Positions 1 to 64,000 of a stretch of 64,000 nucleotides of DNA are shown here, piece by piece. Both the position numbers and the translations under genes were made by a program. Origin of the DNA: an uncultured Vicinamibacterales bacterium (GTDB lineage Bacteria; Acidobacteriota; Vicinamibacteria; Vicinamibacterales; JAKQTR01). The first letter of the stretch is position 1; each line of letters opens with the position of its first letter. The notes under the pieces were generated by a model. The model searched no databases. It was not told where the DNA came from and saw only the letters and a list, made by a program, of their open reading frames with translations. Where the stretch lies: assembly GCA_964396055.1 (NCBI GenBank), contig CAYNDV010000004.1, positions 9,284 to 73,283 of the forward strand. Reading direction: 5' to 3'.

Positions 1-1004
1 GGCCGGCCCAGGGCGCCGGCCAGGTGCCCGGCAGACGTGTCGACCGTGATCACGAGATCGAGGCCGGCCATCAGGGCGGCCGTATCGGCAAAGTCGCGAT
101 GGCGGTCCGACAGGTCGACCAGCACCCCGCCCCAGGGGGCGGCGCGCGTTTCGTCCGGCGCCGGGCCGAACTGCAGGCTGTACCACCGGATGCCCGGTAT
201 CTGCGCCAGGGGCGCGAACCGTCCGAGCGGCATCGATCGGCGATCGTCGCGTTTGTGGCCGGGATTGCCCGCCCAGACGATGCCGACGCGCAGCGCGGCG
301 TCCTCCTCGTCCACGGCTGCGAGCGGGGCTGGCTCGGCCGTCAGGTAGGGCACGCCGGCCGGAATGGTGTCGAGGGTGGTTCCGAAGGCGAGCGGCAGGC
401 TCATGAGCGGGCACTGCCACGCGACGGGCGGGAGCGCCTCTCCCTTCATCACGACCTGGCTGACACCCGGCAGGCTCCGCATGAGCCGCACCAGCGGTTT
501 CGGCACCTCCAGGATCACCTCGCCTCCCCGTGCCGCGACCAGCGGGGCGTAGCGCGCGAACTGGATGGCGTCACCCAGCCCCTGCTCGGCGTGGAGCAGG
601 ATGCGGGTGCCCCTCAGCGGTTCACCGCGCCACAGGGGCTGGGTGAATCCCCGCGGCGCGTCGGCGAAGTCCTTCCACCGCCAGCGCCACTCGTATTCAC
701 GCCAGCCTTCCGCGAAGGCGCCCTGGCGCAGCAGTTCGACAGCGAGTCCGAACCGGGCGCCCGCGTGGGAGGGGTCCACCTCGATGGCGCGGCGGTAGGC
801 CGTGAACATCGGCTCCCATGCCCCTCGTTCAGCGTGCCTCGTCGCGAGGGCCACGTGGCCGAGCGTGACGCAGGCGCGTGCGGACGGGTGGCCCGGCGCC
901 AGGGCCAGCGCCCGTTCGAAGGCCGCGAGGCCGGCCTCGGGGTCGGCGCCGAAGAGCCGGTTGCCCTGCTGCAGGAGCGCCAGCACGTCGGGCGGCGCGG
1001 TCAT
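1..1004 (-). CDS. TPR-repeat / GT9-like (heptosyltransferase-fold) glycosyltransferase; the C-terminal end runs off the window start. Absent from the supplied ORF track.
   Basis: Own translation of the minus strand from the ATG at 1004-1002, which forms an ATGA overlap with the stop of the upstream GT4 gene. Sequence: MTAPPDVLALLQQGNRLFGADPEAGLAAFERALALAPGHPSARACVTLGHV...AYRRAIEVDPSHAGARFGLAVELLRQGAFAEGWREYEWRWRWKDFAD...LLHAEQGLGDAIQFARYAPL. TPR-like helices are followed by the EYEWRW and EQGLGDxIQFxRY signatures typical of TPR-GT9-like proteins. I checked the frame at three stretches (~1004-661 and 600-541) and found it open there, but did not translate 1-540 or 601-660. The antisense track ORF 24..1694 has an uninterrupted R/G/P-rich composition. 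Confidence 0.6.
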   Translation of the reverse strand, partial: MTAPPDVLALLQQGNRLFGADPEAGLAAFERALALAPGHPSARACVTLGHVALATRHAERGAWEPMFTAYRRAIEVDPSHAGARFGLAVELLRQGAFAEGWREYEWRWRWKDFADAPRGFTQPLWRGEPLRGTRILLHAEQGLGDAIQFARYAPLVAARGGEVILEVPKPLVRLMRSLPGVSQVVMKGEALPPVAWQCPLMSLPLAFGTTLDTIPAGVPYLTAEPAPLAAVDEEDAALRVGIVWAGNPGHKRDDRRSMPLGRFAPLAQIPGIRWYSLQFGPAPDETRAAPWGGVLVDLSDRHRDFADTAALMAGLDLVITVDTSAGHLAGALGR

Positions 1005-2197
1005 GCGGCCCCCGCCTGCGCCAGCACGAGCGCCTTCAGCGCGCGGGCGTGGTCTCCCCATGTGCGGCCGTTCGCGCGCAGCCATGCCGAGCCGCGCCCG
1101 CCGATGGCCCGGCCACGGTCCCGGTTCGCATGGACGAACTCGAGCGCCTCGACGATCTCGTCGATGTCGCTCTCGCCCCAGCCGTCGGTGCCGCCGGTGC
1201 CCGCAGGCGGGGAGACGGGCCGCTGGGTCCGCAGCGGCAGGCACCATCCGTCACCGGCGCGGTCGTCGGCCAACGCCGGGCTCAGCAGATCGCGCGTGCC
1301 CGTGTTGTCCGACACGATGACCGGGACGCCGCAGGCCATCGCTTCCTTCGCCGGCAGGTTCGTGCAGGCTTCGGCCCGCGACGGCTGCAGGCTGACGTCC
1401 ATCTCGCGCAGCACCTGGGGCATCAACTGGTTCGGGATCGGCCCGATGTCGATCACCTGCGACGGGGGAATCCCGTTGGCGACGGCCCACTGCACCGCGT
1501 CGACGCGGCCCTGGTCATCGAGCGTCACGGGGTGTGCGAGCCGGCCCGAGAATCCCGCCGAGAGCTTCGGCCACGGCGAGTGCCACGAGGTGACGAGCAC
1601 GGCGTCCGGATGGCGCGCGGCAAACGCCCGGAACGCGAGCACCACGAGATCCTGTGCCTTGCGGTACTCGATCTTGCCACCGGAGAAGACGTAGAAGCGC
1701 GAGGGATCGAGCAGGCCGGATCGGGGCCCCGGGCAGAACAGCGAGGCGTCGATGCCCTCATGAATCAGGTGAACGGGCCTTGTCGCGTGGGCGCTCACGA
1801 GGTCGCGCGCCCAGGTGGATGCGACCAGCAGCGTGTCGTACGGGCGCATGCGCGCCTCGAATCCCCGGAACCGGGTGTCCTCGAAAATCAGGCGCCCGAT
1901 GTTGGCCGAGCCCCGGAACCGGGTGGGCGCGAAGCCGTTGCCGAGGCCGTGGATCACCGGGCAGTCGAACTGCAGGACGGCGTCGGCACCGGCGGCCGCG
2001 ATACGGGCGGCGCAGGCGTTGGTCTCGGCGACCGCCGGCGCGATCGCCGCGCGGCGCAGCGGATCCATCCAGCGCAGGTCATCCTGAGCGATGGGCACGA
2101 CCATGAGCGGCGTCACGTTCGGATCCACGGCCCAGTGGCAGAAGACGTTCAAGCCGAGGATGCCCCAGCCGAAGGTGGACGCGGCCTGCCAGGTCAT
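1001..2197 (-). CDS. GT-B glycosyltransferase (GT4 / Glycos_transf_1-like)
   Basis: C-terminal 398 aa of track ORF 1001..3448, trimmed to MTWQAASTFGWGILGLNVF (ATG at 2197). Contains the EX7E-type motif region SRAEACTNLPAKEAMACGVPVIVSDNTGTRDLL. The upstream 417 aa of the track ORF is R/G/P junk. Confidence 0.8.
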   Translation of the reverse strand: MTWQAASTFGWGILGLNVFCHWAVDPNVTPLMVVPIAQDDLRWMDPLRRAAIAPAVAETNACAARIAAAGADAVLQFDCPVIHGLGNGFAPTRFRGSANIGRLIFEDTRFRGFEARMRPYDTLLVASTWARDLVSAHATRPVHLIHEGIDASLFCPGPRSGLLDPSRFYVFSGGKIEYRKAQDLVVLAFRAFAARHPDAVLVTSWHSPWPKLSAGFSGRLAHPVTLDDQGRVDAVQWAVANGIPPSQVIDIGPIPNQLMPQVLREMDVSLQPSRAEACTNLPAKEAMACGVPVIVSDNTGTRDLLSPALADDRAGDGWCLPLRTQRPVSPPAGTGGTDGWGESDIDEIVEALEFVHANRDRGRAIGGRGSAWLRANGRTWGDHARALKALVLAQAGAA

Positions 2198-2208
2198 GAC
2201 GACGGATG

Positions 2209-3144
2209 TCACGAGGCCACCCGCTCTCCGGCCCGGGCCGGGACGCGGCCCGCATCGTTCCGCAGTCGCTGCACGTCGGCCCATTCGAGGCCGACCGGGC
2301 GATCCATGCGCAGCCCGGACCCGGCCAGCGGCAGGGCGACGCCCTTGCCGATGACGTGGGTCGAGAGGTGGACGAGGCGCAGCGGATCGTACGGCGGATT
2401 GGGATCGACGAGGAGCCTTCGGGCCGGGTCCCACGCCGGCACGGCCAGGCAGACCAGCCAGTTGTAGGTGGCCGGGAACCGGCGCACGGGGAGCCGCTGG
2501 GCCTGCAGGGTGACGTTGAAGGCGGCCTGTTCCACGATCCGGCTCTCGTCGTCGATGACCGGCAGGCGATCGAGGCCGTCCTGCAGGTGTCGGCGCCAGC
2601 CGGCCCAGAGCGGCGAGTCGGTCCGGGCTGCCCAGAAGCCGCTGTTGATCACCGGGGCGCCCCGCATGAGGCGGGCCACGTCGCTGCCGAAGCAGCGGTG
2701 GTACATGCGGGCCTCCGCGTCCCAGACACGGAAGCCTTCGACGAACTTGAAGTACCCCCGATCCACCTCCGGCACGGCCGCCATGCCGGTTCCCGACGCC
2801 TCGTGGACGAGTTCCGCCACGGCCGACGCGTCCTGGAACCACGCATCCGCGTCGACCCAGACGAGGATGTCGGCGCCAGAGACGACCTCGTTCAAGTACG
2901 GGCGCGCGAGCATCGCGCCGAAGCCGGGGAACGCGGCCTCCACCTGCGCCCGGGCCGGATAGGCGTGGGGGTAGGTGAACCGTTCGAGGGTCACGCCGCG
3001 GGCGCCGAGCCAGTCGCGCTGCACCGGGTCGAGACCGAGATCCAGGACGACGGGGGCCGCCTCGACCGCCGCAAGCGAGCCAAGCAGGCCCTGCAGGCAC
3101 CCGAAGTACTTCGCGTCGGCGGCGGTGACCACCCGGTACGTCAT
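2209..3144 (-). CDS. GT-A fold nucleotide-diphospho-sugar transferase (GT8-like)
   Basis: Track ORF 2209..3297 trimmed to MTYRVVTAADAKYFGCLQGLLGSL (ATG at 3144). It has a DxD motif in ILVWVDADAWF, and the AADxKY N-terminus is typical of GT8-like enzymes. Confidence 0.6.
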   Translation of the reverse strand: MTYRVVTAADAKYFGCLQGLLGSLAAVEAAPVVLDLGLDPVQRDWLGARGVTLERFTYPHAYPARAQVEAAFPGFGAMLARPYLNEVVSGADILVWVDADAWFQDASAVAELVHEASGTGMAAVPEVDRGYFKFVEGFRVWDAEARMYHRCFGSDVARLMRGAPVINSGFWAARTDSPLWAGWRRHLQDGLDRLPVIDDESRIVEQAAFNVTLQAQRLPVRRFPATYNWLVCLAVPAWDPARRLLVDPNPPYDPLRLVHLSTHVIGKGVALPLAGSGLRMDRPVGLEWADVQRLRNDAGRVPARAGERVAS

Positions 3145-3345
3145 GGCGATGTTCGATCCCTGGCGGCATGTCCGGCCGGCTGGTGTCGGATGACCGACAC
3201 ACCCTCCGTGGACAGGCGCCCTGGCTTGACGGCCTGTGCGTGCGATTCGAAGCCGCCCGCGTCCGCGCGGGCGCGCTGCCATGGTGGGTCTGCACAAAGA
3301 GTTCCATATCCGGCGTCGCTCCCGGCGCGGCCGCGGCGGATGGCG

Positions 3346-3361
3346 TGGCGTTCACTTTGCA
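3346..3361 (+). promoter_or_regulatory. Candidate sigma54 (-24/-12) promoter upstream of maf
   Basis: TGGCGT-TCACT-TTGCA, with GG at 3347-3348 and GC at 3359-3360 (GG-N10-GC spacing and a perfect TTGCA -12 element). It lies in the 383-nt divergent intergenic region. The implied 5' UTR to the GTG at 3528 is ~155 nt. Confidence 0.4.
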
Positions 3362-3527
3362 GCGTGAACCCGCATCCGGCTGTCCGCCGCCTGCCGCCGG
3401 CGGGCCTGGCAGACGGAAGTTCTTGTTCTTGCAGCCACTTGCGCACATGTGCGCGGCTGGCGGGCCTGTATCCGGTGTGGCCGGGTGTCGGGGCGCCGGT
3501 CGGCTCGTGCGTCAACCAGGAGACGAC

Positions 3528-6113
3528 GTGATCGGTCGGAAGGACAAGCACGCGGTGGATGTCCGTCTCGATCCCGGTCCCGGCGGGCCGACGTTGTCGA
3601 TCCGGACACCGGACGGCCGGTGGCTCCAGTACCACAGCCGCCGCGACCCCGTTGCCGAGGCCGACCGCCTGGTCGCACCTGCGTTCGCGTCCGGGACACC
3701 CCCGGTGGTGGTGCTGGTGGGCTCCGGGCTGGGCTACCTGATCGACGCCGTGGAGCGCCGATCGCCAGACACCAGGATCATCACGCTCGAGCCCTGGCCT
3801 GTCACGATTCCGATGCTGCATCAGCGGCGGGACTGGACCGCCGCGATCGACGGCGGGCGCCTGCTGATCCTCGAGGGGCCCGAGTATGGCGGCCGCGTGG
3901 CGGCCGCCACGCGGCTGGGAGACCACGATGCCCCGGTGATCGTTCACCCGATCGTCGAGCGCGAGTTCGCCGGCGAAGCGGCCCGCGCCCGCGCCGTGGT
4001 GTCGCAGTTGATCGATGGCGCCAGGGCCAACGCGGAAGCCAGGCGGGCCTTCGCCGGACGATACCTCCGCAACGTGCTCATCAACACCCCCGTCATCGTC
4101 AGGGAGGCCGACGCGGGGTGCCTGGCCGGTCTCGCGCACGGCCTGCCGGCCGTGGTGGTGGCCGCAGGTCCGTCGCTCGACGACAACCTGCCGGCGCTGC
4201 AGCGCTACCACGGACGGGCGCTGATCATCGCCGTCGACACGGCCCTGCGCCCGCTCGTGGCGGCCGGCATCCGGCCCCACCTCGTTGTCGGCGTCGACCC
4301 GAGCGAGATCAATGCCCGGCATCTCACCGATCTGCCCGACGTCTCCGACGTGCACCTCGTTGCCGAAGGCAGCCTCAATCCGCGGGTGTTCCCCGCGTTT
4401 GCCGGCCGCACGTTTACCTTCAAGGTGAGCCATCACCACCCCTGGCCATGGCTGGCGGCGTACGGGGCCGGCCGCGCGACGCTGAAGGCCTGGGGGTCTG
4501 TGCTCACCACGGCGTTCGACGTCGCCTGCCTGACCGGTGCCGATCCCATCGTGTTTGCCGGCGCCGACCTCGCGTACACGAAGGGGCTGTTGTACTGCCG
4601 GAACACCGCCTACGAGCCAGAGTGGGCGCACCTTGACACCGACGACGCCCGCGCGCGCGAGTTCGCGCCACTGATGACGGGCCCCGGCCGGTTCGTCACC
4701 ACCGACGTGACCGGCGGCCACGTGACCACGGCCGGGCACTTCGTGCAGTTCCGCGACTGGATCGCGGCGCGCGCGGCCGAGGTGCCGGGCCGGCGGGTGG
4801 TGAACGGCACGGGGGCGGGCATCCTCGAAGGTCGAGCCATCGACCAGGCGGATCTGGCGGAGGTGCCGCTGGCCGATGGTGTGGACGCAGGCGCCGTCCT
4901 CCGCGATCGCGTGGCTGCCCGATGGGCGGCGTCGGTCACGGAGTCGCCCGCCGACGGTCTGCGTCTGGCCGGGGCCGCAGACGACGTCGCGCACGGCGCA
5001 TCGCCACTGGATCAGTGGGTGGCGTTCGCGGCCGAGCCGTCGTCCGCCGCCTGGATTCGCCCGTGCCTCGAGCATGCGGCGCGTACGCTTGAGGGGCGGC
5101 CGCATCGGCGCGAACGGCTGCGGCGCTGGGCCGATCTCCGCGCCGAATCCCGGGTCCTGGTCGCCGGCGGCGGTGGCCCGGCGCGCGACCTCCGCCGCAG
5201 GCTTGCCGGCGCGCGGCGCGATGTGGTGATGCTCGGCTTTCTCGCCGATGGCGGGCCCGGCTCCCTCGACGGGTTCCCCGTCCTCCCCGGGTCACGCACG
5301 CTCGAATCGGACTACGACACCGTGCTCGCGCCGGAGTCGGCACCTCCGGACGACAACGGTCCATGCATGCCGCCGCCGGACGTTCCGGTCACGGTGTGCG
5401 ACCCGGCCCTCTGGCGCCGCCGCATCGGCGAGTACTCGCGGCTCGAGACCGTCGTCGGCGATCTGTTCGGCGAACGCCCCGTGCTCATCGCCGGTCCGGG
5501 TGCGGCGCTGACCGACGAGGTGAGCCGGCGTTATGCGGTGGTGGCCGTCAGCGAGGTCGGTCGCGGCGTGCCCCGCGCCGACGTCGTGGTGCTGCTCAAC
5601 CTGCAGAAACTGCTCTCGCTGGTCTTCGATGCGGAGGGCCTCGGGCGCTGGGGTCGCGTGCTCGTGCCGGATGGCCTCATGAAGCGGTTTCCCGATCCGC
5701 ATCCGGCCGGCCGGCCCTTCGGTCCGGACGCCTGCGCCGGTCTGGTCCCGGAATACCGGGACGCCTGGGGCTGGGACCGGCTGGTGCCATTCGAGCAGGT
5801 GGATCGCCTGGTGGACTTCGGCTGGATCGCCGAGCGGCTGGTGTGCGGCCGTCTCGAGAACGTGTACGCCGATCCGTCCGCGCACCCCGAATGGACCCGC
5901 CACGATCCGGGGTTGCAGGCGTTCGATCCGGCCGCCATGAGTCCCGGCCTGGTCAAGTCGGCCTGCAATCCCACCCACCTCGGGATCTGCCTGGCGTACC
6001 ACGCGGGCATCCGGCACGTCCACACGGCCGCCGTCGACGAGACCAGGGTCGACGCCGTACTGGCGCGCCTGGGGATGACCCGCACACGCCTGGATGAAGA
6101 CCACCCGGCCTGA
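3528..6113 (+). CDS. maf: Maf-type motility accessory factor glycosyltransferase (DUF115 / MptE-like) with a ~280-aa C-terminal extension
   Basis: Track ORF 3168..6113 trimmed to the GTG at 3528 (AGGAGA Shine-Dalgarno 5 nt upstream). The core is typical of flagellin-modifying Maf proteins: LPAVVVAAGPSLDDNLPALQRYHGRALIIAVDTALRPLVAAGIRPHLVVGVDP...IVFAGADLAYT. The C-terminal part carries a Rossmann-like RVLVAGGGGPARDLRRRLAGARRDVVMLGFLADGG module plus an unassigned domain. Confidence 0.75.
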   Translation: MIGRKDKHAVDVRLDPGPGGPTLSIRTPDGRWLQYHSRRDPVAEADRLVAPAFASGTPPVVVLVGSGLGYLIDAVERRSPDTRIITLEPWPVTIPMLHQRRDWTAAIDGGRLLILEGPEYGGRVAAATRLGDHDAPVIVHPIVEREFAGEAARARAVVSQLIDGARANAEARRAFAGRYLRNVLINTPVIVREADAGCLAGLAHGLPAVVVAAGPSLDDNLPALQRYHGRALIIAVDTALRPLVAAGIRPHLVVGVDPSEINARHLTDLPDVSDVHLVAEGSLNPRVFPAFAGRTFTFKVSHHHPWPWLAAYGAGRATLKAWGSVLTTAFDVACLTGADPIVFAGADLAYTKGLLYCRNTAYEPEWAHLDTDDARAREFAPLMTGPGRFVTTDVTGGHVTTAGHFVQFRDWIAARAAEVPGRRVVNGTGAGILEGRAIDQADLAEVPLADGVDAGAVLRDRVAARWAASVTESPADGLRLAGAADDVAHGASPLDQWVAFAAEPSSAAWIRPCLEHAARTLEGRPHRRERLRRWADLRAESRVLVAGGGGPARDLRRRLAGARRDVVMLGFLADGGPGSLDGFPVLPGSRTLESDYDTVLAPESAPPDDNGPCMPPPDVPVTVCDPALWRRRIGEYSRLETVVGDLFGERPVLIAGPGAALTDEVSRRYAVVAVSEVGRGVPRADVVVLLNLQKLLSLVFDAEGLGRWGRVLVPDGLMKRFPDPHPAGRPFGPDACAGLVPEYRDAWGWDRLVPFEQVDRLVDFGWIAERLVCGRLENVYADPSAHPEWTRHDPGLQAFDPAAMSPGLVKSACNPTHLGICLAYHAGIRHVHTAAVDETRVDAVLARLGMTRTRLDEDHPA

Positions 6114-6137
6114 ACGTTCCCCGGCCTGCGGGGCGCT

Positions 6138-9100
6138 TCAGTACCCGTGCTCCTTGTAGAACTCCGGGTACTGCGCGCGCATCTCGTCGATCGTCACGTC
6201 GATGACCGGGGCCTTGTCGTATCGTGCGCCATGGCCCTCGAAGAACAGGCTCACCGGATCCCATCGGTCGTGCCGGTACGGCCGGACGGCCGTGCGCCTC
6301 GCCTCAATCTCCGCCAGGACCGCCCGCAGTTCGTCGTCTCCGAGATCGAGGCCCAGCACCCTCGCCACGCGCGCCAGTTCGGCGTGCTGGTCCTCCAGCA
6401 CAGATTCGTAGTGCAGGTCGTAGTGGCCGTGTGGCTTCCACCGCAAGTGGCGGCCGATCAGCGCGTGGGCGTCTTCCGGGTAGTTCGGGAAGCGGAGGAT
6501 CCACGATCGGAGCGCAGCCAACGGCTCGCGATGCGAGGTGAGGATCACGTCTCCAAGGCGCCGGTACAGGGAGAAGTAGTTGTGCGTCTTGATGACGTAG
6601 TTCGTGTCGGCGGTATCGAAGGTCTCGAGCAGCAGCGGCCCGACCTCGTCTCCCAGTTTCGTGAGCACGGGTCTGGGCATCTCGGGATCCGGCAGCCGCC
6701 CTGGCGTCTCGTCCAGGGCGAAGACGGTTCGTCCGGGATAGTACTTCGACACGAGCAGGCTCACCGCGTTGTAGAGCCAGGTGCTGGCCGCCCGCTGCAT
6801 GCCCGCTACGACGATGACGCGCCCGCGCCGCGGCGTCGGCCGATCCGGGCCGGCCACGGGCCGGCCCAGGTCCGGCGGGGCGGTGACTTCCCGGCGTTCC
6901 CAGTCGGGCAGGACGAGGCTCCCGATGCTGCGGGGCACCGGATGGTCCGTGGCCCACGCCCGGTCGGGCGGGGCGACATGCTGCGGGTGACGCCGCGAGT
7001 AGTGGCGCGGGTCGGCGACGGGCTCGCCGTCCACCGGCACCAGCCACTGCGGCTGGTCCGCCCCGACCGGCGGGCCGTCGCAGATGGCGGCCAGGGCACA
7101 CGCCCGGCAGGGGCCGTCGGACGCGAGGTGTGCCGGAGACGCGACGCCCGCGAGACGTTCACGGACAGCGTAGTCGGCGGCGGCGAACCCGGTGACGTCC
7201 GGGCACGCCGGCGAGGCGGCGGGCCGCTCGTAGCGATAGGCCCGGGCGGCAGTCCCGAAACAGTGGATGGCACGGTCCAGCAGGCCCATGCGCTCGAGCC
7301 GTTCGGCGATGGCCAGCCGGGAGGACTCCGACGTGATCAGCACCGCGTCGGCCGGGTGGGAGGTGATCCAGTCGGCCGGGCGCCAGGGGTAGCCGTGCAA
7401 CGTGTCGCTCGTGCACATGCCCGGCGACGAGAGGAAACCGGCCACGATCACGCGGCGCGACAGCCACGGGTGCTCGTGGATGGCCTGGACGACCTCGAGG
7501 CCGACCGACGTGCTGCCGTACAGCCACACGACAAAGTGACGGACGCCGGAGGCGGGCACGCGGACGCTGAGGGCGCAGATGGCCCGGTGGGCGGCGGTAT
7601 CGGGCGGGCTCAGCGATGCGCCCGTGGCCGCCCTCGCGAGCCTGACCTGATCGGCCAGATCGGCTGGCGGATCGAACGCCGGAGCGACGTCACGCTGCCG
7701 CGGGGCCAGTGACCACGCTGCGCCTGACACCTCGGGCACCTGCAGGTCGTACGCCTCCTGCCGGCGGTTCCTGACATGCGGGCGATGGGCGTCGTCGAAG
7801 ACACAGAACGGCAGGCCACGGACCGTCGTTTCGATGCCCACGGCCTCGAGCCGGTCGATGGCCCGGCTGACCGCGGCGGCCAGTTGGGCGGCGGCGCCGC
7901 CGCCGGCAACTGGCGCGGCCGCATGAAACGTGACCGCGCACGCGCCATCGGCAATGGCCAGGTCGGCCGCGCATGCCGGCCAGTCGTTATCGCCGTCCCT
8001 CAGGCGGACGTCGAGCCTGGCCGGCACGCCCGCCTCGCGCAGGTGACCGAGCGCCGCCGACACGTCCCCACGGCGATCCGCCCCGGTGAGGGACAAGCGG
8101 ACGTCGTACGTCAGGCCCTCGGCGATGCGCCGGCAGGCCTCCGGGGTCAGCGTCGCCGCGTCGTCAATGACCAGCGTGGGCGCCAGGCCGATGTCGTGGC
8201 AGTACCCCGTGATCCGGTCACGTTCCGGGTGATCGATCACCTGGACGCCCTGCACGTCGACGGCGGCATGGTCGAACACGTCGACGAGTTGCCGTGCGAG
8301 GGCCATGACCTTGTCCGCGGGGACCCACCCGGCTCCGCCCGGTTCGCCCAGCCACAACACGCCACGCCGGCTGAGCGCCGTCACGGGAACCCGCGTCCCG
8401 CCCCGGCGGCGATCGGGGCCGGCGGATGCGGCGTCGATACGCAGCGCACGCCTGGTGTCGGCCGCCATGACCGTCACGTCGTGGGCCTGCTCCCAGAGCC
8501 GGCGGTTCCGGCGCCCGATCTCCGCGAGCACGCCCGGATCGGTGGCCAGGATGCCCTGCAACTGCTTCTTGATGGCCGCGCGCGAGAAGTTGCCGTCCAT
8601 CGGAATCGAGAATCCGCACCCGTGCTCCTGCACGTACTCGTGCAGGTGCCAGTCGGAGTGGCCCATCGAGATGACGGGCTTGCCCATGCACAGGTATTCG
8701 GAGAGCTTCGTCGAGAGCGAGTGCCTGAAGAGCGAGATGTGCTGATCGCGATAGGTGACCGTCGTGGCCAGGAAGTCCGATCGGCGGTAGATGTCGGTGA
8801 GCTGCTCGCGCCCGACCTGCCCCTTGTAGAACACGGCGTGGGGTACCGCGATCGCGTTGGCTTCCGGCGCGAACTCCCACGGCGTGTAGATGTGCAGGTG
8901 GACCCGCGTGCCCTCCGCGTTCAGTTCGGTGACCGCGCTGGCGAGCACCTTCAGGGTCTCGCCCTGCAGCGTGCGGTTCATCGCGCCGGCGTACGTGATG
9001 ATCGGAATGCGGTTCGGCGCGGTGCGCTCCGGCGCCCGGGCGAACGCCATCAGGTCGGAGCAGCAGTTGTTGGCGGGCACGTGGCGGTACCCGGACCGTT

Positions 9101-9671
9101 CGGTGCAGCGCGCCGCGAGGCGCGGCGAGTTGGTGGTGCTGACCAGGGACCGGGCCGCGGCCCGCCGCATCTGCTCCAGGATCCGGCGGTGCCAGAGGCG
9201 GCCGAGGCGGCCGGCCGCCTCGCGCTCCACCTGCATCCAGTCGTCCATGTGCAGCAGGACCATGGGCAGGTCGTAATGCTCGGCGGCCATCACCGCGAGG
9301 CGCAGGTAGCGGTACGACAGCCCCGAAAAGTACACGACGTCCGGGGTGAAACCGCGCCGCTCGATCTGCTGGCGGACGAAGGCGAAGTCCTGGGCGATGC
9401 ACGACTCGGCGAACAGACCCTTCAGCAGACCCTTCGTCAGGCCGCCGGTCAGCCGGTTCACGGCGGCGTGGGGCGCGGGCGTGCGCCACGGGCCGAGGTA
9501 CACGAACCGGTCGGCGTACTCGGGCGCCGGTGTGATGTTGCGGTAGTCGAAGAAGCCGAGCAGCCGGTCTGGCGGGAGGCCCTTCAGCACCGCATAGACC
9601 ACGATGCCGCCGCCCTGGATGGCGCTGATGGCGTTCTCGGCGAAATACAGCACGCGTCGCGGCTCCGCCAC
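6138..9671 (-). CDS. Three-part fusion protein: N-terminal GT-B glycosyltransferase, central radical-SAM-like domain lacking the Cys cluster, and C-terminal sulfotransferase
   Basis: 1177 aa, GTG start with GGAGGAGA upstream. N-terminus: RVLYFAENAISAIQGGGIVVYAVLKGL ... GKPVISMGHSDWHLHEYV (GT-B-like). Residues ~430-985 are paralogous to the neighbouring rSAM protein: RRGVLWLGEPGGAGW, GLPFCVF, CRACALAAICDG, DPRHYS. C-terminus: RVIVVAGMQRAASTWLYN, VIKTHNYF and LTSHREPLAALRS, which are PAPS-binding-like sulfotransferase motifs. Confidence 0.75.
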   Translation of the reverse strand: MAEPRRVLYFAENAISAIQGGGIVVYAVLKGLPPDRLLGFFDYRNITPAPEYADRFVYLGPWRTPAPHAAVNRLTGGLTKGLLKGLFAESCIAQDFAFVRQQIERRGFTPDVVYFSGLSYRYLRLAVMAAEHYDLPMVLLHMDDWMQVEREAAGRLGRLWHRRILEQMRRAAARSLVSTTNSPRLAARCTERSGYRHVPANNCCSDLMAFARAPERTAPNRIPIITYAGAMNRTLQGETLKVLASAVTELNAEGTRVHLHIYTPWEFAPEANAIAVPHAVFYKGQVGREQLTDIYRRSDFLATTVTYRDQHISLFRHSLSTKLSEYLCMGKPVISMGHSDWHLHEYVQEHGCGFSIPMDGNFSRAAIKKQLQGILATDPGVLAEIGRRNRRLWEQAHDVTVMAADTRRALRIDAASAGPDRRRGGTRVPVTALSRRGVLWLGEPGGAGWVPADKVMALARQLVDVFDHAAVDVQGVQVIDHPERDRITGYCHDIGLAPTLVIDDAATLTPEACRRIAEGLTYDVRLSLTGADRRGDVSAALGHLREAGVPARLDVRLRDGDNDWPACAADLAIADGACAVTFHAAAPVAGGGAAAQLAAAVSRAIDRLEAVGIETTVRGLPFCVFDDAHRPHVRNRRQEAYDLQVPEVSGAAWSLAPRQRDVAPAFDPPADLADQVRLARAATGASLSPPDTAAHRAICALSVRVPASGVRHFVVWLYGSTSVGLEVVQAIHEHPWLSRRVIVAGFLSSPGMCTSDTLHGYPWRPADWITSHPADAVLITSESSRLAIAERLERMGLLDRAIHCFGTAARAYRYERPAASPACPDVTGFAAADYAVRERLAGVASPAHLASDGPCRACALAAICDGPPVGADQPQWLVPVDGEPVADPRHYSRRHPQHVAPPDRAWATDHPVPRSIGSLVLPDWERREVTAPPDLGRPVAGPDRPTPRRGRVIVVAGMQRAASTWLYNAVSLLVSKYYPGRTVFALDETPGRLPDPEMPRPVLTKLGDEVGPLLLETFDTADTNYVIKTHNYFSLYRRLGDVILTSHREPLAALRSWILRFPNYPEDAHALIGRHLRWKPHGHYDLHYESVLEDQHAELARVARVLGLDLGDDELRAVLAEIEARRTAVRPYRHDRWDPVSLFFEGHGARYDKAPVIDVTIDEMRAQYPEFYKEHGY

Positions 9672-9755
9672 GAGACTCTCCTCCTGCCGCCATCCTGGCG
9701 GCGATCGTTCCTCCGTCAGGCCGGCTCAGCGCCCGGCGTGACGGCGCTCTTCACT

Positions 9756-11573
9756 TCAGGCGACGGCTTCGGCCGGCTCCCGGTCGTTCACGATGGGGTA
9801 CCCGGCCGGCAGGGCCCAGTCGAACTCCTGCGCCTCCACCACCTTCATCTGCTCGCACGAGTAGTGGGTCGGGTCGAAGACGGCGGCCGGCAGGTGCTGG
9901 CTGACGGCCTCGCCGAAGCCCAGGAACTCGGCGTAGTCGCGGTGGAACCCGTCGCAGATGCCCATCAGCGAGCACGCGCTGCAGGCCTGCTCCTTCGCGT
10001 ACGGGTGCATGACCTTCGGCATCAGGATCCGGAATTCCTTGTACGCGAGTTCGAGCGGGCTGGCGCCGGCCACCGGCCCGAGTTCGGGCAGGTACGACAC
10101 GTACTCGTAGCCCGAGTCCGCGGCCATGCGCTGGAGGGGGTTGGGGCATCCGTCCCCGCCGGCCGGGACCATCGCCGGCGCAAACACCTCGATGGTGTCT
10201 TCGCCGAAGCCGGCAGCCGCGAGCAGGGCCGAAATGGCCGCGCGCGAACTCTGCGAGGTGTTGATCACGAGATCCGGCGGATGGGCGGCGAGCCACTCGG
10301 GCGTTTCCCACGGCAGGCCGTGCAGGTGCGACGCGGTGCGGTACTGCGCCGAGGAGATGAACGCGACGAAGCGCAGCCGTCCCGCCAGCGCCGGCGACGC
10401 GGCGGCCGCCTGCATCACGGCCACGCCGATCGGCGCGCTGCCGAAGAGCGCGGCCGTCAGGCTCCCGGCCGCGCCGCGGACCCGGTCTTCGAGCGCCGCC
10501 AGCGCGCCGCGCACCGAGGCGCCCCAGCGCTGCGCGGCCGGCAGGCACGCCAACTCGGTCCCGAATGCGCGCGTCCGTACGGCCTCGACATGGCGGAAGA
10601 AGTTCACGGGTTCGTCCAGGGGACCCGTCGCCTGGCGCTGGGCCGGCGCGCCCGTCCAGGATTCGCCCGCGCTCTCCCACTCGTGCAGGTCGTAGATGAT
10701 CTGCTGGAAGTTCTGCACGTACTTGCGGTACCGCTCCGGAAAGAGACAGAAGGGCAGGTACCGGACGTTGGCCTCGACCTCGTGCGCCTCCAGGTAGTCG
10801 AGCACCGGCAACAGGTGATCGACGGCGTCCGAGTAGCGGGGTACGTTCTCGAGGCTGCGCTTGTTGCCCTGGCTCTGATCGACAAAGGGGTTGAAGGCGA
10901 TGAAGTTCACGGCCCGCGCGCCCCGGTCGACGGCCAGGCGCGCCACATCCATGAGATCCGGCAGGGCCTCCTGGCACAGCACGGTGTTGAAACGGAACGG
11001 TACGCCGAGGTCGGCCAGGTTGGCGATGGCGCGCTGCATCCGGTCAGCCGCGCCCGGGACGCGCACCACCTTGTCGTAGCGCGCGCCGAGGCCGTGCACG
11101 CTCAGCAGGAAGTCGTAGACGCCGGCGTCCTGCAACTGGCGGCACTTGTCCCGGCTGGCCAGCGCGAAACCGTTGGAGATGAGCGTGGGCTTCAGCCCGA
11201 TCGCGTTGCAGTACTCGAGCAGGGGCACGATGTGCCGGTAGATGGTCGGCTCGCCGCCCTGGATGTCGACGGCGTTGTTGCCGTACACGTCCACGAGCGT
11301 CCGGCACATCGCCTGGATCTTCTCGAGCGGCATGAACGCATGTTCCGGGTGGTGGCTGTCGGCGATCTTGTCGAGGAAGTAGCAGAAGTGGCACCGCAGG
11401 TTGCACGTCTGCCCGATCCAGAGCACGCCGCGGCGGCAGAGCGCCCGATGGTTGGTCAGGACGTACCCGTCCTTGTGGATGACGCGAATCGCGTGGGGTG
11501 CTGCGCTCGGCACGATGGTTCCTCCTGCTGATCCGGACCGTGTTCCACCGGTCCGCTCTCCGGCCGCGGTCAC
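9756..11573 (-). CDS. Radical SAM enzyme with a long C-terminal extension (Rossmann-like module plus CxxC...C motif)
   Basis: GVLWIGQTCNLRCHFCYF gives the CxxxCxxC cluster and DIQGGEPT gives the SAM-binding GGE motif. The C-terminal part contains RFVAFISSAQYRTASHLHGLPWETPEWL and CSACSLMGICDG. The GTG start forms a GTGA overlap with the upstream stop at 11570-11573. Confidence 0.8.
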   Translation of the reverse strand: MTAAGERTGGTRSGSAGGTIVPSAAPHAIRVIHKDGYVLTNHRALCRRGVLWIGQTCNLRCHFCYFLDKIADSHHPEHAFMPLEKIQAMCRTLVDVYGNNAVDIQGGEPTIYRHIVPLLEYCNAIGLKPTLISNGFALASRDKCRQLQDAGVYDFLLSVHGLGARYDKVVRVPGAADRMQRAIANLADLGVPFRFNTVLCQEALPDLMDVARLAVDRGARAVNFIAFNPFVDQSQGNKRSLENVPRYSDAVDHLLPVLDYLEAHEVEANVRYLPFCLFPERYRKYVQNFQQIIYDLHEWESAGESWTGAPAQRQATGPLDEPVNFFRHVEAVRTRAFGTELACLPAAQRWGASVRGALAALEDRVRGAAGSLTAALFGSAPIGVAVMQAAAASPALAGRLRFVAFISSAQYRTASHLHGLPWETPEWLAAHPPDLVINTSQSSRAAISALLAAAGFGEDTIEVFAPAMVPAGGDGCPNPLQRMAADSGYEYVSYLPELGPVAGASPLELAYKEFRILMPKVMHPYAKEQACSACSLMGICDGFHRDYAEFLGFGEAVSQHLPAAVFDPTHYSCEQMKVVEAQEFDWALPAGYPIVNDREPAEAVA

Positions 11574-13504
11574 GGCGTGAACACGACCGGGTAATGCCGT
11601 TCCACTTCCTCGAAATATCCAACCAGATCCGACAGGGGCGCGAACCGGCGCGTCGGCGCCACGTCATCCACCCTGAAGACCTCAAAGGGACCCAGCGCGC
11701 GCACGCGCGGCACGATGGCGTCGAACGCGCACGAAAAGACGACGACTGCGGTGTCGGCGGCGTCGCAGATCCGCAGCGCCTCCGGATCCGACACGGGGTA
11801 GCCCGCCACGGTCGATCCCCACCGCGCGGCGTCGCCGTCGACGAGCAGGTCCAGCCGCCGCCCGATGGTCCGGTGCGCGGCGTGGAAGAGCGATCCCGTG
11901 CCCCATCCGGCCACCCGGTCGAACCGGTCCAGCGGGCGCGCCCCGGCGGCGGCCCGTGCGTTGGCGCGGATCCAGGACTGCACCTCGCAGTTGGGCCAGT
12001 TGTAGACCGTGTCGGACAGGAAGAAGAGCACCGCCGCGATGTCGGCGCGATCCGTCATCGGGAGGGCCGCCACGCGCTGCTCGACGGCCCGCCAGAAGTC
12101 GGCGAGGCCGGCGCAGCCCGCCGTGTCGGCCTCGTCGAGGCGGTGGGCCGAGCCGAGCCCGGGGATGGCGTTGAACCGCGTGCGGACCCGCGCGTAGTAC
12201 GCCTCGCGTGAGGCGCCCAGGACGGGCTTGAAGCGCGCCGGTTCGCGACGCGCGGCCTCGGCCTGCTCCGGGCGTACGTGCAGGCGGCCGTGGGCCACGG
12301 CCCCCGTCGGCAGCAGGTCGTGCCGGCGCGTCAGCGCCATGGGGTGCGGCGTGGCCGACTCGACCGTCAGCGTCCGGCTCACCCGGTGCGGGATCCCCCG
12401 CCGCTGGCATTCGAGGCCGAACGAGACGTCTTCCCACTCACAGTGGAACAAGGACTCGTCCTGGCCCACCATCGTCCACACGGTGCGGGTCGAAACGTAG
12501 AGGCCGCCGCAGCAGAAGGCCGTCTCCGCGAAGTCGTCGAGGGGCGAGTAGAGGATGCGTTCCCCGGCGTACACGCCGCTCGCCAGCGCCTCACGCAGCC
12601 CCCGCCGCTGGTGCAGCACCTGGTACTCGGCGTACCGCTGCGGGAACCGCCGGTCGAGATCGGCATAGAAGACCTGGGGAAAGGTGCACACCCCGATCGC
12701 GCGGCCGATACCGCGCAGCGCCGCCGCCCAGCCTGGCGTCACGACGTACCGGTCGTGCAGCAGGCACAGGCGCTCGTGGCGGGCCGCCGCGGCGATGAGG
12801 TTCTTCTTGCGGGTGATCCAGCCGCGGGGCTCGGGCTGCTCGAGGTCGATCTGCCGCACGCGCGGATCGTCCGGCACGCCATCCGGCCGCGGGCCGCAGA
12901 AGATCACTTCGACGTCCGGCAGATCGAGGGCGAGCAGGGCGCCGGCCATCTGCGCCGCCCGGTGGGACGGTCCCGCCGTCAGGATGCCGAAGGTCCAGCC
13001 GTCCGCGGCGGCCGCGGCGGCCACGGGCGCCGGCCCGGTCTTGCGGAACACCTGGTGCCGGTACGGCCCCTGTACCGCATCCTCGACCTGGCGCAGGCAG
13101 GACCGGAAATACTCGCGCTGCGGGAAGTCGTCATCACAGAGCGGCGTGCCGCGGGTCCATTCCGCCCGGTCGAGGTCGATCCAGATGCCGCCCGGCGCCA
13201 GGGCGTGCAGCACCTCCCAGAAGAGGAGCGGCGCGAAGCGCGACGAGCGCAGTCCCGTGGTGACCACGGCCGGCTGGCACTCGACGCCGAGGACCGGATC
13301 GAGCCTGAAGCCGCCGTCCACGCCGGCCTCCACGTCCAGCCGTGGCGCGCCGATGCCCGCGGTGGCCGGCGCCGGGCCGTAGCCGCAGTGCACCCAGCCG
13401 GTCCGGTCCAGCACGTGGCGATGCTCCGCCAACGCGCGGGCCAGCCACCGCGCCGGGGGCGCGAACGGCTGTCGGGCGAAGCGGAGCGCCTCGTGCAGGG
13501 CCAT
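11570..13504 (-). CDS. Multidomain protein: N-terminal methyltransferase-like remnant, central GT-A (GT2-like) domain and C-terminal Rossmann-like module
   Basis: 644 aa. FWEVLHALAPGGIWIDLD resembles a SAM-MTase tail. WTFGILTAGPSHRAAQMAGALLALDLPDVEVIFCG...GWITRKKNLIAAAARHERLCLLHDRYVVTPGW resembles a GT-A fold. VAGWGTGSLFHAAHRTIGRRLDLLVDGDAARWGSTVAGYPV is the C-terminal module. Domain calls are by eye only. Confidence 0.55.
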   Translation of the reverse strand: MALHEALRFARQPFAPPARWLARALAEHRHVLDRTGWVHCGYGPAPATAGIGAPRLDVEAGVDGGFRLDPVLGVECQPAVVTTGLRSSRFAPLLFWEVLHALAPGGIWIDLDRAEWTRGTPLCDDDFPQREYFRSCLRQVEDAVQGPYRHQVFRKTGPAPVAAAAAADGWTFGILTAGPSHRAAQMAGALLALDLPDVEVIFCGPRPDGVPDDPRVRQIDLEQPEPRGWITRKKNLIAAAARHERLCLLHDRYVVTPGWAAALRGIGRAIGVCTFPQVFYADLDRRFPQRYAEYQVLHQRRGLREALASGVYAGERILYSPLDDFAETAFCCGGLYVSTRTVWTMVGQDESLFHCEWEDVSFGLECQRRGIPHRVSRTLTVESATPHPMALTRRHDLLPTGAVAHGRLHVRPEQAEAARREPARFKPVLGASREAYYARVRTRFNAIPGLGSAHRLDEADTAGCAGLADFWRAVEQRVAALPMTDRADIAAVLFFLSDTVYNWPNCEVQSWIRANARAAAGARPLDRFDRVAGWGTGSLFHAAHRTIGRRLDLLVDGDAARWGSTVAGYPVSDPEALRICDAADTAVVVFSCAFDAIVPRVRALGPFEVFRVDDVAPTRRFAPLSDLVGYFEEVERHYPVVFTP

Positions 13505-13507
13505 GAG

Positions 13508-14155
13508 TCAGCAGGCCTCCCGGGTGCGCAGGTCGAGTTGATCGAGTTCCACCAGGTCGCTCACCCGCACGAGGGCCGCTCCGGCGGGGACGACGCGCCG
13601 GAGCGCCGCGAGCACCTCATCGTCGGATCGCACGGCGCGGTGGTGGAGCGCGGTCACGACGTTGGTCGATTCGAAGAGGACGAGCGACCCGCGAACGGCC
13701 TCCGGGATGAGCCCGTCGAGCCCGGTGTCGACCGGCACGTACGTGCCGGCATCGCGCCACCCCGAACCTGCGGGGCAGCGGATGGGCCACGGCTCATCGG
13801 CGGGCCCGCGCTGTACGCCGTACACGCCCAGGCCCGCTGCCCACGCGCCCGCCACCAGCGACGCGTCGGGCAGCGTGTCGGCGAGCAGGTAGAGCGGCAA
13901 CTGGTGCCGGTTCACGGCCGGGTCGCAGAGCACGTCCAGGACCTGGCCGAGCACGGGAGTGCCCGGGCCGATGCGGACCAGGCTCGGCACGCCGCGACGG
14001 TACGCCCGCCGCAGGGCGCCGAGGGTGTCGGGGCCGTCGAACTTGTCCCACAAGCCGCGCCAGGCGACGGCCGGGAGCGCCAGGGCATCTGGCCGGCACG
14101 CGTCCCGCGGCGTGGAACCCCGGTGGAGAGCCGTTGCAAACAACACCGCGCCCAT
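13508..14155 (-). CDS. Hypothetical protein (215 aa), translationally coupled within the glycosylation operon
   Basis: Track ORF 13508..14761 trimmed to MGAVLFATALHRGSTPRD. The ATG at 14155 forms an ATGA overlap with the WavE stop, and there is a 3-nt gap to the next gene. No family recognised. Confidence 0.5.
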   Translation of the reverse strand: MGAVLFATALHRGSTPRDACRPDALALPAVAWRGLWDKFDGPDTLGALRRAYRRGVPSLVRIGPGTPVLGQVLDVLCDPAVNRHQLPLYLLADTLPDASLVAGAWAAGLGVYGVQRGPADEPWPIRCPAGSGWRDAGTYVPVDTGLDGLIPEAVRGSLVLFESTNVVTALHHRAVRSDDEVLAALRRVVPAGAALVRVSDLVELDQLDLRTREAC

Positions 14156-15450
14156 CAGTGGATCCTCCCCGTAAGGGTCCGCAGCGACGTGCGGTCCGGG
14201 TCGCAGTCGTCGTCCACGCCCGGCAGGGGACCGGCCTCGAGCTGGTCCCAGAAGGCGGGTGTGACGAGTTGGCGGGGGCCGGTGCGGAGGCTCAGGTCGG
14301 GAATCGCCAGGTTCTTCAGCCAGATCAGGTCGAACCAGTCGTGGCCGACCACGGCGAAGTGATCGCGGTAGAACGCCCAACTGTCGGCCAGCGTGCCGTC
14401 GACGGGCCGGCCGATGGTCCGGTTGAACTGCAGACCGAAGTACGACTCGGCCGGATGGCCGTCGAGACAGACGTCGGTGAGGGGACGATCGGCGCGGTCG
14501 GGAGACAGCAGCGCCCCTTCGCGCTCGTCGAGGGCGGCCGACCAGTACTGCTCCAGGTCGCCGGCGTGGCCCAGCATCACCAGGTCGGACGGGTGGTAGA
14601 GCAGGAAGCGGCGCGTATAGGCGCTGGGGACGATCAGGCGATCCTGGAGCCCCCGGCAGCGGGCCGCCCTCGCGTCGAAGCGTGCCAGATGCCGGCGGGC
14701 GCGATCGAACACCCCGGGGTCCAGCACGGCGAGATCGGTGCGTGTCTTGAGCACCAGGCAAGCGCCGCGTTCGACGGCCCTGCGGATGCCGGCGCGCGTG
14801 GACACGATCTGCCGGTTGCGGTTCTGGATGCCGTCGCGATCCGGCGGCGTACTGAGCACCACCTCGTCCACCGCCGGTCGCACCGCGTCGAGCAACCCGG
14901 GATCCGTGCCGGCCCAGGTGGACAGCACGATCGTGTCGTGCGGGTGCAGGGCCGACAGCGCCCGCAGGACGCGGGGCGTCTCATCGGCGAAAACCGGGCC
15001 CTGGACGACGATCGCGTCGGTTGACGAGGGCGCGCGGGTGGCCGATCGGGCGGCCAGGGCATCGAGGCCGGCCAGTTGCGCCCGCACGGACGCGTCGGCG
15101 AACACGGCGCTGGCGGGCAGGGCCGGCGCGCCGCACAGCGCGGCCACCTGGTCCCGGATCTCCGGCCAGGCCGACGAATAGACGACCACGACCGTCGTAC
15201 CCCGCGGCTCGGCGGCGAGCCGCTCCGGCGGCGCGATCTCGATGCCGCGGCAGCGCCGGCCCCAGCGCGACCGGTCGTTGTCGACCACATAGTCGAGCCG
15301 GACGGGATACAGGCTGTGGAAGTAGTCGAACACGCTCCCCGTTCCCCAGCCCACGAGGGTCGTGGACCGCGCCGACACCAGCCGCGAGACGGCGTCGAGC
15401 GCCTCACGATCGATGCGTCCGGAACCCGGGGCAGGCGACGCGTGCATCAC
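14155..15450 (-). CDS. WavE-family polysaccharide biosynthesis protein with an N-terminal Rossmann-like module
   Basis: IVVQGPVFADETPRVLRALSALHPHDTIVLSTWAGTD...IQNRNRQIVSTRAGIRRAVERGACLVLKTRTDL resembles the WavE lipopolysaccharide-synthesis family. The N-terminus is LVGWGTGSVFDYFHSLYPVRLDYVVDNDRSRWGRRCRGIEI. The start could be GTG 15450 or ATG 15447. Confidence 0.65.
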   Translation of the reverse strand: MMHASPAPGSGRIDREALDAVSRLVSARSTTLVGWGTGSVFDYFHSLYPVRLDYVVDNDRSRWGRRCRGIEIAPPERLAAEPRGTTVVVVYSSAWPEIRDQVAALCGAPALPASAVFADASVRAQLAGLDALAARSATRAPSSTDAIVVQGPVFADETPRVLRALSALHPHDTIVLSTWAGTDPGLLDAVRPAVDEVVLSTPPDRDGIQNRNRQIVSTRAGIRRAVERGACLVLKTRTDLAVLDPGVFDRARRHLARFDARAARCRGLQDRLIVPSAYTRRFLLYHPSDLVMLGHAGDLEQYWSAALDEREGALLSPDRADRPLTDVCLDGHPAESYFGLQFNRTIGRPVDGTLADSWAFYRDHFAVVGHDWFDLIWLKNLAIPDLSLRTGPRQLVTPAFWDQLEAGPLPGVDDDCDPDRTSLRTLTGRIH

Positions 15451-15453
15451 GCC

Positions 15454-16203
15454 TCAGGCCACCGCCCGCAGCGACACGGGGTTGGAGAGGAACAACTGGA
15501 GATCGGACGGGATCCCGAGGCCGTGCATGCCGGCGCCCTCGCGGCCCACGTTGAAGACGGCGATGCGTGCGCCCTCACCGATCAGTTCGTTGTACACGGG
15601 CGCCACGTAGAACTCGTTGTTCACCCGCAGGTTCTTCGCAATCATCCGATCGGCGGCCCGCACGAAGTCGGCGCCGCGGCGGAAGTTGTAGATGCCCACC
15701 GTGGCTTCGCGCGAGATGACCTGCTTCTCGACCACGCGCGTGACACGACCCTCGCCATCGAACCCGACAAACGACCACTTGGGATCGTCAGCCGCCATCG
15801 TCATGATCAGGCCGTCGGCCTGCTGCCGGTCCATGGTGGCCAGGTAGTCGTCGATGTCGAGGTCGACCCACTGATCGCTGTTGGCCAGCATCAGGGCGTC
15901 GCCGTTGTCGATGAGCGTCCGCGCGAGCAGGACGGTGCAGGCCGCGCCCTCCGTCACGCCGTCGACGGGCACCACGGCGCATCCGGGCGCCACGCGCTCG
16001 AGGGTGCGCTGCATGCCGAAACGCTCGAGGTGTTCGCGCAGGGCGACGAAGACGAAACGGTGGGCCTGGCGGGGCCGCACGTTCTGGACGACCACCTCGA
16101 TCATGGGGCGGCCGTGCACGGGAATCAGGGGCTTGGGCAGATCGTAGCCCGCGGTGGCGAAGCGGCTTCCGCGGCCGGCGATGGGCAGGACGATGTTCAG
16201 CAT
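15454..16203 (-). CDS. Sugar-phosphate nucleotidyltransferase (GT-A/NTP_transferase fold), paralogue 1
   Basis: MLNIVLPIAGRGSRFATAGYDLPKPLIPVHGRPMIE carries the G-x-G-x-R nucleotide-binding signature. The C-terminal region FYVAPVYNELI is shared with the adjacent paralogue. Confidence 0.75.
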   Translation of the reverse strand: MLNIVLPIAGRGSRFATAGYDLPKPLIPVHGRPMIEVVVQNVRPRQAHRFVFVALREHLERFGMQRTLERVAPGCAVVPVDGVTEGAACTVLLARTLIDNGDALMLANSDQWVDLDIDDYLATMDRQQADGLIMTMAADDPKWSFVGFDGEGRVTRVVEKQVISREATVGIYNFRRGADFVRAADRMIAKNLRVNNEFYVAPVYNELIGEGARIAVFNVGREGAGMHGLGIPSDLQLFLSNPVSLRAVA

Positions 16204-16212
16204 GGTGACCGT

Positions 16213-16947
16213 TCAGACGGCGGCCGGCAGCGCCGACGCCTCGAATCGCTGCACTTCTTCCGGCGTGCCGAGGCCGTGCATCTGGCCCGCGGAGATCGGG
16301 AAGTGGCCGACGCGGCGGCCGGCGAGAATCAGTTCGTTGTAGACCGGCGCCACGTAGAACTCGCCGGACACGGAGGCGTTCTTCAGCAGCATCCGTTCGG
16401 CGCCGCGCACGAAGTCGCTGCCGCGGCGGAAGTAGTAGAGACCCGCCGTGGCGTTGCGGCTGATGGGCTGCTTCTCCGCCACCGCCACTACCTGGCCGTC
16501 TTCTTCGCGGACGTACGACCAGCGCGGATGGGTGTTCGGGAACGTCATGACGTAGCCGTCCCACTGGCCCACGCGGGCCGCCGCCAGGAACTCGTCCACC
16601 GGGACGTCGATGTACTGGTCCGCGTTGGCGATCAGCAGTTCGTCGTCCTGCGGCAGGTACTCCATCCCGAGCAGGACGCTGCACAAGGCGCCGGCCGTCG
16701 GCTGGCCCATCGTCACCAGCCGGCAGTCGGGGGCGATCAGACGGAGCACGTCGCCCAGGGCGAAGCCCTGCACGTGCTCCTGCCGGCACACGAAGACGAA
16801 CTGGTGGGGTTCGCGCGGCGTGAGGTTGCGGACCACGATTTCGACGAGGGGTTGGCCCGCGACTTCCACGAGGGGCTTGGGGAACGTGTAGCCGCGTTCG
16901 GCGAACTGGCGGCCTTCGCCGCCCATGGGCACGACAATGTGAATCAT
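16213..16947 (-). CDS. Sugar-phosphate nucleotidyltransferase, paralogue 2 (tandem duplicate)
   Basis: Track ORF 16213..17628 trimmed to MIHIVVPMGGEGRQFAERGYTFPKPLVEVAGQPLVE (ATG at 16947, ATGA overlap with the HAD gene stop). It is collinear with paralogue 1 along its whole length (FYVAPVYNELI, MHGLGTPE). Confidence 0.75.
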   Translation of the reverse strand: MIHIVVPMGGEGRQFAERGYTFPKPLVEVAGQPLVEIVVRNLTPREPHQFVFVCRQEHVQGFALGDVLRLIAPDCRLVTMGQPTAGALCSVLLGMEYLPQDDELLIANADQYIDVPVDEFLAAARVGQWDGYVMTFPNTHPRWSYVREEDGQVVAVAEKQPISRNATAGLYYFRRGSDFVRGAERMLLKNASVSGEFYVAPVYNELILAGRRVGHFPISAGQMHGLGTPEEVQRFEASALPAAV

Positions 16948-17603
16948 GCCGCCACCTTGATCCCTTCCACCGGCGCCGCCAGGCGGGCCCGTTCGATGGC
17001 GGCCCGCAGGCGGAAGTAATGCACGTCGCCGAATCCCGGCACCTGGCAGACATGGGCGCCCGACCGGCGGGCCGCTTCCACGCCGTGAGGCGCGTCCTCC
17101 ACGATGAGCGTCTCGGCGGGCGTGACGCCCATGCGCGCCATGGCCGCCAGGTAGATCTCCGGGTCCGGCTTCGGCCGGCTCACGTCTTCGTTGCTGGTGA
17201 GGAACTCGAAGTACTCGTCGAGGCCCGACTGGTGAATCATCAACTGCACGCTGTCGCGCACCGCGTTGGAGCACACCGCCATGCGGTAGCCCTCCTGGCG
17301 CAGGCGGCTCAGCATGTACTCCTTCTCGAAGACGGGCCGGCACTGCCGCAGGACTTCTTCGCGGGTGTAGACCTGCTTGAGTCGGTTCACCATGCCGTGA
17401 ATCGCCGAGGGCAGGCCCTTCTCGACCGTCAGCATCTCCAGCTTCTTGCGGGTTGGGAGGCCGTTGTAGGTGGACAGGTGCTCGTAGCGGGTGATCTCGA
17501 AGCCGAACAGCCGGAGCGCCCGGTTGAGCGCGTCGTAGTGCCACTCGGTGGCGTCCACGAGCACGCCGTCGAGGTCGAACAGCACACAGCTGATGTGATT
17601 CAC
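16944..17603 (-). CDS. HAD-superfamily phosphatase (beta-phosphoglucomutase-like subfamily)
   Basis: VLFDLDGVLVDA is HAD motif I (DxDG), AVCSN is motif II, and KPDPEIY...VEDAPHGVEAA covers motifs III/IV. GTG start at 17603 with a GAGGAG SD 7 nt upstream. Confidence 0.8.
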   Translation of the reverse strand: MNHISCVLFDLDGVLVDATEWHYDALNRALRLFGFEITRYEHLSTYNGLPTRKKLEMLTVEKGLPSAIHGMVNRLKQVYTREEVLRQCRPVFEKEYMLSRLRQEGYRMAVCSNAVRDSVQLMIHQSGLDEYFEFLTSNEDVSRPKPDPEIYLAAMARMGVTPAETLIVEDAPHGVEAARRSGAHVCQVPGFGDVHYFRLRAAIERARLAAPVEGIKVAA

Positions 17604-17614
17604 GATGGTGCTCC

Positions 17615-17953
17615 TCAGGCGGTGACACCCGGGCCGGCCGGGTACTTGTCTCCGATCACGCTCGGCATCTTGACGACGACCGTGGCCGCCTCGGTCAGTG
17701 CCTCGAAGTCGGTTGGTTCGCCCGGCGCGAGCAGGACGATGTCGCCCGCGGTCAGGGTCTCGCCGTTCATCCGGACCGTGCCGGCGGCAATCAGGGTCAG
17801 TTCGGTCGCCACCCGGTGGACGTGGGCGGCCTCGGCCGCGCCAGCCGCATACCGCTTGTACGCGACCTCACAGGCCGACGTCCGGATGCACGACGGCTCG
17901 AAATCGCCGACCATCCAGCCGCCAACCATGTCGGTCAACCGACACCGTGTCAT
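17615..17953 (-). CDS. Cupin-domain protein, first gene of the long minus-strand glycosylation operon
   Basis: Track ORF 17615..17989 trimmed to MTRCRLTDMVGGW (ATG at 17953, GAGGAG SD). The cupin-like core is AHVHRVATELTLIAAGTVRMNGETLTAGDIVLLAPG. Confidence 0.6.
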   Translation of the reverse strand: MTRCRLTDMVGGWMVGDFEPSCIRTSACEVAYKRYAAGAAEAAHVHRVATELTLIAAGTVRMNGETLTAGDIVLLAPGEPTDFEALTEAATVVVKMPSVIGDKYPAGPGVTA

Positions 17954-18034
17954 CGTCGCGCTCCTCGGCAACCGGGGCGAATGGCCCATTCAGGGCCGGG
18001 ACCGCGGGCCCGTGCCGGGTCCCAGGGGGCTGGC

Positions 18035-18050
18035 TGCAAATCCGGATCCA
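18035..18050 (-). promoter_or_regulatory. Candidate sigma54 (-24/-12) promoter for the cupin...sulfotransferase operon
   Basis: The minus strand reads TGGATC-CGGAT-TTGCA, with exact GG-N10-GC spacing and a perfect TTGCA. It is ~70-80 nt upstream of the cupin ATG and immediately downstream, in the minus-strand sense, of the AT-rich palindrome pair. Confidence 0.45.
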
Positions 18051-18054
18051 GCCG

Positions 18055-18118
18055 CATAAACCAATCCCGGATTGATTGATGCGCCCCGGTGAATAAATCA
18101 ATCCGGGATTGATTTGCC
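18055..18118. repeat. Pair of AT-rich ~29-bp palindromic units (locus A); the same unit as at 41044-41110
   Basis: A1 is GCATAAACCAATCCCGGATTGATTGATGC. A2 is ATAAATCAATCC-G-GGATTGATTT, a perfect 10+1+10 dyad centred at 18105. The consensus is GCATAAATCAAYCC(S)GGRTTGATTTATGC. A2 overlaps the last codons and stop (KSIPD*) of the GDPD gene. Confidence 0.85.
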
Positions 18119-18784
18119 GGCGAGTGTCGCGGCCAGTGCTGCGGGATAGTCGGTGCAGATGCCGTGGATGCCCCAGGCCAGGGCCTGGCTCCAGCGGGCC
18201 CTGGACTCGGCCAGGGACCGGCCGTGCAGGTCGGGTGAGACGAGGTGAACCAGGCGCCCGGCCCCTGTCAGCCGCTCGACATCCTCCCGTGCGGCCCATG
18301 GACCGTCGAACTCGTCGAGCCAGATGACGGAGGCCTCCGGGATGGACAGCGCCCGCTCGATGGGCTCTCCACGATCGCTGACCCGGGCCGCGAGCTGAAT
18401 CCGGGGGTGGGCCTCCCTGAACAACCGGGCGGCGCGACCAGGCTCGTCTTCCAGCAGTTCCATGTCGAACAGGAAGACCTGGCCGCTGATGCCCTCTCGG
18501 TCCAGCCAGGACACCAGTTCGGCTTCGTATCCGAGCTCCTTCACGTTGAGTGCGATGAGCGCGTCGGGATACCGACGCACCTCGGCGCAGAACGCGCCGG
18601 CGTCGAGACCGTCGCCGGGCGGCTGCGGATCGTGGGACAGATAGAAACGGCCGTCCGCGTGGCGGCGGATGTCGGTTTCGAGTCCCCAGCCAGATCCGAG
18701 CGCTTCCCGGATGGCGGGGAGGGTGTTTTCCGTGGTCCGGTCGGCGCCGGCAACATTGGCCCGGTGAGCGAGGATGCGGATCAC
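18098..18784 (-). CDS. Glycerophosphodiester phosphodiesterase (GDPD) family protein
   Basis: Track ORF 18098..19315 trimmed to the GTG at 18784 (VIRILAHRANVAGADRTTENTLPAIREALGSGWGLETDIRRHADGRFYLSHD). The HR...ENT...E-x-D pattern is typical of GDPD. The start is uncertain. Confidence 0.65.
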   Translation of the reverse strand: MIRILAHRANVAGADRTTENTLPAIREALGSGWGLETDIRRHADGRFYLSHDPQPPGDGLDAGAFCAEVRRYPDALIALNVKELGYEAELVSWLDREGISGQVFLFDMELLEDEPGRAARLFREAHPRIQLAARVSDRGEPIERALSIPEASVIWLDEFDGPWAAREDVERLTGAGRLVHLVSPDLHGRSLAESRARWSQALAWGIHGICTDYPAALAATLAGKSIPD

Positions 18785-18876
18785 GCCCGGGCGGTTGCAA
18801 GAGACGGGCCGACGCCGGCCAGCCGGACGCCTGCTGCGGGAGGCGGTGGAGGTGTAAGATCCGCGTCGAGGAGCGC

Positions 18877-19155
18877 TTGAACACCCCCTATGAACGGTTC
18901 GACCCGGCTTCGCTGATCCTGCGCGACGAACTGGCCATCGACCGCACCCTGCTGGCCAACGAGCGCACGTTCCTGGCCTACGCGCGATCGGCGGTGGCAC
19001 TGGTGCTGGCGGGGCTGACCTTCGTCCACTTCTCCGAGAGCGGCTGGTACCGTGTGGTCGGGGTGCTGTGCGTCCCGCTCGGCGTGGCCGTCCTGCTCTT
19101 CGGCACCAGGCGTTTCGTGCGCACGCGGGCGCATATCCGGAGGGTACGCAGATGA
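18877..19155 (+). CDS. DUF202 (YidH-like) small membrane protein
   Basis: LRDELAIDRTLLANERTFLAYARSAVALVLAGLTF matches the DUF202 signature (LANERTFLAW-like), followed by a second TM helix. TTG start as given by the track; the start is uncertain. Confidence 0.6.
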   Translation: MNTPYERFDPASLILRDELAIDRTLLANERTFLAYARSAVALVLAGLTFVHFSESGWYRVVGVLCVPLGVAVLLFGTRRFVRTRAHIRRVRR

Positions 19156-20288
19156 CCGTCCGTTGCCGGGCCGCCGCTGTGGGCGCACTGGCCGCAGCGG
19201 TTGCCGCAACGGGGTGGGCCCGGCAGGCGACGCCACGTTTTGTCGATCTCACGGCTGACGCCGTCCGCGTCGTCGTCGACCGCCAGCCGGGGCAGTACCT
19301 CGGACATCCCACCACCGTGCTGCTCGAAGACGGCCGGACGATCGTGGCCGTCTACCCGCAGGGCCACGGCCAGGGCGGCATCGTCCTCAAGCGCAGCGGC
19401 GATGGAGGCGTGACGTGGTCCGGGCGGCAGCCCGTGCCCGCCAGTTGGGCGACCTCGAAGGAGACCCCGACGATTCACCGCGTGGTCGACGGGGCAGGGA
19501 CGAAGCGGCTGATCGTGTTCTCGGGGCTCTACCCGGTTCGTTCGTCGCTGTCGGCCGACGACGGCCGCACGTGGACCAACCTGACACCCATCGGCGAGTT
19601 CGGCGGCATCGTGGCGATGAGCAGCGTCGTCACCCTGCGGTCCGGGCGCGGCCACTACCTGGCGCTCTTCCATGACGACGGGCGCTTCATTCGCGAAGGC
19701 GGTCAGCGCGCCGACCCGCCGGTTTTCACGCTGTACTCCACGCGGTCGTCGGACGGCGGGGTGACGTGGAGCGCGCCGACCGCCATCTTCTCCAGCAGCG
19801 ATGTCCACCTCTGCGAGCCGGGCGCGGTCCGATCGCCGGACGGGACGCGCCTGGCCGTGCTGCTGCGCGAGAACGCGCGCCGGCGCGAATCGCACCTCAT
19901 CACCTCGGATGACGAAGGCGCCACGTGGAGTGCCCCGCGGGAGCTGCCTGCGGCGCTCACCGGCGACCGCCACGTCGGGGCGCACGTCGGCGGCCGGATG
20001 TTCGTCACGTTCCGCGACATGGCCCGCGGGTCGCCGACCCGGGGCGACTGGGTGGCGTGGGTCGGGACCTGGGACGACCTGGTGCTCGGGCGCCCGGGAC
20101 AGTACCGCCTGCGGCTGCAGGACAACCACCACGACTGGGATTGCTGCTATCCGGGCGTCGAAGTCCTGCCGGACGACACGGTCGTGACCACGACCTACGG
20201 GTACTGGACGCCGGGCGAGCCTCCATACGTGCTCAGCCTGCGGCTGTCCCTGGCCGACGTGGACGCCCGTGCGTCCGGGCAACGTTGA
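19152..20288 (+). CDS. Secreted BNR/Asp-box repeat glycosidase (sialidase-family-like)
   Basis: Track ORF trimmed to MTVRCRAAAVGALAAAVAATGWA, a signal-peptide-like N-terminus. The ATG at 19152 forms an ATGA overlap with the DUF202 stop. There are four Asp-boxes: SGDGGVTWS, SADDGRTWT, SSDGGVTWS and SDDEGATWS. Confidence 0.7.
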   Translation: MTVRCRAAAVGALAAAVAATGWARQATPRFVDLTADAVRVVVDRQPGQYLGHPTTVLLEDGRTIVAVYPQGHGQGGIVLKRSGDGGVTWSGRQPVPASWATSKETPTIHRVVDGAGTKRLIVFSGLYPVRSSLSADDGRTWTNLTPIGEFGGIVAMSSVVTLRSGRGHYLALFHDDGRFIREGGQRADPPVFTLYSTRSSDGGVTWSAPTAIFSSSDVHLCEPGAVRSPDGTRLAVLLRENARRRESHLITSDDEGATWSAPRELPAALTGDRHVGAHVGGRMFVTFRDMARGSPTRGDWVAWVGTWDDLVLGRPGQYRLRLQDNHHDWDCCYPGVEVLPDDTVVTTTYGYWTPGEPPYVLSLRLSLADVDARASGQR

Positions 20289-20460
20289 CCCGCGGCCCCG
20301 GAGGTTCCCGGCCGACGGACCTTGCGGCCCTCGCTGTCATCCTGGAAGGTCCCGACGGCATTTCTTCGGGTCAGGAATGGGAGATCCGGTATACGCTCGC
20401 CCCGTAGCCCTCCGTCGGGGCCACCGGAGTGCGGGCCGGATCCCCGCAGGAGCGTGCCCC

Positions 20461-21408
20461 ATGCCCAGCCGCCGTTGGATGATCGTGGTGCTCGGCGTCC
20501 TGGTCGCCTGCGTGGCCGGACCCGCCGCCGCGCAGACCGAGCAGAACGTCTACGTCACCGTGATCGGCAAGTCGGGCATGCCCGTGTTCGGCCTGGGTGC
20601 GGACTTCTTTGCGATTCGCGAAGACGGCCGCGACCGCGAGGTGGTGCGGGCGGCGCCGGCGCAGGGGCCGATGCACGTGGCGTTGCTCGTCGACACGAGC
20701 AGCGCCATCGGTGCGGCCGCCGAGCCCTATCGGTCGGCAATCAACGCGTTTGTCACCCTCGTCTCGCCGGGCAACCGGATGGCGATCTACGAGTTTGGCG
20801 CCAATGCGCTCCAGATGGTGCCGTTCACCGACGACGTGATGCGGCTCAAGGAGGGCGTGGCCCGGATCGTCGCCCGGTCCGATTCCCTTCCGCGCCTGGT
20901 CGACGCCATCGACATGGCGTGCGCCGACCTCAAGGCCCAGCGGCCCGAACGTCCCGTGGTCGTGGTGGTCAGCGTGGCGGGCACCGATACGAGCGCGCGC
21001 ACGGCCGGCAACGTCATCAAGCAGTTGATCGACCTCCCGGCTGCCCTGCACATCGTGGCCGTCTCGGGCGTGCCGGGCGGGCCGTCGAGCCCGTCGCTGA
21101 CCACTTCCGCCGGCCGTGACGAGGTCGCGCGCCGCCAGCGCATCCTCCAGATGGAGGCCGCGGGCGAGGGCGACCGCGAACGGACGCGGCTGATGACGGA
21201 AGGGACGACGAAGTCCGGCGGGGCGGTGCACCGCGTCGCCAGCGTGCTCGCGGTCCAGAACGGGCTGGACCGGGTGAGCGCGGAACTGGCGGCCTGTTAC
21301 CGCGTCACGTTCACGCGCCCGTCGCCGGGCCGGATGAAGGACCTGCAGGTGGGCGTCATGCTGGATGACGTCGTCGTGCGGGCCACGGCGGCCCCGGCGT
21401 CCCGCTGA
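20461..21408 (+). CDS. Secreted von Willebrand factor A (VWA) domain protein
   Basis: Trimmed to MPSRRWMIVVLGVLVACVAGPAAAQ (signal peptide). HVALLVDTSSAI is a MIDAS-like DxSxS motif. The overall layout resembles the VWFA-related proteins common in Acidobacteria. Confidence 0.65.
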   Translation: MPSRRWMIVVLGVLVACVAGPAAAQTEQNVYVTVIGKSGMPVFGLGADFFAIREDGRDREVVRAAPAQGPMHVALLVDTSSAIGAAAEPYRSAINAFVTLVSPGNRMAIYEFGANALQMVPFTDDVMRLKEGVARIVARSDSLPRLVDAIDMACADLKAQRPERPVVVVVSVAGTDTSARTAGNVIKQLIDLPAALHIVAVSGVPGGPSSPSLTTSAGRDEVARRQRILQMEAAGEGDRERTRLMTEGTTKSGGAVHRVASVLAVQNGLDRVSAELAACYRVTFTRPSPGRMKDLQVGVMLDDVVVRATAAPASR

Positions 21409-21417
21409 CGCGGCCGG

Positions 21418-22134
21418 TCACCGGGCCAGATCGGCAGCGGCGGCGTGATCGGCCAGCAGCAGGACGGACGCGCTCCCGCAGACGACCCGTGAGACGGGCA
21501 GGGTGCCCGAGGGATCCTCCACGGCGGCACGCACCGCGTGCCGCTTCTCCCGTCCCAGCGCGAACACGATGAGGTGCGACGCCGCCGTCAGGGCCCGGAG
21601 GGTCAGGGTGACGCGGACGGCCGGTGGCTTGGGCGCATCGCGGACGACAGCCACGGTCCGCGCGTCGTCATCGAGCAGCGGGTGCCCCGGGAAGAGCGAA
21701 CACACATGGGCGTCGGGCCCGAGTCCGAGCAGGATGACGTCGAGGCCGCCGCCCGGCCCCGCGGCCCGCGCGAGGCGGTCCGCGTACGCGTCCGCGACGG
21801 CACCGAGATCGGGGCGCTCGGCCTCGATGCGGTGCACGCGATCGGCGGTTGCCGGGACGCGGTCCAGGCACACTTCGCGCGCCAGCCTGTAATTCGAGTC
21901 CTCGTGATCTGGCGGCACGGCCCGTTCGTCTCCCCAGAAGATGTCCAGGCTGCCCCACGGCAGCGCCGCAGTGGCGAGGGCGGGGCCGAGCGTGCGGAAC
22001 CCGGTGCCCCCGGTGAGGGCCATCGATGCCCGCCCGCGGGACTCCACCGCCCGTGTCAACACGGCCGCGCACCGGGCGGCCAGCAACCGGGCCAGCAGGC
22101 CCTGGTCCGCCACGATGAGGTCGGGCGATCGCAT
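21418..22134 (-). CDS. pgl: 6-phosphogluconolactonase
   Basis: [11 protein letters not shown]...[20 protein letters not shown]...[21 protein letters not shown] are classic Pgl/NagB-superfamily motifs. The gene is divergent from zwf. Confidence 0.85.
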
Positions 22135-22188
22135 GAGGCTGATAGGATAGCCCAGGTGCGCGCAGGGGCGCGCCCTGGAGCACCCGCG

Positions 22189-23547
22189 ATGAGCCCACGT
22201 CCCTCCGTGCCTTCCGACGCCCTCGTCCTGTTCGGATCGAGCGGCGACCTTGCGTCACGCAAGATCTTCCCGGCGCTCTACGCCATGGCGCGTCGAGGAC
22301 GGGTGACGTTCCCGGTGATCGGCGTCGGGCGCTCGGGCTGGTCGCTCGAGACCTTCGTGGCCAGGGCCAGGCGCAGCGTGATCGATCGGGTGGGCCAGAT
22401 CGACGAGACGGCGTTCGCCGCCCTGGCGTCGCGCCTGCAGTACGTGGACGGCGACTATCATGAGGCCGCGACCTTCGAGCGGATTCACGCGGCCCTCGGG
22501 CCGGCATCGCGGCCGGTGTTCTACCTCGCGATCCCGCCGAGCATGTTCACGGTGGTCGTGTCGCAGTTGGCGCGGGCCGGGTGCACGCGTGATGCGCGCG
22601 TGGTGGTGGAAAAGCCCTTCGGCCGCGACCTGGCCAGCGCCGAGGACCTCAACCGCACACTGCACGAGGCCTTTCCCGAGCACTCGGTGTTCCGCATCGA
22701 CCACTACCTGGGCAAGGGCCCGGTCCAGAACATCCTGTACTTCCGCTTCGCCAACGCCTTTCTCGAACCGATCTGGAACCGCCATCACGTGGCGGGGGTG
22801 CAGATCACGCTCGCCGAACAGTTCGGGATGAACGGGCGCGGCAAGTTCTACGAGGAGGTGGGCGTCGTCCGCGACATCATCCAGAACCACCTCCTGCAGC
22901 TGATCTCGTACCTGGCCATGGAGGCGCCGTCGGGCACCTACTCGGAAGCGATCCGCGACGAACAGGCGAAGGTGCTGCGGACGGTGCGCCCGCTGGACCG
23001 GGAGCACCTGGTGCTGGGGCAGTACCGCGGGTACCTGGACGAACCGGGCGTGGCGCCCGGGTCGCAGGTGCCCACCTACGCGGCCGCCCGGCTGCACATC
23101 GATTCATGGAGGTGGTCCGGCGTGCCGTTCACCGTCCGGGCGGGGAAGGGCCTGGCGGCCACCGTGAGCGAAGTCGTCGTGACGCTCCGCAATCCGCCCC
23201 AGGTCGTCTTCGCCGAAGGCCTGCCGGAGCCCTGCAACTACGTGCGGTTCCGGCTGGGTCCGGACGTGGCGATCGCCATCGGCGCGCGCGTCAAGACCGC
23301 CGGCGAGGGCACGACCGGGCACCCCGTCGAACTGGTCCTGACGCACGATCCCCGGGCGGCGGCGATGGGCGACTACGAACGCCTGCTCGGCGACGCCATG
23401 GCGGGCGATCCCCAACTCTTCGCCCGCGAGGACGTCGTCGAAGCCGCCTGGGCCGTGGTGGACCCGGTGCTGGGCGCGGGCGGCCCGCTCCACGTGTACG
23501 AGCCGGGCAGTTGGGGACCCGCCGCCGCAACCCCCTGGTTCCGTTGA
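22189..23547 (+). CDS. zwf: Glucose-6-phosphate 1-dehydrogenase
   Basis: Trimmed to [31 protein letters not shown] (GxxGDLA NADP site). RIDHYLGK is the active-site motif, and [10 protein letters not shown] is also present. Confidence 0.9.
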
Positions 23548-23550
23548 GTG

Positions 23551-23573
23551 AAAAAGGGGCCTGGCCCCTTTTT
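23551..23573. terminator. Bidirectional intrinsic terminator between convergent zwf and ppk2
   Basis: AAAAAGGGGCC-T-GGCCCCTTTTT is a perfect GC stem flanked by an A-tract and a T-tract. It sits 4 nt after the zwf stop and touches the ppk2 stop. Confidence 0.8.
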
Positions 23574-24475
23574 CATTCGGCCAGGAGCAGGCGCCGGGCG
23601 GCCCCGAGTTCTTTCTGCTGCGCCGGCGTCACCACCGGGTAGGCCAGGTCCAGCGATCCGAGCGCGTCGACCGCCGCGGCCGCGACAATCGTGCGCGTGA
23701 ACCACTTGTTGTCGGCCGGCACCACGTACCAGGGCGCTTCCTCGGAGGCGGTGGCGCGGATCATGTCCTCGTAGGCCCGCATGTAGTCCTTCCAGAACCC
23801 CCGCTCGCGGGCGTCGGCCGACGAGAACTTCCAGTTCTTCTCGGGCCGGTCCAGGCGTTCGAGGAACCGGCGCTTCTGCTCGCGTCGTGAGACGTGCAGG
23901 AAGAACTTGCGGATCAGCACGCCGTTGCGGCTGAGATACCGCTCGAAGCTCCGGATGTCCTCGTAGCGCTCGCGCCAGATCCGGCCCGACACGAGGTCCG
24001 GCGGCAGTTTCTGCTTCGCCAGAATCTCCGGGTGCACGCGCACCACGAGTACCTCTTCGTAGTACGACCGATTGAAGATGCCGATCCTGCCGCGCTCGGG
24101 CAGGTGGCGCTGACAGCGCCAGAGGAAATCGTGATCCAGTTCCTCGGCCGACGGGGCCTTGAAGGCCGCGACCTGACATCCCTGCGGGTTGACGCCCGAC
24201 ATGACGTGCTTGATGGCGCCGTCCTTGCCGGCGGCGTCCATCGCCTGGAAGATGAACAGCACCGCCCAGCGGTCCTGGGCGTACAGCATGTCCTGCAGGG
24301 CGGCGAGGGCGTCGATGCCCGTGGTCAGGGCTTCCTTCGCCCGCTCCTTGTCCTCCTGCTTGAGGTTGCCGGTGTCCGAGGGGCTGATGTCGTCCAGCCG
24401 GAACTTCCGGCCATTCGAGATGCGGTACGGGCGCGACAGCTCGCGGGCGGCCTTGACGACGTTCTTCAGTTTCAT
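23573..24475 (-). CDS. ppk2: Polyphosphate kinase 2 (PPK2) family protein
   Basis: FQAMDAAGKDGAIKHV is a Walker-A-like motif. IFNRSYYEEVLVVRVH and RERYEDIRSFERYLSRNGVLIRKFFLHVSRREQKRRFLERL are also present. The start is set at MKLKNVVKAAR (ATG 24475); the track start at 24502 is possible. Confidence 0.85.
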   Translation of the reverse strand: MKLKNVVKAARELSRPYRISNGRKFRLDDISPSDTGNLKQEDKERAKEALTTGIDALAALQDMLYAQDRWAVLFIFQAMDAAGKDGAIKHVMSGVNPQGCQVAAFKAPSAEELDHDFLWRCQRHLPERGRIGIFNRSYYEEVLVVRVHPEILAKQKLPPDLVSGRIWRERYEDIRSFERYLSRNGVLIRKFFLHVSRREQKRRFLERLDRPEKNWKFSSADARERGFWKDYMRAYEDMIRATASEEAPWYVVPADNKWFTRTIVAAAAVDALGSLDLAYPVVTPAQQKELGAARRLLLAE

Positions 24476-24492
24476 CGGCGTAGTATAGGGCC

Positions 24493-24648
24493 ATGAGTAC
24501 ATCTGCAGAAGTCGCGCGCACTGGCATCACGTTCGGGACCGCCCTCGCCATCACGATCTCGTGGAGCCTGCACAAGTCGATTTTCTGGGCGATCCTGCAC
24601 GGCCTCCTGTCGTGGTTCTACGTGCTCTACTTCGCCGTCACGCGGTGA
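24493..24648 (+). CDS. Small (51 aa) two-helix membrane protein, below the ORF-track size cut-off
   Basis: Own translation: MSTSAEVARTGITFGTALAITISWSLHKSIFWAILHGLLSWFYVLYFAVTR*. The composition is hydrophobic and non-antisense-like, and the gene is divergent from ppk2. Confidence 0.45.
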   Translation: MSTSAEVARTGITFGTALAITISWSLHKSIFWAILHGLLSWFYVLYFAVTR

Positions 24649-24686
24649 CCGGGTCCGTGGCTTGGCTGACTGACGCCTGTAAGTGA

Positions 24687-26708
24687 TTGAACGACAGTGA
24701 CGTAGGCCTGATTCCGACGGCCGTGTCGGTTCAAGTTCCGGCTGCGCGCGCCGATTCCTCGTGTGGTGAGGGCCGGTTGCCCGTCCCGATCGTGGGGCGT
24801 CGACCCGGCCCCGGGCCACACACCGTGAACCCCAACAGCCCGCCACAAGCAGCCTGTGCCCCGAATGCCGAGCCCCTGGCACGCGTGCCGGACGCCGCGG
24901 ACGCCCAGCCCGCCTGGGCCGGCGAGCCTGGCGACACGGCACCTGCCCCGGATGGGTCGCTGGCGGACCTGGCGCAGCCGGTGCCCCCGCTGCGGCCTGA
25001 CGTGCTGGGACAGGCCGTGTACGAGACGTTCATGCGCGTGCCCAACCTGTACGCGCTGGCGGTGGTGGACCGGGCCGGCCGCCCGATCGGGGTGCTCAAC
25101 CGGTTCCGCTTCCTCGAAGCCCTGTCGCGGCCGTTCGGGCGCGACCTCTACGTCGGGCGGCCCGTCGAGTCGTTCATGGAGCGCACGCCGCTCGTCGTGG
25201 ACGAGCACACGCCGCTGGACGTGGTGGCGGACCTGCTCGTGGACGACACGACGAAGTACATCTTCGACGGGTTCGTGGTCACGCGGGCCGGCCGGTACCT
25301 GGGCATCGGCACGGGCTTCGGCCTCATGCGCCGGCTGACCGAACGCAAGCAGGCCACGTTGCAGCACCTGGCCCACCACGACGTGCTGACCGACCTGCCG
25401 AACCGGCAGCTCTTCGCCGACCGCCTCGATCAGGCGGTGGCGCGCGCGCGGGTCTCGGGGCGGGCGACGGCCGTGCTGTATGTCGATCTCGACCGCTTCA
25501 AGCGCGTCAACGACACCTACGGCCACGCGATTGGCGACCTGCTGCTGCTGGGCGTGGCCAGCCGGCTGAGCGAATCGGTGCGGGCGCAGGACACCGTGGC
25601 GCGCCTCGGCGGCGACGAGTTCGGCATTGTCCTCGTCGAGCTGTCCGATCCCCGCGACGCGGAGCACGTTGCGGCCAAACTGCTGAAGCGCTGCGCCGAG
25701 CCCCATCAGCTCGAAGGGCACGAGGTCAACGTTTCCTTCAGCATCGGCATCGCGGTGTTCCCCGACGATGCGCACAGCGGGGAGTCGCTGCTGCGGGCCG
25801 CCGACGACGCGTTGTACCACGCGAAAGAAGTCCGCAACACCTGGCTGCGTTTCAGCAACGAGATGCGGCGGGCCACCACGTCCGCGTTCGGGTTCAGCGC
25901 CGTTCAGCGCGGCATCGAGGAGGGGCATCTCGAGACCTACCTCCAGCCGATCGTCGATGTCCGCAGCGGGCGCATCCGGTCCGTCGAGGCCCTGGCGCGC
26001 TGGCGCGACCCGGTGCACGGGCTGATGTCCACGCCGGACCTGATCCGGTTCGCCGAAGAATCGGGGCTCATCGTCGCCCTGAGCGGCCGGATCATGCGCG
26101 ACGCGATGCGCGCCGTCGGCGGCTGGCAGCGGCACCTGGCGCCGGGCCTCTCGCTCGCGGTGAACGTCTCCGGCGTGCAGTTCCGGGAAGGCGGTCTCGT
26201 CCCGATGATCCGCCAGTTCCTGGAGGAGACGGCGTTCCCGCCCGACCTGCTCGAACTCGAGATCACCGAGAGCACCGTGATGCGCCTGGGCGCGGCGACC
26301 TACACCGCCCTGGGCCAGCTGAAGCAGATGGGCATCCGCCTGTCGGTCGACGACTTCGGCACGGGGTACTCGTCGCTCAGCCGCCTGCAGCGCCTGCCGG
26401 TGGACGCCCTGAAGATCGATCGCAGTTTCGTGCAGGTCATCGACGACGAGGGGCGTGGCGGGGAGATCGCCACCGCCATCGTCATGATGGCCCACTCGCT
26501 CGGGCTCTCGGTCACGGCCGAGGGCGTCGAGACGCCGTCGCAACTGGCGGTCCTCTCGACGGAGGGCTGTGATCGGGCCCAGGGCTACCTGTTCAGCCCG
26601 GCGGTTCCCGCACCGGACCTGGAGGCGATGCTCGCGGCGCCGGTGGCTGCTCCCGGAGCGGCGAGCGCCCGCGCGGGCCGCACGCCAGCCGTCATCGGCG
26701 TCGTCTAG
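24687..26708 (+). CDS. GGDEF-EAL c-di-GMP turnover protein with an N-terminal CBS-like sensor region
   Basis: The RLGGDEFGIVL motif is intact. The EAL domain is EALARW...DDFGTGYSSLSRLQRLPVDALKIDRSF...AEGVET...GCDRAQGYLF. The N-terminal ~100 codons are P/A-rich, so the start (TTG 24687) is uncertain. Confidence 0.8.
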   Translation: MNDSDVGLIPTAVSVQVPAARADSSCGEGRLPVPIVGRRPGPGPHTVNPNSPPQAACAPNAEPLARVPDAADAQPAWAGEPGDTAPAPDGSLADLAQPVPPLRPDVLGQAVYETFMRVPNLYALAVVDRAGRPIGVLNRFRFLEALSRPFGRDLYVGRPVESFMERTPLVVDEHTPLDVVADLLVDDTTKYIFDGFVVTRAGRYLGIGTGFGLMRRLTERKQATLQHLAHHDVLTDLPNRQLFADRLDQAVARARVSGRATAVLYVDLDRFKRVNDTYGHAIGDLLLLGVASRLSESVRAQDTVARLGGDEFGIVLVELSDPRDAEHVAAKLLKRCAEPHQLEGHEVNVSFSIGIAVFPDDAHSGESLLRAADDALYHAKEVRNTWLRFSNEMRRATTSAFGFSAVQRGIEEGHLETYLQPIVDVRSGRIRSVEALARWRDPVHGLMSTPDLIRFAEESGLIVALSGRIMRDAMRAVGGWQRHLAPGLSLAVNVSGVQFREGGLVPMIRQFLEETAFPPDLLELEITESTVMRLGAATYTALGQLKQMGIRLSVDDFGTGYSSLSRLQRLPVDALKIDRSFVQVIDDEGRGGEIATAIVMMAHSLGLSVTAEGVETPSQLAVLSTEGCDRAQGYLFSPAVPAPDLEAMLAAPVAAPGAASARAGRTPAVIGVV

Positions 26709-26843
26709 AACCGGAGGTCACGTGAGTCCGGGAGGGATGTGACCCCTCCGTCCGGGTCGCGTCCGGCTGAAGCCGGACGCCACAAAGGCCTGCCCGTCGA
26801 GACACGACGGCCTGATACCCGCCCAGGCTCCCGGACACAACGA

Positions 26844-26875
26844 AACGGCGCGGCGGGTTCCCCCGCCGCGCCGTT
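26844..26875 (-). terminator. Intrinsic terminator of the cheY-cheX unit
   Basis: AACGGCGCGGCGGG-TTCC-CCCGCCGCGCCGTT has a 14-bp perfect stem. On the minus strand it is followed by TCGTTGTGT. It lies 45 nt downstream of the cheX stop. Confidence 0.6.
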
Positions 26876-26919
26876 CCCGTGTCCCGGTTGACCGGCCTGG
26901 CCGACCGGCCGGTTCGCGC

Positions 26920-27393
26920 TTACTGTTTCATCATGATCAGCTCGACGAAGACCTCTTTTTCGCCCATCTGGAACGGGCAGAGGATCCGGCGCACGTCCGA
27001 CACGTACTTCGTGTAGAAATCGGACCCGACCGTGACCGTGGGAATCGAAATGACCCAGGGGTGGCCGGCTTCCGTCATCCTGGTCCGGAACGCGCCGGCG
27101 ATCATGTTGGCTACCTCGCCGATGGCGTCCGGCATTTCGCCGTTCACCTCGGCCGGCTCCATGCCGAGCAGGGATCCGGCGATTTCGTTGGCCGCGTCAA
27201 TCGTGCTGTAGAACACCACGACGCCGGATTCACTGCCGGCGAAACTGACGGTGGCGACCACGTTGGACCGGGGCCGGAGGGCGTCACCCTCGATCGGGAT
27301 CCCGAACGAGAGGTCACGCAGGATCATCTTCTCGAAGACGTCCCGTGTGGAGTCGATCAGCATGTCGATGGATTGCGACATCGTGTCCTGCAT
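26920..27393 (-). CDS. cheX: CheX-type CheY-P phosphatase
   Basis: It has a CheC/CheX-family layout with a single active-site motif, DAIGEVANMIAGAF (D-x3-E-x2-N). 157 aa, immediately downstream of cheY. Confidence 0.8.
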   Translation of the reverse strand: MQDTMSQSIDMLIDSTRDVFEKMILRDLSFGIPIEGDALRPRSNVVATVSFAGSESGVVVFYSTIDAANEIAGSLLGMEPAEVNGEMPDAIGEVANMIAGAFRTRMTEAGHPWVISIPTVTVGSDFYTKYVSDVRRILCPFQMGEKEVFVELIMMKQ

Positions 27394-27414
27394 GGCGGTA
27401 CCTCGATGGCCGGA

Positions 27415-27780
27415 TCACCCGGCGAGGAGAGCCTCGATCTTCTCCCTCATCACATCCGGCGTGAAGGGCTTGACGACGTAGTTGTTCACGCCTGCCCGCA
27501 GGGCCTCGACGATGTCGTCCTTCGCGGCATTGGTGGTGACCATCAGCACCGGGACGCTGGCGGTCTTCTCCTGGGCGCGGATCGTCCGGATGAATTCGAT
27601 GCCCGACACCTCGGGCATGTTCCAGTCGGTGATGATGACATCCACCGGGTTGGCCGTGGCCCGGTCGATGCCCTCCCGACCGTTGGACGCTTCGACCACG
27701 TCCGTGTGGCCGAGCTTGTTGAGTGTGTTGATGATGATCCTCCGCATGGTGGAGGAGTCATCCACGACTAGGAATCGCAT
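27415..27780 (-). CDS. cheY: CheY-like single-domain response regulator
   Basis: MRFLVVDDSSTMRRII...VIITDWNMPEVSGIEFIRTIR...PVLMVTTNAAKDDIVEALRAGVNNYVVKPF shows the DD, D, T and K receiver residues. An alternative GTG start at 27789 is possible. Confidence 0.85.
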   Translation of the reverse strand: MRFLVVDDSSTMRRIIINTLNKLGHTDVVEASNGREGIDRATANPVDVIITDWNMPEVSGIEFIRTIRAQEKTASVPVLMVTTNAAKDDIVEALRAGVNNYVVKPFTPDVMREKIEALLAG

Positions 27781-27843
27781 ACGCTTCACCCATCGGGCCC
27801 GTCATGGGCCTCTGTTCGCGTCCACGCGGCGCGTTCACAGGGA

Positions 27844-27870
27844 CAATCGGCCCGTGCCCGGGGATCTTGA
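27844..27870 (-). promoter_or_regulatory. Candidate sigma28 (FliA) promoter for cheY-cheX
   Basis: The minus strand reads TCAA-N15-GCCGATTG, against the consensus TAAA-N15-GCCGATAA. It lies ~55-65 nt upstream of the cheY start. Confidence 0.4.
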
Positions 27871-27918
27871 GGCCGACCTGCGGCGCCGCCCGGGGGCTGC
27901 CGGCCTGTCGGCGGGGTG

Positions 27919-27924
27919 TAGAAT
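27919..27924 (+). promoter_or_regulatory. Possible -10 box (TAGAAT) placed for a leaderless histidine-kinase transcript
   Basis: In GTGTAGAATGGCGCCGTG the hexamer ends 6 nt before the GTG start at 27931, and there is no SD. No convincing -35 element was identified. Confidence 0.25.
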
Positions 27925-27930
27925 GGCGCC

Positions 27931-28671
27931 GTGACCGACCATGCTGAGGCGCCCGTCACCGTGGCCTTCTCGCCTGATGACCTGGTCCGGATGAACCGCT
28001 GGGCCCTGGCGGCCAGCGTCGTGCGCGGGACGGTTCATTCCGTGAACAACATCCTCCAGACCATCGGCGGCCAGGCGGAGATGCTGCTGCAGCAGCCCGA
28101 CGAACCCGACGGCGTGCGCAGACGCATGGACCGGGTCGTGGCGCAGACGGCCCGCGCCGCCACCTACATGCGCGAACTCTCGGCCGTCGTGCGGGACGCC
28201 CCCGCCGCGCCGGACCGCTGCGATGTCAGGCCCGCCGTGGATCGCGTCTACGCGCTGCGGGAGTACGACCTGGCGCGGGAGCGGATTGCGTTCGAGGTGC
28301 ATGCGGGCGGCGAACCCCTGCCGGCAGTGCCCATCGACCAGCCCGCCCTGTGCACCGTGCTGCTGAACCTGATCCTCAACGCCGAACAGGCGCTGGCCGG
28401 CGCGCCGGACGCCCGGATCGCGGTGCTGCTGGAGCGGAGGGGTGACGCCGTGGTGATCGGCGTGCAGGACAACGGCCCGGGCGTGCCCGCCGGCGACCGG
28501 GACCGGGTGTTCGAGCCGTTCGTCACCACCGGCCGGCCGGGGGCGACGCTCGGCCTGGGGCTGGCTGTCTCGCGGCGCCTGGCGCAGGCGCACGGAGGAC
28601 GGCTCGTCCTCGCGGACGGGCCGGACGCCGCCGGCGCACGCGTCGAGTTGATCCTGCCCGTCTCAGGCTGA
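27931..28671 (+). CDS. Cytoplasmic histidine kinase lacking a recognisable sensor domain (HisKA + HATPase_c only)
   Basis: The H-box is GTVHSVNNILQTIGGQAEML, the N-box is LLNLILNAEQA, G1 is VQDNGPGVP and G2 is GLGLAVS. 246 aa. The 3' end overlaps the convergent sigma54-activator gene by 9 nt. Confidence 0.75.
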   Translation: MTDHAEAPVTVAFSPDDLVRMNRWALAASVVRGTVHSVNNILQTIGGQAEMLLQQPDEPDGVRRRMDRVVAQTARAATYMRELSAVVRDAPAAPDRCDVRPAVDRVYALREYDLARERIAFEVHAGGEPLPAVPIDQPALCTVLLNLILNAEQALAGAPDARIAVLLERRGDAVVIGVQDNGPGVPAGDRDRVFEPFVTTGRPGATLGLGLAVSRRLAQAHGGRLVLADGPDAAGARVELILPVSG

Positions 28672-30069
28672 CATCGTCTGGGTGTCCTGGACGCCCAGCC
28701 GGTTCAGCTTGTCGATGAACGTCGTCCGGCTCAGGTTCAGCAGGCGCGCGGCCTGCCGCTTGTTGCCGCCCGTCTTCTCCAGGCATCGCAGGATGAGGTC
28801 GCGCTCGAGCTGCGACACCACCGACGCGAAGTCGAGCCCGTCGTCCGGGATCGTGACGGGGTTCACTGCCGCCGGCTCGCTGGTGCTGCGGATGTCGTCG
28901 GGCAGCGAGCGCGGCGTGATCTCGCGATCGGCGCCCGACATCGCCACGGAGTGCTCGACGGCGTTCTCGAGCTGGCGGATGTTGCCCGGCCAGGGCGCGG
29001 CCATGAGCTGCCGGATCGTGTCCTGCGACAGGGTCTTGCAGGGGAGGTTGTTGCTGCGGCACGACTTCTGGACGAAGTGGCGCGCCAGCAGCGGGATGTC
29101 CTCGACGCGGTCGCGCAGGGGCGGCAGCGTGATGGGAATCACGTTGAGGCGGTAGTACAAGTCCTCACGGAACTGGCCTTCCTTCACGAGCTTGCGCAGA
29201 TCCGTGTTGGTTGCGGCGATGATGCGGGCGTCGAACTTGACCGGCCGGGAATCGCCGACGCGCTCGATCTCGCGTTCCTGCAGGGCCCGCAGCAGCTTCG
29301 ACTGGAGCGGCAGCGGCATCAGCCCCACTTCATCGATGAAGAGGGTGCCCCGATGGGCGAGCTCGAAGCGGCCGATGCGGGGTGCCACGGCGCCGGTGAA
29401 CGCGCCCTTGGTGTGCCCGAACAGCTCGGCCTCCGCCAGTTGCTCAGGAATCGCGGCGGAGTTGAACGCCACGAACCGGTGCTCGGCCCGCTGGCTGATG
29501 TTGTGGATGGTGCGCGCCACCAGTTCCTTGCCGGTGCCGGTCTCGCCGTGGATCAGGACCGTGCTGTTCATCGGGCTGATCGCATCCAGCGTGGCGAACA
29601 CTTGACGCATGGCCGGGCTCTGGCCGATGATGCCCGACATCCGGCTGTAGTCGTTGAGTTGGGCCCGCAGTTCGGCGTTCTCGCGCTGCAGTTGACGGCG
29701 CTCGAACGCGGCCCGCAGCACCCGGGAGACCTGCGACAGCTGGAACGGCTTGCAGAGGAAGTCGATCGCGCCCTCTTTCATGGCGGTCACGGCTTCGGCC
29801 ACGCCCCCGAACCCCGTGATGACGATGGCGATCAGGTCGGGATACCGCTCGACCGCCGCCCGGAGGATGTCGAGGCCGTCCGCGTCGGGCAGACGCAGGT
29901 CCACGACGCACGCGTCGAACGCGAACGCCGATACGTGTTCGAGTGCCTCGCGGCCGGTCGCGGCCAGCGTGGGGCGGAACCCGTCGGCGGCCAGCGACTC
30001 GCCGAGCAGTTCGCGGAAGTCGGTTTCGTCTTCGATGACGAGGACGGTGGGCTCCTGGTTCAGTGCCAT
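28663..30069 (-). CDS. Sigma54-dependent response regulator (NtrC/FleR/FlrC class: REC + AAA+ + HTH)
   Basis: Trimmed to MALNQEPTVLVIEDE (ATG 30069, GAAGGA SD). Walker A is HGETGTGKE, the sigma54-contact loop is GAFTGA, and the arginine-finger region is RFREDLYYRL. The C-terminal Fis-type HTH is GNKRQAARLLNLSRTTFIDKL. Confidence 0.9.
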   Translation of the reverse strand: MALNQEPTVLVIEDETDFRELLGESLAADGFRPTLAATGREALEHVSAFAFDACVVDLRLPDADGLDILRAAVERYPDLIAIVITGFGGVAEAVTAMKEGAIDFLCKPFQLSQVSRVLRAAFERRQLQRENAELRAQLNDYSRMSGIIGQSPAMRQVFATLDAISPMNSTVLIHGETGTGKELVARTIHNISQRAEHRFVAFNSAAIPEQLAEAELFGHTKGAFTGAVAPRIGRFELAHRGTLFIDEVGLMPLPLQSKLLRALQEREIERVGDSRPVKFDARIIAATNTDLRKLVKEGQFREDLYYRLNVIPITLPPLRDRVEDIPLLARHFVQKSCRSNNLPCKTLSQDTIRQLMAAPWPGNIRQLENAVEHSVAMSGADREITPRSLPDDIRSTSEPAAVNPVTIPDDGLDFASVVSQLERDLILRCLEKTGGNKRQAARLLNLSRTTFIDKLNRLGVQDTQTMSA

Positions 30070-30227
30070 ACGATCCTTCGATGCGAGGAAGAAGGTGACC
30101 GCGTGTCGGGCTGGCTCAGTCGACCCTGGCTGAACCGTCCCGGTGAACCGCCCCAGGTTCATGAAATCGACATCGGTGTCGATTAGTCGTCATGGGGTGG
30201 TCCGGCCAACGTCAGATCGCAACGTCC

Positions 30228-30785
30228 ATGCCACAGACACACGACTTGCCCTCCACCACTGAAGTCCTGGTGGTCGACGATGACCCGGACATCCGGGAAC
30301 TGCTCGTCGAGCACCTCAGGAGCCGGGGATTCCGGGTCGCCGCCGCTGCCGACGGGCGGGCTGCCATCGCAGCCGTGGAGCGGTCTCCCGGCCATTTCGG
30401 TCTGATTCTCACCGACCTGCAGCTGCCGGGCGCCGACGGCCTCGCCGTGTTGAGGGCCGCTAAACTCCTGAATCCACGGTGTCATGTCGTGATCATCACG
30501 GGCTACGCGTCGCTCGACAGCGCCATCGAGGCCGTCCGGTCCGGGGCGTACGACTATCTGACCAAGCCGTTCTCTCTGGGTCAGCTCGACGTCATCATCA
30601 GCCGCATCCGCGACCGTCAGGCCCTCGAGTTGGAAAACCGACAGTTGGCCAGGCAGGTCGGGGATCGGGACCCGGGACCGGCACTCACCGTTCCCGCCAG
30701 GCTCGAGGCGATCGAAGGGCGGCTCGACCGTATCGAGAAGCTTTTGCAGGACTTAGCTGGTCCGAGGCGCCGCCACACCGACTAG
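30228..30785 (+). CDS. Response-regulator receiver protein with a C-terminal coiled-coil tail and no output domain
   Basis: [15 protein letters not shown]...[17 protein letters not shown]...[29 protein letters not shown], followed by the helical [11 protein letters not shown]...[19 protein letters not shown]. The start is ATG 30228, or 30192 as in the track. Confidence 0.7.
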   Translation: [185 protein letters not shown]

Positions 30786-30806
30786 TCCCCCTTGGCTGAG
30801 GCATGA

Positions 30807-30836
30807 CGGTTTTCTGTCTAGTCAGACGGAAAACCG
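30807..30836. promoter_or_regulatory. 30-nt hairpin/palindrome (13-bp stem, 4-nt loop): either a terminator of the REC gene or an upstream activator site for the flgB promoter
   Basis: In CGGTTTTCTGTCT-AGTC-AGACGGAAAACCG all 13 pairs are Watson-Crick or G-U. There is no flanking T-tract. It is centred ~110 bp upstream of the -24 GG of the flgB sigma54 promoter. Confidence 0.5.
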
Positions 30837-30929
30837 ACAGGCCGTGCTCGACAAGCCGATAGCTCGCACAGCAGTCAGGTCTGACCACCACAGGCGATCT
30901 CTCCCTCCCCCGCGAGGCTCCAGATCTCG

Positions 30930-30945
30930 GGGCACTGTTCTTGCA
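30930..30945 (+). promoter_or_regulatory. Sigma54 (-24/-12) promoter of the flgB operon
   Basis: GGGCAC-TGTTC-TTGCA, with GG at 30931-30932 and GC at 30943-30944. This is a near-perfect match to TGGCAC-N5-TTGCA, ~65 nt upstream of the flgB start and its GGGAGG SD. Confidence 0.7.
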
Positions 30946-31010
30946 GTCCTGCCCTCCGTCAGCGGGTGGCCCTCGTGAGGAACCCGGCCACCCCGGGAGG
31001 CAGAATCACC

Positions 31011-31424
31011 GTGCCAGAACTGAGTGATGCCGCATTGGTCGAGGCGTTGCGCCGCCACATGACCGTGGCGGTCGGCCGACAGGTGGTCGCCTCGTCGAAC
31101 CTGGCCAACGTCAGCACCCCCGGGTACAAGGCGAAAGAAGTCGACTTCACCCAGATGCTCGACGAGCAGCTCACCGGGGGCACGCTGCCGATGCAGACGA
31201 CCGGGCCCGGGCACCTGGGCGGGGCGATGCGGCCGGGCGCAACGGCCGATGCCCTCCCGACACGCGAGGTCGCCGGCAGCGGCGAGCGCCGCGACGGCAA
31301 CACCGTGCAACTGGACCGCGAACTGCTGACGATGACCTCTGCCGCCGGCGACTTCGCCCGCGCCCAGACGGCGCTGGCCGCGAAGTTCCGCCTGCTGCGT
31401 TACGCCATCAACGAGGGGCGGTAA
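31011..31424 (+). CDS. flgB: Flagellar basal-body rod protein FlgB
   Basis: GRQVVASSNLANVSTPGYKAKEVDF is the rod N-terminal ANxxTxGY motif. The start is moved from the track (30966) to the GTG at 31011. That start has a GGGAGG SD and lies downstream of the predicted sigma54 TSS. Confidence 0.85.
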   Translation: MPELSDAALVEALRRHMTVAVGRQVVASSNLANVSTPGYKAKEVDFTQMLDEQLTGGTLPMQTTGPGHLGGAMRPGATADALPTREVAGSGERRDGNTVQLDRELLTMTSAAGDFARAQTALAAKFRLLRYAINEGR

Positions 31425-31427
31425 CCC

Positions 31428-31853
31428 ATGCCTTCCACGCTGAGCGCCGCCATCGGAGCCGCCGCCACCGCGCTGGGCGCCGAACGCACCCGGATCGAAG
31501 TGGCCGTCTCGAACCTGGCCAACGCCGAGACCACCCGCGGCGCCAACGGGCAGCCCTACCGCCGGCGTGACGTCGTGCTCGAGAGCGACGGCGAGGCCCG
31601 GTTCGACAACGCCCTGGGCCAGGCCGTCGGCGTCAAGGTGGCTGCCATCGTCGAGGACAAATCGCCGTTCCGCATCGTGCACGACCCCGGGCACCCTGAT
31701 GCCGACGCCGAGGGCATGGTCCGGCTGCCCAACGTGGATACCAACGTCGAGATGGTGGATCTGCTGTCCGCGTCCCGGGCCTATCAGGCGAACCTGACGG
31801 CCGTGAACCTGATCCGCGACATGCTGCAGAAGGCCCTGGACCTGGGCAGGTAG
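31428..31853 (+). CDS. flgC: Flagellar basal-body rod protein FlgC
   Basis: AVSNLANAETTRGANGQPYRRRDV...VRLPNVDTNVEMVDLLSASRAYQANLTAV is a classic FlgC sequence. Confidence 0.92.
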   Translation: MPSTLSAAIGAAATALGAERTRIEVAVSNLANAETTRGANGQPYRRRDVVLESDGEARFDNALGQAVGVKVAAIVEDKSPFRIVHDPGHPDADAEGMVRLPNVDTNVEMVDLLSASRAYQANLTAVNLIRDMLQKALDLGR

Positions 31854-31866
31854 GCGAGGAGACACG

Positions 31867-32157
31867 ATGGCCATCACCCCGATTGGCACCCCCGGATCGC
31901 TGGCGCCGACCATCAAGGCGCCCACCCCGGCCTCGAACGGCCAGCCCTTCGGCGACACCCTCAACCGGATGGTCGAGCAGGTGGAATCGTCGGGCCAGGC
32001 CGCGAACGACGCGGTGGCCAGGATGCTCGACGGCACCGGCGACGTCCACGACGCCATGATCGCCCTGCAGCGGTCCGACATGACGTTCCAGTTCGCCGTC
32101 CAGGTGCGCAACAAGCTGGTGCAGGCGTACCAGGACATCATGCGGATGCCGATCTAG
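31867..32157 (+). CDS. fliE: Flagellar hook-basal body complex protein FliE
   Basis: FGDTLNRMVEQVESSGQAANDAV...VHDAMIALQRSDMTFQFAVQVRNKLVQAYQDIMRMPI matches the FliE C-terminal signature. Confidence 0.9.
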   Translation: MAITPIGTPGSLAPTIKAPTPASNGQPFGDTLNRMVEQVESSGQAANDAVARMLDGTGDVHDAMIALQRSDMTFQFAVQVRNKLVQAYQDIMRMPI

Positions 32158-32190
32158 GCGCGGCCCTGATCCTATCGAGACCACGAATCC

Positions 32191-33921
32191 GTGAACCCGC
32201 AACAGACCCTCGAACGGCTGAAAACCCTGGCGGCCTCGATGACCGTGGCCCAGCGCACGAGCCTCGTCGTGGCGTTCGTGACGGTGGTGGCCCTGGTCAC
32301 CGGGTCGGCCTACCTGCTCAACCACCAGGACTACGTCCTGCTCTACTCGGACATGGATGCCGAGGCCGCCGCCGACGTGGTCGGGCGGCTGAAGGCGGCC
32401 AAGGTGCCGTACGAGCTCGTGGACGGCGGTCGCGCCGTGCGCGTGCCCGAGAACCGCGCCTCCGAGCTGAAGCTCGAGATGGCGTCGCAGGGCCTGCCGA
32501 GCTCCGGCCGGATCGGCTTCGAGATCTTCGACAAGATCTCGTTCGGCGCCACGGAGTTCCTCGAGCAGGTCAACTTCCGCCGGGCCCTCGAGGGCGAGCT
32601 GGCCCGCACGATCGGCACGCTGCAGGAGGTGTCGAGCGCCCGGGTGCACATCGCCGTGGCCCGCACCTCGTTGTTCGAGGCTCGAGAGCAGCCCGCCAAG
32701 GCGTCGGTGGTCCTCAAGCTGCGGGGCAACCGCCCGCTCCCGGCCGCCACGTCGCGCAGCATCACGGCCCTCGTCGCGGCGGCGGTCGAAGGGCTGCGGC
32801 CGGAGTCCGTGGTGATCCTCGACAGCTACGGCCGCTCCCTGGCCAGGCCAGGCGAGGATCAGGACGGGCCCCTCGGCGGGCCGTCGATGGAACGGCAGCT
32901 GGTGCTCGAGCGCGACCTGACGACCAAGCTCGTGAACCTGCTCGAGCCGGTCGTCGGCTCGGGCCGCGTCCGCGTGAACGTGGCCGTCCGCCTGAACGCC
33001 CAGAGCGAAGAGCAGACCGAAGAACGCTGGGACCCCAACGCCGCGGTCATCCGCAGCCGTCAGACCACCAGCGACACGATGCCGCTCGGCGCGGGGGCGG
33101 CCGGGGGCGTGGCCGGCGCGCGCGCCAACCTGCCCGAGGCGACGGCGACGCCGCCCGCCGGGGGCGCGGCCCTGCCGGATGTGCCGAAGCCCGCGACGGC
33201 CGAGGCCGTCCGACTGGCCGGGCGCAGCGCCGAGACCACGAACTACGAGATCAGCCACGTGACCCGGCACACCGTGCGGCCCCACGGCGAGATCGCCCGG
33301 CTGTCGGTGGCCGTCATTCTCGACGATGCGGTGGTGACGGCCAAAGGCCAGGACGGCAACGTGGCGCGGCAGTACAAACCCCGCGAACGCGAGGAACTGC
33401 TGAAGATCCAGAACATCGTTTCGGGCGCGGTCGGCATCGACACGGGCCGCGGCGACCTCCTGACCGTCGAGAACGTGGCGTTCGAGGACCGGCTGCCGCT
33501 CGAAGAAGGCCCCGCCCCGAGCTTCTGGCGCCAGCAACTGGATCAGGTCGGCCAGCCCCACATGGTGGAAGTCGGCCGCGTCGTCGGCATCGTCGTCCTC
33601 GGGCTGCTGGCGTTCCTGTTCGTCGTCCGGCCGATGGTGAAGCGGGCGCTGGCCATCCCGCTCCAGATGCCGGAGCCCATCCCGGCGGCCGCCCAGGCGC
33701 TGCCGGGCGGATCCGGCGGTCCGGCCGAGCTGCCGCCCACAATCGAGGACCTCGAAGGGGCGATTGAAGCGGAGCTGCAGGCGGCCGAAGCGGCCCAGGG
33801 CAGCGACAAGCGTCGCGTGCCCGTGCTGGCGAAGCGGCTGGGCGGCTTGACCATGAAGGAACCCGAAGCGGCGGCCCGGCTCGTCCGGGCGTGGCTCGCG
33901 GAAGACCGCGGCGGCAGGTAG
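32191..33921 (+). CDS. fliF: Flagellar MS-ring protein FliF
   Basis: An N-terminal TM helix is followed by YVLLYSDMDAEAAADVVGRLKAAKVPYELVDGGRAVRVP. A second TM helix lies near the C-terminus. Position is between fliE and fliG. GTG start. Confidence 0.9.
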   Translation: MNPQQTLERLKTLAASMTVAQRTSLVVAFVTVVALVTGSAYLLNHQDYVLLYSDMDAEAAADVVGRLKAAKVPYELVDGGRAVRVPENRASELKLEMASQGLPSSGRIGFEIFDKISFGATEFLEQVNFRRALEGELARTIGTLQEVSSARVHIAVARTSLFEAREQPAKASVVLKLRGNRPLPAATSRSITALVAAAVEGLRPESVVILDSYGRSLARPGEDQDGPLGGPSMERQLVLERDLTTKLVNLLEPVVGSGRVRVNVAVRLNAQSEEQTEERWDPNAAVIRSRQTTSDTMPLGAGAAGGVAGARANLPEATATPPAGGAALPDVPKPATAEAVRLAGRSAETTNYEISHVTRHTVRPHGEIARLSVAVILDDAVVTAKGQDGNVARQYKPREREELLKIQNIVSGAVGIDTGRGDLLTVENVAFEDRLPLEEGPAPSFWRQQLDQVGQPHMVEVGRVVGIVVLGLLAFLFVVRPMVKRALAIPLQMPEPIPAAAQALPGGSGGPAELPPTIEDLEGAIEAELQAAEAAQGSDKRRVPVLAKRLGGLTMKEPEAAARLVRAWLAEDRGGR

Positions 33922-33927
33922 GCGACC

Positions 33928-34935
33928 ATGGCATCGATTGCGACCGGCGTCCGGAAGGCGGCCATCTACAGCATGCTGATCGGCCAGGAGAGCGCCTCCC
34001 TCCTGCTGAAGCAGCTCACGGAGGAAGAGGTCGAGGCCATCGCCAAGGAAGTGGCCACGATCCAGGGCGTGCCGGCGAAGGCCGGCCAGGACGTGCTCGA
34101 GGAATTCCACCAGATGTGGATTGCCGCCGAGCACATCGCCCGGGGCGGCGTGGACACCGCGCGCCAGATCCTGGTGAAGACCTTCGGGCAGGACGAGGCG
34201 AAGAAGCTCATCGACCGCCTGGTGAAGTCGTGCGAATCGACGCTGGTCTTCTCGGTGCTCGACAAGGCCGATCCCCAGCACCTCTCGAAGTTCATCCTCT
34301 CCGAGCACCCGCAGACCATTGCGCTGATCCTGGCGCACCTGAAGCCGGCCCAGGCCGCGCAGCTCGTGGGCCTGCTGCCCGAGCAGCTGCGCGTCAACGT
34401 GCTGACCCGCATGGCGAGCCTCGACGAGATCCCGCTGGATGTCATTGTGCGCATCTCGTCGGTCATCGAGGAGCGCCTGAAGGTGCTCGGCGGGTCGACC
34501 CACGAGTCCTACGGCGGCGTGCGCGCCGTGGCCGAACTGCTGAACCGCATCGATCGCGGCATGAGCCAGACCGTGCTCGGCGCCATCGAAGGGCCGCAGC
34601 CGGAACTCGCGATGGCCATCCGCAACCTGATGTTCGTCTTCGAGGACCTGCTGCACGTCGAGGATCAGTCGATCCGGGAGATCGTCCAGCGGGCGGACAA
34701 GCGGGTCCTGACGCTGGCCCTCAAGGGGTCGTCGGACGAGATCCGGGCGAAGTTCTTCAAGAACATGTCGGCGCGCGCCACCGAGATGATCAAGGAAGAG
34801 ATGGAAGTGCTCGGCGCGGTGCGCCTGAAGGAAGTCGAGAAGGCGCAGCACGACATCGTGTCCATCGCCCGCAAGCTCGAGGAAGAGGGACTGCTGGTGA
34901 CCGGCGCCGCCGGCGGAGAGGCCTATGTCGTCTAG
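33928..34935 (+). CDS. fliG: Flagellar motor switch protein FliG
   Basis: RKAAIYSMLIGQESASLLLKQLTEEEVEAIAKEVA...HPQTIALILAHL...MFVFEDL...ILTLALKG are FliG hallmarks. Confidence 0.93.
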   Translation: MASIATGVRKAAIYSMLIGQESASLLLKQLTEEEVEAIAKEVATIQGVPAKAGQDVLEEFHQMWIAAEHIARGGVDTARQILVKTFGQDEAKKLIDRLVKSCESTLVFSVLDKADPQHLSKFILSEHPQTIALILAHLKPAQAAQLVGLLPEQLRVNVLTRMASLDEIPLDVIVRISSVIEERLKVLGGSTHESYGGVRAVAELLNRIDRGMSQTVLGAIEGPQPELAMAIRNLMFVFEDLLHVEDQSIREIVQRADKRVLTLALKGSSDEIRAKFFKNMSARATEMIKEEMEVLGAVRLKEVEKAQHDIVSIARKLEEEGLLVTGAAGGEAYVV

Positions 34936-35653
34936 AGCGCGCGTCCTGGGGCGCGGCACCCCGGTGTCGGCCTTCGCCTGGGCGGATGCCGCCTTCGTGG
35001 AGCCGCTGCCGGCGGAGGATCTGTTCGCCGTGGCCGGCGCCGGCGCGATGCGGCCTGCGCCGTCGCTGGCGCCCGACGCGCCACCCGCTCCGGAACCGCG
35101 TCCGGAGCCGGCCGAGGACCGCAGCCGGCTGGCGGCGATCGAGCGTGAAGCGTTCGCGACGGCGTACGCGCAGGGCGAGAAGGCGGGCCTGGAAGCCGGC
35201 ACCAAGCGCGCCGACGCGATGCTGCGCCGGCTGTCCGATACGTTGCGCGAGCTCGACGACCTGCGGCGGACGATGATCCGCCAGACCGAGCACCAGATCG
35301 TGCAACTGGCCGTCGAGATGGCGCGGCGCATCCTCCGGCGCGAGGTGCAGACCGACAACGACCTGCTGTGCGCGATGGCCCGCGTGGCCCTCGACCGCCT
35401 CGGCGACAACGCCCCGGCCACCATCCGGCTGAACCCGGAGGACTATCACACCATCGTGGCGCGCCACGGCGGCACCTGGGCCGGCAGCAACGTCACCGTC
35501 GTGGCCGATCCGGCCGTCGGCCGGGGCGGGTGCCTCGTGGAGTCGTCCTTCGGGTTCGTCGATGCGAGCGTCGAGGCCCAGTTCCGGGTCCTCGAGCAGG
35601 CGCTGCTCGCCGAGGAGGGCGCCCCGGCGCCGGCGGGGCACCATGGCGGCTGA
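34925..35653 (+). CDS. fliH: Flagellar export apparatus protein FliH
   Basis: The gene sits between fliG and fliI. EREAFATAYAQGEKAGLEAG...IVQLAVEMARRILRREV...GGCLVESSFGFVDASVEAQF matches the FliH/YscL family pattern. Confidence 0.8.
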   Translation: MSSRARVLGRGTPVSAFAWADAAFVEPLPAEDLFAVAGAGAMRPAPSLAPDAPPAPEPRPEPAEDRSRLAAIEREAFATAYAQGEKAGLEAGTKRADAMLRRLSDTLRELDDLRRTMIRQTEHQIVQLAVEMARRILRREVQTDNDLLCAMARVALDRLGDNAPATIRLNPEDYHTIVARHGGTWAGSNVTVVADPAVGRGGCLVESSFGFVDASVEAQFRVLEQALLAEEGAPAPAGHHGG

Positions 35654-36956
35654 GTTCTCCCTGGCCCGCCAGCGCGACCTGATCCGCCGCACCGAGACCC
35701 TGCCGCTGGCGGGCCGGGTGATGCGCAGCGTCGGGCTGGTCGTCGAGTCGAGCGGCCCCCGCGCGCGCATCGGCGAGATCTGCGAACTGATCCGGGATGG
35801 CGAACGCGGCGGCCTGCCGCTGGAAGTCGTGGGGTTCCGCGACGGCCTCGTGCTCTCGGTGCCCCTCGGCCCGACCTCCGGCATCCGGCCCGGCGACATC
35901 ATCGTCGCGCGCGGCAATACGGCGAGCATTCCCGTCGGCGACGGCCTGCTCGGCCGCGTGATCGACGGCCTCGGCCGGCCCATCGACGGGGCCGGACCGA
36001 TCGCCGCCACCTCCGACTACCCGCTGCACCCGGCACCGCTCAACCCGATGGAACGCGACCCGATCGTGACGCCCATCGGGTCCGGCGTGCGCGCCATCGA
36101 CGGCCTGCTCACGGTGGGCCGCGGCCAGCGCCTCGGGCTGTTCGGCGGCAGCGGCGTGGGCAAGAGCACGCTGCTGGGCATGATGGCCCGGGGCACCGCG
36201 GCGGATGTCACGGTGATCGGCCTGGTCGGCGAGCGCGGCCGCGAGGTGCGGACCTTCCTGGAGCACGACCTGGGGCCCGAGGGGCTGAAGCGCGCCGTGG
36301 TGGTGGTGTCCACGTCGGACAACCCGTCGCTGCTGCGGCTGCGCGCCGCGTACACCGCGACCGCCGTTGCCGAGTACTTCCGCGACCAGGGCCTGCAGGT
36401 GCTGCTGCTGATGGACTCGGTCACGCGCTTCGCCATGGCCCAGCGCGAGATCGGCCTGGCGGCCGGTGAGCCGCCCACGGCCAAGGGGTACCCGCCGTCG
36501 GTGTTCGCCCTGCTCCCGCAGCTGCTCGAGCGCGCCGGCAACGTGCGCGGGCGCGGCGGCATCACCGCGTTCTACACCGTGCTCGTCGAGGGCGACGACC
36601 ACAACGAGCCCGTGGCCGACGCGGTCCGCGCCATCCTCGACGGGCACATCGTCCTGTCGCGGGACCTCGCCTCGGCCAACCACTATCCCGCCATCGACAT
36701 CCTGCAGAGCGTGAGCCGGACGATGCCGGACGTGACGACCGTCGAACACCGCCTGAAGGCCGGGCGCGTGCGCGACTGGATGGCCACCGTGCGCAACGCC
36801 GAGGACCTCGTCAACGTCGGCGCCTACGTCGCGGGCAGCAACCCCCGGATCGACGAGGCGCTGGCCCGACGTGACAGCATCACGTCCTTCCTGCGTCAGG
36901 CGCCCGACAGTCCGTGCAGCCTCGAGCACGCCGTCCAGGATCTGCAGGCCGTCTGA
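35643..36956 (+). CDS. fliI: Flagellum-specific ATPase FliI
   Basis: Trimmed to MAAEFSLARQR (ATG 35643, overlaps the fliH end). Walker A is GGSGVGKSTLLG, Walker B is LLLMDSVTRFA, and HYPAIDILQSVSR is also present. Confidence 0.93.
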   Translation: MAAEFSLARQRDLIRRTETLPLAGRVMRSVGLVVESSGPRARIGEICELIRDGERGGLPLEVVGFRDGLVLSVPLGPTSGIRPGDIIVARGNTASIPVGDGLLGRVIDGLGRPIDGAGPIAATSDYPLHPAPLNPMERDPIVTPIGSGVRAIDGLLTVGRGQRLGLFGGSGVGKSTLLGMMARGTAADVTVIGLVGERGREVRTFLEHDLGPEGLKRAVVVVSTSDNPSLLRLRAAYTATAVAEYFRDQGLQVLLLMDSVTRFAMAQREIGLAAGEPPTAKGYPPSVFALLPQLLERAGNVRGRGGITAFYTVLVEGDDHNEPVADAVRAILDGHIVLSRDLASANHYPAIDILQSVSRTMPDVTTVEHRLKAGRVRDWMATVRNAEDLVNVGAYVAGSNPRIDEALARRDSITSFLRQAPDSPCSLEHAVQDLQAV

Positions 36957-36958
36957 CG

Positions 36959-37423
36959 ATGCGCCCCTTCGTCTTCCGCGCGCAGGCCGCCCTCGATCTC
37001 CGCCAACGCCGCGATGACGACGCCAAACGCGCATTGGCCGAGGCAAATGCCGCCGTCAGCCAGGCCGAAGGGCGCCTGCAGGCCGCCATCGAGGCGCGCG
37101 AGCGGGCGTTTGCCGAGGCGGGCGCGGCCCTCGCCAGCGCGACCTCGGCCCAGAGCGCCGTGTGGTACCGGAATTGGATAACAGGACACCAGCGCGACGT
37201 CGCCGGCCGGCAGGACGACCTGACCCGCCGCCGCGACGACGCCCAGGCCGCCCGCGAGCGCGCCACCCGCACCCACGTGGACCTGCGGGTCCTCGAGCGG
37301 CTGAAGGAACGTGCCCGGCGGACGTACGACGCCGCCGTCCAGCGCGAGGAACAGAAAGCCATCGACTGGCTGGCCGTGCTGCGAAGCATCCCGCACTCAC
37401 GCGGGCAGGAGGAAACGGAATGA
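36959..37423 (+). CDS. fliJ: Flagellar export chaperone/stalk protein FliJ
   Basis: Trimmed to MRPFVFRAQAALDLRQRRDD. It is an all-helical coiled-coil protein of 154 aa, positioned directly after fliI. Confidence 0.7.
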   Translation: MRPFVFRAQAALDLRQRRDDDAKRALAEANAAVSQAEGRLQAAIEARERAFAEAGAALASATSAQSAVWYRNWITGHQRDVAGRQDDLTRRRDDAQAARERATRTHVDLRVLERLKERARRTYDAAVQREEQKAIDWLAVLRSIPHSRGQEETE

Positions 37424-37704
37424 GCATTGAGGCGTTGACGGGAGCCCAGGCCGCGAACGCGGCCACCGGCACCCGCACCGGCTCGCTGTCCGGCATCGCC
37501 GGCAGCCAGCTGGGCCAGGACGCGTTCCTGAAGCTGCTCGTGACGCAGCTGCGTCACCAGGACCCCACCAAGCCGATGGCGGACACCGAGTTCGTCACCC
37601 AGCTCGCCCAGTTCAGCTCGCTCGAGAAGCTCACCACCATCGCCGAATCGACCAGCAACCTGCGCGACCTGTTCCTGTTGCTCGGCAGCTCGTCCAACAA
37701 GTAA
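37420..37704 (+). CDS. flgD: Minimal FlgD (hook-capping protein, N-terminal domain only, 94 aa)
   Basis: GQDAFLKLLVTQLRHQDPTKPMADTEFVTQLAQFSSLEKL is the canonical FlgD N-domain motif. The ATG at 37420 forms an ATGA overlap with the fliJ stop and has a GGAGG SD. The stop TAA lies 15 nt before flgE. Confidence 0.8.
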   Translation: MSIEALTGAQAANAATGTRTGSLSGIAGSQLGQDAFLKLLVTQLRHQDPTKPMADTEFVTQLAQFSSLEKLTTIAESTSNLRDLFLLLGSSSNK

Positions 37705-37719
37705 GAGAGGGAGACTCCC

Positions 37720-39015
37720 ATGGCAGTCGGATCGTTCTCGGCGGGGCTCACCGGCCTCAATGCGTTCTCCGCGTGGCTCAGCGTCATCGGCAACAACCTC
37801 GCCAACCTCAATACCATCGGCTTCAAGGGCAGCACGGTCCAGTTCCAGGACCTCGTGAGCCAGAAGGTCAGCGGCAGCGGCACCAACCCCATGCAGGTCG
37901 GCCTCGGCGTGACGATGGGCGCGATCTCCCCGGTGTTCAGCCAGGGCGCCATCGAGGCGTCACGCGACGCCACGAACGTGGCCATCCAGGGCAACGGCTT
38001 CTTCGTCGTGCGCGACGCGTCGGGCGGGTTGTCCTACACCCGCGCCGGCAACTTCTCCTTCGACTCGAACGGCATGCTCGTCACGCCGGACGGCCTGAAG
38101 GTGCAGGGCTGGAGCACACCCGGCGCCGACGGCAACATCCTGACCAACGGCCCCACGGGCGACATCACCGTGCCGCCGGGCGTGCTGCGCGCCCCCGTGG
38201 CCACCTCCACGTTCCGCACCGTGTCCAACCTCGACGCCGGCGCGGCCGTCAACGACACGTTCGTGACCTCCGTGCAGATGTTCGACTCGCTCGGCACGTC
38301 GCACGTCGTCCAGATCACCTACACGAAGACCGCGGCCAACACCTGGGGCTACAAGATGGAAGTGCCGGGCGCCGACGTCGCCGGCGGCACGCCGGGCACG
38401 CCGTTCGAACTCGCGTCGGGCACGCTCACCTTCGACGCGCAGGGCGCGCTCGCCACCTTCGCCGTGAATCCGCCCGCCACCGGCGGCGGCACCGCGCCGA
38501 ACATCACCGATGTGGGCTTCACGACGCCCGCGTGGACCAGCGGCGCCGGGGCCAGCACCCTGTCGTTCGACCTCGTCGACGCCAACGGCAAGGCGACCCT
38601 GTCCGGGTACGCCGCGCCCTCCGCCACGTCGTCGATCACGCAGAACGGCGGCGCGGCCGGCATGATCGAGAACATCAGCATCGCCGCCGACGGCACGATC
38701 CTCGCCACCTTCGGCGCCGGCCAGACCGTGGCCGTGGGCCAGCTCGCGATGGCGAGCTTCAACAACACCAAGGGCCTCATGAAGCTCGGGTCCAACCGCT
38801 ACGGCGAGAGCCAGTCGGCGGGCCTGCCCAACATCGGCACGGCGGGCACCGGCGGGCGCGGCAGCCTGATCGGCAACGCGATCGAGCAGTCGAACGTGGA
38901 CATCGCCCAGGAGTTCACCTCGATGATCCTGGCCCAGCGCGGGTACCAGGCCAATTCCAAGACCATCACCACGTCCGACGAGATGCTCGTCGAGACGCTG
39001 AACCTCAAGCGGTAA
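37720..39015 (+). CDS. flgE: Flagellar hook protein FlgE
   Basis: MAVGSFSAGLTGLNAFSAWLSVIGNNLANLNTIGFK...EFTSMILAQRGYQANSKTITTSDEMLVETLNLKR shows conserved hook termini. Confidence 0.93.
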   Translation: MAVGSFSAGLTGLNAFSAWLSVIGNNLANLNTIGFKGSTVQFQDLVSQKVSGSGTNPMQVGLGVTMGAISPVFSQGAIEASRDATNVAIQGNGFFVVRDASGGLSYTRAGNFSFDSNGMLVTPDGLKVQGWSTPGADGNILTNGPTGDITVPPGVLRAPVATSTFRTVSNLDAGAAVNDTFVTSVQMFDSLGTSHVVQITYTKTAANTWGYKMEVPGADVAGGTPGTPFELASGTLTFDAQGALATFAVNPPATGGGTAPNITDVGFTTPAWTSGAGASTLSFDLVDANGKATLSGYAAPSATSSITQNGGAAGMIENISIAADGTILATFGAGQTVAVGQLAMASFNNTKGLMKLGSNRYGESQSAGLPNIGTAGTGGRGSLIGNAIEQSNVDIAQEFTSMILAQRGYQANSKTITTSDEMLVETLNLKR

Positions 39016-39051
39016 CGCGCCGCCCGGCCCCGTCGTCACAGGACCTGACCA

Positions 39052-41046
39052 GTGGACGCCGCCCTGTTCCCTCCGTTCGTGACCGCCGCCGGCCAGCCGG
39101 CCGGCGACGGCACCGCGGCCGCCGCCCCGCCCGGGCCGGCCGGCGAGTTGTTCGGGGCGGCGCTCGCCACCGCCCTGGAACGCCCGTCCGCAGCCCCGGC
39201 GGCGCCTGGGGCCACCCCGACCGAGCGGAGCGGCGGAGCCGTCCCGCTTCCGGTGCCCGGACGCCCGGCCGACGATCCGGCGTCAGCACCTGTCCTGTGG
39301 TTTAACCCCGTGGCCTGCGCCCTGGTCTGGCAGCCCGACGCGGCGAGGCCTCCGGCCTCCCTCGACCTGGGCGCCGTCACCAGTCCGTTGGCCGATCCAC
39401 TCGAGGACCAGACCGTCGCCGGAGACGAGCAGACCGAGCCGCCGAGCCCCTTCAGTTGCGCGCACCCCGGTGTGCCCGGAGACCCGACGGCGCTGCCCGG
39501 ATCTGTCGATGTGATTCCCCTCGACACGTCGGGCCGTGAACCAGGCTCGACCGACGAGCCGCCGCCCGACCATGGGGCCGGCGCGCGCGACCGCGAGGAA
39601 GATGCCCCGCCGGCACCGCGGATCGGGCTGCCCGAAACCGCGAGGCCTGATGGCCTTCCGGTCCTGCCTGTCGCAGTGCCCGGCACCATGGGCATCGAGC
39701 CGGTCCGGGTGGACCGACAGCCGGTTCCAGCCGGTGACCCCGCGGCACACCTCGCCGCGCCGGCCGGGTCTGGCGCGTCGAGGCGCGACACAGACTCCGC
39801 CGCGCGAACACCTGCGGCGGGCGACCTGCCGACCTCTGGTGCGTTGGCGGCCGGCGTGGTGCCGGCAACCCAGGGACGCGACCATCTCGGCCCGGCGCAG
39901 GAAGCAGCCGGGCCCGCGTGGGAACCGCAGGGGATCGAGGCGGAGCCCCCCCTGCGGGCGCCTTTGCCGGGGGCCAGGCTCGCCGACGCGCCGGCCCCCC
40001 ATGCCCACGACGTCCGCGCCCGCGAATCCAATGTCGATGTGAACCTACCGACCCGGGAAGCCGAGTCGGGGCGCCGGCCGCTGACCGTCGAAGAACTGGT
40101 CCGCGCGGCCCTGCGCGGAGCCGCGGTCGAGACCGCCCGGCCGGAGCGGATTCCCCTGGGCGCGCCGCTGCCCGCGAATCTGAACGCCACGCTCCAGACC
40201 GATGCCGCCAGGGACCTGTTCGCCTCGGCGACGGCTCTGCGCGAGACCCTGCTCCGGCAGGCCGCCGACCGGCCCGTTCCCGCGGCGGCGGCCGAACCCG
40301 CCGCGTTCGGGACCACCAGGGCCAGGCCGGCGCCCTCGTCCGGACAACAGGCTGACGCGTCCGGGGAGCCGCCAGCGGCCGACCCCCTGCCGGCCAGGCC
40401 CGTGCGCGACGGGGCATGGACCCCGGCAGATAACGAGACCGCGGGTCTCTCTGGCCGGACAGCCGCACCCTCCACCGGCCAGGACGGCGGGGCGCGGTCG
40501 GGCTCCGGTGAGCCTCAGCCACGGCCGAGGCCGCAGACGCACACGTCGGTATCAGCCGACGCGGCCGTGTATGCCGCCGGGACCCGGATGAGCGGCGCGG
40601 AACTGGCCAGCCGTGTGAGCGAACTGGCCCAGCGCCCGGCGGTGGCAACCCCGGCGCCCCCACCGCAGGAACCGACGGCCAACGGCGAACCCCTGAGCCA
40701 CGCGGTGGTCCGGTCGCTCAAGTTCCAGTGGGCGCAGGGCGGGGGCGAGGCCCGGCTGCAGTTGCGGCCGGAGTACCTCGGGGACCTGAGCGTGTCCCTG
40801 CGCGTGAGCGGCGCGTCGGTGACGGCGATTCTGTCGGCCGAGTCAGCCTCCGTCCGCGCGTGGATCGACACGCACCAGTCCGACCTCCGCCGTGCCCTCG
40901 AAGCCCAGGGCCTGAGCCTGGACAGCCTCATCATCGACCCTGACGGCCACCCGCAGGAACGCCAGGAGTCGCCCGGCCGGCAGGAGCACCGCGCACCCCA
41001 CCGCCGCCGCCACCCCGACGCCGGCCGGTTCGAGGCGCTGCTGTAA
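39052..41046 (+). CDS. fliK: Flagellar hook-length control protein FliK
   Basis: A long P/A-rich ruler region is followed by a C-terminal Flg_hook-like domain: EARLQLRPEYLGDLSVSLRVSGASVTAILSAESASVRAWIDTHQSDLRRALEAQGLSLDSLII. Position is after flgE. Confidence 0.8.
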   Translation: MDAALFPPFVTAAGQPAGDGTAAAAPPGPAGELFGAALATALERPSAAPAAPGATPTERSGGAVPLPVPGRPADDPASAPVLWFNPVACALVWQPDAARPPASLDLGAVTSPLADPLEDQTVAGDEQTEPPSPFSCAHPGVPGDPTALPGSVDVIPLDTSGREPGSTDEPPPDHGAGARDREEDAPPAPRIGLPETARPDGLPVLPVAVPGTMGIEPVRVDRQPVPAGDPAAHLAAPAGSGASRRDTDSAARTPAAGDLPTSGALAAGVVPATQGRDHLGPAQEAAGPAWEPQGIEAEPPLRAPLPGARLADAPAPHAHDVRARESNVDVNLPTREAESGRRPLTVEELVRAALRGAAVETARPERIPLGAPLPANLNATLQTDAARDLFASATALRETLLRQAADRPVPAAAAEPAAFGTTRARPAPSSGQQADASGEPPAADPLPARPVRDGAWTPADNETAGLSGRTAAPSTGQDGGARSGSGEPQPRPRPQTHTSVSADAAVYAAGTRMSGAELASRVSELAQRPAVATPAPPPQEPTANGEPLSHAVVRSLKFQWAQGGGEARLQLRPEYLGDLSVSLRVSGASVTAILSAESASVRAWIDTHQSDLRRALEAQGLSLDSLIIDPDGHPQERQESPGRQEHRAPHRRRHPDAGRFEALL

Positions 41047-41110
41047 ATCAACCCCGGGTTGATTTATGCACTGGAGATGCAGGGTGCATAAATCAACCCG
41101 GGATTGGTAC
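41044..41110. repeat. Pair of AT-rich ~29-bp palindromic units (locus B) that together form a 67-nt super-palindrome; the same unit as at 18055-18118
   Basis: B1 is TAAATCAACCC-C-GGGTTGATTTA, a perfect 11+1+11 dyad that contains the fliK TAA stop, followed by TGCAC. The spacer is TGGAGATGCAGG. B2 is GTGCATAAATCAACCCGGGATTGGTA. GATTTATGCAC and GTGCATAAATC are exact reverse complements of each other. Confidence 0.85.
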
Positions 41111-41210
41111 GTGTCGGTCTACCGTCACCTGGTCCGGCCCGGCGGCCGGCCCAGGGTCGGCTTCCATTCCTGAAGATCCATCCAGTCAGCTACTTGCAGC
41201 CTGGCGTGGG

Positions 41211-41226
41211 CGGCATCCTCCTTGCC
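41211..41226 (+). promoter_or_regulatory. Candidate sigma54 (-24/-12) promoter of the fliL...fliN operon
   Basis: CGGCAT-CCTCC-TTGCC, with GG at 41212-41213 and GC at 41224-41225 (GG-N10-GC). It is ~50 nt upstream of the fliL ATG and ~112 bp downstream of the centre of palindrome B2. Confidence 0.55.
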
Positions 41227-41277
41227 TAACACCCTTGCGGACGCACATGACGTGCGCCCCGAGGGTGATTCCGAAAC

Positions 41278-41793
41278 ATGGCCAAAGAGACTCCGGAGAC
41301 GCCGGCGCCCCTGCCCGGGAAGAACAAGTCGAGCAAGAAGGGCCTCATCATCGGCCTGGCCGTGGCGATGGTCGCCGCCGCCGCCGGCGGCGGGGCGGCG
41401 TACTGGAAATGGGGCATGGCCGCCGCCAGCGCGGCTGCGCCGGCCGCCCACGCGGCGCCGGTTCCCGCCGTCGTCGAGGAACCCGGCATGGTGCCGTTCG
41501 AGCCGTTCCTGGTCAACCTCGCCGATGAGGGCGGGCAGTCGTACCTGCGGGTGACGCTGAACCTGCTGGTGGCCAGCGAAGAAGAGGCGAAAACGCTCGA
41601 AGGCAAGCCCGTCGTGCGCACCATGATGCGCTCGGCCGTGCTCGAAGTGCTCTCGACCCAGACGGCCGCCCAGCTCGTCACGCCGGAAGGCAAGGCGGAA
41701 CTCAAGAAGGCGATTGCCGCCAAGATCGACTCCCTCAAGCTTCATGTCCGGGTGCACGATGTCCTCTTCTCCGACTTCGTCGTTCAGCAGTGA
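41278..41793 (+). CDS. fliL: Flagellar basal-body-associated protein FliL
   Basis: An N-terminal TM helix is followed by VPFEPFLVNLADEGGQSYLRVTLNLLVASEEEAKTLEGKPVVRTMMRSAVLEVLS...VHDVLFSDFVVQQ, the FliL family pattern. Confidence 0.88.
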   Translation: MAKETPETPAPLPGKNKSSKKGLIIGLAVAMVAAAAGGGAAYWKWGMAAASAAAPAAHAAPVPAVVEEPGMVPFEPFLVNLADEGGQSYLRVTLNLLVASEEEAKTLEGKPVVRTMMRSAVLEVLSTQTAAQLVTPEGKAELKKAIAAKIDSLKLHVRVHDVLFSDFVVQQ

Positions 41794-42142
41794 CGCCGCT
41801 GCCCAGCCCGGGTGCGTCCAGTCCCCGCAGGCGCCCAGGGCGAACCCGGGGACCCCGGCCGCGCCCGCTGCGGCCCCGGGCAACGAACCACTTTTCCCGG
41901 GCCTGATGGACGTCTCGCTGCCCGTGGCCGTCCGCCTCGGGTCCGGCGCCATCACCGTCGGCGACTGCCTCGCGCTGCGGCCGCACAGCATCGTCCGTCT
42001 GACGCAGAACGTCGGCACGGACCTCGACCTCGTGGTCAACGGCGAAACCGTGGCCCGGGGCGAGGTGGCGATCGTCGACGACAGCACGTCCATTCGCCTC
42101 ACCGACATCTCCGTGACGCCGGGCGACGGAGTGCCCGCATGA
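41759..42142 (+). CDS. FliN-like SpoA-domain protein (extra paralogue at the fliL-fliO junction)
   Basis: LMDVSLPVAVRLGSGAITVGDCLALRPHSIVRLTQNVGTDLDLVVNGETVARGEVAIVDDSTSIRLTDI has a SpoA/FliN C-domain layout. The start is ambiguous: ATG 41759 overlaps fliL by 35 nt, and the internal ATG near 41903 would give a SpoA-only protein. Confidence 0.65.
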   Translation: MSSSPTSSFSSDAAAQPGCVQSPQAPRANPGTPAAPAAAPGNEPLFPGLMDVSLPVAVRLGSGAITVGDCLALRPHSIVRLTQNVGTDLDLVVNGETVARGEVAIVDDSTSIRLTDISVTPGDGVPA

Positions 42143-42501
42143 TCGCGTGGGCCCTGCTGGCGCAGGAGTCGCCCCTGCCGTCCGCGGTGGATGGCACGGT
42201 GCTCCGGGCGTTTGCCGGCGTCGTTCTCGTCCTGGGGCTGGTGATCGGGCTGGCGATCCTGCTGCGCCGCGGCGTGCTCAGGCTGCCGGGGCAGCATGGG
42301 GCGCGGGTCCTGTCGGTGGAGACGGCGCTGTCGCTCGGCGATCGGCGGTCGGTCGTGATCGTCAACGCCGAGGGCCGGCGGTTCCTGCTGGGCCTCTCGA
42401 CGACGCAGGTGAACCTGCTCAGCGAACTCGGGCCCACGCGGGCGAACTTCGACCGGGCCCTCGACCGCGCCACCTCGTCGTCTCCGGTGGAGCCCGCATG
42501 A
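42139..42501 (+). CDS. fliO: Flagellar export-gate assembly protein FliO
   Basis: It has a single TM helix (LRAFAGVVLVLGLVIGLAILL) followed by LSVETALSLGDRRSVVIVNAEGRRFLLGLSTTQVNLLSEL. ATGA overlaps occur on both sides, and it lies upstream of fliP. Confidence 0.75.
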   Translation: MIAWALLAQESPLPSAVDGTVLRAFAGVVLVLGLVIGLAILLRRGVLRLPGQHGARVLSVETALSLGDRRSVVIVNAEGRRFLLGLSTTQVNLLSELGPTRANFDRALDRATSSSPVEPA

Positions 42502-43244
42502 CCCGCTCGCTCGTTCTGGCGGCCGTGCTGCTGGCGCTGACGGCGTCGCCGGTCCTGGCGCAGGCGGCTGCGCCGCAGCCGCCGACGCGCCTCGACGTGC
42601 GGGTGGACGGCCTCGGCAGCGTGTCGGCGCCGATGGAAGTGGCGGTCCTCCTCACGCTGCTCACCTTCCTGCCGGCCATCCTCGTGACGATGACCTCGTT
42701 TACGCGGATCGTGATCGTGTTCCACTTCCTGCGGCAGGCGCTGGGCACGCAGGAGGTGCCGTCGAACCAGATCCTGATCGGGCTGGCGCTGTTCCTGACG
42801 GCGTTCATCATGGCGCCGGTGGGCACGGCCATCAACGACGCGGCGGTGCAGCCGGCCATGGCCGGCACGCTGAGCGTCTCCGATGCCATCTCGAAGGCCG
42901 TGCCGCCCCTGCGCGACTTCATGCTGAAGCAGACGCGCGAGACGGATCTGGCGCTCTTCGTGGAACTCAGCAAGGCGCCCCGCCCGAAGAGCCCGTCGGA
43001 TCTGCCGATGCGGGTGGTCATCCCGGCCTACATCACCTCGGAAGTGAAGACGGGCTTCCAGATGGGGTTCTTCGTGTTCGTGCCGTTCCTGCTCATCGAC
43101 CTGGTCGTCTCGACCACCCTGTTGTCGATGGGCATGATGCAGTTGCCGCCGGCGATGATCTCGCTGCCGTTCAAGCTGCTGCTCTTCGTCACCGTCGACG
43201 GCTGGTCCCTGGTGGTCAGCTCGCTCGTGCGGAGCTTCGCGTAG
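42498..43244 (+). CDS. fliP: Flagellar export-gate protein FliP
   Basis: Signal peptide, then TLLTFLPAILVTMTSFTRIVIVFHFLRQALGTQEVPSNQILIGLALFLTAFIMAP...GFQMGFFVFVPFLLIDLVVSTTLLSMGMMQLPP. Confidence 0.93.
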   Translation: MTRSLVLAAVLLALTASPVLAQAAAPQPPTRLDVRVDGLGSVSAPMEVAVLLTLLTFLPAILVTMTSFTRIVIVFHFLRQALGTQEVPSNQILIGLALFLTAFIMAPVGTAINDAAVQPAMAGTLSVSDAISKAVPPLRDFMLKQTRETDLALFVELSKAPRPKSPSDLPMRVVIPAYITSEVKTGFQMGFFVFVPFLLIDLVVSTTLLSMGMMQLPPAMISLPFKLLLFVTVDGWSLVVSSLVRSFA

Positions 43245-43253
43245 GAGACGCCC

Positions 43254-43523
43254 GTGCCCGAGGCCCTGATTGTCGGCATCACGCGCCAAGCCATCGAGGT
43301 GGCGCTGATCGTATCGCTGCCCATGCTGCTGGCGGGCCTGGTGGCGGGCGTCCTGGTCAGCCTGCTGCAGACGGTGACGTCGATCCACGACAGCGTCCTG
43401 GCGTTCATCCCGCGGGCGCTGGCCATCTTCGCGGTGTTCGCCCTGACGTTCCCCTGGATGCTCCGCGTCATCGCGGCCTTCTCGCGGCAGCTGCTGATGC
43501 GGCTGCCGGAGTTCGTGCGATGA
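43254..43523 (+). CDS. fliQ: Flagellar export-gate protein FliQ
   Basis: 89 aa: LIVSLPMLLAGLVAGVLVSLLQTVTSIHDSVLAFIPRALAIF. GTG start. Confidence 0.9.
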   Translation: MPEALIVGITRQAIEVALIVSLPMLLAGLVAGVLVSLLQTVTSIHDSVLAFIPRALAIFAVFALTFPWMLRVIAAFSRQLLMRLPEFVR

Positions 43524-44278
43524 ACGATCCGCTGCCGCTCGTGGCGCTCGGGATTCTCCTGGTGCGCCCCGGCATGCTGATCCTCGCGACGCCGATCTTC
43601 GGCGGCACCTTCGTGCCGCCGCACGTACGCCTGGCCCTGACCGTTGTGCTCGCCGTGATCCTGCTGCCGGCCGTGCCGGTGCCGCAGCCCGCGTCGGCGA
43701 TCGGGCTCGCGCTCGTCGTGGCCGGCGAGGCGGCTGTGGGCCTGGCGCTGTCGATGTCGATTCGGGCGCTGGTGGCCGGCGCGGAGCTGGCGGGCCAGGT
43801 GGCCGGGTTCCAGATCGGCGTGTCCTACGCGGCCCTGGTCGATCCCCTGACCGGCGCCCGCAACAACGTGCTGTCGCTCCTCTACGGGTCGCTCGCGATG
43901 GTGGCGTTCCTCGGGGTCAACGGCCACCACGCCCTGCTGCGAGCCCTGGTGGCGTCCTACGACGCGCTGCCGCCCGGCAACTGGCCCGTCGTCGCCGGCA
44001 TGGGGGCCGGGGTGGGGCGCCTGCTGGGCCTGGTCTTCACCCTGGGCACGCAGCTGGCGATGCCCATCATCGTCGTCCTGCTGCTCGTCGAGGTGGTGCT
44101 GGGGCTCGTGTCGCGCGTCGCCCCGGCCCTGAACCTGATGGTGGTCGGCTTCCCCCTGCGGGTCGGGGTCGGCCTGCTGGTGCTGGCGACGGGCATCCAG
44201 GTGGTGCCCGGCGCGATCGCGCGGTACGCGCCGGCGGCCCTCGAGGCGGCCGTGCGGCTGGCCTGGGCGCCGCGGTGA
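43520..44278 (+). CDS. fliR: Flagellar export-gate protein FliR
   Basis: A polytopic membrane protein of 252 aa positioned between fliQ and flhB. GAELAGQVAGFQIGVSYAALVDP is the FliR motif. Confidence 0.9.
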   Translation: MNDPLPLVALGILLVRPGMLILATPIFGGTFVPPHVRLALTVVLAVILLPAVPVPQPASAIGLALVVAGEAAVGLALSMSIRALVAGAELAGQVAGFQIGVSYAALVDPLTGARNNVLSLLYGSLAMVAFLGVNGHHALLRALVASYDALPPGNWPVVAGMGAGVGRLLGLVFTLGTQLAMPIIVVLLLVEVVLGLVSRVAPALNLMVVGFPLRVGVGLLVLATGIQVVPGAIARYAPAALEAAVRLAWAPR

Positions 44279-44288
44279 GGGAGCGGGC

Positions 44289-45353
44289 ATGAGCACGGAC
44301 CGCACCGAGAAACCCACCGCGAAACGCCTGCGGGACGCCCGGGAAAAGGGGCAGCTCCCGCGGAGCCGCGATCTGGGCCAGGCCGGCGCGCTGCTCGCGT
44401 GCGTCATCACGCTGGCGTGGATGGGCGATCGGATGGCGGCCATCCTCACGACCGCAATCAAATCGTCGCTCGAGCGGATGGGCGACAACCCGCTGGCCGG
44501 CGTGAGCGCGGGCGAGGTGACCTCCCTGGCCGTGTCGAACTCCTTCGCGCTGGCCGCCATTGTCGGCCCCGTTGCCGCCGCCTCCATCCTGGCGGTGCTG
44601 GCGCTGCAGACGGCGCAGGGCGGGTTCGTGTTCGCCAGCGAGGCCCTGACTTTCGATTTCACCAAGCTGAGTCCCGTCCAGGGGTTCAAGCGCCTCGGGT
44701 TCTCGCAGAGCGGCGTCGAGCTGATCAAGGCCATGGTGGCGGCCACGGTGATCGGCGTCCTGGGCTGGCAGGCCGTGCGCGCCATGCTCGACCAGAGCCT
44801 CGGATTCGCGCGGGTGAATGCCGTGCCGGCCGCCTCCGTGGGCTGGGACGGCCTGCTGTCGCTCCTGCGCAAGGCGGCCATCGCGATGTTCGTCCTGGCG
44901 GCCGCCGACTACGGCGTGCAGCGCTGGCGGTTCATGAAGCAGCAGCGCATGACCAAGCAGGAAGTGCGCGACGAGTTCCGCCTGCAGGAAGGCAATCCGG
45001 AAGTGAAGGGGCGCGTGCGCCGCATCCAGCGCGACCTGGTGCGCCGGCGGATGCTGGCCGCGGTGCCGTCGGCGACGGTGGTCATCACCAACCCGACCCA
45101 CTTCGCCGTGGCGCTCGAATACAACCGCGCCGTGCTGCCCGCGCCGCGGGTGGTGGCCAAGGGCCAGTCCTACATGGCCCTGCGCATCCGCGAGATCGCC
45201 CGCCAGCACGGGGTTCCCATCGTCGAGAACCCGCCCCTGGCCCGCGCGCTCTACAAGGGCGCCGAAGTGGGCGACGTGATTCCGGGCCCGTTGTTCGAGG
45301 CGGTCGCCGAGGTGCTCGCGTACCTGATCCGGCTCCGCCAGTTGGTGCTGTGA
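44289..45353 (+). CDS. flhB: Flagellar export switch protein FlhB
   Basis: MSTDRTEKPTAKRLRDAREKGQLPRS is followed by VVITNPTHFAVAL, the NPTH autocleavage site. Confidence 0.95.
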   Translation: MSTDRTEKPTAKRLRDAREKGQLPRSRDLGQAGALLACVITLAWMGDRMAAILTTAIKSSLERMGDNPLAGVSAGEVTSLAVSNSFALAAIVGPVAAASILAVLALQTAQGGFVFASEALTFDFTKLSPVQGFKRLGFSQSGVELIKAMVAATVIGVLGWQAVRAMLDQSLGFARVNAVPAASVGWDGLLSLLRKAAIAMFVLAAADYGVQRWRFMKQQRMTKQEVRDEFRLQEGNPEVKGRVRRIQRDLVRRRMLAAVPSATVVITNPTHFAVALEYNRAVLPAPRVVAKGQSYMALRIREIARQHGVPIVENPPLARALYKGAEVGDVIPGPLFEAVAEVLAYLIRLRQLVL

Positions 45354-45369
45354 CGCCGCGCTGGAGAGG

Positions 45370-47424
45370 ATGAAGATGTCGGCACAACCCACCATCGCCC
45401 TGCAGGCCCAGCGGGCCGCGAAACTGGTCGGCCCGGGCGCCGTCGTGGCCGCGGTCGGCCTGATGATCGTCCCGCTGCCGCCCTTCATGCTCGACGTGCT
45501 GCTGTCGGCCGACATCGGCCTGGCCGTCGTCCTGCTGCTGACCGCCGTCTACATCCGCAAGCCCATCGAGTTCTCGGCGTTCCCGTCAATCCTGCTGCTG
45601 CTTACGCTGCTGCGCCTGTCGCTCAACGTGGCCGGCACCCGGCTCATCCTGCTGCACGGCCACGAGGGCGTGGACGCCGCAGGCCACGTCATCATGGCCT
45701 TCGGCCAGTTCGTGGTGGGCGCGAACTTCGTGGTCGGCATCGTCGTCTTCCTCGTGCTGATCGCCATCCAGTTCGTGGTCATCAACCACGGCGCGGTCCG
45801 CATCTCGGAAGTCACCGCCCGCTTCACCCTCGACGCCCTGCCCGGCCGCCAGATGGCCATCGACGCCGACCTGAACGCCGGCATCATCGACGACCGCGAG
45901 GCGAAGGCCCGGCGCGACCAGGTGCGGCGGGAGGCCGACTTCTACGGCGCGATGGACGGCGCCATCCGCTTCACCCAGCGCGACGCGGTGGCCGCCATCC
46001 TCATCACGGGCATCAACATCGTCGCGGGCCTGCTCATCGGCGTGCTGCAGCAGGGCATGGACATCGGCGCCGCGGCCGAGACCTTTACCATCCTGACCGT
46101 CGGCGAGGGCCTCGTCACGGCCGTGCCGGCCCTGCTCGTGTCGATGGCCGGCGCCCTGGTGACGACCCGGGCCACCACCGAGTCGGACCTCGGCGAAGAA
46201 GTGGCGAGCCAGCTGCTGACCGGGGTCCGGCCCATGGCCGTCGGCGCCGGCGTGCTGGTGGCCCTGGCGCTCATCCCGGGCCTGCCGAAGATGGCCTTCT
46301 TCATGGTCGCGGGCCTGATGGGGACGGCCGCCTACCTCAACCGGCAGCTGGCGAAGGCCGAGCCCGAGAAGGCCGAGGAAACGGCGGCGCCGCCCAGCGA
46401 CTCGCTCGACGCGGCGGTGACCGTCGACCCGATTGCCGTCGAGATCGGGTACGCGCTCGTGTCGCTCGTGGACGAGCAGCAGGGCGGGACGCTGCTGTCC
46501 AGGGTGCGCGGCATCCGGCGCCAGATTGCCACCGACACCGGCGTGGTCGTGCCGCCGGTGCACGTGGCCGACAACCTCCAGCTGGCGCCGCGCGGCTACG
46601 CCATCCTCATCAAGGGCGTGGAAGTGGCCAAGGCCGAGCTCTATCCGGATCGGATGCTCGCCATCAACCCGGGCACCGCGACGCTGCCGCTCGACGGCAT
46701 CCAGACGCGGGAGCCGGCGTTCGGGCTGCCGGCCTGGTGGATCCAGAGCGAACACCGCGACCGGGCTTCAGCGGCCGGGTACACCGTCGTGGACGCCACG
46801 ACGGCCCTGTCCACGCACGTGTCCGAGACCGTCCGCGCCTTCCTGCCGGACCTCCTCGGCCGCCAGCAGGTGAAGGACATGGTGGACCGGCTGGCCCAGA
46901 CGGCCCCGAAGCTGGTCGAAGACGTGGTGCCGAAGGTGCTGTCGCTCGGCGACGTGCAGCGCGTGCTGCGGCAGCTGCTGCGCGAGCGGGTGCCCGTCAA
47001 GGACCTGGCGACCATCATCGAAACCATGGCCGACGCCGCGGCGCTCTCCAAGGACACCGACCTGCTGACCGAAGGCGTCCGGCAGGCCCTGGGACGGGCG
47101 ATCTGCCGCCAGTACCAGAACGAACGCGGCGAGCTGCCCACCATCAACCTCGCCCCGTCCCTGGAAGAGCGGCTGCTGGGGTCGCTGGTCCGCACCGAGC
47201 AGGGGCCGGTCCTGGCGCTGGACCCGCGGGAGGCCCAGAACCTGGCGGCCAAAATCGGCCGGGCCTTCGAAACCGCGATGGCACAACCCGTGCTTCTGTG
47301 CTCGGCGGGGTTGCGTCCGCACCTCTGGCGGTTGTTCTCGCGGGTGCTGCCTCATGTCGGGGTGCTGTCGCATCCCGAGGTTCCCACTCACGTGAAGGTG
47401 GCGCCTGTCGCCGTGCTCGACTGA
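45370..47424 (+). CDS. flhA: Flagellar export-gate protein FlhA
   Basis: FPSILLLLTLLRLSLNVAGTRLILLHG...VVINHGAVRISEVTARFTLDALPGRQMAIDADLNAGIIDDREA contains the FHIPEP motifs. 684 aa. Confidence 0.95.
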   Translation: MKMSAQPTIALQAQRAAKLVGPGAVVAAVGLMIVPLPPFMLDVLLSADIGLAVVLLLTAVYIRKPIEFSAFPSILLLLTLLRLSLNVAGTRLILLHGHEGVDAAGHVIMAFGQFVVGANFVVGIVVFLVLIAIQFVVINHGAVRISEVTARFTLDALPGRQMAIDADLNAGIIDDREAKARRDQVRREADFYGAMDGAIRFTQRDAVAAILITGINIVAGLLIGVLQQGMDIGAAAETFTILTVGEGLVTAVPALLVSMAGALVTTRATTESDLGEEVASQLLTGVRPMAVGAGVLVALALIPGLPKMAFFMVAGLMGTAAYLNRQLAKAEPEKAEETAAPPSDSLDAAVTVDPIAVEIGYALVSLVDEQQGGTLLSRVRGIRRQIATDTGVVVPPVHVADNLQLAPRGYAILIKGVEVAKAELYPDRMLAINPGTATLPLDGIQTREPAFGLPAWWIQSEHRDRASAAGYTVVDATTALSTHVSETVRAFLPDLLGRQQVKDMVDRLAQTAPKLVEDVVPKVLSLGDVQRVLRQLLRERVPVKDLATIIETMADAAALSKDTDLLTEGVRQALGRAICRQYQNERGELPTINLAPSLEERLLGSLVRTEQGPVLALDPREAQNLAAKIGRAFETAMAQPVLLCSAGLRPHLWRLFSRVLPHVGVLSHPEVPTHVKVAPVAVLD

Positions 47425-47425
47425 T

Positions 47426-48427
47426 ATGTATCTGAGGACCTACCGCGGATCTTCCGTCAGGGACCTGCTGGCGCAGGCCAAAATCGAGCTCGGGCCCGAC
47501 GCCCTGGTGCTGTCGACCCGGATGGTCTCGGCCGGCGGCCTGCGTGGCCTGCTGGGCGGCCGGGCCATCGAACTGGTGGCCGCCACGGAGCGGCAGGTGT
47601 CGAAAAACCGGACGGCCGAGCCTTCCCGCCGTCACGTGCCGGCTCCGATTCCGGCCCCCGAAAACGAAATCGCCGCCCGCCTGTGTGCGACCGGGCTCGA
47701 CCGGAGCCTGGCCCTGGAAGTGGCCGCCGCAGTCCCGACCGGCCGCCGCAGAGCCGCGTCGGCCACCGCCATCCGTCAGGTGCTGGCCGAGCGGCTGACC
47801 CCTCTGGCGACGGGCGGAGAGGACTACCGGCCCATCGAAGTGTTTGTCGGCCCCCCGGGCGTAGGTAAGACCACGACGATTGCCAAGATCGCCTCGCAGG
47901 AACGGGCGAAACACGGTCGCCGGCTGACGCTGGTGTCGGCTGACGGCTACCGCGTGGGCGCGGTCGAACAGCTGCGCCTCTATGCGGACATCGTCGGGTC
48001 GCCGTTCAAGGTCGCGCGCAACGCCGCCGAGCTCGACAAGGTCCTGACCGAGACCCGCGGGCCGGTGCTCGTGGACACCGCCGGCCGCACGCCCCGTGAC
48101 GGGGTGGCGCAGGACCTGTTCACCGTGCTGCGCGGCCGCCGGGACGTGCGCACGCACCTCGTGTTGTCGGCGGCCCTCGGGGCGGCCGACATGGATCGGA
48201 CCATCGACCAGTACCGGTGCGCGGAGCCGCACCGCATCGCCTTTTCCCGCCTCGATGAAGCCGAGACGCTCTCGCCGCTGGTCGGCCTGCTGCGTTCTCA
48301 GCAGTTGCCCGTGTCGTATCTGGGAACCGGCCAGCGCGTGCCGGAGGACCTGGACCGGGCCACCGGGGCCCTGCTCGCCGCGCTGGCGCTCGGCGAGTCC
48401 CCCTGCCTGGCAGCGAGGCCCGCATGA
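47426..48427 (+). CDS. flhF: SRP-type GTPase FlhF (short N-terminal domain)
   Basis: VFVGPPGVGKTTTIAKIA is the P-loop. LVSADGYRVGAVEQLRLYADI and LVDTAGRTPRD are also present. Position is flhA-flhF-flhG. Confidence 0.88.
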   Translation: MYLRTYRGSSVRDLLAQAKIELGPDALVLSTRMVSAGGLRGLLGGRAIELVAATERQVSKNRTAEPSRRHVPAPIPAPENEIAARLCATGLDRSLALEVAAAVPTGRRRAASATAIRQVLAERLTPLATGGEDYRPIEVFVGPPGVGKTTTIAKIASQERAKHGRRLTLVSADGYRVGAVEQLRLYADIVGSPFKVARNAAELDKVLTETRGPVLVDTAGRTPRDGVAQDLFTVLRGRRDVRTHLVLSAALGAADMDRTIDQYRCAEPHRIAFSRLDEAETLSPLVGLLRSQQLPVSYLGTGQRVPEDLDRATGALLAALALGESPCLAARPA

Positions 48428-49272
48428 GCGAGACCGCCACCCAGCCGCGTCGTCCCATCACCATTGCCGTCACGTCCGGCAAGGGCGGCGTCGGCAAGAC
48501 CAACGTCGTGGTCAACCTGGCCGTGTCACTGGCGCGCCTGCACCACCGCGTCGTCGTGCTCGACGCGGACTTCGGGCTCGGCAACGTCGACGTGCTGCTG
48601 GGGCTGGCGCCCCAGTACCACATCGGCCACGTCCTGACGGGCGAGCGCTCGCTGCAGGACGTCATGGTGCCCGGCCCCCTCGGCATCCAGATCATTCCGG
48701 CGAGCTCGGGCCTGCGCGAACTCGCGGCCCTGACCGGCCGCCAGCGGCGCCGGCTGTCGGAGGCCGTGGAGCAGCTCTGCGGGGGGTTCGACTTCCTGCT
48801 GGTCGACACCGCGGCGGGCATTTCCGACAACGTCATCGAAATGGTGCGCGGGTCGCACCTGGCGCTGGTGGTGACGTCGGTGGATCCGACGGCGGTCGTG
48901 GACGCCTACGCGATGGTCAAGCTGCTGACGCGCAGCGACGCGCGCCTCGAGCTCGGGGTGCTGGTCAACGACGCGCGCGACAGCGACGATGCGCAGCTGG
49001 TCCACACGCAGCTCGAGATTGCCGCCACGCGGTTCCTTCAGCGGCGGATCGCCTACTACGGCCACATCGCCCACGATCCGGCGCTGCGCGACGCGGTGCT
49101 GGTGCAGCGGCCCGTGGTGGACCACGAGCCGCAGGCGCCGTCGAGCCGCTGCTTCCGGTCCCTCGCCTGCCGGTTGTCGAGCATGAGCCAGGGCGGGCCC
49201 GGCCTGCGCGTCGTGTCCCCGCGCGTGGCGGCGTGTCCGCCCGCCCAGACGGAGGTGCTGCAGTGCGCATGA
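48424..49272 (+). CDS. flhG: MinD/ParA-type ATPase FlhG (FleN/YlxH)
   Basis: ITIAVTSGKGGVGKTNVVVNLAVSLA carries the deviant Walker A motif. It lies downstream of flhF and upstream of fliA. Confidence 0.88.
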   Translation: MSETATQPRRPITIAVTSGKGGVGKTNVVVNLAVSLARLHHRVVVLDADFGLGNVDVLLGLAPQYHIGHVLTGERSLQDVMVPGPLGIQIIPASSGLRELAALTGRQRRRLSEAVEQLCGGFDFLLVDTAAGISDNVIEMVRGSHLALVVTSVDPTAVVDAYAMVKLLTRSDARLELGVLVNDARDSDDAQLVHTQLEIAATRFLQRRIAYYGHIAHDPALRDAVLVQRPVVDHEPQAPSSRCFRSLACRLSSMSQGGPGLRVVSPRVAACPPAQTEVLQCA

Positions 49273-50006
49273 CCACTCCCGACGAGAACCTGCCCGAACG
49301 GGATCGGCTCGTCGTGTCGCACGTCGGGCTCGTCAAGGCGATGGCCCAGCGGCTGGCGCGGCGGCTGCCCGCCCAGGTGGAAGTGGCCGACCTCGTGAGC
49401 ATCGGCGTGCTGGGCCTGGTGGAGGCGGCCGGCCGGTACCAGCCGGCGACCGGCGTGCCCTTCGATGCCTTCGCCCGCCGCCGGGTGCACGGCGCGATGC
49501 TGGACGCCCTGCGCGACCTGGACTGGGCCCCGCGGTCGCTGCGCAAGCTGCGCCGCCACGTCGACAGCACGATCGCGCAGCTGCGGTCGCAGGTGGGGCG
49601 CGAGCCGACGGAAGCCGAGATCTCCACGGCGCTGGGCATGAACGCCGAGCAGTACGCGGCGGCGCTGGAACAGCTGCGCACGCTGGAGGTGGCCATGATC
49701 CGGCCCCTCGAGGACACGACCTCGGACCGCCAGCCGCTGCTCGACGTCTGCATCGACCCCGACGAGGGACCGGACCTGCGTCTCGAGCGCCGCGAGCTGC
49801 GCCAGTTGCTGGCGGCGGCCATCACCGAGCTGCCCGAACGTGAACGCCAGGTGCTGGCCCTCTACTACGAAGAAGAAATGACGATGGCCGAAATCGGCGA
49901 GGTGCTTGGCGTGTGCGAGTCGCGCGTGTCGCAGCTGCGCTCGCTGGCCATCTCGCGCCTGCGCTCGGCGCTCCGGCCGCCGAAGGCCCTCGCGAAGGCA
50001 AGCTGA
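49269..50006 (+). CDS. fliA: Flagellar sigma factor FliA (sigma28)
   Basis: Trimmed to MTTPDENLPERDR (ATG 49269, ATGA overlap). Region 2 is DLVSIGVLGLVEAAGRYQPATGVPFDAFARRRVHGAMLD. Region 4 is ERERQVLALYYEEEMTMAEIGEVLGVCESRVSQLRSLAISRLR. Confidence 0.92.
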   Translation: MTTPDENLPERDRLVVSHVGLVKAMAQRLARRLPAQVEVADLVSIGVLGLVEAAGRYQPATGVPFDAFARRRVHGAMLDALRDLDWAPRSLRKLRRHVDSTIAQLRSQVGREPTEAEISTALGMNAEQYAAALEQLRTLEVAMIRPLEDTTSDRQPLLDVCIDPDEGPDLRLERRELRQLLAAAITELPERERQVLALYYEEEMTMAEIGEVLGVCESRVSQLRSLAISRLRSALRPPKALAKAS

Positions 50007-50998
50007 TGGGCAAGATCCTCACCCAGGAAGAAATCGACCTGCTGCTGGGATCGGCCAGCGAGCTCCGCAAGGAGTCGCCGACGTCGATGCCGTCGGTGAA
50101 CTCCGTCACCTACGACTTCCGGCGCCCCGACCGGGTGTCGAAGGAGCAGCTGCGAGCCCTGCACCTGCTCCACGACCGCTTCGCCCGCAACGTATCGGCC
50201 TCGCTGTCCGCGTACCTGCGCACGGTCACCGACGTGTCGATCGTGTCGGTCGAGCAGTTGACCTACGCCGAATTCCTGATGTCGCTGCCGGACCCGACGG
50301 CCTTCTACGCCCTCACGCTGTCGCCGATGGACGGCGTCGGTGCCCTGGAGCTGAACCCCACGCTGGCCTTCACGATGATCGACCGGATCCTCGGCGGCAG
50401 CGGCAAGGGCGTGCAGCTGAACCGTGCGCTGACGGAGATCGAGCAGAACGTCGTCGATGGCATCATCAAGCTCGTCCTCGAGAACCTCGGCGAGGCGTGG
50501 AAGTCCATCCACGAAGTGCAGTTCCGCATCACCGGCCGCGAGACCCGCCCGCAGATGCTGCAGGTGGCCGCGCCCAACGAAACGGTGCTGCTCCTGGTCT
50601 TCGACATCCGCCTCGGCGAGGCGCGCGGCATGCTCAACTTCTGCCTGCCGGCGGCCACCATCGAGGCCTTCGGCGACCTCTTCACCCAGGGCTGGTACCG
50701 CTCGCGCCGCGAGCCGTCGGCCGCCCAGCGCGAGGCCCTCTTCCGGTCCCTCGGGCGCGTGCCGCTGCCCGTGACGGCGTTCCTCGAGACGTCGATGACC
50801 GCGCGCGAGGTCGTCCAGCTGACCCCGGGCGACGTGATCTCGCTCGGGCGGCAGATTACACACCCGGTGAAGGTCCGGGTGGGCGCCACCACGAAGTACG
50901 CGGGCCGCCTCGTCCGGCACGGCGGCCGCATGGCCATCGCCGTGAGCGACGCGCCCGGCCGGCCGGGCGCCCAGACGCAGACAGGGAGCGCAGCGTGA
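50006..50998 (+). CDS. fliM: Flagellar motor switch protein FliM
   Basis: MGKILTQEEIDLLLG is the CheY-P binding LSQxEIDALL-type N-terminus. YDFRRPDRVSKEQLRALHLLHDRFARN follows, and the C-terminus is SpoA-like. Confidence 0.93.
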   Translation: MGKILTQEEIDLLLGSASELRKESPTSMPSVNSVTYDFRRPDRVSKEQLRALHLLHDRFARNVSASLSAYLRTVTDVSIVSVEQLTYAEFLMSLPDPTAFYALTLSPMDGVGALELNPTLAFTMIDRILGGSGKGVQLNRALTEIEQNVVDGIIKLVLENLGEAWKSIHEVQFRITGRETRPQMLQVAAPNETVLLLVFDIRLGEARGMLNFCLPAATIEAFGDLFTQGWYRSRREPSAAQREALFRSLGRVPLPVTAFLETSMTAREVVQLTPGDVISLGRQITHPVKVRVGATTKYAGRLVRHGGRMAIAVSDAPGRPGAQTQTGSAA

Positions 50999-51765
50999 CT
51001 GAACGGGACGTCCTCCGGGCGCTGATCGAGGAACTGGCCAACGTCGCCGCGGCCATGGTCGGCGGCGACGCCCGCGTCGAGCCCGGCACGGGCGAGCAGG
51101 CGGCTGTCCAGGTGCTGACCTTCGGCGTGACCGGGCCCGTGGAGGGCCATGCGGTGCTCGGGCTGCACACCGATGACGCCCGCATGCTGGCCGGGCTCGT
51201 CATGGGATTCGACGAGCCGCCCTCCGACGATGTCATCACCGACAGCCTGCAGGAAATGTCGCAGCAGGCGGCCAGCGCCGTGACCGTCAGCCTCGGCGCG
51301 CCGCTCAAGGTCGTCGTGGACGGCCCGGTGCACGTCTCGGCCGCCGTGCCGACCACGGCCGACTGGGCGACGCTCTCGGCCGGCAGCCTCACCTTGCGCG
51401 TGGCCATGTGGCACAGCCTGGCGCCCGCGCGCACCGCCGCGCCCAGGCCCGCGGCTGCCCCGTCGGCGCCCGCGCCCCAGGGCCGCCCGCCCGCCGCATC
51501 CGCCGGCAACCTGGATCTGATCCTCGACATCGAACTGCCCTTGTGGGTACGGTTCGGATCGACCGCCATGACGCTGCAGGCGCTCTGCAAGGTCGGGCCC
51601 GGGACCACGATCGACCTCGAGCGATCGCCGGACGACCCGGTGGACGTCATGGTCAACGACACCGTCATCGCCCGGGGCGAGGTGGTCGTCGTGGCGGGGA
51701 ATTACGGCGTGCGCGTGACCGAGGTCGTGAGCACGACGGACCGCATCCGGTCCATGGCCGGATAG
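50995..51765 (+). CDS. fliN: Flagellar motor switch protein FliN with a ~170-aa CheC-like N-terminal extension (FliY-like architecture, degenerate phosphatase motifs)
   Basis: GTG 50995 (GTGA overlap, GGGAG SD). The C-terminus NLDLILDIELPLWVRFGSTAMTLQALCKVGPGTTIDLERSPDDPVDVMVNDTVIARGEVVVVAGNYGVRVTEVV is a canonical FliN. The N-domain has ALIEELAN and DSLQEMSQ in place of D/S-x3-E-x2-N. Confidence 0.85.
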   Translation: MTERDVLRALIEELANVAAAMVGGDARVEPGTGEQAAVQVLTFGVTGPVEGHAVLGLHTDDARMLAGLVMGFDEPPSDDVITDSLQEMSQQAASAVTVSLGAPLKVVVDGPVHVSAAVPTTADWATLSAGSLTLRVAMWHSLAPARTAAPRPAAAPSAPAPQGRPPAASAGNLDLILDIELPLWVRFGSTAMTLQALCKVGPGTTIDLERSPDDPVDVMVNDTVIARGEVVVVAGNYGVRVTEVVSTTDRIRSMAG

Positions 51766-51784
51766 CCGAGGCTGAGGAGGCCGC

Positions 51785-52183
51785 GTGATCTACGTCGTCA
51801 CGGTGCTGATTGTCGTTGCCCTGGTGCAGAGCTGGCTGCTGTGGCGTCTGGTCCGCCTGATGGGGCAGATGGCGCGCTTCGACGAGCGCCTGACCCGCTG
51901 CACCCAGGGGCTGAACCTGCTGGTGGACACCACCGAAGCGGGATTCGCCATGCTCGGCGGGGAACTGGGGAAGGTCACGGCGGCGCCGCCGCCGCGCGCC
52001 GCCGGCAAGGGCACTACCAGACGCATCGTCAACGCCGCCAAGCGCGGGCGCTCGGTGCCCGAGATCGCCGCCCGCGAGGGGCTGTCGGAAGGCGAGGTGC
52101 GCCTGCGCATGCACCTGGCCGATACGCCGCCGGCCGACACGCCGGCCCGCCCGGGAGATCGCCGTGGTCCAGTGCGCCCGTAA
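51785..52183 (+). CDS. Membrane-anchored DUF2802-like protein with a C-terminal HTH-like tail
   Basis: An N-terminal TM helix (MIYVVTVLIVVALVQSWLLW) and a helical segment are followed by AAKRGRSVPEIAAREGLSEGEVRLRMHL. This resembles the C-terminal motif of DUF2802 proteins found in flagellar/chemotaxis loci. GTG start with a GAGGAGG SD. Confidence 0.5.
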   Translation: MIYVVTVLIVVALVQSWLLWRLVRLMGQMARFDERLTRCTQGLNLLVDTTEAGFAMLGGELGKVTAAPPPRAAGKGTTRRIVNAAKRGRSVPEIAAREGLSEGEVRLRMHLADTPPADTPARPGDRRGPVRP

Positions 52184-52973
52184 CGGCTGCCGCCGCCGCA
52201 TCCCCGACATCCTGGCGGCCTACACGCCGCTGGGCATGTCCATCGACGACCACTGGTACTGCTCGACGCGGTGCGTCGAAGAGGCCGTGCGCTGCCGCAT
52301 CCGGGACCTGCCGCCGGTGGAACCGGCCTACCAGCAGGGCTGGCGTTCGATGCGGCTGGGCTCCCTGTTGATCCAGCAGGCCGGCCTGTCGCGCGACACG
52401 GTCGAAGCCGCCCTGGCCGAGTTCGGCGGGGCGAACGTGCCGATCGGCCGCGCCCTGCGCGAACTGGGGCTCGTGTCGGCCGAAGACGTGCTGCGCGCCC
52501 TCGCCACCCAGGCCGGCGTCCGCTACCTGGCTGCGGTCAACCCGCAGGTGGTGGCCCACCGGCCCGGCGAGTTGCCGCGGGACGTCGTGCGCGCCCTCGG
52601 GATCGTGCCGCTTGCCGCCGATGCCCGCAAACGCGAGATGCAGGTGGCCTGTGCCGCGCCCGTGCCCGGCCTGGCCGTGCGCGCCCTGACGCGGCTCACC
52701 GCCTGGTCGGTCGAACCGCTCCTGGTCGCCGACGAGGTGTTGCCGCACCTGGTGGAACTCTACGCGTCGGCCCGCCACCCGCGGGCGGTGCCCGTCGGGG
52801 CCGTTTGCGACCCGCGGTCCGGCCCGGCGCGCGTCGCGCAGTTCGCAAAGCGACGCCGCGCCGTCCGGATGGTGCACGAGCGCTGCGACCCGTACGTGTG
52901 GGTCCGCCTGGACGGCAACGGATCGACAGCCGACGTCCTGATGATGATGCCCGAGCCCGGGAGGGGGTACTGA
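52164..52973 (+). CDS. Zn-ribbon-like + T2SSE_N/MshEN-like domain protein encoded inside the flagellar operon
   Basis: The N-terminus has CARNGC...(x32)...CSTRC, four Cys residues. This is followed by RLGSLLIQQAGLSRDTVEAALAEF-GGANV-PIGRALRELGLVSAEDVLRALATQAGVRYL...LPRDVVRALGIVPLAADARKREMQVACAAP, which has the layout of a GspE/MshE N-terminal domain. GTG start, overlapping the previous gene by 20 nt. Confidence 0.6.
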   Translation: MVQCARNGCRRRIPDILAAYTPLGMSIDDHWYCSTRCVEEAVRCRIRDLPPVEPAYQQGWRSMRLGSLLIQQAGLSRDTVEAALAEFGGANVPIGRALRELGLVSAEDVLRALATQAGVRYLAAVNPQVVAHRPGELPRDVVRALGIVPLAADARKREMQVACAAPVPGLAVRALTRLTAWSVEPLLVADEVLPHLVELYASARHPRAVPVGAVCDPRSGPARVAQFAKRRRAVRMVHERCDPYVWVRLDGNGSTADVLMMMPEPGRGY

Positions 52974-53698
52974 TGGCCGGAGGGATCTACTCGGCGCTCA
53001 GCGGACTGCAGTCGAACACCGCGCGGCTGGATCGCCTGGCGACGGACATCGCCAACGCGGGCACCACCGGCTACCGGTCCGAACGTTCGGCCATGCAGCA
53101 GGCCGACCGGCCCAATTTCTCCGACATGCTCGACTCGGCCGTCGATGTCGCGCTGGCGCCGTCCTCGTCGGACTTCCGGACCGGCGCCATCGCGCCAACG
53201 GGCCGCGACCTGGACGTGGCGGTGGAGGGCGACGGATTCTTCGCCGTGCAGACCTCCGCTGGCGTCCGCTACACCCGCAACGGCCACTTCACACGCTCGG
53301 GTGACGGAATCCTGACCGCCACGGACGGCAGCACGGTCCTCGGGACCGACGGCAAGCCCATCAAGATGGCGTCGGGCGAGGTCGAGATCGAGCCCGACGG
53401 CACGATCAAGGCCGGCGGCGTCAGCGCCGGGCGCCTCCAGGTGGTGACCTTCGCCGATCCGTCGAAGCTCGTACGCGGGGATGGCGTGCGTTTCCGGGCC
53501 CCTGAGGGCGTGACGGCGCAGCCGGCCGAGGACATGCGGGTGAAGGCCGGCGCGCTCGAGCAGGCCAACGTCACCCTGCCCGAACGGATGGCACAGTTGG
53601 TGCAGTTGTCACGAGGGTTCGAAGCGCTGCAGCGCGGGCTGTCGGTGCTGACCAACGAGATCGACGGCCGGGCCATCGTGGAGCTGGGCCGTCGCTGA
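52973..53698 (+). CDS. flgF: Flagellar basal-body rod protein FlgF
   Basis: Trimmed to MAGGIYSALSGLQSNTARLDRLATDIANAGTTGYRS (ATG 52973, GGGAGGGGG SD). GFFAVQTSAGVRYTRNGHF is present, and the C-terminus is VQLSRGFEALQRGLSVL. Confidence 0.88.
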   Translation: MAGGIYSALSGLQSNTARLDRLATDIANAGTTGYRSERSAMQQADRPNFSDMLDSAVDVALAPSSSDFRTGAIAPTGRDLDVAVEGDGFFAVQTSAGVRYTRNGHFTRSGDGILTATDGSTVLGTDGKPIKMASGEVEIEPDGTIKAGGVSAGRLQVVTFADPSKLVRGDGVRFRAPEGVTAQPAEDMRVKAGALEQANVTLPERMAQLVQLSRGFEALQRGLSVLTNEIDGRAIVELGRR

Positions 53699-53724
53699 CG
53701 GCAGCGGGGCAGGAGAACGGAACG

Positions 53725-54513
53725 ATGATCAGGGCGCTCTACACGGCGGCCAGCGGGATGTCGGCCCAGCAGGCCAACATCGACAACGTCGCGCACAACC
53801 TCGCCAACGTGAACACCACCGGCTTCAAGAAGAGCCGCATGGAGTTCGAGGACCTGGTGTACCAGCAGGCCAAGGCCGCCGGCAGCCCCACGTCCACCAG
53901 CGGCGAGGCGCCCATCGGCCTCGAAATCGGCCTCGGCACCAAGCCCGTGGCCACCGCCCGCGACTTCAGCACGGGCAACCTGCGATCGACCAGCAATCCC
54001 CTCGACCTCGCCGTCGAGGGCCGCGGCTTCTTCCAGGTGTCGCTGCCCGACGGCAGCCTGGCCTACACCCGCTCGGGGTCCCTGCACCTCGACGCGCAGG
54101 GCAACCTCGTCACCGCCGAGGGCTACCCGCTCGATCCGCAGATCACGATTCCGCCCAACGCCACCGCCGTGACGATCGCCAGGACCGGCATCGTCTCGGT
54201 GTCGATGCCCGGACAGTCGGCGCCGCAGGAAGTGGGCACGCTCGAGCTGGCGAGCTTCCAGAATCCCGCGGGGCTCGAGGGCCTCGGCGCGAACCTCTTT
54301 GCCGTCACCACCGCCTCGGGCGAACCCACGACGGGCGTGCCCGGCTCGGACGGCATGGGCACCCTGGCCCAGGGCTTCCTCGAAGAGTCCAACGTGAGCG
54401 TGGTCGAGGAGATGGTCAACATGATCCTCGGCCAGCGCGCCTACGAAGCGAACTCCCGCGTCGTGAAGGCCGCCGATGAAATGCTGCAGCAGGTCAATCA
54501 GCTGGCGCGGTAG
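53725..54513 (+). CDS. flgG: Flagellar distal rod protein FlgG
   Basis: MIRALYTAASGMSAQQANIDNVAHNLANVNTTGFKKSR...VEEMVNMILGQRAYEANSRVVKAADEMLQQVNQL. Confidence 0.95.
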   Translation: MIRALYTAASGMSAQQANIDNVAHNLANVNTTGFKKSRMEFEDLVYQQAKAAGSPTSTSGEAPIGLEIGLGTKPVATARDFSTGNLRSTSNPLDLAVEGRGFFQVSLPDGSLAYTRSGSLHLDAQGNLVTAEGYPLDPQITIPPNATAVTIARTGIVSVSMPGQSAPQEVGTLELASFQNPAGLEGLGANLFAVTTASGEPTTGVPGSDGMGTLAQGFLEESNVSVVEEMVNMILGQRAYEANSRVVKAADEMLQQVNQLAR

Positions 54514-54523
54514 CGCGCGGCTC

Positions 54524-55201
54524 GTGACGGCTGCCGTCCTGCTGCTGGCCTGGGCCGCAGGCGCCGCCGCCGACGAGGCGTCCGTGCGCGCCGCCATCCT
54601 GCAGGCCGTGCAGGCCCGCATGGGGACGACGGCCGAGGTGCGGCTCGACGACCTGCGCGTGGACGTGCCCGCGGGCGCCGTGTCCATCACGGCCAGCCCC
54701 GAGCCGGGATCGCGCTGCGGCCGGCCGGTCCGCTTCGCGCTGATCGCGCCCCGGTCCGACGGCAAGCCCGGCGTCCGGCGGATCGGCTCGGCGGTGGCGG
54801 TCGTCCACGTCGCCGTCGCGCACGCCCGCGTGGCCCGCGTGGTCCCGAGAGGCACGACGATGGGCGGCGCGGACCTGGTCGAGAGCCGCGAGGATGTCGG
54901 CGTCATGCCGCTCACGCGGCCGATGACCGTCGAGGACGCCGCCGGCGGCCGGGCGGCCCGCGACCTGGTGCCCGGCGAGGTCGTCACGCCCGCCCTGGTG
55001 CGCCCGCAGCCGGCCGTTCGCAGCGGTGACGAAGTGGTCGTGACGGTGCTCGTCGGCAACGTGACGGTCACCGGGAAGGCCGTCGCGCAGCAGAGCGGCC
55101 ACCGCAACGACCGTATCAAGCTGATCAATCCGGACAGCCGCCGCACCCTGGTCGGGCGCGTGACCGCGCCCGGCCGTGTCGAGGTCATCCATGGATCGTA
55201 A
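54524..55201 (+). CDS. flgA: Flagellar P-ring assembly chaperone FlgA
   Basis: A signal-peptide-like VTAAVLLLAWAAGAAA is followed by the SAF-domain-like LVPGEVVTPALVRPQPAVRSGDEVVVTVLVGNVTVTGKAVAQQSGHRNDRIKLINPDSRRTLVGRV. The start (GTG 54524) is uncertain. Confidence 0.75.
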   Translation: MTAAVLLLAWAAGAAADEASVRAAILQAVQARMGTTAEVRLDDLRVDVPAGAVSITASPEPGSRCGRPVRFALIAPRSDGKPGVRRIGSAVAVVHVAVAHARVARVVPRGTTMGGADLVESREDVGVMPLTRPMTVEDAAGGRAARDLVPGEVVTPALVRPQPAVRSGDEVVVTVLVGNVTVTGKAVAQQSGHRNDRIKLINPDSRRTLVGRVTAPGRVEVIHGS

Positions 55202-55886
55202 GTGCCGTGCGTCCGCCGCCCGCCTGGCCGCCGCCGTTGTCCTGGCGTGGACGACGGCTGCCGCCGCGCAGGAGCCGATTCCGAGCAAGAACGCCTACGA
55301 GACGCTGTACCCGCGCTACCTGCAGGCCGCGCGCGAAATGGCCGCGGCCGATACCAACTCGATCCGGTGGATGACCGGGCTCGGCGCCGACCGCCGCGCG
55401 CGCGAGGTGAACGACCTCGTCACCATCCGCGTGCTGGAGAACATCGTCGCCGAGGGCTCGGCCGACACCGCGCTGAACAAGGAGGGCAGCTCGTTCGGGG
55501 CGCTCACCAAGTTCTTCGGGCTCGAGACCAAGCTGCCGGACTTCATGGATCCGACGGCGCTCATCGACACCGCGAGCAAGACCGACTTCAAGGGCGGCGG
55601 CACGACCAACCGCACCGGCCTGCTGATGGCCACCATCACCGCGCGCGTCGTGGAGGTGCTGCCGAACGGCGACCTCGTCCTCGAGGGCGTTCGCGAGGTG
55701 GACATCAACGGCGACCGCCAGATCATCGTGCTCACGGGCGTCGTCCGCACGGCGGACGTGCTGCCCGACAACTCGGTGCTGTCGCCCAAGGTCGGGCAGT
55801 TCCGCATCCGCTATTTCGGGCAGGGCCTCATCAAGGACAACCTGAAGCCCGGCTGGCTCGTGCGTGTCCTGAACAAGATCTTCTGA
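55191..55886 (+). CDS. flgH: Flagellar L-ring protein FlgH (no lipobox cysteine visible)
   Basis: ATG 55191 with a GAGG SD. REVNDLVTIRVLENIVAEGSADT...GDLVLEGVREVDINGDRQIIVLTGVVRTADVLPDNSVLSPKVGQFRIRYFGQG is present. The signal peptide ends AAAAQEP without an L-x-x-C motif. Confidence 0.88.
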   Translation: MDRKCRASAARLAAAVVLAWTTAAAAQEPIPSKNAYETLYPRYLQAAREMAAADTNSIRWMTGLGADRRAREVNDLVTIRVLENIVAEGSADTALNKEGSSFGALTKFFGLETKLPDFMDPTALIDTASKTDFKGGGTTNRTGLLMATITARVVEVLPNGDLVLEGVREVDINGDRQIIVLTGVVRTADVLPDNSVLSPKVGQFRIRYFGQGLIKDNLKPGWLVRVLNKIF

Positions 55887-55899
55887 GGACGACCGACAC

Positions 55900-57018
55900 A
55901 TGACCCGCTCACGATTCGCCCTCTGGTTGGTGGTATTCCTGGCTGTCGCCACCGCGGCGCCCCTCGCGGCGGGGCCCGGCACGGTACGGATCAAGGACGT
56001 GGCCAGCCTCCAGGGCGTGCAGGCGACGCCGCTCATCGGGTACGGCCTCGTCGTCGGGCTGAACAAGACCGGCGATCGGCGTCAGACGCTGTTCTCGGCC
56101 CAGACGCTGGCCAACATGCTCGAACGTTTCGGCGTCTCCGTGCCGGGCGAACGCATCAAGGTCGAGAACGTGGCCGCCGTCCTGGTGACGGCCGAGCTTC
56201 CGCCCTTCGTCCGCAACGGCGTGCGCATCGACGTCACCGTGTCGTCGGCCGGCGACGCCCGCAGCCTCCAGGGCGGCACGCTGCTCGCCACCCCGCTGCG
56301 CGGGCCCGACGGGTCGGTGTTCGTGCTGGCGCAGGGACCGCTGTCGATTGGCGGCTTCGGCGGGGGCTCCGGGGGCAACTCGGTGCAGGTGAACCACCTG
56401 ACGGCCGGGCGCGTGCCCGCAGGGGGGCTCGTCCAGGTGACCTCGCGTGTCCAGCTTCCCGTGGCCCGCGAAGTCTCGCTGGCGCTGCGCGAGCCGGACT
56501 TCGTGAGCGCCCGCCGGATCAGCGAGGCCATCAATGCCGAGATCGGCACGCCCGTCGCCCGGGCCGTCGATGCCGCCACCGTGGTAGTGCGGGTGCCCGA
56601 CGCCTACGTGGACGCGCTCCCCGAACTCATGGCGCGCCTCGAGCCTCTGGACGTCGCGATGGATGTCACCGCCCGCGTCGTGATCAACGAACGCACGGGC
56701 ACCGTGGTCGTCGGCTCGCACGTGCGCCTCGGGGCCGCGGCGGTCGCCCACGGGAACCTGTCGGTCCGGATCCGGACCCGATACGACGTGTCGCAGCCTG
56801 CGCCGTTCGCGGAGCGCGGCGAGACCAAAGTGGTGCCCCAGCAGGACGTGGACGTCGAAGAAGGCGAGAACAAGCTGGTGGCGTTCGAGGAAGGCGCCAC
56901 CCTGGATGCCGTCGTCAAGGCGCTGAACGCCCTCGGCGCGACGCCCCGGGACATCATCGCCATCATGCAGGCGCTCAAGGCCGCCGGCGCACTCCAGGCC
57001 GAGCTGGTCATCCTCTAG
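55900..57018 (+). CDS. flgI: Flagellar P-ring protein FlgI
   Basis: Signal peptide, then RIKDVASLQGVQATPLIGYGLVVGLNKTGD...TLDAVVKALNALGATPRDIIAIMQALKAAGALQAELVIL. Confidence 0.95.
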   Translation: MTRSRFALWLVVFLAVATAAPLAAGPGTVRIKDVASLQGVQATPLIGYGLVVGLNKTGDRRQTLFSAQTLANMLERFGVSVPGERIKVENVAAVLVTAELPPFVRNGVRIDVTVSSAGDARSLQGGTLLATPLRGPDGSVFVLAQGPLSIGGFGGGSGGNSVQVNHLTAGRVPAGGLVQVTSRVQLPVAREVSLALREPDFVSARRISEAINAEIGTPVARAVDAATVVVRVPDAYVDALPELMARLEPLDVAMDVTARVVINERTGTVVVGSHVRLGAAAVAHGNLSVRIRTRYDVSQPAPFAERGETKVVPQQDVDVEEGENKLVAFEEGATLDAVVKALNALGATPRDIIAIMQALKAAGALQAELVIL

Positions 57019-57035
57019 GCGAACAGAACGGGAAG

Positions 57036-57965
57036 GTGGATGCCGTGTCGGTGGACCGACTCCTCGCCTCGCCAGTGTCGATTTCCGGACCATCGCAGGT
57101 CGGCCGGGACCGCGAGGGACTGGAGCAACTGCGCGGCGAAGAACTGGCCCGGGAGTTCGAATCGATGCTGCTCCTGCAGATGCTCAGGCAGATGCGGCAG
57201 TCGATCCGGGACGGGTCCGAGGGCGAAGAGGGCCTGTCGGCCGACACGATGCTCGACACGGTAGATGCCGAACTGGCGCGCCAGCTCAGTCAGGCGGGAG
57301 GCCTGGGCCTGGCCGACATGATGGCCAAGGCGATCCGGACGCAGGCCGAGGCGAGGAACGCTGCAGCCAGCGGCCCTGTGTCGGCACCGGCTTCATCGTC
57401 TCAAATGACTGTGGAACAGGCATTTAGCCATGGTCACACAGCCGTAGCCAGGACCACCGTTCCCCTGGCTGGCCAGGCGGAGACCGGCGTCGAGGCGACC
57501 AAGGTGACGTCTGAGTTCGGCTGGCGTAACGACCCCTTCACCGGGGCCCTTCGTTACCACCGGGGCATCGACTTCAAGGCCGCGTATGGCGAGGGCGTGC
57601 CCGCTGCCGGCGACGGCCGTGTCGTGGAGGCGGCCGACAACGGCGCCTACGGCCTCACCGTAGTGGTGGAACACACAAACGGGATGAAGACCCGCTACGC
57701 GCACCTGTCGGCGATGGGGGTTGGCGTGGGGGATCGGGTCTTGCAGGGACAGGAGATCGGGCGCGTCGGTCAGTCCGGACGCGCGACGGGGCCGCACCTG
57801 CACTTCGAGGTCATTCAGGATGGGCGGCGCGTCGACCCCTCGATGGTCGTCGCGCTTCGAGGTTCGGGACTGGGCGGGTTAAAGTTGGCAGGCACGGCTG
57901 CCGATTTCCCCACTGGCGGGCGTACGTCCGCGCCTGCCATTTCAGGAGTCGACGATGAAGATTGA
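57036..57965 (+). CDS. flgJ: FlgJ-like protein: rod-binding domain fused to an M23 (LytM) peptidase instead of a muramidase
   Basis: The rod-binding motif is LAREFESMLLLQMLRQMRQS. The M23 motifs are YHRGIDF (HxxxD) and GPHLHFEV (HxH). The start is GTG 57036 or GTG 57045. Confidence 0.8.
   Translation: MDAVSVDRLLASPVSISGPSQVGRDREGLEQLRGEELAREFESMLLLQMLRQMRQSIRDGSEGEEGLSADTMLDTVDAELARQLSQAGGLGLADMMAKAIRTQAEARNAAASGPVSAPASSSQMTVEQAFSHGHTAVARTTVPLAGQAETGVEATKVTSEFGWRNDPFTGALRYHRGIDFKAAYGEGVPAAGDGRVVEAADNGAYGLTVVVEHTNGMKTRYAHLSAMGVGVGDRVLQGQEIGRVGQSGRATGPHLHFEVIQDGRRVDPSMVVALRGSGLGGLKLAGTAADFPTGGRTSAPAISGVDDED
57880..57907 (+). promoter_or_regulatory. Candidate sigma28 promoter for flgM, internal to the flgJ 3' end
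   Basis: TAAAGTTG-N12-GCCGATTT, against the consensus TAAAGTTT-N11-GCCGATAA; the spacer is one nt long. It lies ~48 nt upstream of the flgM ATG. Confidence 0.45.
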
Positions 57966-58248
57966 GGGTAACCGACCCAACCTCGAATCCGTCGCCGCCC
58001 AGCGAGCGGACCGCGTCACCATCGGGCGGGGCAAGACCCCGGCCGGCGTATCCTCGGCCCAGGGTACCGACAGGGTCCAGGTGTCTGACAGCGCAGCGCT
58101 GGCGGCTTCGGCCCGCCGGGCGGCTGACCAGGCCCCGGACATCCGCCGGGACCTCGTTGAGAAGATGCGGGCGAAGCTGGCGGCGGGCGAAGTGGGTTCG
58201 GATGCGGAGCGGCTGGCCGATCGGATGATCGACCACATGCTCGGCTGA
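57955..58248 (+). CDS. flgM: Anti-sigma28 factor FlgM
   Basis: 97 aa. DRVQVSDSAALAASARRAADQAPDIRRDLVEKMRAKLAAGEVGSDAERLADRMI matches the FlgM C-terminal pattern. Confidence 0.85.
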   Translation: MKIEGNRPNLESVAAQRADRVTIGRGKTPAGVSSAQGTDRVQVSDSAALAASARRAADQAPDIRRDLVEKMRAKLAAGEVGSDAERLADRMIDHMLG

Positions 58249-58372
58249 TCGCCCCTTCCCGCCACCTGGCGCGGCGCGGCGCGTGAAGACCGGCTCCTCC
58301 CCGGGGCCGGCGCGCACCGTTGCCGGCGCGACTCTCGCCCAGAAAGGGACCGGCACGTCCGGTCGACGAACG

Positions 58373-58738
58373 ATGACGACCACCGACCGCGATCCGCGGC
58401 CGCACCCGGCCGCCCTGCGCCTGCGTGAGGCGCTCGAGACGCTCGCCGGCGCGCTGGCCACCGTGCAGCTCGACCCGCTGCTGGCTTCGGAGGCGACGCT
58501 GGCCCAGGCCCTGTCGGCGAGCGGGCACCCGGCGCCGGACGGCGCCTGGGACCGCGCGGCGACCGCCCGGGAACTGGCGGCGGCGCGCGCCACGCTGACG
58601 CGCTGCCGGCGGCTCGGCGCCACGCTCAACGATGTCATCCGGCTCTCGCTGGCGGCCCAGGGCCGTGCGAGCGGCTACGGCCGTCCAACCGATCTGCAGG
58701 GGAACGTGCCGGTGCACTCCCTGGAGGCGAACGCGTAG
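58373..58738 (+). CDS. FlgN-like helical export chaperone (assignment by position and composition)
   Basis: Trimmed to MTTTDRDPRPHPAALRLREALETLAGALATVQLDPLL. It is all-helical, 121 aa, lies between flgM and flgK, and its stop overlaps the flgK GTG. Confidence 0.4.
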   Translation: MTTTDRDPRPHPAALRLREALETLAGALATVQLDPLLASEATLAQALSASGHPAPDGAWDRAATARELAAARATLTRCRRLGATLNDVIRLSLAAQGRASGYGRPTDLQGNVPVHSLEANA

Positions 58739-60108
58739 TGTCCGGACTCTTCAGCTCGTTGACGTCGGCGTCGCGGGCCCTCGAGGCCCAGCGGTTCGGC
58801 CTGGACGTGACCGGCCAGAACATCGCGAACGTGAACACGCCCGGCTTTGCCCGCCGCGAGATCCTGTTGACGGCGGCGCCGCCGGCCGATGCCTGGAGCG
58901 CGGGTTCCGGCGTGGACATCCAGGGCGTGCGCGCGGCACGCGACCGCCTGCTCGAGCGGCGGCTGCAGATCGAACGCCCCGCCGAGCAGCGGGAAGGTGC
59001 CATCGCCGATTCGTTGAGCATCGTCGAGGTGGCGATTGGCCGGCCGGGCGAGTCGATCGACGCGCAGCTGGATGTCTTCTTCAACTGGGCGGCCCAGCTC
59101 TCGGCCGACCCGGCGTCGTCGACGCTGCGGCATGAGTTCGTGTCCGCGGGCGAGCGGCTGGCGAGTGCCTTCGGGGAAATGTCCGAGCGGCTCTCGACGG
59201 CGCGCCGCCAGGCCGATGCGAACGTGCGGTCGGCGGTGACCGAGGCCAACGACCTGGCCGCGCAGATCGCGGCGCTCAACGCCAACATCGCCCGGGCGGG
59301 CTCGAATTCCCCGGGCGTCACGGCCCTGCGCGACCAGCAGAAGGTGCTGCTCGACCAGTTGACCGGCGTCATGGACGTGACGGTGATCGAGCGCGGCGAC
59401 GGCGGGATCGACGTGGCGACGGCCGGCGGGCGGTCGCTGGTGATCGGCAACGAGTCGCGCGCCATCACGCTGCAGTCGATGCCGCCCGAGGGGTTGGCCG
59501 AACTGCAGTACGACGGCGTGGCCATGTCCCGGGACATCACCGGGGGCACGCTGGGCGGCTACCTGCACGCGCGCGATGGGCTGGTTCCCGACTACCTCTC
59601 GCGGCTCGACACGCTGGCCGGCAGCGTGGCGTCCGAGGTGAACGCGCTGCACATGACGGGGTTCGACAACGCCGGCAACCTGGGTGGCGCGTTCTTCACG
59701 TTCCAGGCCGGCCCCGGCGCGGCGGCCAGCCTGGCCGTGGAAGCGGCGATCGTCGCGGACCCGGGCCGGGTGGCGGCGGCCGGGCTGCCGATCGCCGGCG
59801 ACAACCAGAACGCCCGGGCGCTGGCGGCCCTGCGCGATGCCCGGGTGCTCAACGGCGGCACGTTCAGCGATGCGTGGGCCCAGCTGGTCTACCGCGTCGG
59901 CAGCGATGCCCAGTCCGCGCGCCAGGAGCAGATCAGCCGCCAGGAAATCGTGCGCCAGGTCGAGGCGCTGAACGACGCCGTGTCGGGCGTCTCGCTGGAC
60001 GAGGAGGCGATGATGATGCTCCGCTTCCAGCGCGCATACGAGGCGAACGCCCGGTTCTTCCAGACCGTGGATCAGGCGATCGAGACCCTGCTCTCGATGG
60101 TCCGGTAG
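58738..60108 (+). CDS. flgK: Hook-associated protein 1 FlgK
   Basis: MSGLFSSLTSASRALEAQRFGLDVTGQNIANVNTPGFARR...SLDEEAMMMLRFQRAYEANARFFQTVDQAIETLLSM. Confidence 0.93.
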   Translation: MSGLFSSLTSASRALEAQRFGLDVTGQNIANVNTPGFARREILLTAAPPADAWSAGSGVDIQGVRAARDRLLERRLQIERPAEQREGAIADSLSIVEVAIGRPGESIDAQLDVFFNWAAQLSADPASSTLRHEFVSAGERLASAFGEMSERLSTARRQADANVRSAVTEANDLAAQIAALNANIARAGSNSPGVTALRDQQKVLLDQLTGVMDVTVIERGDGGIDVATAGGRSLVIGNESRAITLQSMPPEGLAELQYDGVAMSRDITGGTLGGYLHARDGLVPDYLSRLDTLAGSVASEVNALHMTGFDNAGNLGGAFFTFQAGPGAAASLAVEAAIVADPGRVAAAGLPIAGDNQNARALAALRDARVLNGGTFSDAWAQLVYRVGSDAQSARQEQISRQEIVRQVEALNDAVSGVSLDEEAMMMLRFQRAYEANARFFQTVDQAIETLLSMVR

Positions 60109-60130
60109 GGACCGGGAACAGCGAGGGAAC

Positions 60131-61030
60131 ATGGCCGGCATCCGGGTGACGTTCAACACGAGCTATCGCGAGGCCTCCGAGTCGATCGCCGACGCCGCGG
60201 CCGAAATGGCCCTGCGCCAGCGGCAGGTGGCGTCCGGCCGTCGTATCCACGCCCCGAGCGACGATCCGGCGGCCGCGGCATCGGCGGTCACCGAGCGCAC
60301 CGAACTTGCCATCACCGAGCAGTACCGCCAGGCCGCCGACACCGTCACGTCGCGGCTCACGGTGCTCGACACCGTGCTCTCCCAGCTCCTCGACGAGACC
60401 ACGGCCGCCAAGGTGGCGGTGCAGTCCGGCCGGGGGACCGTGCCGGCGCCCCAGCGCAATGCGGCCGCGGACCAGATCCTGGCCATCCGGGACGCGATCT
60501 TCTCGACGGCCAACACCCAGTACCGCGGGGTGTATGTCCTGTCGGGCAGCGATTCGACCCGGGCGCCCTACACGAAGACGGCCGGCGGCATCTCCACGTA
60601 CCAGGGCACGCACGCCCCGATCGAGATCGACGTCGACCGGCAGACCGCCGTGGACGTGGCGCTCGACGGCGACTCCGTGCTGCGCGGGGGCGATGCCGAC
60701 GACCTGTTCACGGTGCTCGAGCACCTGGCGGCCGCGGTCCGCGCCGGGGACGAGACGGCCCTCAACGACGGGTCGGCGGCGCTCGATCGCGCCTTCGAGC
60801 GCATGAATCGCGCCCTGGGCCGCGTCGGCGCGGACATGGCGCAGGTCGACCTGCACAAGACGCACCTCGAGTCGCGCCGCCTCGCCAGCCGGGGCCGCGT
60901 GGACAGCCTGGAGAACGTCGATCTCGCCGAGGCGATCTCGGCCATGCAGCAGAGTGAAACCGCGTACCGCGCCGCACTGGGCGCGGTCGGACAGGGTACC
61001 CGCGTGTCCCTGATGGACTACCTCAAATGA
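60131..61030 (+). CDS. flgL: Hook-associated protein 3 FlgL
   Basis: The termini are flagellin-like: RQRQVASGRRIHAPSDDPAAAA...DLAEAISAMQQSETAYRAALGAVGQ. Position is after flgK. Confidence 0.88.
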   Translation: MAGIRVTFNTSYREASESIADAAAEMALRQRQVASGRRIHAPSDDPAAAASAVTERTELAITEQYRQAADTVTSRLTVLDTVLSQLLDETTAAKVAVQSGRGTVPAPQRNAAADQILAIRDAIFSTANTQYRGVYVLSGSDSTRAPYTKTAGGISTYQGTHAPIEIDVDRQTAVDVALDGDSVLRGGDADDLFTVLEHLAAAVRAGDETALNDGSAALDRAFERMNRALGRVGADMAQVDLHKTHLESRRLASRGRVDSLENVDLAEAISAMQQSETAYRAALGAVGQGTRVSLMDYLK

Positions 61031-61497
61031 TCACAGCCGAATGCCAGGCCGACGATGTGAAGCCCATGGTTGCCGACACCGGACGCCTCCGCGTCCAGAC
61101 CCGCTTCGGCGAGTTCGAGTCGGATCCCCGGAATCTGGTGCACTTCCCCATGGGCATCCCGGGGTTCGAACAGTGCCGCCGCTTCGTGATCCTCTCGTCG
61201 ATCACGATGGCCCCGGTTCAGTGCCTGCACGCCGTGGACGGCCCGTCCGCGTCGTTCCTCGTCGTCGATCCGCGGATCGTGCTGCCCGACTACCGGTGCC
61301 TGCTGAGCGGGCCCGACAAGGAGCGGCTTGGCGTGACCGAGGACAGCCCGCAGCTGTGGCTGGCCGTCGTGACCGTCCAGGACGACGGCAAGGCGTCGGT
61401 CAACCTGCGGGCGCCCATCGTGGTGAACCCCTCGCGCATGATCGGCTACCAGGTCATGCCCTACGACAGCCTCTACCCGGTGCGGTTCCCGCTCTAG
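61027..61497 (+). CDS. fliW: Flagellar assembly factor FliW (CsrA antagonist)
   Basis: VQTRFGEFESDPRNLVHFPMGIPGFEQCRRFVIL...FLVVDPRIVLPDY...NLRAPIVVNPSRMIGYQV shows the FliW family pattern. It lies upstream of csrA. Confidence 0.9.
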   Translation: MITAECQADDVKPMVADTGRLRVQTRFGEFESDPRNLVHFPMGIPGFEQCRRFVILSSITMAPVQCLHAVDGPSASFLVVDPRIVLPDYRCLLSGPDKERLGVTEDSPQLWLAVVTVQDDGKASVNLRAPIVVNPSRMIGYQVMPYDSLYPVRFPL

Positions 61498-61591
61498 GCA
61501 GCCGGATGCGCATCCATTCACCTGCGCGCCCACAGGATCCCGGGCGCCGGCACCTGCAGTCACTCAACAGGATGTTGGGGAGGGCGGAATC

Positions 61592-61867
61592 GTGCTCGTC
61601 GTGACACGCAAACGGAACGAGGCCATCATCATCGGCGACGGGATCGAGGTGCGCGTGCTGCGCGTCGGGCGCGACGGCGTGCGCCTGGGCGTCACCGCGC
61701 CGCCCAGCGTGCCCGTGCATCGGACGGAGATCTACCGGCTCATCTGCGACGAGAACCGCGCGGCCGCCGGCGGGTCCCACGTGCCCGGGGACCTGGCGGC
61801 CCGTATCCGCCGCCAGAGCGCGCCGGACCCGGCGCCCGCCGCACCGGTCGAACCGTCAGCACCATGA
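61592..61867 (+). CDS. csrA: Carbon storage/translational regulator CsrA with an extended P/A-rich C-terminus
   Basis: MLVVTRKRNEAIIIGDGIEVRVLRVGRDGVRLGVTAPPSVPVHRTEIY. GTG start with a GGGGAGGG SD. 91 aa. Confidence 0.92.
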   Translation: MLVVTRKRNEAIIIGDGIEVRVLRVGRDGVRLGVTAPPSVPVHRTEIYRLICDENRAAAGGSHVPGDLAARIRRQSAPDPAPAAPVEPSAP

Positions 61868-62829
61868 CCTTCGAAGACTGGCGCGACGCCGACGACCGCA
61901 CCGTGGCGGCGCTGTTCGAGGCCGAGCAGGCGCGTTGGCTGGACACGCTCGGCTGGGACACGCGCGCGTCGTGGGCCATCGTGGACGAGGGGCGGCGCCA
62001 CGGGCACGTGCCCGGCTGGATCCTCCGCGAACGGTCGGGCGCGGTGGCCGGCTGGACCTACTACCTGCTCCACGACGGCGACCTGCAGATCGGGGGCCTG
62101 ACGGCGCCGCGCGCCACCGACCTCCGCCGCCTGCTCGATCGCGTGCTCGACGCGCCAGAAGCCACGCTGGCCTCGTCGGTGAGCGCCTTCGTGTTTCCCG
62201 CGCCGCCGTCCCTGGTGAGCGCCCTGACCCGCCGCCGGTTTGCCGTCCGCCGGTCGTTGTACCTCGCCCGTCCGATCGAGGCGGGGGCCCCCACGCCGGA
62301 GGGGAGCGGCCTCCGTCTCCGGCCCTTCGTGGAACGTGATCTCTTTCCCGCGGTGCGCCTGCTGGCGGCGGCCTACGCCGGCGTGGCCGGCGCCGAGTGT
62401 TTCGCGCCGCACGGCCGCCCCGACGAGTGGGCCCGCTACCTGCGTCAGCTCATCGACACGCCGGCGTGCGGGCGGTGGCTCCCCGAGGCGAGTTTCGTCG
62501 TGGCGGACGAGCGGCTGGAGCATCTCCGGGGACTCGTGCTCACCACGGCGGTCTCGGCAACAACCGCCCACGTGGCGCAGCTCGTCGTCGCGCGCGAGGC
62601 CCGCGGGCAGGGGATCGCCGACGCGCTCATCGCACGGGCCTGCGCGTCGGCCGCCGGATCCGGTCACGCGGCCATGACCCTGATGGTCGACGAAGGCAAC
62701 GCCGCCGCCCGGCGCCTCTACGCCCGCCAGCAGTTCGTCGAAACCTCCGCGTTCGTGACCGCGCGCCGCCGGGGCCAGGTCCGCCTGCCGGTGGGGCGTG
62801 GGGCATGGGGCGTGGGGCGTGGGGCGTAG
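61864..62829 (+). CDS. Two-domain GNAT-family N-acetyltransferase, translationally coupled to csrA
   Basis: There is an ATGA overlap with the csrA stop. The C-terminal GNAT motif A region is VAQLVVAREARGQGIADALIARACASAA...MVDEGNAAARRLYARQQF. The last ~13 codons (VGRGAWGVGRGA*) are encoded by the GTGGGGC heptamer array. Confidence 0.7.
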   Translation: MTFEDWRDADDRTVAALFEAEQARWLDTLGWDTRASWAIVDEGRRHGHVPGWILRERSGAVAGWTYYLLHDGDLQIGGLTAPRATDLRRLLDRVLDAPEATLASSVSAFVFPAPPSLVSALTRRRFAVRRSLYLARPIEAGAPTPEGSGLRLRPFVERDLFPAVRLLAAAYAGVAGAECFAPHGRPDEWARYLRQLIDTPACGRWLPEASFVVADERLEHLRGLVLTTAVSATTAHVAQLVVAREARGQGIADALIARACASAAGSGHAAMTLMVDEGNAAARRLYARQQFVETSAFVTARRRGQVRLPVGRGAWGVGRGA

Positions 62830-62839
62830 GGCGTAGGGC
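62791..62839. repeat. Tandem heptamer array (GTGGGGC-like x7), a canonical G-quadruplex-forming motif
   Basis: GTGGGGC GTGGGGC ATGGGGC GTGGGGC GTGGGGC GTAGGGC GTAGGGC. This gives five GGGG runs and two GGG runs separated by 3-nt loops. The array contains the GNAT stop codon (TAG, 62827-62829). Confidence 0.9.
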
Positions 62840-62846
62840 TCGTCAG

Positions 62847-62897
62847 AAGCAAGAAGCAAGAAGCAAGAAGCAAGAAGCAAGAAGCAAGAAGCAAGAA
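62847..62897. repeat. Tandem heptamer array (AAGCAAG x7 plus a partial unit), the left arm of a long inverted repeat
   Basis: Seven exact copies of AAGCAAG were counted by position at 62847-62895. The array is preceded by CGTCAG. Confidence 0.92.
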
Positions 62898-62943
62898 TGG
62901 ATCACGCTGTCACGCTGTACTGCGTGTACCGTGTCCCTTCTGG

Positions 62944-63025
62944 ATTCTTGCTTCTTGCTTCTTGCTTCTTGCCTCTGACGAACCCCAAACTCCACGCCCT
63001 GAGCCCCTAGCCCCTCCGGTCAACC
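62944..63025. repeat. Right arm of the inverted repeat: (CTTCTTG-type) x4, then CCTCTGACG, then degenerate C-rich heptamers
   Basis: ATTCTTG CTTCTTG CTTCTTG CTTCTTG CCTCTGACG is the reverse complement of CGTCAGAGG(CAAGAAG)n. GCCCTGA GCCCCTA GCCCCTC follows and mirrors the G-rich array. The stop (TAG on the minus strand, 63007-63009) of the convergent gene lies inside it. Confidence 0.85.
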
Positions 63026-63480
63026 AGCCCCGCGCCCATCAGCGGCGGCGCGACGACGCGCCGGTACGCCGCCAGCGTGGAGCCGGCCGCGCCGACCGTC
63101 TGGGCCGCGAGGCGCCGTGCCATCTCGGCGTCCTGGAGCGCGCGGACGGTATCTTCATCGGAATGGATGATGGTCGCCACCAACTCGGCGGCGACGCGGT
63201 GCAGGGCCGCGATCTCCGCGAAGCCGTCCAGCGTGGCGGCGTCCTCGCGGTGGTTCGCCAGCGCCTCACGGGCCGGCCGCAGCTCGTGCTCGACCTTGAC
63301 GAGCGCGGCCATGACGCGGTCCCGTTCCTGGGCGATGACGCCGAGCTGGCGGGCGTCCTGCTGGGCGGTGGCGTCGCGCTGGGCCAGGGCGAGGCGTTTC
63401 AGCGTGTGGAGCAGCGCGACCTCGGCGTCGAGCCCGGGCCCGTAGATGGCCAGCCACTGCCGCAGGTCGTCGCGGGTCAT
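63007..63480 (-). CDS. Helical hypothetical protein downstream of fliS (FliT/FlgN-like by position only)
   Basis: Track ORF 63007..63825 trimmed to MTRDDLRQWLAIYGPGLDAEVALLHTLKRLALAQRD. The ATG at 63480 forms an ATGA overlap with the fliS stop. 157 aa, with helical, coiled-coil-like composition. Confidence 0.45.
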   Translation of the reverse strand: MTRDDLRQWLAIYGPGLDAEVALLHTLKRLALAQRDATAQQDARQLGVIAQERDRVMAALVKVEHELRPAREALANHREDAATLDGFAEIAALHRVAAELVATIIHSDEDTVRALQDAEMARRLAAQTVGAAGSTLAAYRRVVAPPLMGAGLVDRRG

Positions 63481-63878
63481 GGGGCGCCGACGGCGCCGGG
63501 CTTGCCGGCCGCAATCTGCTGCCAGCCGTCCCGCAGCGTGGTGAGGAGGCGCTGGGCCTCGTCCAGGACGGCCGGATCCCGCGAGGCGTTGAAGGCGACG
63601 ATGCGGCCGGTGACGTAGGTGTACAGCTGGTCGAGTTGCGTGGCGATCTCGCCGCCGGCCTTCAGATCGAGGGCGCTCTGGAGTTCGGAGACAATGGCGA
63701 GCGCCTTGGACACCGCGTCGCGTTTGGCGCGCAGGTCGCCCGTCCGGAGGCCTTCGCGGGCCCGCACGAGATTGGTGATGGCTCCGTCGTAGAGCTTGAC
63801 CACGAGTTCCAGCGGCGTGCCGCACTGCACCTGTGTCTGCTGGTAGGCTGCGGCGCCCCGCACCGGCGCGTACATCAT
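63477..63878 (-). CDS. fliS: Flagellin-specific chaperone FliS
   Basis: AYQQTQVQCGTPLELVVKLYDGAITNLVRAREGLRTGDLRAKRDAVSKALAIVSELQSALDLKAGGEIATQLDQLYTYVTGRIV shows the FliS four-helix pattern. Confidence 0.9.
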   Translation of the reverse strand: MMYAPVRGAAAYQQTQVQCGTPLELVVKLYDGAITNLVRAREGLRTGDLRAKRDAVSKALAIVSELQSALDLKAGGEIATQLDQLYTYVTGRIVAFNASRDPAVLDEAQRLLTTLRDGWQQIAAGKPGAVGAP

Positions 63879-63900
63879 CGGCTCTCCTCGCGATTCCGGA

Positions 63901-64000
63901 TCAGAACAGGCTGTACTGGTTGCCGAGCGACGACAGGGATCCGGCCTGGCTGTTGAGCTGCCCGATCAGCATGTCCGCCGCGATGTACTCCTTCTGCAGG
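63901..64000 (-). CDS. fliD: Filament cap protein FliD, C-terminal end only (the gene starts beyond the window)
   Basis: Own translation of the minus strand gives ...LQKEYIAADMLIGQLNSQAGSLSSLGNQYSLF*, which resembles the conserved FliD C-terminus (…F.AMD.L…LNSQ.S.L). It lies upstream of fliS. Confidence 0.6.
   Translation of the reverse strand, partial: LQKEYIAADMLIGQLNSQAGSLSSLGNQYSLF

Follow-up and report, generated by a model that had tools for sequence, protein, structure and literature searches.

The 64 kb window (the whole stretch of DNA analysed), which derives from an uncultured, Vicinamibacteria-like, soil-type bacterium of the Acidobacteriota, contains a glycosylation locus, and our analysis supports a genuine Maf protein at its centre. 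On balance, and with moderate confidence, we favour a cytoplasmic protein-glycosylation locus with flagellin as the likeliest target, in which Maf would prime the protein with a CMP-ulosonic acid and a neighbouring cassette would extend or decorate the glycan. This ten-gene cassette (g5-g14) is a portable accessory sugar module, conserved in 12 additional loci belonging to Acidobacteriota, Thermoanaerobaculia, Desulfobacterota, Gammaproteobacteria and Burkholderiales.

GC3 frame analysis reproduced the three transcription units described in the initial annotation, with their coordinates (minus strand, <1-3144; plus strand, 3528-6113; minus strand, 6138-17953) and junction sizes. Within the long minus-strand unit an 84 nt gap separates g6 from g5, and the remaining genes either overlap by 1-7 nt or are spaced 3-11 nt apart. 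The genes of this unit stand as described but its extent probably does not: the operon seems to begin one gene further to the right, at a GDPD-like gene (g14, 18098-18784) that had been overlooked and with which the conserved cassette opens. The features of the locus are as follows.

1-1004, minus strand: g1, TPR + GT9-like (GT-B) glycosyltransferase of FlmG-like architecture, truncated by the window start (full protein 421 aa)
1001-2197, minus strand: g2, GT4 glycosyltransferase, 398 aa (Glycos_transf_1, E = 3e-10)
2209-3144, minus strand: g3, 311-aa protein with a GT-A-like DAD motif; gene call with exact product confirmed
3291-3306, minus strand: candidate sigma54 promoter TGGAACTCTTTGTGCA, 147 nt upstream of g3
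3346-3361, plus strand: candidate sigma54 promoter TGGCGTTCACTTTGCA, 167 nt upstream of maf
3528-6113, plus strand: g4, Maf-type (MAF_flag10/DUF115) glycosyltransferase, 861 aa (PF01973, E = 6e-32)
6138-9671, minus strand: g5, fusion of GT4 (~1-430), pseudo-radical-SAM + Rossmann-like + Cys-rich region (~430-930) and sulfotransferase (~938-1177)
9756-11573, minus strand: g6, radical SAM enzyme with CNLRCHFC, a C-terminal Rossmann-like domain and a CxxCx5C tail (PF04055, E = 2e-18)
11570-13504, minus strand: g7, conserved 644-aa protein with a GT2-like middle part (EWEDxxFG motif; Glyco_tranf_2_3, E = 0.08)
13508-14155, minus strand: g8, conserved 215-aa protein with an RGLWD motif
14155-15450, minus strand: g9, WavE-family protein with an N-terminal Rossmann-like domain (PF07507, 55.8 bits)
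15454-16203, minus strand: g10, sugar-1-phosphate nucleotidyltransferase with a canonical AGRGSRF loop
16213-16950, minus strand: g11, nucleotidyltransferase paralogous to g10 with a variant GGEGRQF loop
16944-17603, minus strand: g12, HAD-IA phosphatase or mutase of the beta-phosphoglucomutase family (HAD_2/beta-PGM-like)
17615-17953, minus strand: g13, small cupin with the motif HVHRVATELTLIAAG (E = 4e-4, under the cut-off)
18035-18050, minus strand: candidate sigma54 promoter TGGATCCGGATTTGCA, 82 nt upstream of g13
18098-18784, minus strand: g14, GDPD-like phosphodiesterase with HR...E.D...HD residues (27.3 bits against a cut-off of 23.6)
18796-18811, minus strand: candidate sigma54 promoter CGGCCCGTCTCTTGCA, 12 nt upstream of the g14 GTG start

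Profile searches confirmed most of the earlier assignments (Maf, TPR/GT9-like, GT4, active radical SAM, WavE, both nucleotidyltransferases and HAD). The Maf family profile matches PDB entry 5MU5, the M. magneticum Maf, at 1.3e-13, and the AF2 model of g4 matches it at 3.5e-18 (Foldseek), making it the best structural match; the invariant D257 aligns with the catalytic E324 of 5MU5. As in the Maf islands of Campylobacter, Helicobacter, Aeromonas, Magnetospirillum, Geobacillus and Clostridium, the MAF_flag10/DUF115 core and catalytic acid are conserved, sugar-activation and tailoring genes cluster with Maf, and flagellar genes are found in the neighbourhood. The present locus differs from these islands in having neither Pse/Leg/Neu nor flagellin genes adjacent, in its ten-gene radical-SAM/GT4/WavE cassette, pseudo-radical-SAM domain and sulfotransferase, and in an additional, poorly modelled C-terminal region of ~320 aa in Maf. 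Literature searches found no report of such a cassette, pseudo-radical-SAM domain or sulfotransferase in a flagellin glycosylation island.

FlmG proteins are defined by an N-terminal TPR and a C-terminal GT-B part (10.1101/2022.03.25.485807), and g1 is likened to those of Caulobacter and Brevundimonas by this two-part architecture. Its full-length form (from L001) scores just over the Pfam cut-offs for TPR_14 (25.1 bits) and Glyco_transf_9 (24 bits), but it is short (421 aa), its GT9 match is marginal and it coexists with Maf. Homologues of g1 with 33-37% identity occur near radical SAM genes in three alphaproteobacterial loci (L027, L063 and L067). The former description of g3 as GT8-like was not borne out, since HMM searches gave no family match and the protein shows the DAD motif only.

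The cassette contains a paralogous pair of dead and active radical SAM proteins. The intact motif predicts that g6 is an active radical SAM enzyme; six of its cysteines are invariant (C57, C61, C64, C531, C534 and C540), and it falls outside every curated family, with all NCBIfam scores far under the cut-off. Structure comparison places BlsE, DesII and viperin, which are nucleotide- or sugar-modifying enzymes, among the best matches to its core. The shared features are a partial TIM barrel and CX3CX2C, but only ~240 of the 605 residues of g6 align (TMq ~0.3), and the Rossmann-like domain and the Cys-rich tail are particular to g6. The corresponding part of g5 is 31% identical to g6 (E = 5e-32) and lacks both CxxxCxxC and GGEPT, so that the proposed fusion of a glycosyltransferase (here GT4), a dead radical SAM domain and a sulfotransferase is upheld. 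Sulfotransfer_1 is matched by 31 of the 46 family members, and the family profile matches 48 PDB sulfotransferases (best 2.4e-9), which firmly predicts a PAPS-type enzyme. Among the loci compared, the sulfotransferase was found only in the window and in one 90%-identical relative; it is lineage-specific. The radical-SAM and sulfotransferase content on which a sulfated or C-modified glycan had been proposed is thus real, but its sulfotransferase part is confined to this lineage.

Other members of the cassette are less clearly assigned. The cupin call for g13 is backed by an HxH(x)4E(x)6G motif and by its retention at 45-76% identity in 12 loci, but not by an HMM score above the cut-off; likewise, the reading of g7 as a multidomain GT-A protein has a GT2-like motif behind it but an HMM match of only E = 0.08. 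The C-terminal 108 aa of g7 form a Rossmann-like domain common to g9, and the N-terminus of g8 weakly resembles the GDPD-like g14 (hhalign E = 1.5e-4, probability 52%). For WavE, g7 and g8 no relative of known function or solved structure was found, so that the roles given to them are guesses. We also note that a GT4 is invariably adjacent within the cassette.

Pfam scans of the GC3-called genes found no NeuB, CMP-NulO synthetase, PseB or PseC in the 64 kb, nor were any found in the 10 kb to the left; tblastn of the window with these four proteins from related loci returned nothing, and the 74 kb of genome inspected contain no NulO or Kdo-activation gene. The initial annotation had correctly reported this absence and had concluded that Maf installs a different sugar. 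Such an island would be self-sufficient, the cassette making a non-nonulosonic donor for Maf (or g1) to transfer directly onto flagellin in an organism without a Pse/Leg/Neu pathway. The closest Acidobacteriota loci (L003, L089 and L086) likewise have no NeuB, PseB, PseC or CMP-synthetase genes within 10 kb, and the island encodes seven putative transferases together with a complete set of activation enzymes (HAD and two nucleotidyltransferases). We nevertheless consider this unlikely: the nucleotidyltransferases belong to the sugar-1-phosphate class (PF00483/PF12804) rather than to CTP_transf_3, the 74 kb are a small part of the genome, and every Maf donor characterised so far is a CMP-ulosonic acid (10.1101/2022.03.25.485807; 10.1101/2020.06.03.131540), CMP-Kdo being also usable (10.1101/2020.06.03.131540). 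Furthermore, in two of the 12 loci the cassette is embedded in, or adjoins, a NulO operon that encodes NeuB and CMP synthetase. One (L088) is a single co-directional run of TPR-GT4, PseB, PseC, CMP-NulO synthetase, NeuB, GT4 and radical SAM through to WavE and Maf; in the other (L087) NeuB, CMP synthetase, DegT and a Cj1295-like gene flank the cassette. Because of these operons and a PseB-like gene near the cassette in L006, the cassette looks like an accessory to ulosonic-acid glycosylation. Its coexistence with NulO operons makes it an accessory module rather than evidence for a non-NulO sugar installed by Maf, and the earlier conclusion is not supported.

The neighbourhoods of the cassette are mixed. 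Maf adjoins it in five of the 12 loci, in varied orientations (L003, L006, L086, L088 and L089), whereas Wzm (ABC2_membrane) and Wzt (ABC_tran + Wzt_C) genes adjoin it in two Thermoanaerobaculia loci (L020 and L021) and one from Burkholderiales (L025), and two further cassettes (L004 and L007) have housekeeping flanks with no Maf or flagellar genes within 10 kb. The cassette is thus not restricted to flagellar settings. Islands mainly in non-flagellated genomes, next to LPS/EPS export genes, had been named in advance as the mark of a surface-polysaccharide locus, which the exporter genes beside the cassette in these three loci bear out in part. The locus might then build a surface polysaccharide or lipopolysaccharide component, its flagellar proximity being coincidental; the WavE name derives from an LPS core cluster, and g1 matches heptosyltransferase family GT9. 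This too seems doubtful to us, since Maf adjoins the cassette both here and in the five loci above, and since the positions of the sigma54 motifs and the synteny with flagellar genes in L091, L006 and L067 (below) speak for a flagellar role. Unlike ABC-transporter-dependent O-antigen or capsule clusters, moreover, the window and the 10 kb to its left yielded no exporter, no polymerase, no ligase and no priming transferase. In the window, Pfam scans of the GC3-called genes detected neither Wzx, Wzy, Wzm or Wzt nor a priming phosphoglycosyltransferase, which favours a putative cytoplasmic route. In the Wzm/Wzt loci the cassette is reminiscent of Pse/Leg, which are used for flagellin and LPS alike.

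The flagellar link, as read from sequence, would rest on candidate sigma54 promoters and on synteny. The candidate promoters proposed ahead of maf and the long operon were recovered as motifs: six of the ten GG-N10-GC matches fall within the non-coding 6.6% of the window, 29-167 nt upstream of g3, maf, g13, g14, the sigma54 activator or flgB. Sigma54-like motifs are non-random in placement only, their total not exceeding chance (16 observed versus 20.9 expected). They are partly conserved in relatives; in L089, TGGCATTTCTTTTGCA occupies the position matching TGGATCCGGATTTGCA. Another Acidobacteriota MAG (L091) has Maf 1.2 kb from a CheX/RR/HK/sigma54-activator/flgBC-fliEFGH block like that of the window, MotA lies near the cassette in L006, and in Oleispirillum naphthae (L067) relatives of g1, g2 and the radical SAM gene lie within ~6 kb of a flagellin gene with FlaF/FlbT, the g2 homologue (40% identical) being ~3.6 kb away. 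Transcription of the island is probably sigma54-dependent, alongside flagellar class II genes. The island had been described as welded to the flagellar regulon; the synteny is recurrent, but the two are not contiguous. Between the island and flgB lie ~8 kb of unrelated genes (19152-26708), including BNR, VWA, pgl, zwf, ppk2 and GGDEF-EAL, and a chemotaxis/two-component block (26920-30785). No flagellin gene adjoins the island. One lies ~60 kb away: fliD and fliS are at the right end of the window and the flagellin C-terminus (...VLSLLR) is just outside it, so a flagellin substrate exists.

In Acidobacteriota, many Maf homologues carry fused FG-GAP/VCBS repeats, which hints at non-flagellin substrates. 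Maf and the cassette might accordingly serve a broader system that glycosylates other proteins, for example secreted ones of the FG-GAP/TIG/CARDB kind; two FG-GAP_2/TIG/CARDB proteins are encoded just left of the window, and an FG-GAP protease adjoins the cassette in L087. We judge this improbable, as the FG-GAP proteins beside the window sit on either side of a TMEM260-like GT-C enzyme of their own, which suggests a separate periplasmic system, and the L091 Maf, itself a Maf-FG-GAP fusion, is embedded in a flagellar locus.

In our view, the data partly support the original interpretation and are best accommodated by Maf-primed flagellin glycosylation in two layers. The first would comprise the lineage-specific transferases: the true Maf, the FlmG-like TPR + GT-B protein g1, the GT4 g2, and g3. 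Maf would prime flagellin Ser/Thr with a CMP-activated ulosonic acid, either CMP-Kdo or a NulO whose synthesis is encoded elsewhere in the genome. The second layer would be the conserved cassette, g14 to g5, extending or decorating this glycan. Its beta-PGM-like HAD, cupin and two nucleotidyltransferases may yield one or two nucleotide-activated sugars or, given the glycerophospho substrate suggested by the GDPD-like enzyme, a sugar and a phospho-alcohol. A HAD-family enzyme and a nucleotidyltransferase also lie beside the flagellin glycosyltransferase in the type A system of Clostridioides difficile (CD0240-0244) and the b-type system of P. aeruginosa (PA1088-1091), which we take to be phospho-linked flagellin modifications; likened by description only, the arrangement suggests a nucleotide-activated non-sugar or phospho-linked substituent. 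To our knowledge, those systems have no radical SAM, WavE, GDPD-like or cupin genes and no Maf. The radical SAM enzyme would remodel a nucleotide sugar, the adjacent GT4, the GT2-like g7 and WavE would transfer the products, from which we infer an oligosaccharide, and the fused sulfotransferase would add sulfate in this lineage only. The locus brings to light a portable, uncharacterised ten-gene radical-SAM sugar cassette, spread over several phyla, whose product is probably a sugar not yet described.

Genes were called from third-position GC periodicity (the window has 71% G+C), and the called genes were then scanned against Pfam. The calls reproduced the layout of the initial annotation, with g1-g3 on the minus strand, maf on the plus strand and g5-g13 on the minus strand. 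The junctions within the g5-g13 run were also as described: apart from a single gap of 84 nt, neighbouring genes overlap by 1-7 nt or are 3-11 nt apart.

Genes of the island (window coordinates, strand, assignment)
g1, <1-1004, minus, TPR plus marginal GT9 match
g2, 1001-2197, minus, GT4
g3, 2209-3144, minus, no family match
maf (g4), 3528-6113, plus, PF01973
g5, 6138-9671, minus, fusion protein
g6, 9756-11573, minus, radical SAM
g7, 11570-13504, minus, no family match
g8, 13508-14155, minus, no family match
g9, 14155-15450, minus, WavE
g10, 15454-16203, minus, nucleotidyltransferase
g11, 16213-16950, minus, nucleotidyltransferase
g12, 16944-17603, minus, β-phosphoglucomutase-family HAD
g13, 17615-17953, minus, small cupin by motif
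g14, 18098-18784, GTG start, GDPD-like, right of g13

Beyond g14 the gene order is a secreted BNR/sialidase-like protein, a VWA protein of an Acidobacteria-specific type, pgl, zwf, ppk2, GGDEF-EAL and CheX, followed by two-component genes and a σ54 activator and then, from ~30.9 kb, by a complete flagellar cluster (flgBC, fliE-R, flhBAFG, fliA, fliMN, flgF-L, fliW and csrA). At the right edge (63477-64000) the minus strand carries fliS (63477-63878) and the 3' end of fliD. On a sister contig (L092, 1-1711), the sequence for a flagellin C-terminus (...ANNSSSSVLSLLR*) stops ~310 nt upstream of fliD; the organism therefore possesses flagellin, the gene for which lies ~2 kb past position 64000 and ~60 kb from maf. 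The earlier description of the island as welded to the flagellar regulon is too strong, as ~12 kb separate it from flgB. The island was also considered as a horizontally acquired compositional island, which is not indicated: GC content is 0.67-0.74 across the window and the island is not an outlier.

Several features of the surroundings are recorded here in their own right. The sialidase-like protein (BNR_2, with a signal peptide; 19152-20288, plus) is divergent from the cassette, as we term the radical SAM sugar gene set g5-g14; the nonulosonic acid (NulO) operon of L087, a gammaproteobacterial locus, also contains a BNR_2 gene, which is not a close homologue. Directly 3' of fliW-csrA lies a 321-aa GNAT acetyltransferase (61864-62829, plus) with weak similarity to the WecD/RffC amino-sugar acetyltransferases (E ~1e-6), which may have a role in sugar N-acetylation. 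Three heptanucleotide tandem arrays, (GTGGGGC)x7, (AGAAGCA)x7.6 and (CTTCTTG)x5.7, occupy 62791-62976; the second and third arrays are each other's reverse complement and make up a long hairpin, with the GNAT and fliT-like genes converging on it from either side. To the left of the window, a second sister contig (L001) carries the remainder of g1, two FG-GAP/TIG/CARDB proteins around a TMEM260-like GT-C enzyme, and a PPK2. The GT-C protein is a 696-aa TMEM260_N-like protein between 824- and 836-aa FG-GAP_2/TIG/CARDB proteins (L001 6544-13794). Eukaryotic TMEM260 O-mannosylates IPT/TIG domains, and by analogy the bacterial protein could be a counterpart that modifies its FG-GAP_2/TIG/CARDB neighbours.

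The assignment of g4 as a Maf protein is secure at several levels. It matches PF01973 (MAF_flag10/DUF115) with E = 5.7e-32 (111 bits, the cut-off being 34.6), a profile built from 27 homologues matches the solved Magnetospirillum Maf (PDB entry 5MU5) with E = 1.3e-13, and a Foldseek search of the PDB with the AlphaFold (AF2) model returns the same entry with E = 3.5e-18 across 648 columns, followed by a second hit at 4e-4. The catalytic Glu324 of 5MU5, the importance of which has been described (10.1101/2020.06.03.131540), aligns with Asp257 of g4, which is invariant in the 27 homologues. The nearest named homologue is from Vicinamibacterales. In the window maf is not adjacent to flagellin or CMP-nonulosonate biosynthesis genes; in two relatives, the locus L088 (Desulfobacterota or 'Deltaproteobacteria') and the Acidobacteriota MAG locus L091, Maf does adjoin flagellin and/or CMP-nonulosonate genes. 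We also note that many Acidobacteriota Maf homologues (P0140-P0225) carry additional fused parts (FG-GAP/VCBS repeats, methyltransferases or TPRs), and that the FG-GAP Maf fusion of L091 (10001-12727) sits within a flagellar locus. A Vicinamibacterales Maf in L090 (1986-13725) shares its cluster with a rSAM-SPASM protein, a 790-aa B12-rSAM protein and URO-D-like, corrinoid-binding and carbamoyltransferase proteins, a gene content which is a hint that glycans of this phylum may be heavily methylated or carbamoylated.

The initial annotation reported no visible pathway for pseudaminic, legionaminic or neuraminic acid and took this to mean that the installed sugar is probably a different one. The first part stands. 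Pfam found no NeuB, CTP_transf_3, Polysacc_synt_2 or DegT match in the called genes of the 64-kb window, tblastn with NeuB, CMP synthetase, PseB and PseC from L087 and L088 gave no match in the window at E < 1e-4, and neither NulO genes nor flagellin were found in the 10 kb to the left of the window (L001). The second part is undercut by L087 and L088, where a NulO operon is present and the cassette is found within it or next to it, not in its place. The described classes of flagellin glycosyltransferase are Maf and FlmG, both of which are thought to use CMP-activated Pse or Leg (10.1101/2022.03.25.485807), and Neu5Ac and Kdo can also be transferred by Maf (10.1101/2020.06.03.131540). Given this donor range, the Maf donor in this genome could be a NulO made elsewhere or CMP-Kdo.

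For comparison, 80 genomic loci with relatives of the radical SAM protein g6 and several metagenomic loci were compared by tblastn. The genes g5 (its GT4 part), g6, g7, g8, g9, g10, g11, g12, g13 and g14 recur together in 12 other loci; g1-g3 lie outside this conserved set. The closest relatives are from Acidobacteriota, with 61-71% identity, which, with the Vicinamibacterales Maf homologue, indicates the placement of the window's host.

Loci carrying the cassette
Acidobacteriota: L003, L004, L006, L007, L086 and probably L089 (from an unclassified metagenome contig whose gene order agrees)
Thermoanaerobaculia: L020, L021
Desulfobacterota and 'Deltaproteobacteria': L010, L012, L088
Gammaproteobacteria: L087
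Burkholderiales MAG: L025

Most of these loci begin with the GDPD-like gene, so that the right boundary drawn earlier was one gene short and should include g14. A GT4 gene is always found beside the radical SAM gene. In the proteobacterial and Thermoanaerobaculia loci it stands alone, and in Acidobacteriota it is fused to a pseudo-radical SAM domain. Maf adjoins the cassette in five of the 12 loci with varying orientation: the two converge in the window and diverge in L089, a variation that speaks for a functional link. In L088 a single co-directional run comprises TPR-GT4, PseB, PseC, CMP-NulO synthetase, NeuB, GT4 and rSAM-methyltransferase, and further on HAD, NTP, cupin, NTP, WavE and Maf. 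Around the cassette of L087 lie genes for DegT, a Cj1295-like protein, a formyltransferase, NeuB, CMP synthetase and an ATP-grasp enzyme, and in L006 Maf has MotA, a PseB-like dehydratase and an ATP-grasp enzyme as neighbours. Genes for a Wzm/Wzt-type ABC exporter of polysaccharides adjoin the cassette in L020, L021 and L025, and in L004 and L007 the flanks are housekeeping genes. Judged from these four kinds of neighbourhood (Maf, NulO operons, flagellar genes and polysaccharide exporters), the cassette behaves like the NulO pathways, as a sugar module that serves protein glycans or polysaccharides depending on the lineage.

The g6 protein has the CX3CX2C motif in the form CNLRCHFC (Cys57, Cys61 and Cys64, all invariant) and belongs to a radical SAM family of more than 700 relatives. 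Its core matches PF04055 with E = 2.4e-18, and the AF2 core agrees. The fold search found BlsE, DesII and viperin among others, with ~240 of the 605 residues aligning; it matches the generic core only, so that a reaction cannot be assigned from it. Short relatives of g6 (400-430 aa) in L043, L047, L048, L050 (Sorangium), L040, L051, L055 (Campylobacterota), L058, L082, L084 and others adjoin a highly conserved NAD-dependent epimerase/dehydratase (53-80% identical to L087 8894-9859), often with DegT aminotransferases present. Sorangium, which is not known to be flagellated, is one of the carriers. This looks like a separate, widespread sugar module of two or three genes.

The architecture described earlier for g5, an N-terminal GT4 domain, a pseudo-radical SAM domain and a C-terminal sulfotransferase, was upheld. 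Residues ~430-700 share 31% identity with the g6 core (E = 5e-32), with the CX3CX2C motif replaced by GEPGGAGW and GGEPT replaced by GVQVI. The same loss of CX3CX2C is seen in all Acidobacteriota homologues of this middle domain, which by its sequence is a predicted radical SAM pseudoenzyme. The C-terminal 230 residues fall below the Pfam cut-off (E = 2.5e-4). A search of 1.8 billion representatives returned 154 relatives of this domain; 31 of 46 aligned relatives match Sulfotransfer_1, the family profile matches 48 sulfotransferases in the PDB (best 2.4e-9), and Arg23, Thr27, His93, Arg111 and Ser119, at the positions of the 5'-PSB PAPS loop, the 3'-PB and the catalytic histidine, are invariant in the family. 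Taken together, these results make the sulfotransferase call sound. Among the loci compared, the sulfotransferase was seen only in the window and one 90%-identical relative; it was ruled out as part of the conserved cassette, being absent from the cassette loci examined.

The remaining island proteins are assigned with varying confidence; the island as a whole encodes up to seven putative transferases. The full-length g1, completed from the sister contig, matches TPR_14 (25.1 bits) and Glyco_transf_9 (24 bits), both barely over the cut-offs and the latter spanning 32 residues only; FlmG-type flagellin glycosyltransferases have N-terminal TPRs and a C-terminal GT-B domain, an architecture that g1 may share. 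The label 'GT8-like' for g3 is not supported, as neither Pfam nor NCBIfam gave a match even at E <= 5. Pfam assigns no family to g7 or g8; in g7 an EWEDxxFG region is GT2-like at E = 0.08, below family assignment. The WavE match of g9 is clear (PF07507, 55.8 bits against a cut-off of 27); we know of no established biochemistry for this family. The nucleotidyltransferases g10 and g11 represent two distinct subfamilies, with AGRGSRF and GGEGRQF loops, respectively; the closest protein of known structure is 4EVW, which is itself uncharacterised. The g13 cupin falls below the Pfam cut-off and is assigned by motif. The match of g14 to PF03009 (27.3 bits against a cut-off of 23.6) covers the N-terminal 40 residues only, and the catalytic residues of the HR...E.D...HD pattern (His7, Arg8, Glu36, Asp38, His51 and Asp52) are invariant in 12 homologues. 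Sequence and profile searches gave no significant PDB match for WavE, g7, the cupin g13 or the GDPD-like g14, no solved or characterised relatives were found for g9, g7 or g8, and NCBIfam gave no equivalog-level match for any island protein.

Two Rossmann-like modules are shared between island proteins. A 108-aa domain is common to the N-terminus of g9 and the C-terminus of g7 (14155-15450 / 11570-12100; hhalign E = 2.5e-23), and a second module of ~100 aa relates residues 700-810 of g5 to the middle of g6 (39% identical; 7242-7574 / 10173-10448). These may be shared nucleotide-sugar-binding or docking domains. We also observed that the conserved motif (A/V)x(R)GLWD(K/R)F of g8 (13508-14155, minus) can be weakly aligned to LAHRGN of g14, the catalytic histidine being mostly lost. 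The idea that g8 is a degenerate GDPD paralogue of g14 is weakly supported (hhalign probability 52%) and is kept as a hint that the cassette may contain, in these two, another pair of active and dead paralogues.

Ten candidate σ54 motifs (GG-N10-GC, with two or fewer mismatches to TGGCAC-N5-TTGCA) occur in the window, six of them in the 6.6% of the DNA that is non-coding. All six precede a gene on their own strand by 29-167 nt, the genes being g3, maf, g13, g14, the σ54 activator and flgB. The flgB candidate recurs in L091 and the g13 candidate in L089. The total of looser σ54-like matches is not above chance, so that the candidate promoters are suggestive only. Two good σ54-like motifs are located within coding sequence, TGGCACAACCCGTGCT (47279-47294, plus) near the 3' end of flhA and TGGCACAGTTGGTGCA (53589-53604, plus) near that of flgF. 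The distance to the next gene is 132 nt for the first (flhF) and 121 nt for the second (flgG), and this placement suggests internal promoters in the flagellar cluster.

Synteny and a cultured relative also support a link to the flagellum. In L091, Maf is 1.2 kb from a CheX/RR/HK/σ54-activator/RR/flgBC-fliEFGH block like that of the window. In Oleispirillum naphthae (L067, cultured), a flagellin gene with FlaF and FlbT lies amid genes for two TPR-GT41 proteins, a g1-like TPR protein, a g2-like GT4 (40% identity), a short radical SAM relative (48%), a GT61 and a sugar dehydratase. No flagellar genes were found within 10 kb of the 80 radical SAM loci, a result which carries little weight because the window's own flagellar genes also fall outside that radius. 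The called genes of the window and the left flank include no match to Wzx/Wzy, Wzm/Wzt, a priming phosphoglycosyltransferase or a ligase. The candidate promoters, the synteny, the cultured relative and the lack of an exporter, polymerase, ligase or priming transferase in the window make cytoplasmic glycosylation of flagellin the best-supported role of the locus, and we regard this role as moderately probable. The observations of the initial annotation are thus confirmed with small corrections, and its interpretation is partly supported.

A possible route can be outlined. The HAD, cupin and nucleotidyltransferase proteins would make one or two activated precursors, and g6 would remodel a nucleotide sugar; GT4, g7 and WavE would attach the products to the Maf-primed glycan to give an oligosaccharide, which in this lineage would be sulfated by the fused sulfotransferase. 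In its fullest form, which we consider rather unlikely, the proposal is that the cassette makes an undescribed nucleotide-activated sugar (for example C-branched, chain-extended or radically remodelled) that at least five phyla put on Maf-primed flagellin or into ABC-exported polysaccharides, and that the glycan here is also sulfated. To our knowledge no sulfated bacterial flagellin glycan has been reported so far, and this one, if the proposal is true, would be the first. Maf and the concept of the flagellin-glycosylation island are already known. In the literature we found no described counterpart for the conserved radical SAM/GT4/WavE cassette or its wide distribution, for its dual use with Maf/NulO operons and Wzm/Wzt loci, or for the fusion of a pseudo-radical SAM domain and a sulfotransferase, and no characterised counterpart of WavE or radical SAM proteins in flagellin glycosylation.

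Flagellin glycans influence motility, filament assembly and immune or phage recognition, and their chemistry is known from few pathogens, mostly as pseudaminic and legionaminic acids. The locus indicates that soil Acidobacteriota pair Maf with a rich tailoring set of active and dead radical SAM proteins, WavE, paired nucleotidyltransferases and a sulfotransferase. The cassette gives a functional context to the orphan WavE family and to the large radical SAM family, and its core, common to NulO operons and O-antigen-type loci of other phyla, is a concrete gene set for finding a new bacterial sugar.

Follow-up and report, generated by a model that had tools for sequence, protein, structure and literature searches.

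In Enterobacteria and Pseudomonas, REPs occur as inverted doublets that are mobilised by RAYT transposases. Tandem palindromes are also typical of EBP enhancers, which serve activators of the NtrC/XylR type. To our knowledge, almost no repeat biology is on record for the Vicinamibacterales. Two large REP super-families are defined by their GTAG and CGTC tags, and untagged REP-like families are known as well (Di Nocera 2013, PMC3733652). For Acidobacteria, the same source reports TIR repeat families that occur in dimers or clusters and are linked to RAYT-like 'TIRYT' genes (PMC3733652).

We analysed a 64,000-nucleotide stretch of DNA from an uncultured Vicinamibacterales bacterium (hereafter the window), in which a flagellar cluster with several sigma54-type promoters lies beside a Maf/MptE-type glycosylation operon. 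Homologues of its FliL and cupin proteins are named Vicinamibacterales or Acidobacteria. The window contains short palindromic units that resemble REP, BIME and REPIN elements in several respects. They are imperfect and 21–29 nt long, pair as inverted doublets that could form one long hairpin, lie between genes or overlap gene 3′ ends, are present in some relatives and absent from others, and show both sub-families and clusters. They differ from these elements in having AT-rich stems in a 71% GC genome, spacers that are not conserved between copies, an apparently low copy number in the window, and a core that is common to several lineages rather than species-specific. Neither a RAYT nor any other transposase or HUH gene was found in the window or at any unit-bearing locus. 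The GTAG and CGTC tags are likewise absent from the unit ends, which are instead flanked by GCAT/ATGC in the window lineage and by CGAAAA/TTTTCG elsewhere; because both tags are missing, a REP-like family of this kind would have to be called untagged.

Three other described systems invite comparison. The TIR/TIRYT families, compared here by description only, come from the same phylum, are moderately abundant and, like the units, are partly self-complementary and arranged in dimers or clusters, but the GGGGWSAS motif of some TIRs is absent from the units and no TIRYT gene lies beside one. Sigma54 UASs (e.g., those of NtrC, XylR/DmpR and FleQ/FlbD) share with the window loci the arrangement of two dyads 35–47 bp apart upstream of GG-N10-GC promoters. 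Unlike UASs, however, the units are not conserved with promoters, are absent from other sigma54 promoters, adjoin genes that are neither sigma54-dependent nor flagellar, and lack helical phasing. Bidirectional intrinsic terminators have the same layout of A-tract, stem and T-tract right after stop codons, whereas the units have a sequence common to different sites, form weak single stems and occur in divergent regions too.

Four palindromic units form two inverted doublets

The window is GC-rich throughout (67–74%, 71% overall). Within it we find four copies of a unit with the consensus AAATCAAYCC-S-GGRTTGATTT, grouped as two inverted doublets at locus A (18054-18115) and locus B (41045-41110). 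A search for the dyad with up to three mismatches recovered exactly four sites, against 0.00 expected from 100 shuffles, and a profile built from 22 units revealed none beyond these four in the window. The half-site AAATCAAYCC, allowing one mismatch, matches seven times where 1.2 matches are expected, and all seven lie within the four units. The initial annotation of the window had placed the four units correctly and had reported no others, as the three-mismatch search bears out; only the start of unit A1, which it gave as 18055-18082, must be moved one base earlier, to 18054 (Table 1).

Locus A sits between the GDPD gene (minus strand, ~18098-18784, with a GTG start at 18784; identified from Pfam and codon-position GC) and the cupin gene, whose true start is 17953 and not 17989. 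Locus B sits between fliK (TAA stop, 41044-41046) and fliL (41278). The two units at each locus are mutually inverted copies, and the minus strand of locus A is colinear with the plus strand of locus B. In transcription order, each doublet opens with a perfect unit that touches the stop codon of the preceding gene, and a degenerate unit comes second. Unit A2 is the perfect 10+1+10 dyad centred at 18105 that had been described earlier, and the sequence agrees that it encodes the final five codons and the stop of GDPD (AAA TCA ATC CCG GAT TGA). At locus B, the first two A's of unit B1 complete the TAA stop of fliK. The 21-nt core of unit A1 (18058-18078) has two mismatches to the dyad, with an outer arm that reads GGATTGGTTT on the sense strand, and the outer arms of both degenerate units, A1 and B2, carry a common GGATTGGT variant. 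Both doublets also have inner flanks in common (TTTATKCAC ... GYGCATMAA). In the window lineage the unit is lengthened to ~29 nt by GCAT/ATGC; unlike the central YCC-S-GGR, the outer GCAT is specific to this lineage.

Table 1. Palindromic units and neighbouring features in the 64-kb window
Feature	Position	Strand	Description
Whole GDPD-cupin spacer	17954..18097	-	Present in the window's clade only; in L041-L046 the genes overlap by 4 nt
Sigma54-like -24/-12 match	18035..18050	-	TGGATCCGGATTTGCA (TGGATC-CGGAT-TTGCA); GG-N10-GC; 9/11 specified positions
Unit A1	18054..18082	-	Degenerate 29-mer GCATAAACCAATCCCGGATTGATTGATGC; transcribed after A2
Locus A inter-core spacer	18079..18094	-	16 nt; loop of long hairpin
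Unit A2	18095..18115	-	Perfect 10+1+10 palindrome AAATCAATCC-G-GGATTGATTT, centre 18105; transcribed before A1
GDPD stop codon	18098..18100	-	TGA, inside an arm of unit A2
Sigma54-like promoter	18796..18811	-	CGGCCCGTCTCTTGCA; just upstream of the GDPD start
Unit B1	41045..41065	+	Perfect palindrome AAATCAACCC-C-GGGTTGATTT
Inner long hairpin, locus B	41053..41102	+	Perfect 19-nt inverted arms (41053-41071 / 41084-41102), 12-nt loop
Unit B2	41090..41110	+	Degenerate, 3 mismatches, AAATCAACCCGGGATTGGTAC; outer arm GGATTGGTAC
fliL sigma54 promoter core	41212..41225	+	GGCATCCTCCTTGC; outside the repeat

The doublets are insertions in a recent lineage

The closest relative, here called R, is represented by L031-L034 at locus B (FliL 83% identical) and by L037-L039 at locus A (cupin 95% identical). 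Its locus B doublet lies at the same position between fliK and fliL, with substitutions. Four more distant relatives (L035, L036, L047 and L048; FliL 63–67%) show no trace of a doublet there, and all of the locus B relatives keep the sigma54 promoter GGCAYYYTCCTTGC together with an upstream TGTCGG..CCGWCA motif. At locus A, R carries both the doublet and the TGGATCCGGATTTGCA box. The doublet is absent from L041/L042, L043/L044, L045 and L046 (cupin 72–84%), in all of which the GDPD and cupin genes share 4 nt and no spacer separates them. Presence at orthologous sites in some genomes and absence from four distant relatives at each locus is a pattern of the REP type. No unit was found in ~110 kb of the relatives' flagellar and glycosylation loci.

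Since the genes of the distant relatives overlap without a spacer, the whole ~145-nt spacer of locus A is an insertion into an ancestral operon of overlapping genes. At the level of sequence, these comparisons demonstrate that the insertion split the overlapping GDPD-cupin operon and that a doublet was inserted twice in a recent ancestor, once at the GDPD 3′ end and once directly behind the fliK stop. In R, the GDPD gene ends at a separate stop, 30 nt ahead of the first unit, so that the overlap of the GDPD stop with unit A2 in the window is secondary. Unit A2 itself is identical (21/21) in L037. Target-site duplications are not recognisable at locus B. The remainder of the locus A spacer was considered as a larger mobile element and rejected, as no second copy of it occurs anywhere. 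An invertible segment bounded by recombination sites was likewise rejected for the 23-kb block between the two loci, both of its junctions being ancestral adjacencies.

The units have changed less than their surroundings. When the window is compared with R, identity is 76/84 positions (90%) over the four units and 283/373 (76%; Fisher p = 0.003) over the surrounding non-coding DNA; as only two close genomes are compared, the evolutionary statistics are thin. The spacing of the units is unchanged between the two (37 and 45 bp). The 16-nt inter-core spacer of locus A keeps its length in the close relative, with an identity of only 8/16.

The 21-mer occurs in other high-GC genomes

Across 185,579 representative genomes, the exact 21-mer has a single non-coding high-GC match, in an Acidobacteriota MAG (L007; CAVUTP01). 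JGI metagenomes contain it at about five distinct high-GC loci. Public collections thus contain few perfect copies, and this scarcity speaks against a classic high-copy family. Low-GC matches (L001-L006, L008, L011, L013, L017-L023, L026, L027 and L030) were set aside. Six of these (L001, L006, L008, L013, L021 and L027) code for a CoA-transferase 'KINPGLIY' motif, according to our own translation and a plasmid yfdE annotation, and the Flavobacteriales matches are an unrelated repeat. Viral contigs gave no match to the unit, a plasmid origin was rejected because the plasmid matches are only chance or coding, and an exact-sequence literature search found nothing.

At the high-GC loci, the dyads are mostly paired 35–47 bp apart, and the spacers between them are unrelated. 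Because these spacers differ between loci, the copies are not recent transpositions of a single doublet. Centre-to-centre distances over all doublets and clusters are 30, 30, 35, 37, 43, 45 and 47 bp, with no helical phasing among unit pairs. The units fall into sub-families with the cores AATCC, AGTCC and ACTCC, which have a common architecture and different stem sequences. In L007, 8 kb of sequence hold five units, one in each of five successive intergenic gaps, and four of the five have the AGTCC core. L014 has five units at two loci, at the second of which three ACTCC-core units are arrayed at intervals of 30 bp; both arrays end 10–13 nt upstream of an extended -10-like sequence, GTGTACAAT, followed by an ATG. 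In the window, L007 and L014, a short imperfect palindrome thus occurs at several non-homologous places, as in REP-type repeats. Copies outside the window lineage are often flanked by CGAAAA...TTTTCG.

Most copies lie at gene 3′ ends, and the intergenic regions that contain units are divergent, convergent or co-directional. Divergent genes flank the units in L014 (an unknown protein and an SDR gene) and in L025/L028 (GFO_IDH_MocA and LD-carboxypeptidase, with an extra direct half-site), convergent genes flank them in L015/L024 (TMEM260-like and MerR), and in L016 the unit lies at the 3′ end of a NUDIX gene. ORFs that enter a unit stop at the TGA of its arm (e.g., the GDPD, TMEM260-like, MerR and NUDIX genes). 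The MerR product of L015/L024 is 167 aa long, compared with 160 aa in its cluster mates (at least 90% identity), whose loci contain no units and are followed by another gene. This cluster links L015/L024 to Vicinamibacterales and places the doublet at a synteny breakpoint. The mates were therefore rejected as an empty site, the differing downstream gene marking a break in synteny. None of these other high-GC contigs (L007, L014, L015/L024, L016 and L025/L028) has a flagellar context for the 21-mer.

Each doublet can fold into one long hairpin

On a single strand, both window doublets form one long hairpin each (−40 to −44 kcal/mol; z −3.6 to −6.8), starting from the stop codon of the upstream gene; with other doublets included, the energies span −40 to −46 kcal/mol over the same range of z-scores. 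Inverted doublets able to form such a hairpin, another REP-type property, occur at the window loci and in L014, L015 and L025, with the caveat that any two copies of a palindrome pair by construction. Lone units reach only −6.7 kcal/mol (A2; z = −1.2) and −13.8 kcal/mol (B1). Rfam has no match in the window, L007, L014 or L025.

Comparison with R bears on whether the RNA form of the hairpins is under selection. At locus B, the sense-strand energy is −43.8 kcal/mol in R and −43.5 kcal/mol in the window, and that of the antisense strand drops to −32.5 kcal/mol. By eye, the inner stem differs by one double change from A-T to G-C and by two G.U-compatible changes, which together keep the sense pairing. 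Locus A in R has the opposite asymmetry (−35.1 antisense, −30.9 sense). Since hairpin stability shows no consistent strand bias, RNA-level selection on the hairpins is not established, and the substitutions are suggestive only.

A proposed mobile palindrome family and its possible effects

We assign a probability of roughly 0.55 to the reading that the units are an untagged, REP/REPIN-like family of mobile palindromic doublets in Vicinamibacterales-like Acidobacteriota. Inserted palindromes, doublets and clusters, sub-families, occurrence in every intergenic context and some clipped ORF ends together make up a REP/REPIN-type signature. If this is correct, the units would give the Vicinamibacterales, an uncultured-rich group of soil and sediment Acidobacteriota, an undescribed REP-like family, and recognising them as a mobile repeat keeps them from being labelled a flagellar regulatory site. 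Some observations run against a REP assignment. Copy number may be low (four units in the 64-kb window; densities range from none in the ~110 kb of related loci to five units in 8 kb of L007); conservation above background and fixed spacing between the window and R fit protein binding; and the position of the L014 units before the GTGTACAAT boxes is typical of operators.

How the doublets would act and spread can be outlined. Transcribed with the upstream gene, each should form one RNA hairpin of ~20–28 bp and about −40 kcal/mol extending from the stop codon. Most likely, this hairpin would act in cis by protecting the upstream mRNA at its 3′ end, or by setting that end, and by damping read-through. 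The upstream gene and the downstream operon would then no longer be coupled, and the operon would depend on its own sigma54 promoter. Under this model, the TGGATC-N5-TTGCA promoter at locus A would have been needed only after the insertion. In cis, the doublets would thus probably serve as an RNA hairpin or an insulator that separates the upstream gene from the sigma54-driven operon after it. By analogy with published families, we conjecture that they may be spread by an HUH/Y1 (RAYT/TIRYT-like) enzyme acting on the hairpin. Whatever their function, the locus A insertion provides a dated operon change, in which ~145 nt carrying a doublet split two overlapping genes, altered the C-terminus of a protein and came to adjoin a new promoter-like site.

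Conservation above background together with fixed spacing keeps a second reading alive, in which the units are operators of a dimeric, sequence-specific Vicinamibacterales protein that is not specific to flagella; they would have spread by insertion and been kept for binding. The binder could possibly be a global repressor, an insulator or architectural protein, or a domesticated transposase. We regard this as unlikely. Several observations speak for it. The 21-mer recurs unchanged in loci and organisms that are unrelated, whereas its flanks and spacers vary, the units are 90% conserved beside 76% for neighbouring non-coding DNA (p = 0.003), and orthologous spacing is fixed even though the spacer sequence is only 50% identical. 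The extra direct half-site of L025/L028, the location of three loci in divergent promoter regions and the end of both L014 arrays 10–13 nt before GTGTACAAT and an ATG point the same way. The units also lie, however, between convergent genes or inside ORF ends where no promoter is expected (L024, L016 and L007-2832), and a pair of perfect arms of 10 nt each carries much more information than transcription-factor sites normally retain. Pairs of units lack helical phasing, no regulator gene is consistently found near them, and the five units of L007, one per intergenic gap in 8 kb, have a REP-like density.

A variant that joins insertion and binding is doubtful but worth stating. Here the 21-bp dyad would be the target of a conserved Vicinamibacterales protein (e.g., a domesticated HUH transposase or an architectural or insulator protein), and the small number of copies in each genome would be maintained at the boundaries between operons because they partition transcription; a lineage-specific insertion would have split an ancestral sigma54 operon whose genes were translationally coupled, after which a new sigma54 promoter was recruited. 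If the dyad is such a protein target, locus A would document a mobile palindrome rewiring a flagellin-glycosylation operon. A low-copy, protein-bound unit would be of more interest as an insulator, and otherwise the family would be an ordinary selfish repeat.

Termination was part of one proposal in the initial annotation, a family of bidirectional terminators derived from a REP-like element. The REP-like part of that proposal comes near our own conclusion. The terminator part holds up poorly, as a single unit is weak and AT-rich and fails the terminator scan, and units also occur in divergent promoter regions, in which termination would serve no purpose. A related possibility is that the units are ordinary bidirectional intrinsic terminators of independent origin, alike by convergence. 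The AAA-stem-TTT architecture, the CGAAAA...TTTTCG flanks of many copies elsewhere and the position of the majority of copies at gene 3′ ends would all fit, and a genuine terminator with the same layout and an unrelated sequence is present at 23552-23572. An identical 21-nt sequence is nevertheless not expected of independent terminators. Neither locus passes the terminator scan (or a sigma70-promoter scan), neither combines a stable G+C-rich stem with a U run, and no U run follows the doublet hairpins anywhere in the window. Nor are the units restricted to 3′ ends, since they lie between divergent starts at two loci in L014 and in L025/L028. We consider ordinary terminators of independent origin very unlikely; the stem of the lone A2 unit (−6.7 kcal/mol, z = −1.2) is also weak.

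Sigma54 promoters and the operator reading

The initial annotation had noted a GG-N10-GC match at 18050-18035 beside locus A and a sigma54-type fliL promoter downstream of locus B, and both are present (the former at 9/11 specified positions, the latter at 41212-41225). From these it had proposed, as one of three possibilities, that the dyads are a shared operator or UAS that co-regulates the cupin/glycosylation and fliL operons; the binding protein would be the sigma54 activator (encoded at 28663-30162) or a different HTH protein. Both doublets lie in a flagellar region rich in sigma54 promoters, each ahead of a GG-N10-GC promoter, and the two loci are within 23 kb of one another in a flagellar cluster. 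These positions are consistent with such a role, as is the fact that tandem palindromes typify EBP enhancers.

Several comparisons speak against it, however. The fliL sigma54 promoter is conserved in L032, L035, L036, L047 and L048, with or without units, and in the last four of these it is kept in the absence of dyads. A unit thus does not follow the promoter it would serve at fliL. At locus A, the TGGATC-N5-TTGCA box lies 4 nt downstream of unit A1 within the lineage-specific ~145-nt spacer, is identical in L037-L040, and is absent, as are the dyads, from the four relatives in which GDPD and cupin overlap. An internal ancestor of this box was sought in TGGATCCAGTTTTGCA, inside the GDPD gene of L041, and rejected, as it is not conserved in L043 or the window. 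Counterparts of the sigma54-like promoter upstream of GDPD (18796-18811) occur in L037, L041 and L043, and this site is probably the ancestral promoter of a GDPD-cupin-HAD-NTP-transferase operon. The ancestral glycosylation operon, without the spacer, would thus have been served by a conserved promoter upstream of GDPD.

Units do not recur at other promoters of the presumed regulon either. At flgB, the EBP gene, 53589 and GDPD, the window's remaining sigma54 promoters have no units, and neither a unit nor a half-site lies near the sigma54-like promoters at 30930, 30233, 53589 and 18811. In related contigs, the identical 21-mer adjoins unrelated housekeeping genes, and these non-flagellar copies display the lack of bias toward flagellar or glycosylation promoters that had been named at the outset, in combination with many genome-wide copies, as telling against regulation. 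Distances from unit to promoter are inconsistent (about -45/-82 at locus A, -139/-184 at locus B), and an indel changes the distance at locus A by 14 nt between the window and the close relative. Because the units neither travel with promoters nor recur at other promoters of the regulon, a flagellar/glycosylation UAS can be set aside; judged on these genomic comparisons, the operator reading is largely refuted and, in our estimate, hardly tenable.

A Xer/dif-like site with an 11-7-11 layout was also rejected, since the centre of the unit (YCC-S-GGR), which should be variable in such a site, is its best-conserved part, and since five sites lie within 8 kb of L007 where one or few per replicon would be expected.

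A second palindrome near sigma54-like promoters

Separately from the units, the palindrome TGTCGG-N4-CCGACA is enriched in the window, with five sites at up to one mismatch where 0.41 are expected. In all relatives, one is conserved ~100 nt ahead of the sigma54 promoter of fliL. Copies also occur at the starts of the cupin gene and of a flgJ-like gene, within flgB and close to the Maf gene, and four of the five sites are 100–155 nt from a sigma54-like promoter. This palindrome is a better candidate than the unit dyads for a shared flagellar cis element.

Palindromes and promoters outside the units

The palindrome TGTCGG-N4-CCGACA occurs five times in the window with at most one mismatch, against 0.41 sites expected, and a sigma54-like promoter lies 100–155 nt from four of the five. 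All relatives keep the copy between fliK and fliL, which precedes the sigma54 promoter of fliL by ~100 nt. The copy in the cupin gene, which spans codons 4–8, is retained in the close relative L037 and in the more distant L041 and L046; at its position L043, likewise more distant, carries another palindrome, CGTCG-TCT-CGACG. TGTCGG-N4-CCGACA might serve the flagellar/glycosylation regulon as an enhancer or as an RNA hairpin.

Upstream of GDPD, a sigma54-like promoter ends ~12 nt before the GTG start (18784), and equivalent sites precede GDPD in L037, L041 and L043. Ancestrally, transcription of the whole GDPD-cupin-HAD-NTP-transferase-WavE glycosylation operon probably started from this promoter; the mRNA may be nearly leaderless.

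Two further palindromes have a 10-1-10 layout. One, a textbook bidirectional terminator between the convergent G6PD and PPK2 genes, bears no sequence relation to the AAATCAAYCC units. The other, AT-ended and found in the high-GC contigs L025 and L028, is flanked by two divergent -10-like boxes and adjoins AATCC units.

Coordinates of palindromes, promoters and units
Contig	Position	Feature	Note
Window	3184-3199, 17929-17944, 31066-31081, 41112-41127, 57046-57061	TGTCGG-N4-CCGACA	<=1 mismatch
Window	18796-18811	Sigma54-like promoter CGGCCCGTCTCTTGCA	Minus strand
Window	23552-23572	Perfect palindrome AAAAGGGGCC-T-GGCCCCTTTT	G6PD 21538-23547; PPK2 23573-24502
L025	135-155	Palindrome AAAAGGTGCC-T-GGCACCTTTT	= L028 about 10118-10140
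L014	9953-10033 and 405-468	Unit arrays	Three tandem related units + AATCC-type doublet
L007	1562, 2832, 4113, 5153, 5804	Units	One per intergenic gap
Window	18098-18115	ORF-end unit	
L024	6072-6127	ORF-end unit	
L016	41-61	ORF-end unit	

Units in other contigs and at ORF ends

In L014, a high-GC contig, the three tandem units (AAC.ACTCC-C-GGAGTTGTTT) recur with a period of 30 bp. Both this array and the AATCC-type doublet end 10–13 nt upstream of a GTGTACAAT box, each followed after 7–9 nt by an ATG; the arrangement resembles extended -10 promoters that give leaderless mRNAs, the palindromes lying over the -35 region. The five units within 8 kb of L007, from an Acidobacteriota MAG, four of them with an AGTCC-S-GGACT core in place of AATCC, suggest that this genome holds a much denser sub-family.

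Wherever an ORF extends into a unit, it ends at the TGA of the unit's arm, always in the same frame (AAA TCA ATC CSG GAK TGA). The resulting C-terminus is KSI(P/R)(D/E) in GDPD and in the products of the TMEM260-like, MerR and NUDIX genes. MerR is 167 aa long, versus 160 aa in close cluster mates.

The 21-mer unit core is also seen in low-GC Flavobacteriales contigs (L003, L004, L019, L022, L023, L026 and L030), within a longer conserved repeat, ggtggAAATC...GATTTccact, which in some of them is present twice, spaced 860 bp or 4.5 kb.

Flagellar gene order

The unit-free relatives L035 and L036 share the order fliL, a short FliN-like gene, fliO-P-Q-R, flhB, flhA, flhF, a MinD-like gene and fliA; full-length copies of fliM and fliN do not appear until after fliA. 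The short FliN-like gene, which encodes FliMN_C only, overlaps the end of fliL. Within window regions 41278-42500 and 49900-52000, Pfam confirmed only FliL and FliO of this order.

Follow-up and report, generated by a model that had tools for sequence, protein, structure and literature searches.

Directly after the fliK stop codon, the fliK-fliL spacer of this uncultured Vicinamibacterales bacterium carries two AT-rich dyads that together form one long inverted repeat. We propose, with about even confidence for and against, that this unit (locus B) is a REP-like extragenic palindrome doublet that folds, as RNA, into a stable hairpin where the fliK transcript ends. We infer that the element is transcribed and that the hairpin acts there. 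As a kind of element, locus B is familiar and fairly ordinary.

Anatomy of locus B and its twin

Coordinates refer to the window, which is the whole 64-kb stretch of DNA analyzed. The features on which the argument turns are the following.

18057-18116, - strand: locus A, where the doublet occurs a second time (motif scan and alignment)
39052-41046, + strand: fliK, hook-length control protein (Pfam Flg_hook, E = 2e-14)
41044-41046, + strand: fliK TAA stop codon, which is also the first three bases of B1
41044-41066, + strand: B1, a 23-nt AT-armed dyad centred on CCCCGGG, with 10/10 self-pairs
41047-41072, + strand: B1 with TGCAC, forming the 5′ arm of the long hairpin (RNAfold of 41044-41110 and of 41035-41125)
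41073-41082, + strand: loop of the long hairpin, different in sequence in the sister lineage
41083-41108, + strand: GTGCA with the greater part of B2, forming the 3′ arm of the long hairpin (RNAfold)
41089-41110, + strand: B2, a dyad copy that has degenerated, having 6/10 self-pairs and three mismatches to the motif
41112-41127, no strand assigned: GC-rich dyad TGTCGGTCTACCGTCA of the form TGT-N10-ACA, centred at about -117 from the fliL transcription start
41211-41226, + strand: sigma-54-type -24/-12 promoter, CGGCAT-CCTCC-TTGCC (GG-N10-GC, with GG at 41212-13 and GC at 41224-25)
41278-41793, + strand: fliL (Pfam FliL), with its ATG at 41278

The preliminary description correctly recognized B1 as a perfect dyad opening with the fliK TAA (TAAATCAACCC-C-GGGTTGATTTA, all ten self-complementary pairs formed) and the segment as a long inverted repeat, in which B1 plus TGCAC (41067-41071) faces GTGCA (41084-41088) plus B2 across a gap of 12 nt. 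It further held that the segment could fold either as one long hairpin or as two short ones. The long form stands, as does B1 alone (-11.4 kcal/mol), but B2 alone folds at -4.2 kcal/mol with z = 0.66, i.e. no better than shuffles. B2 is mainly the complement of B1 and a poor dyad by itself. The whole unit reaches -43.5 kcal/mol (z = -5.6), and its + strand, fliK-sense stem-loop joins 41047-41072 to 41083-41108 through about 25 pairs at about -40 kcal/mol.

Within the 64-kb window, the motif AAATCAAYCCNGGRTTGATTT is found with up to three mismatches only at 18058, 18095, 41045, and 41090, and it has no match in 100 dinucleotide-preserving shuffles of that window. Apart from the overlap with the stop codon, the 23-nt dyads are extragenic, as are the palindromes of 20-40 nt that define REP sequences; the FliK C-terminus (...EALL-stop) is kept in all orthologs. 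Because two independent Logan assemblies, SRR12133403 (L001) and SRR12133404 (L002), carry an identical spacer, locus B is not an assembly artefact. A search of Rfam returned no match at the gathering threshold and, at E ≤ 1, only meaningless microRNA-precursor hairpins.

The twin unit that had been reported in front of a glycosylation operon is confirmed at locus A. In the minus-strand reading, a GDPD-like gene ends before it and a cupin-HAD-nucleotidyltransferase sugar operon comes after it; the unit folds at -36.9 kcal/mol. It aligns better to locus B as the minus strand, so that both copies have the same orientation relative to local transcription. The sibling MAG L080 has the unit at the same place; in L082 the unit is absent from this position and the flanking genes overlap by 4 nt.

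The fliL control region and the AT-rich insertion

The sigma-54-type promoter previously assigned to fliL is real, being conserved in every orthologous fliK-fliL spacer examined: GGCA(C/T)-N5-TTGC lies about 50 nt before the fliL ATG in 7/7 lineages compared (L003-L010, L078, L079). The gene that it serves is the first of an operon fliL-fliN-fliO-fliP-fliQ-fliR-flhB-flhA (Pfam; gene calls on L001). Along with the promoter, all orthologous spacers keep the GC-rich dyad as TGTCGG-N4-CCG(A/T)CA, and exact copies of this dyad occur at 3184 and 17929. Its TGT-N10-ACA form is that of a NifA-type upstream activator sequence (UAS) for sigma-54 activators. The window encodes a sigma-54 activator with a Fis-type HTH at 28663-30189, and holds further sigma-54 promoters at 30931 (+), for flgB, and at 30219 (-), for the activator gene itself. 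The GC-rich dyad is separate from the AT-rich element and, judged by its conservation, is a better candidate for the activator site than the AT-rich pair.

The AT-rich unit itself corresponds to an insertion of about 45-50 nt, present only in the lineage of the window and its closest sister (L003-L005; FliL 83% identical). Five more distant lineages (L006-L010, L078, and L079) do not have it; their spacers still show the fliK stop, the TGTCGG dyad, the sigma-54 promoter, and a 5′-UTR stem. By this comparison, the unit would be a recent arrival in the fliK-fliL spacer, placed outside the conserved fliL control region.

Seven arm substitutions distinguish the window from L004, and their pattern bears on what has been preserved since the insertion. 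When they are placed on the window sequence, the sense strand folds at -43.7 kcal/mol, against -40.2 kcal/mol for the window itself, while the antisense strand falls to -29.9 kcal/mol. Random sets of six transitions and one transversion give -25.4 ± 5.6 kcal/mol (P = 0.0007); with other nulls the preservation of the hairpin has P = 0.011 (type-matched) and P = 0.0013 (strand-symmetrised), all for one lineage pair and these seven substitutions. We used substitution simulations in place of covariation counting because counts on three sequences are uninformative, shuffles equalling the observed value. Pairing is kept by one double change, A-U to G-C, and by two that produce G.U; at columns 9-60, a fourth gains a U.G pair where there was a C-A mismatch. 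Meanwhile the dyads lose symmetry, with B1 self-pairs dropping from 10 in the window to 8 in L004 and 6 in L003, and the motif scores from 42 to 39.5 for B1 (27 in L003) and from 33 to 22.5 for B2 in the sister. In L003, a TT to GG change breaks two pairs. These comparisons suggest that selection keeps the sense-strand long stem-loop at locus B (P about 0.001-0.01) while the individual dyads weaken.

Other copies of the dyad and competing explanations

Metagenome contigs of about 70% GC and one Acidobacteriota genome also contain this AT-rich dyad, at loci that are unrelated and non-flagellar. Dyad pairs precede an SDR gene and an aminotransferase gene in L075, and lie between genes for a Gfo/Idh/MocA oxidoreductase and an LD-carboxypeptidase in L076 and L077. 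The Acidobacteriota genome (L066) has the dyad as a single copy; across an 8-kb region of unrelated housekeeping genes, most of its intergenic gaps also contain variants (five related dyads), and one such gap lies between convergent genes. L086 is orthologous to the L077 locus (84% identity, same synteny), yet the palindromes in its spacer, AAATGGGGTC-T-GACCCCATTT, differ in sequence and agree in architecture, with TGGGGTC-T-GACCCCA dyads in place of CAATCC-S-GGATTG; the same orthologous spacer in L083-L085 has no palindromes. Species-specific replacement of this kind is typical of REP elements and therefore speaks for the REP-like reading. Counting against it, the dyads of L075 and L077 sit in divergent promoter regions beside TACAAT-like boxes, positions at which a role at an RNA 3′ end makes no sense.

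The preliminary description had named a widespread REP element as the finding that would undo its proposal. In kind this is largely what emerged, the palindromes being dispersed and species-specific. As to copies, the 64-kb window has two loci, about 80 kb of sequence from close relatives has none, and a metagenome scan for the doublet yielded three contigs representing two loci. The single dyad AATCAAYCCSGGRTTGRTT has at least 64 matches in a contig scan, apparently chance hits to coding sequence in genomes that are not GC-rich, save L066. By eye, the same string can be read as the peptide I-N-P-G-L-I. A full-text literature search for the dyad strings returned no paper.

Alternatively, though this is unlikely, the dyads could be operators of a dimeric DNA-binding regulator other than a sigma-54 activator, strong at B1 and A2 and weak at B2 and A1, that either supplies a lineage-specific input to fliL and the sugar operons or acts as a roadblock between operons. 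A 21-bp sequence conserved across loci and organisms would suit such a protein, given that the spacers are unrelated and the spacing varies among 37, 43, 45, and 47 bp, and so would the independent variation of the Y and R positions, of which all four combinations are found. Regulators typically have AT-rich sites when the genome is GC-rich, and in L075 the proximal dyad is centred at about -33 of a TACAAT box before an apparently leaderless gene, with three variant dyads at a 30-bp period before TACAAT at a second locus. Against an operator, the flanking genes have no common function, no regulator gene adjoins any site among the called genes scanned, the full-text search found the dyad sequence in no paper, and sites fill most gaps in L066, even one between convergent genes. 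Conservation at orthologous promoters with symmetry kept, as expected of an operator, gives a mixed and mostly negative picture. The orthologous locus in L086 holds a different palindrome, and at locus B the sister has lost dyad symmetry but kept the pairing between the dyads; at locus A, however, the dyads are 23/23 and 21/23 identical to those of L080 and the spacer between them is wholly diverged, as a protein-binding site would show, which also counts against the REP-like reading.

We consider it decidedly unlikely that the unit is a selfish or decaying repeat remnant without host function, whose hairpin is kept for copying of the element or through homogenisation by gene conversion. Such a remnant would account for the lineage-specific insertion, for a B2 that is already degenerate and sister copies that have decayed further, for the disruptive TT to GG change in L003, and for the different repeat families in the same spacer of related species. 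It sits poorly with the substitutions at one orthologous copy, which keep the sense stem better than 99% of random alternatives, and with the persistence of the element, which both loci already had when the sibling MAGs split off.

The doublet was also compared with several established elements and binding sites, each of which we rejected. A MITE is contradicted by the want of a convincing target-site duplication or clean terminal inverted repeats, TA flanking B (in one reading) and not A. By eye, the TTR part of an IHF site (WATCAANNNNTTR) fails, the half-sites of an FNR/CRP site are everted, and the spacing or core does not fit Hin hix, integron attC, or Xer dif. There are no solo half-sites, as a DNA uptake sequence would have, and only the outer AAATC...GATTT is shared with the Bacillus Zur box.

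That the stem and its T-rich tail might end the flgB-fliK transcript was also part of the preliminary description. It is indeed plausible that the unit acts where the fliK transcript ends; the classical form of a terminator is absent, and we regard an intrinsic (Rho-independent) terminator of the flgB-fliK operon as very improbable. The stable stem right after the stop, the A-rich 5′ flank, and the T-rich 3′ arm do recall one, and the shape resembles the clear bidirectional hairpin and U-tract terminator elsewhere in the window (23550-23574, GAAAAAGGGGCC-T-GGCCCCTTTTTC). However, neither the short nor the long stem leads into a U-tract, a consensus scan of 40700-41500 and 17500-18400 detected no stem-loop with a U-tract, and identical stems stand at unrelated loci, including divergent promoter regions.

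Hardly tenable, finally, is the proposal that B1 and B2 are upstream activator sequences for a bEBP driving the fliL sigma-54 promoter: their centres, 157 and 112 bp upstream of the GG at 41212, do fall in the 80-200 bp enhancer range, a Fis-type sigma-54 activator is encoded within the window, and TGCAC-N12-GTGCA between the dyads is retained in the sister, but below about 83% FliL identity (L006-L010, L078, L079) the dyads are missing although the promoter is kept, it is the neighbouring TGT-N10-ACA dyad that is conserved with the promoter instead, no AT-rich dyad precedes 30931 (+) or 30219 (-) in a motif scan of the window, the centres lie at about -44/-81 from the sole sigma-54-like site at A as against about -137/-182 at B, and elsewhere the dyad precedes unrelated genes in whose spacers no sigma-54 promoter is seen by eye.

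Proposed role and relation to known systems

On the REP-like reading, the flgB-fliK transcript would run into the element and fold as a hairpin directly after the stop codon. The hairpin could set the end of the upstream mRNA or shield it from 3′ exonucleases, and it could damp read-through, so that the fliL operon would depend on its own sigma-54 promoter and on the TGT-N10-ACA site beside it. Since the stem starts 0-4 nt past the stop codon, a terminating ribosome would have to melt it, which could reduce the amount of FliK made as well. Ribosomes reportedly stall at REPs that lie near stop codons, a finding attributed to Liang, Rudd and Deutscher (Mol Cell 2015). A bolder version, which we think quite improbable, would make the AT-armed, CCSGG-centred, GTAG-less palindromes an undescribed class of Vicinamibacterales type with a dedicated protein. 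They would serve as portable operon-boundary modules that split ancestral operons (GDPD/cupin at A, fliK/fliL at B) when they, and with them a new sigma-54(-like) promoter, are inserted directly behind a stop codon, the stop-abutting hairpin tuning the upstream output, here that of the hook-length ruler FliK.

For annotation, the analysis tells a conserved sigma-54 control region (the TGT-N10-ACA dyad plus the -24/-12 promoter) apart from an adjoining recent repeat insertion. For the mapping of flagellar regulation in Acidobacteria, the dyad to test is the GC-rich one and not the eye-catching AT-rich palindromes. The AT-armed repeat family appears to be undescribed, and it could be of use both in marking the lineage and as a natural example of a stop-codon hairpin.

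Among known systems, the NifA-type UAS of sigma-54 activators resembles the AT-rich pair in promoter distance and dyad symmetry, but the dyad conserved with the promoter at locus B is the GC-rich one at 41112-41127. Intrinsic and bidirectional terminators, such as that at 23550-23574, likewise present an A-rich flank, a stem, and a T-rich flank at a gene end; the stem of locus B differs in being AT-rich, in having no free U-tract, and in recurring in sequence at many loci. The tandem operators of dimeric repressors (tetO1/tetO2) are likewise paired dyads of about 21 bp, each with one central base; they stand a few turns of the helix apart, sometimes in divergent promoter regions. They differ from the present dyads, which have no adjacent regulator gene, are not conserved at orthologous promoters, and lose their symmetry at locus B while the complementarity between them is kept.

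The comparison with the REP, BIME, and REPIN sequences of Enterobacteria and Pseudomonas has two sides. A GTAG or CGTC tag marks most REPs (PMC3733652), and neither is present at any copy in the window, L004, L080, L075, or L077. The arms at locus B are AT-rich round a CCSGG centre, which is unusual in a 71% GC genome, and a central gap of 1 nt makes each unit a near-perfect dyad and not a stem-loop. REPs typically number tens to hundreds of copies in a genome; here the number looks low in the DNA covered (2 loci in 64 kb). REPINs go with a cognate RAYT (Y1 transposase) gene, which the repeats often flank; the scanned ORFs of the 64-kb window include no transposase domain. In the literature searched, Acidobacteriota have no REP family of this sequence. 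On the other side, REPs are likewise extragenic palindromes of about 23 nt, often right after a stop codon, that occur in several copies at unrelated loci, and they are species-specific repeats whose positions are reused, as in L077 and L086. REPINs are described as REP doublets forming long hairpins (PMC3116915, PMC3337134), and at both A and B two inverted units round a variable loop do the same. The likeness may extend to function: REP sequences at 3′ ends stabilise the upstream mRNA (Newbury et al. 1987, as cited in PMC7509114), and the hairpin of locus B, at the end of fliK, could protect its transcript in the same way.

Anatomy of locus B and its gene neighbourhood

The window (71% G+C) is, judging by the names on FliL, HAD and oxidoreductase homologs, a flagellar supercluster of a Vicinamibacterales-like acidobacterium with the following features.

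Features of the window and of the fliK-fliL spacer
Left part: sugar/glycosylation island (Maf-like, glycosyltransferase, radical SAM, WavE, nucleotidyltransferase and HAD genes)
28663-30189, middle of the window: response-regulator-type sigma-54 activator
Right part: flgB through fliK, then fliL-fliN-fliO-fliP-fliQ-fliR-flhB-flhA-flhF-flhG
Right part, after flhG: fliM and rod, ring and hook-associated genes
39052-41046 (+): fliK (Pfam Flg_hook), with its TAA stop at 41044-41046
41044-41066: B1, perfect dyad TAAATCAACCC-C-GGGTTGATTTA, opened by the fliK TAA
41067-41071 and 41084-41088: TGCAC and GTGCA, 12 nt apart
41089-41110: B2, directly 3' of GTGCA
41211-41226: CGGCAT-CCTCC-TTGCC, sigma-54-type promoter upstream of fliL
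41278: fliL ATG

These spacer features are exactly as the preliminary description had them, and the fliK-fliL spacer is identical in two independent assemblies. With at most three mismatches, the dyad motif occurs at four sites in the 64-kb window (18058, 18095, 41045 and 41090); it is absent from 100 shuffles of the window, which itself contains no solo half-sites. Of the two short hairpins originally envisaged, B1 stands as a perfect dyad, but B2 self-pairs at only 6/10 positions and, alone, folds no better than shuffles. B2 being in essence B1's complement, the unit proper is the long inverted repeat, which folds at -43.5 kcal/mol (z = -5.6).

Elsewhere in the window, the large putative flagellin-glycosylation island (3129-16212) adjoins the flagellar genes and comprises a Maf/MptE-like protein, a glycosyltransferase ORF of ~1195 aa, a radical SAM enzyme, WavE and a nucleotidyltransferase. 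No Pfam match was obtained for several long ORFs there (2209-3351, 11570-13507). A FlgJ-like protein (57036-57965) combines a rod-binding domain with Peptidase_M23, where enterobacterial FlgJ has a glucosaminidase domain.

The conserved control region of fliL

Orthologous fliK-fliL spacers were aligned from lineages whose FliL is 83, 66, 64, 63, 63 and 62% identical to that of the window. All share GGCA(C/T)-N5-TTGC ~50 nt before the fliL ATG, which bears out the proposed sigma-54 promoter. All likewise carry a GC-rich dyad, TGTCGG-N4-CCG(A/T)CA, ~90 nt upstream of the -24 element (TGTCGG-N4-CCGACA at 41112-41127 in the window, centre ~-117), whose TGT-N10-ACA form is that of the NifA-type upstream activator sequence. 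The AT-rich unit, by contrast, is confined to the window and its closest sister lineage; in the alignment it shows up as ~45-50 nt of extra sequence inserted after the stop codon and before this dyad. As promoter and GC-rich dyad are common to all spacers and the AT-rich unit is not, the enhancer of fliL would be the GC-rich dyad, and the role of activator-bound enhancer first assigned to B1/B2 is disfavoured.

The flagellar sigma-54 activator probably binds at the GC-rich dyad. Exact copies lie at the start of the Maf-like gene (3184-3199) and of the cupin-like gene near locus A (17929-17944); the second of these doubles as coding sequence for CRLTD and has been retained in L082, a relative discussed below. 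Partial sites occur at 30628-30643 and 30824-30839, and related half-sites precede the sigma-54 promoter of flgB by ~100 nt (30824 vs 30931). That promoter, GGCACTGTTCTTGC at 30931-30944 (+), falls inside the long ORF called there, and the true flgB start is therefore probably further downstream. Another sigma-54-type promoter, GGCATGGACGTTGC at 30219-30232 (-), precedes the activator gene and suggests its autoregulation; a palindrome, AAATCGACA-TCGG-TGTCGATTA at 30164-30185, occupies the short divergent stretch that separates the activator gene from a response-regulator gene and carries TGTCGA half-sites resembling the TGTCGG dyad. Finally, all aligned spacers share a short stem where the fliL 5' UTR is predicted to begin; in the window it is CGCAC-ATGAC-GTGCG (41242-41256), in relatives CGCGC...GCGCG, a covarying A-U to G-C pair, and it may act as a 5' stabilising stem-loop.

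Locus A and related dyads

The twin unit is borne out at locus A. There, on the minus strand, it follows the end of a GDPD-like gene and precedes a small cupin-like gene, the first of a HAD-nucleotidyltransferase-WavE operon. It aligns best to locus B when read on that strand, so that both copies have the same orientation relative to local transcription. The doublet also stands at this position in L080, a sibling MAG (HAD 96% identical). L082 (HAD 87% identical; 20 kb of a 1.5-Mb contig covered) has no spacer here, since its GDPD-like gene shares 4 nt with the cupin-like gene (9600-9680; window 17868-18097). An ancestral operon thus appears to have been split in the window's lineage by a ~200-nt insertion comprising the doublet and a sigma-54-like site, TGGATC-CGGAT-TTGCA (GG-N10-GC; 18035-18050, minus strand), 8 nt after dyad A1. 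This site is kept in the sibling contigs L080 and L081 and may be a new promoter of the cupin-HAD-nucleotidyltransferase sugar operon.

A metagenome scan for the doublet pattern gave three contigs representing two loci, all of ~70% G+C. In L075, two near-perfect dyads 43 bp apart separate a Tat-signal aminotransferase-like gene from an SDR gene. L076 and L077 have a half-site and two dyads spaced by 47 bp, flanked by genes for a Tat-signal Gfo/Idh/MocA oxidoreductase and an LD-carboxypeptidase. The inter-dyad spacers are unrelated. Among the matches listed in a genome scan, one 71% G+C Acidobacteriota contig (L066) has a perfect single dyad; the others look like chance matches. A position weight matrix built from the dyad sites was used to find variant dyads. 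L066 has four more in 8 kb, occupying most intergenic gaps, one of them between convergent genes; the surrounding genes have no common function. No such palindrome occurs in ~80 kb of sequence from lineages nearer to the window. The related high-GC contigs L066, L075, L076 and L086 carry other A/T-flanked palindrome families, and some of these sit immediately before TACAAT-like boxes in divergent promoter regions.

Variant palindrome families
L066 2830-2854, 4111-4135, 5151-5175, 5802-5826: CAGTCC-S-GGACTG
L075 9951-10035: ACTCC-C-GGAGT, three tandem variants with a 30-bp period
L086 3861-3926: TGGGGTC-T-GACCCCA
L076 133-157: GGTGCC-W-GGCACC

Nature and proposed role of the element

The observation on locus B is confirmed and its earlier interpretation partly supported. 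A classical terminator is unlikely, since no U-tract follows the stem; the form that a terminator takes in this genome would be that of the perfect palindrome GAAAAAGGGGCC-T-GGCCCCTTTTTC (23550-23574, -28 kcal/mol), exactly between the convergent G6PD and PPK2 genes and a textbook bidirectional intrinsic terminator.

The main rival is that the dyads are sites of a sequence-specific DNA-binding protein. We retain it because the dyads keep their sequence from one organism to another, with unconstrained spacers and variable spacing (at locus A, the window and L080 have almost the same two dyads but a completely different 14-nt spacer), the L075 and L077 sites lie in divergent promoter regions near TACAAT-like boxes, the copy number looks low, and the element lacks the GTAG or CGTC tag of most REPs. 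Furthermore, the Y and R positions of the dyad do not covary. However, in L086 (84% identical, same gene pair as L077) the spacer shows the same architecture, two dyads and a half-site, in a different sequence (AAATGGGGTC-T-GACCCCATTT), and the orthologous spacers of L083-L085 have no dyads. Because the binding site of a regulator should remain at its promoter, this replacement speaks for a repeat. In the enterobacterial literature, REPs are classically species-specific in sequence, with different palindromes reusing one and the same intergenic position.

The same reading is favoured at locus B, where dyad symmetry is eroded in the sister while the long + strand hairpin is kept. Seven arm substitutions separate the window from its sister; B1 self-pairs fall from 10 to 8 (L004) or 6 (L003), and the motif scores of B1 and B2 from 42 and 33 to 39.5 (27 in L003) and 22.5. 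Placed on the window sequence, the sister substitutions give a + strand hairpin of -43.7 vs -40.2 for the window, whereas the antisense strand drops to -29.9; random sets with the same transition/transversion numbers give -25.4 +/- 5.6 (P = 0.0007). Hairpin retention gave P = 0.011 with substitution types fixed and P = 0.0013 with the strand also randomised. Among the arm changes are a double change from A-U to G-C, two that lead to G.U and a C-A mismatch turned into U.G. That G.U is tolerated on one strand points to a fliK-sense RNA or, possibly, to single-stranded DNA. The sequence evidence thus speaks for a repeat-type hairpin, and the REP nature that the preliminary description had set against its own reading is largely borne out in kind. 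REPs are themselves bound by proteins, so the two readings are not exclusive.

We propose that the flgB-fliK transcript would run into the element and fold as a ~25-pair hairpin that starts right behind the stop codon. If it acts as REP hairpins do (Newbury et al. 1987, cited in PMC7509114), it would block 3' exonucleases and damp read-through, so that fliL would rely on its own sigma-54 promoter. A stem abutting the stop codon might in addition delay termination and lower FliK, an idea based on reported effects of REPs situated no more than 15 nt from stop codons. At locus B the hairpin always begins within a few nucleotides of the stop, but the exact overlap is not fixed, given that the sister stop is TGA vs TAA in the window and that in L080 the stop lies 32 nt before the locus A element.

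The kind of element is familiar. A family with AT-rich arms, a CCSGG centre and no GTAG tag appears not to have been described before in Acidobacteriota, and it differs by its lack of a tag from most REPs, which are marked by GTAG or CGTC.
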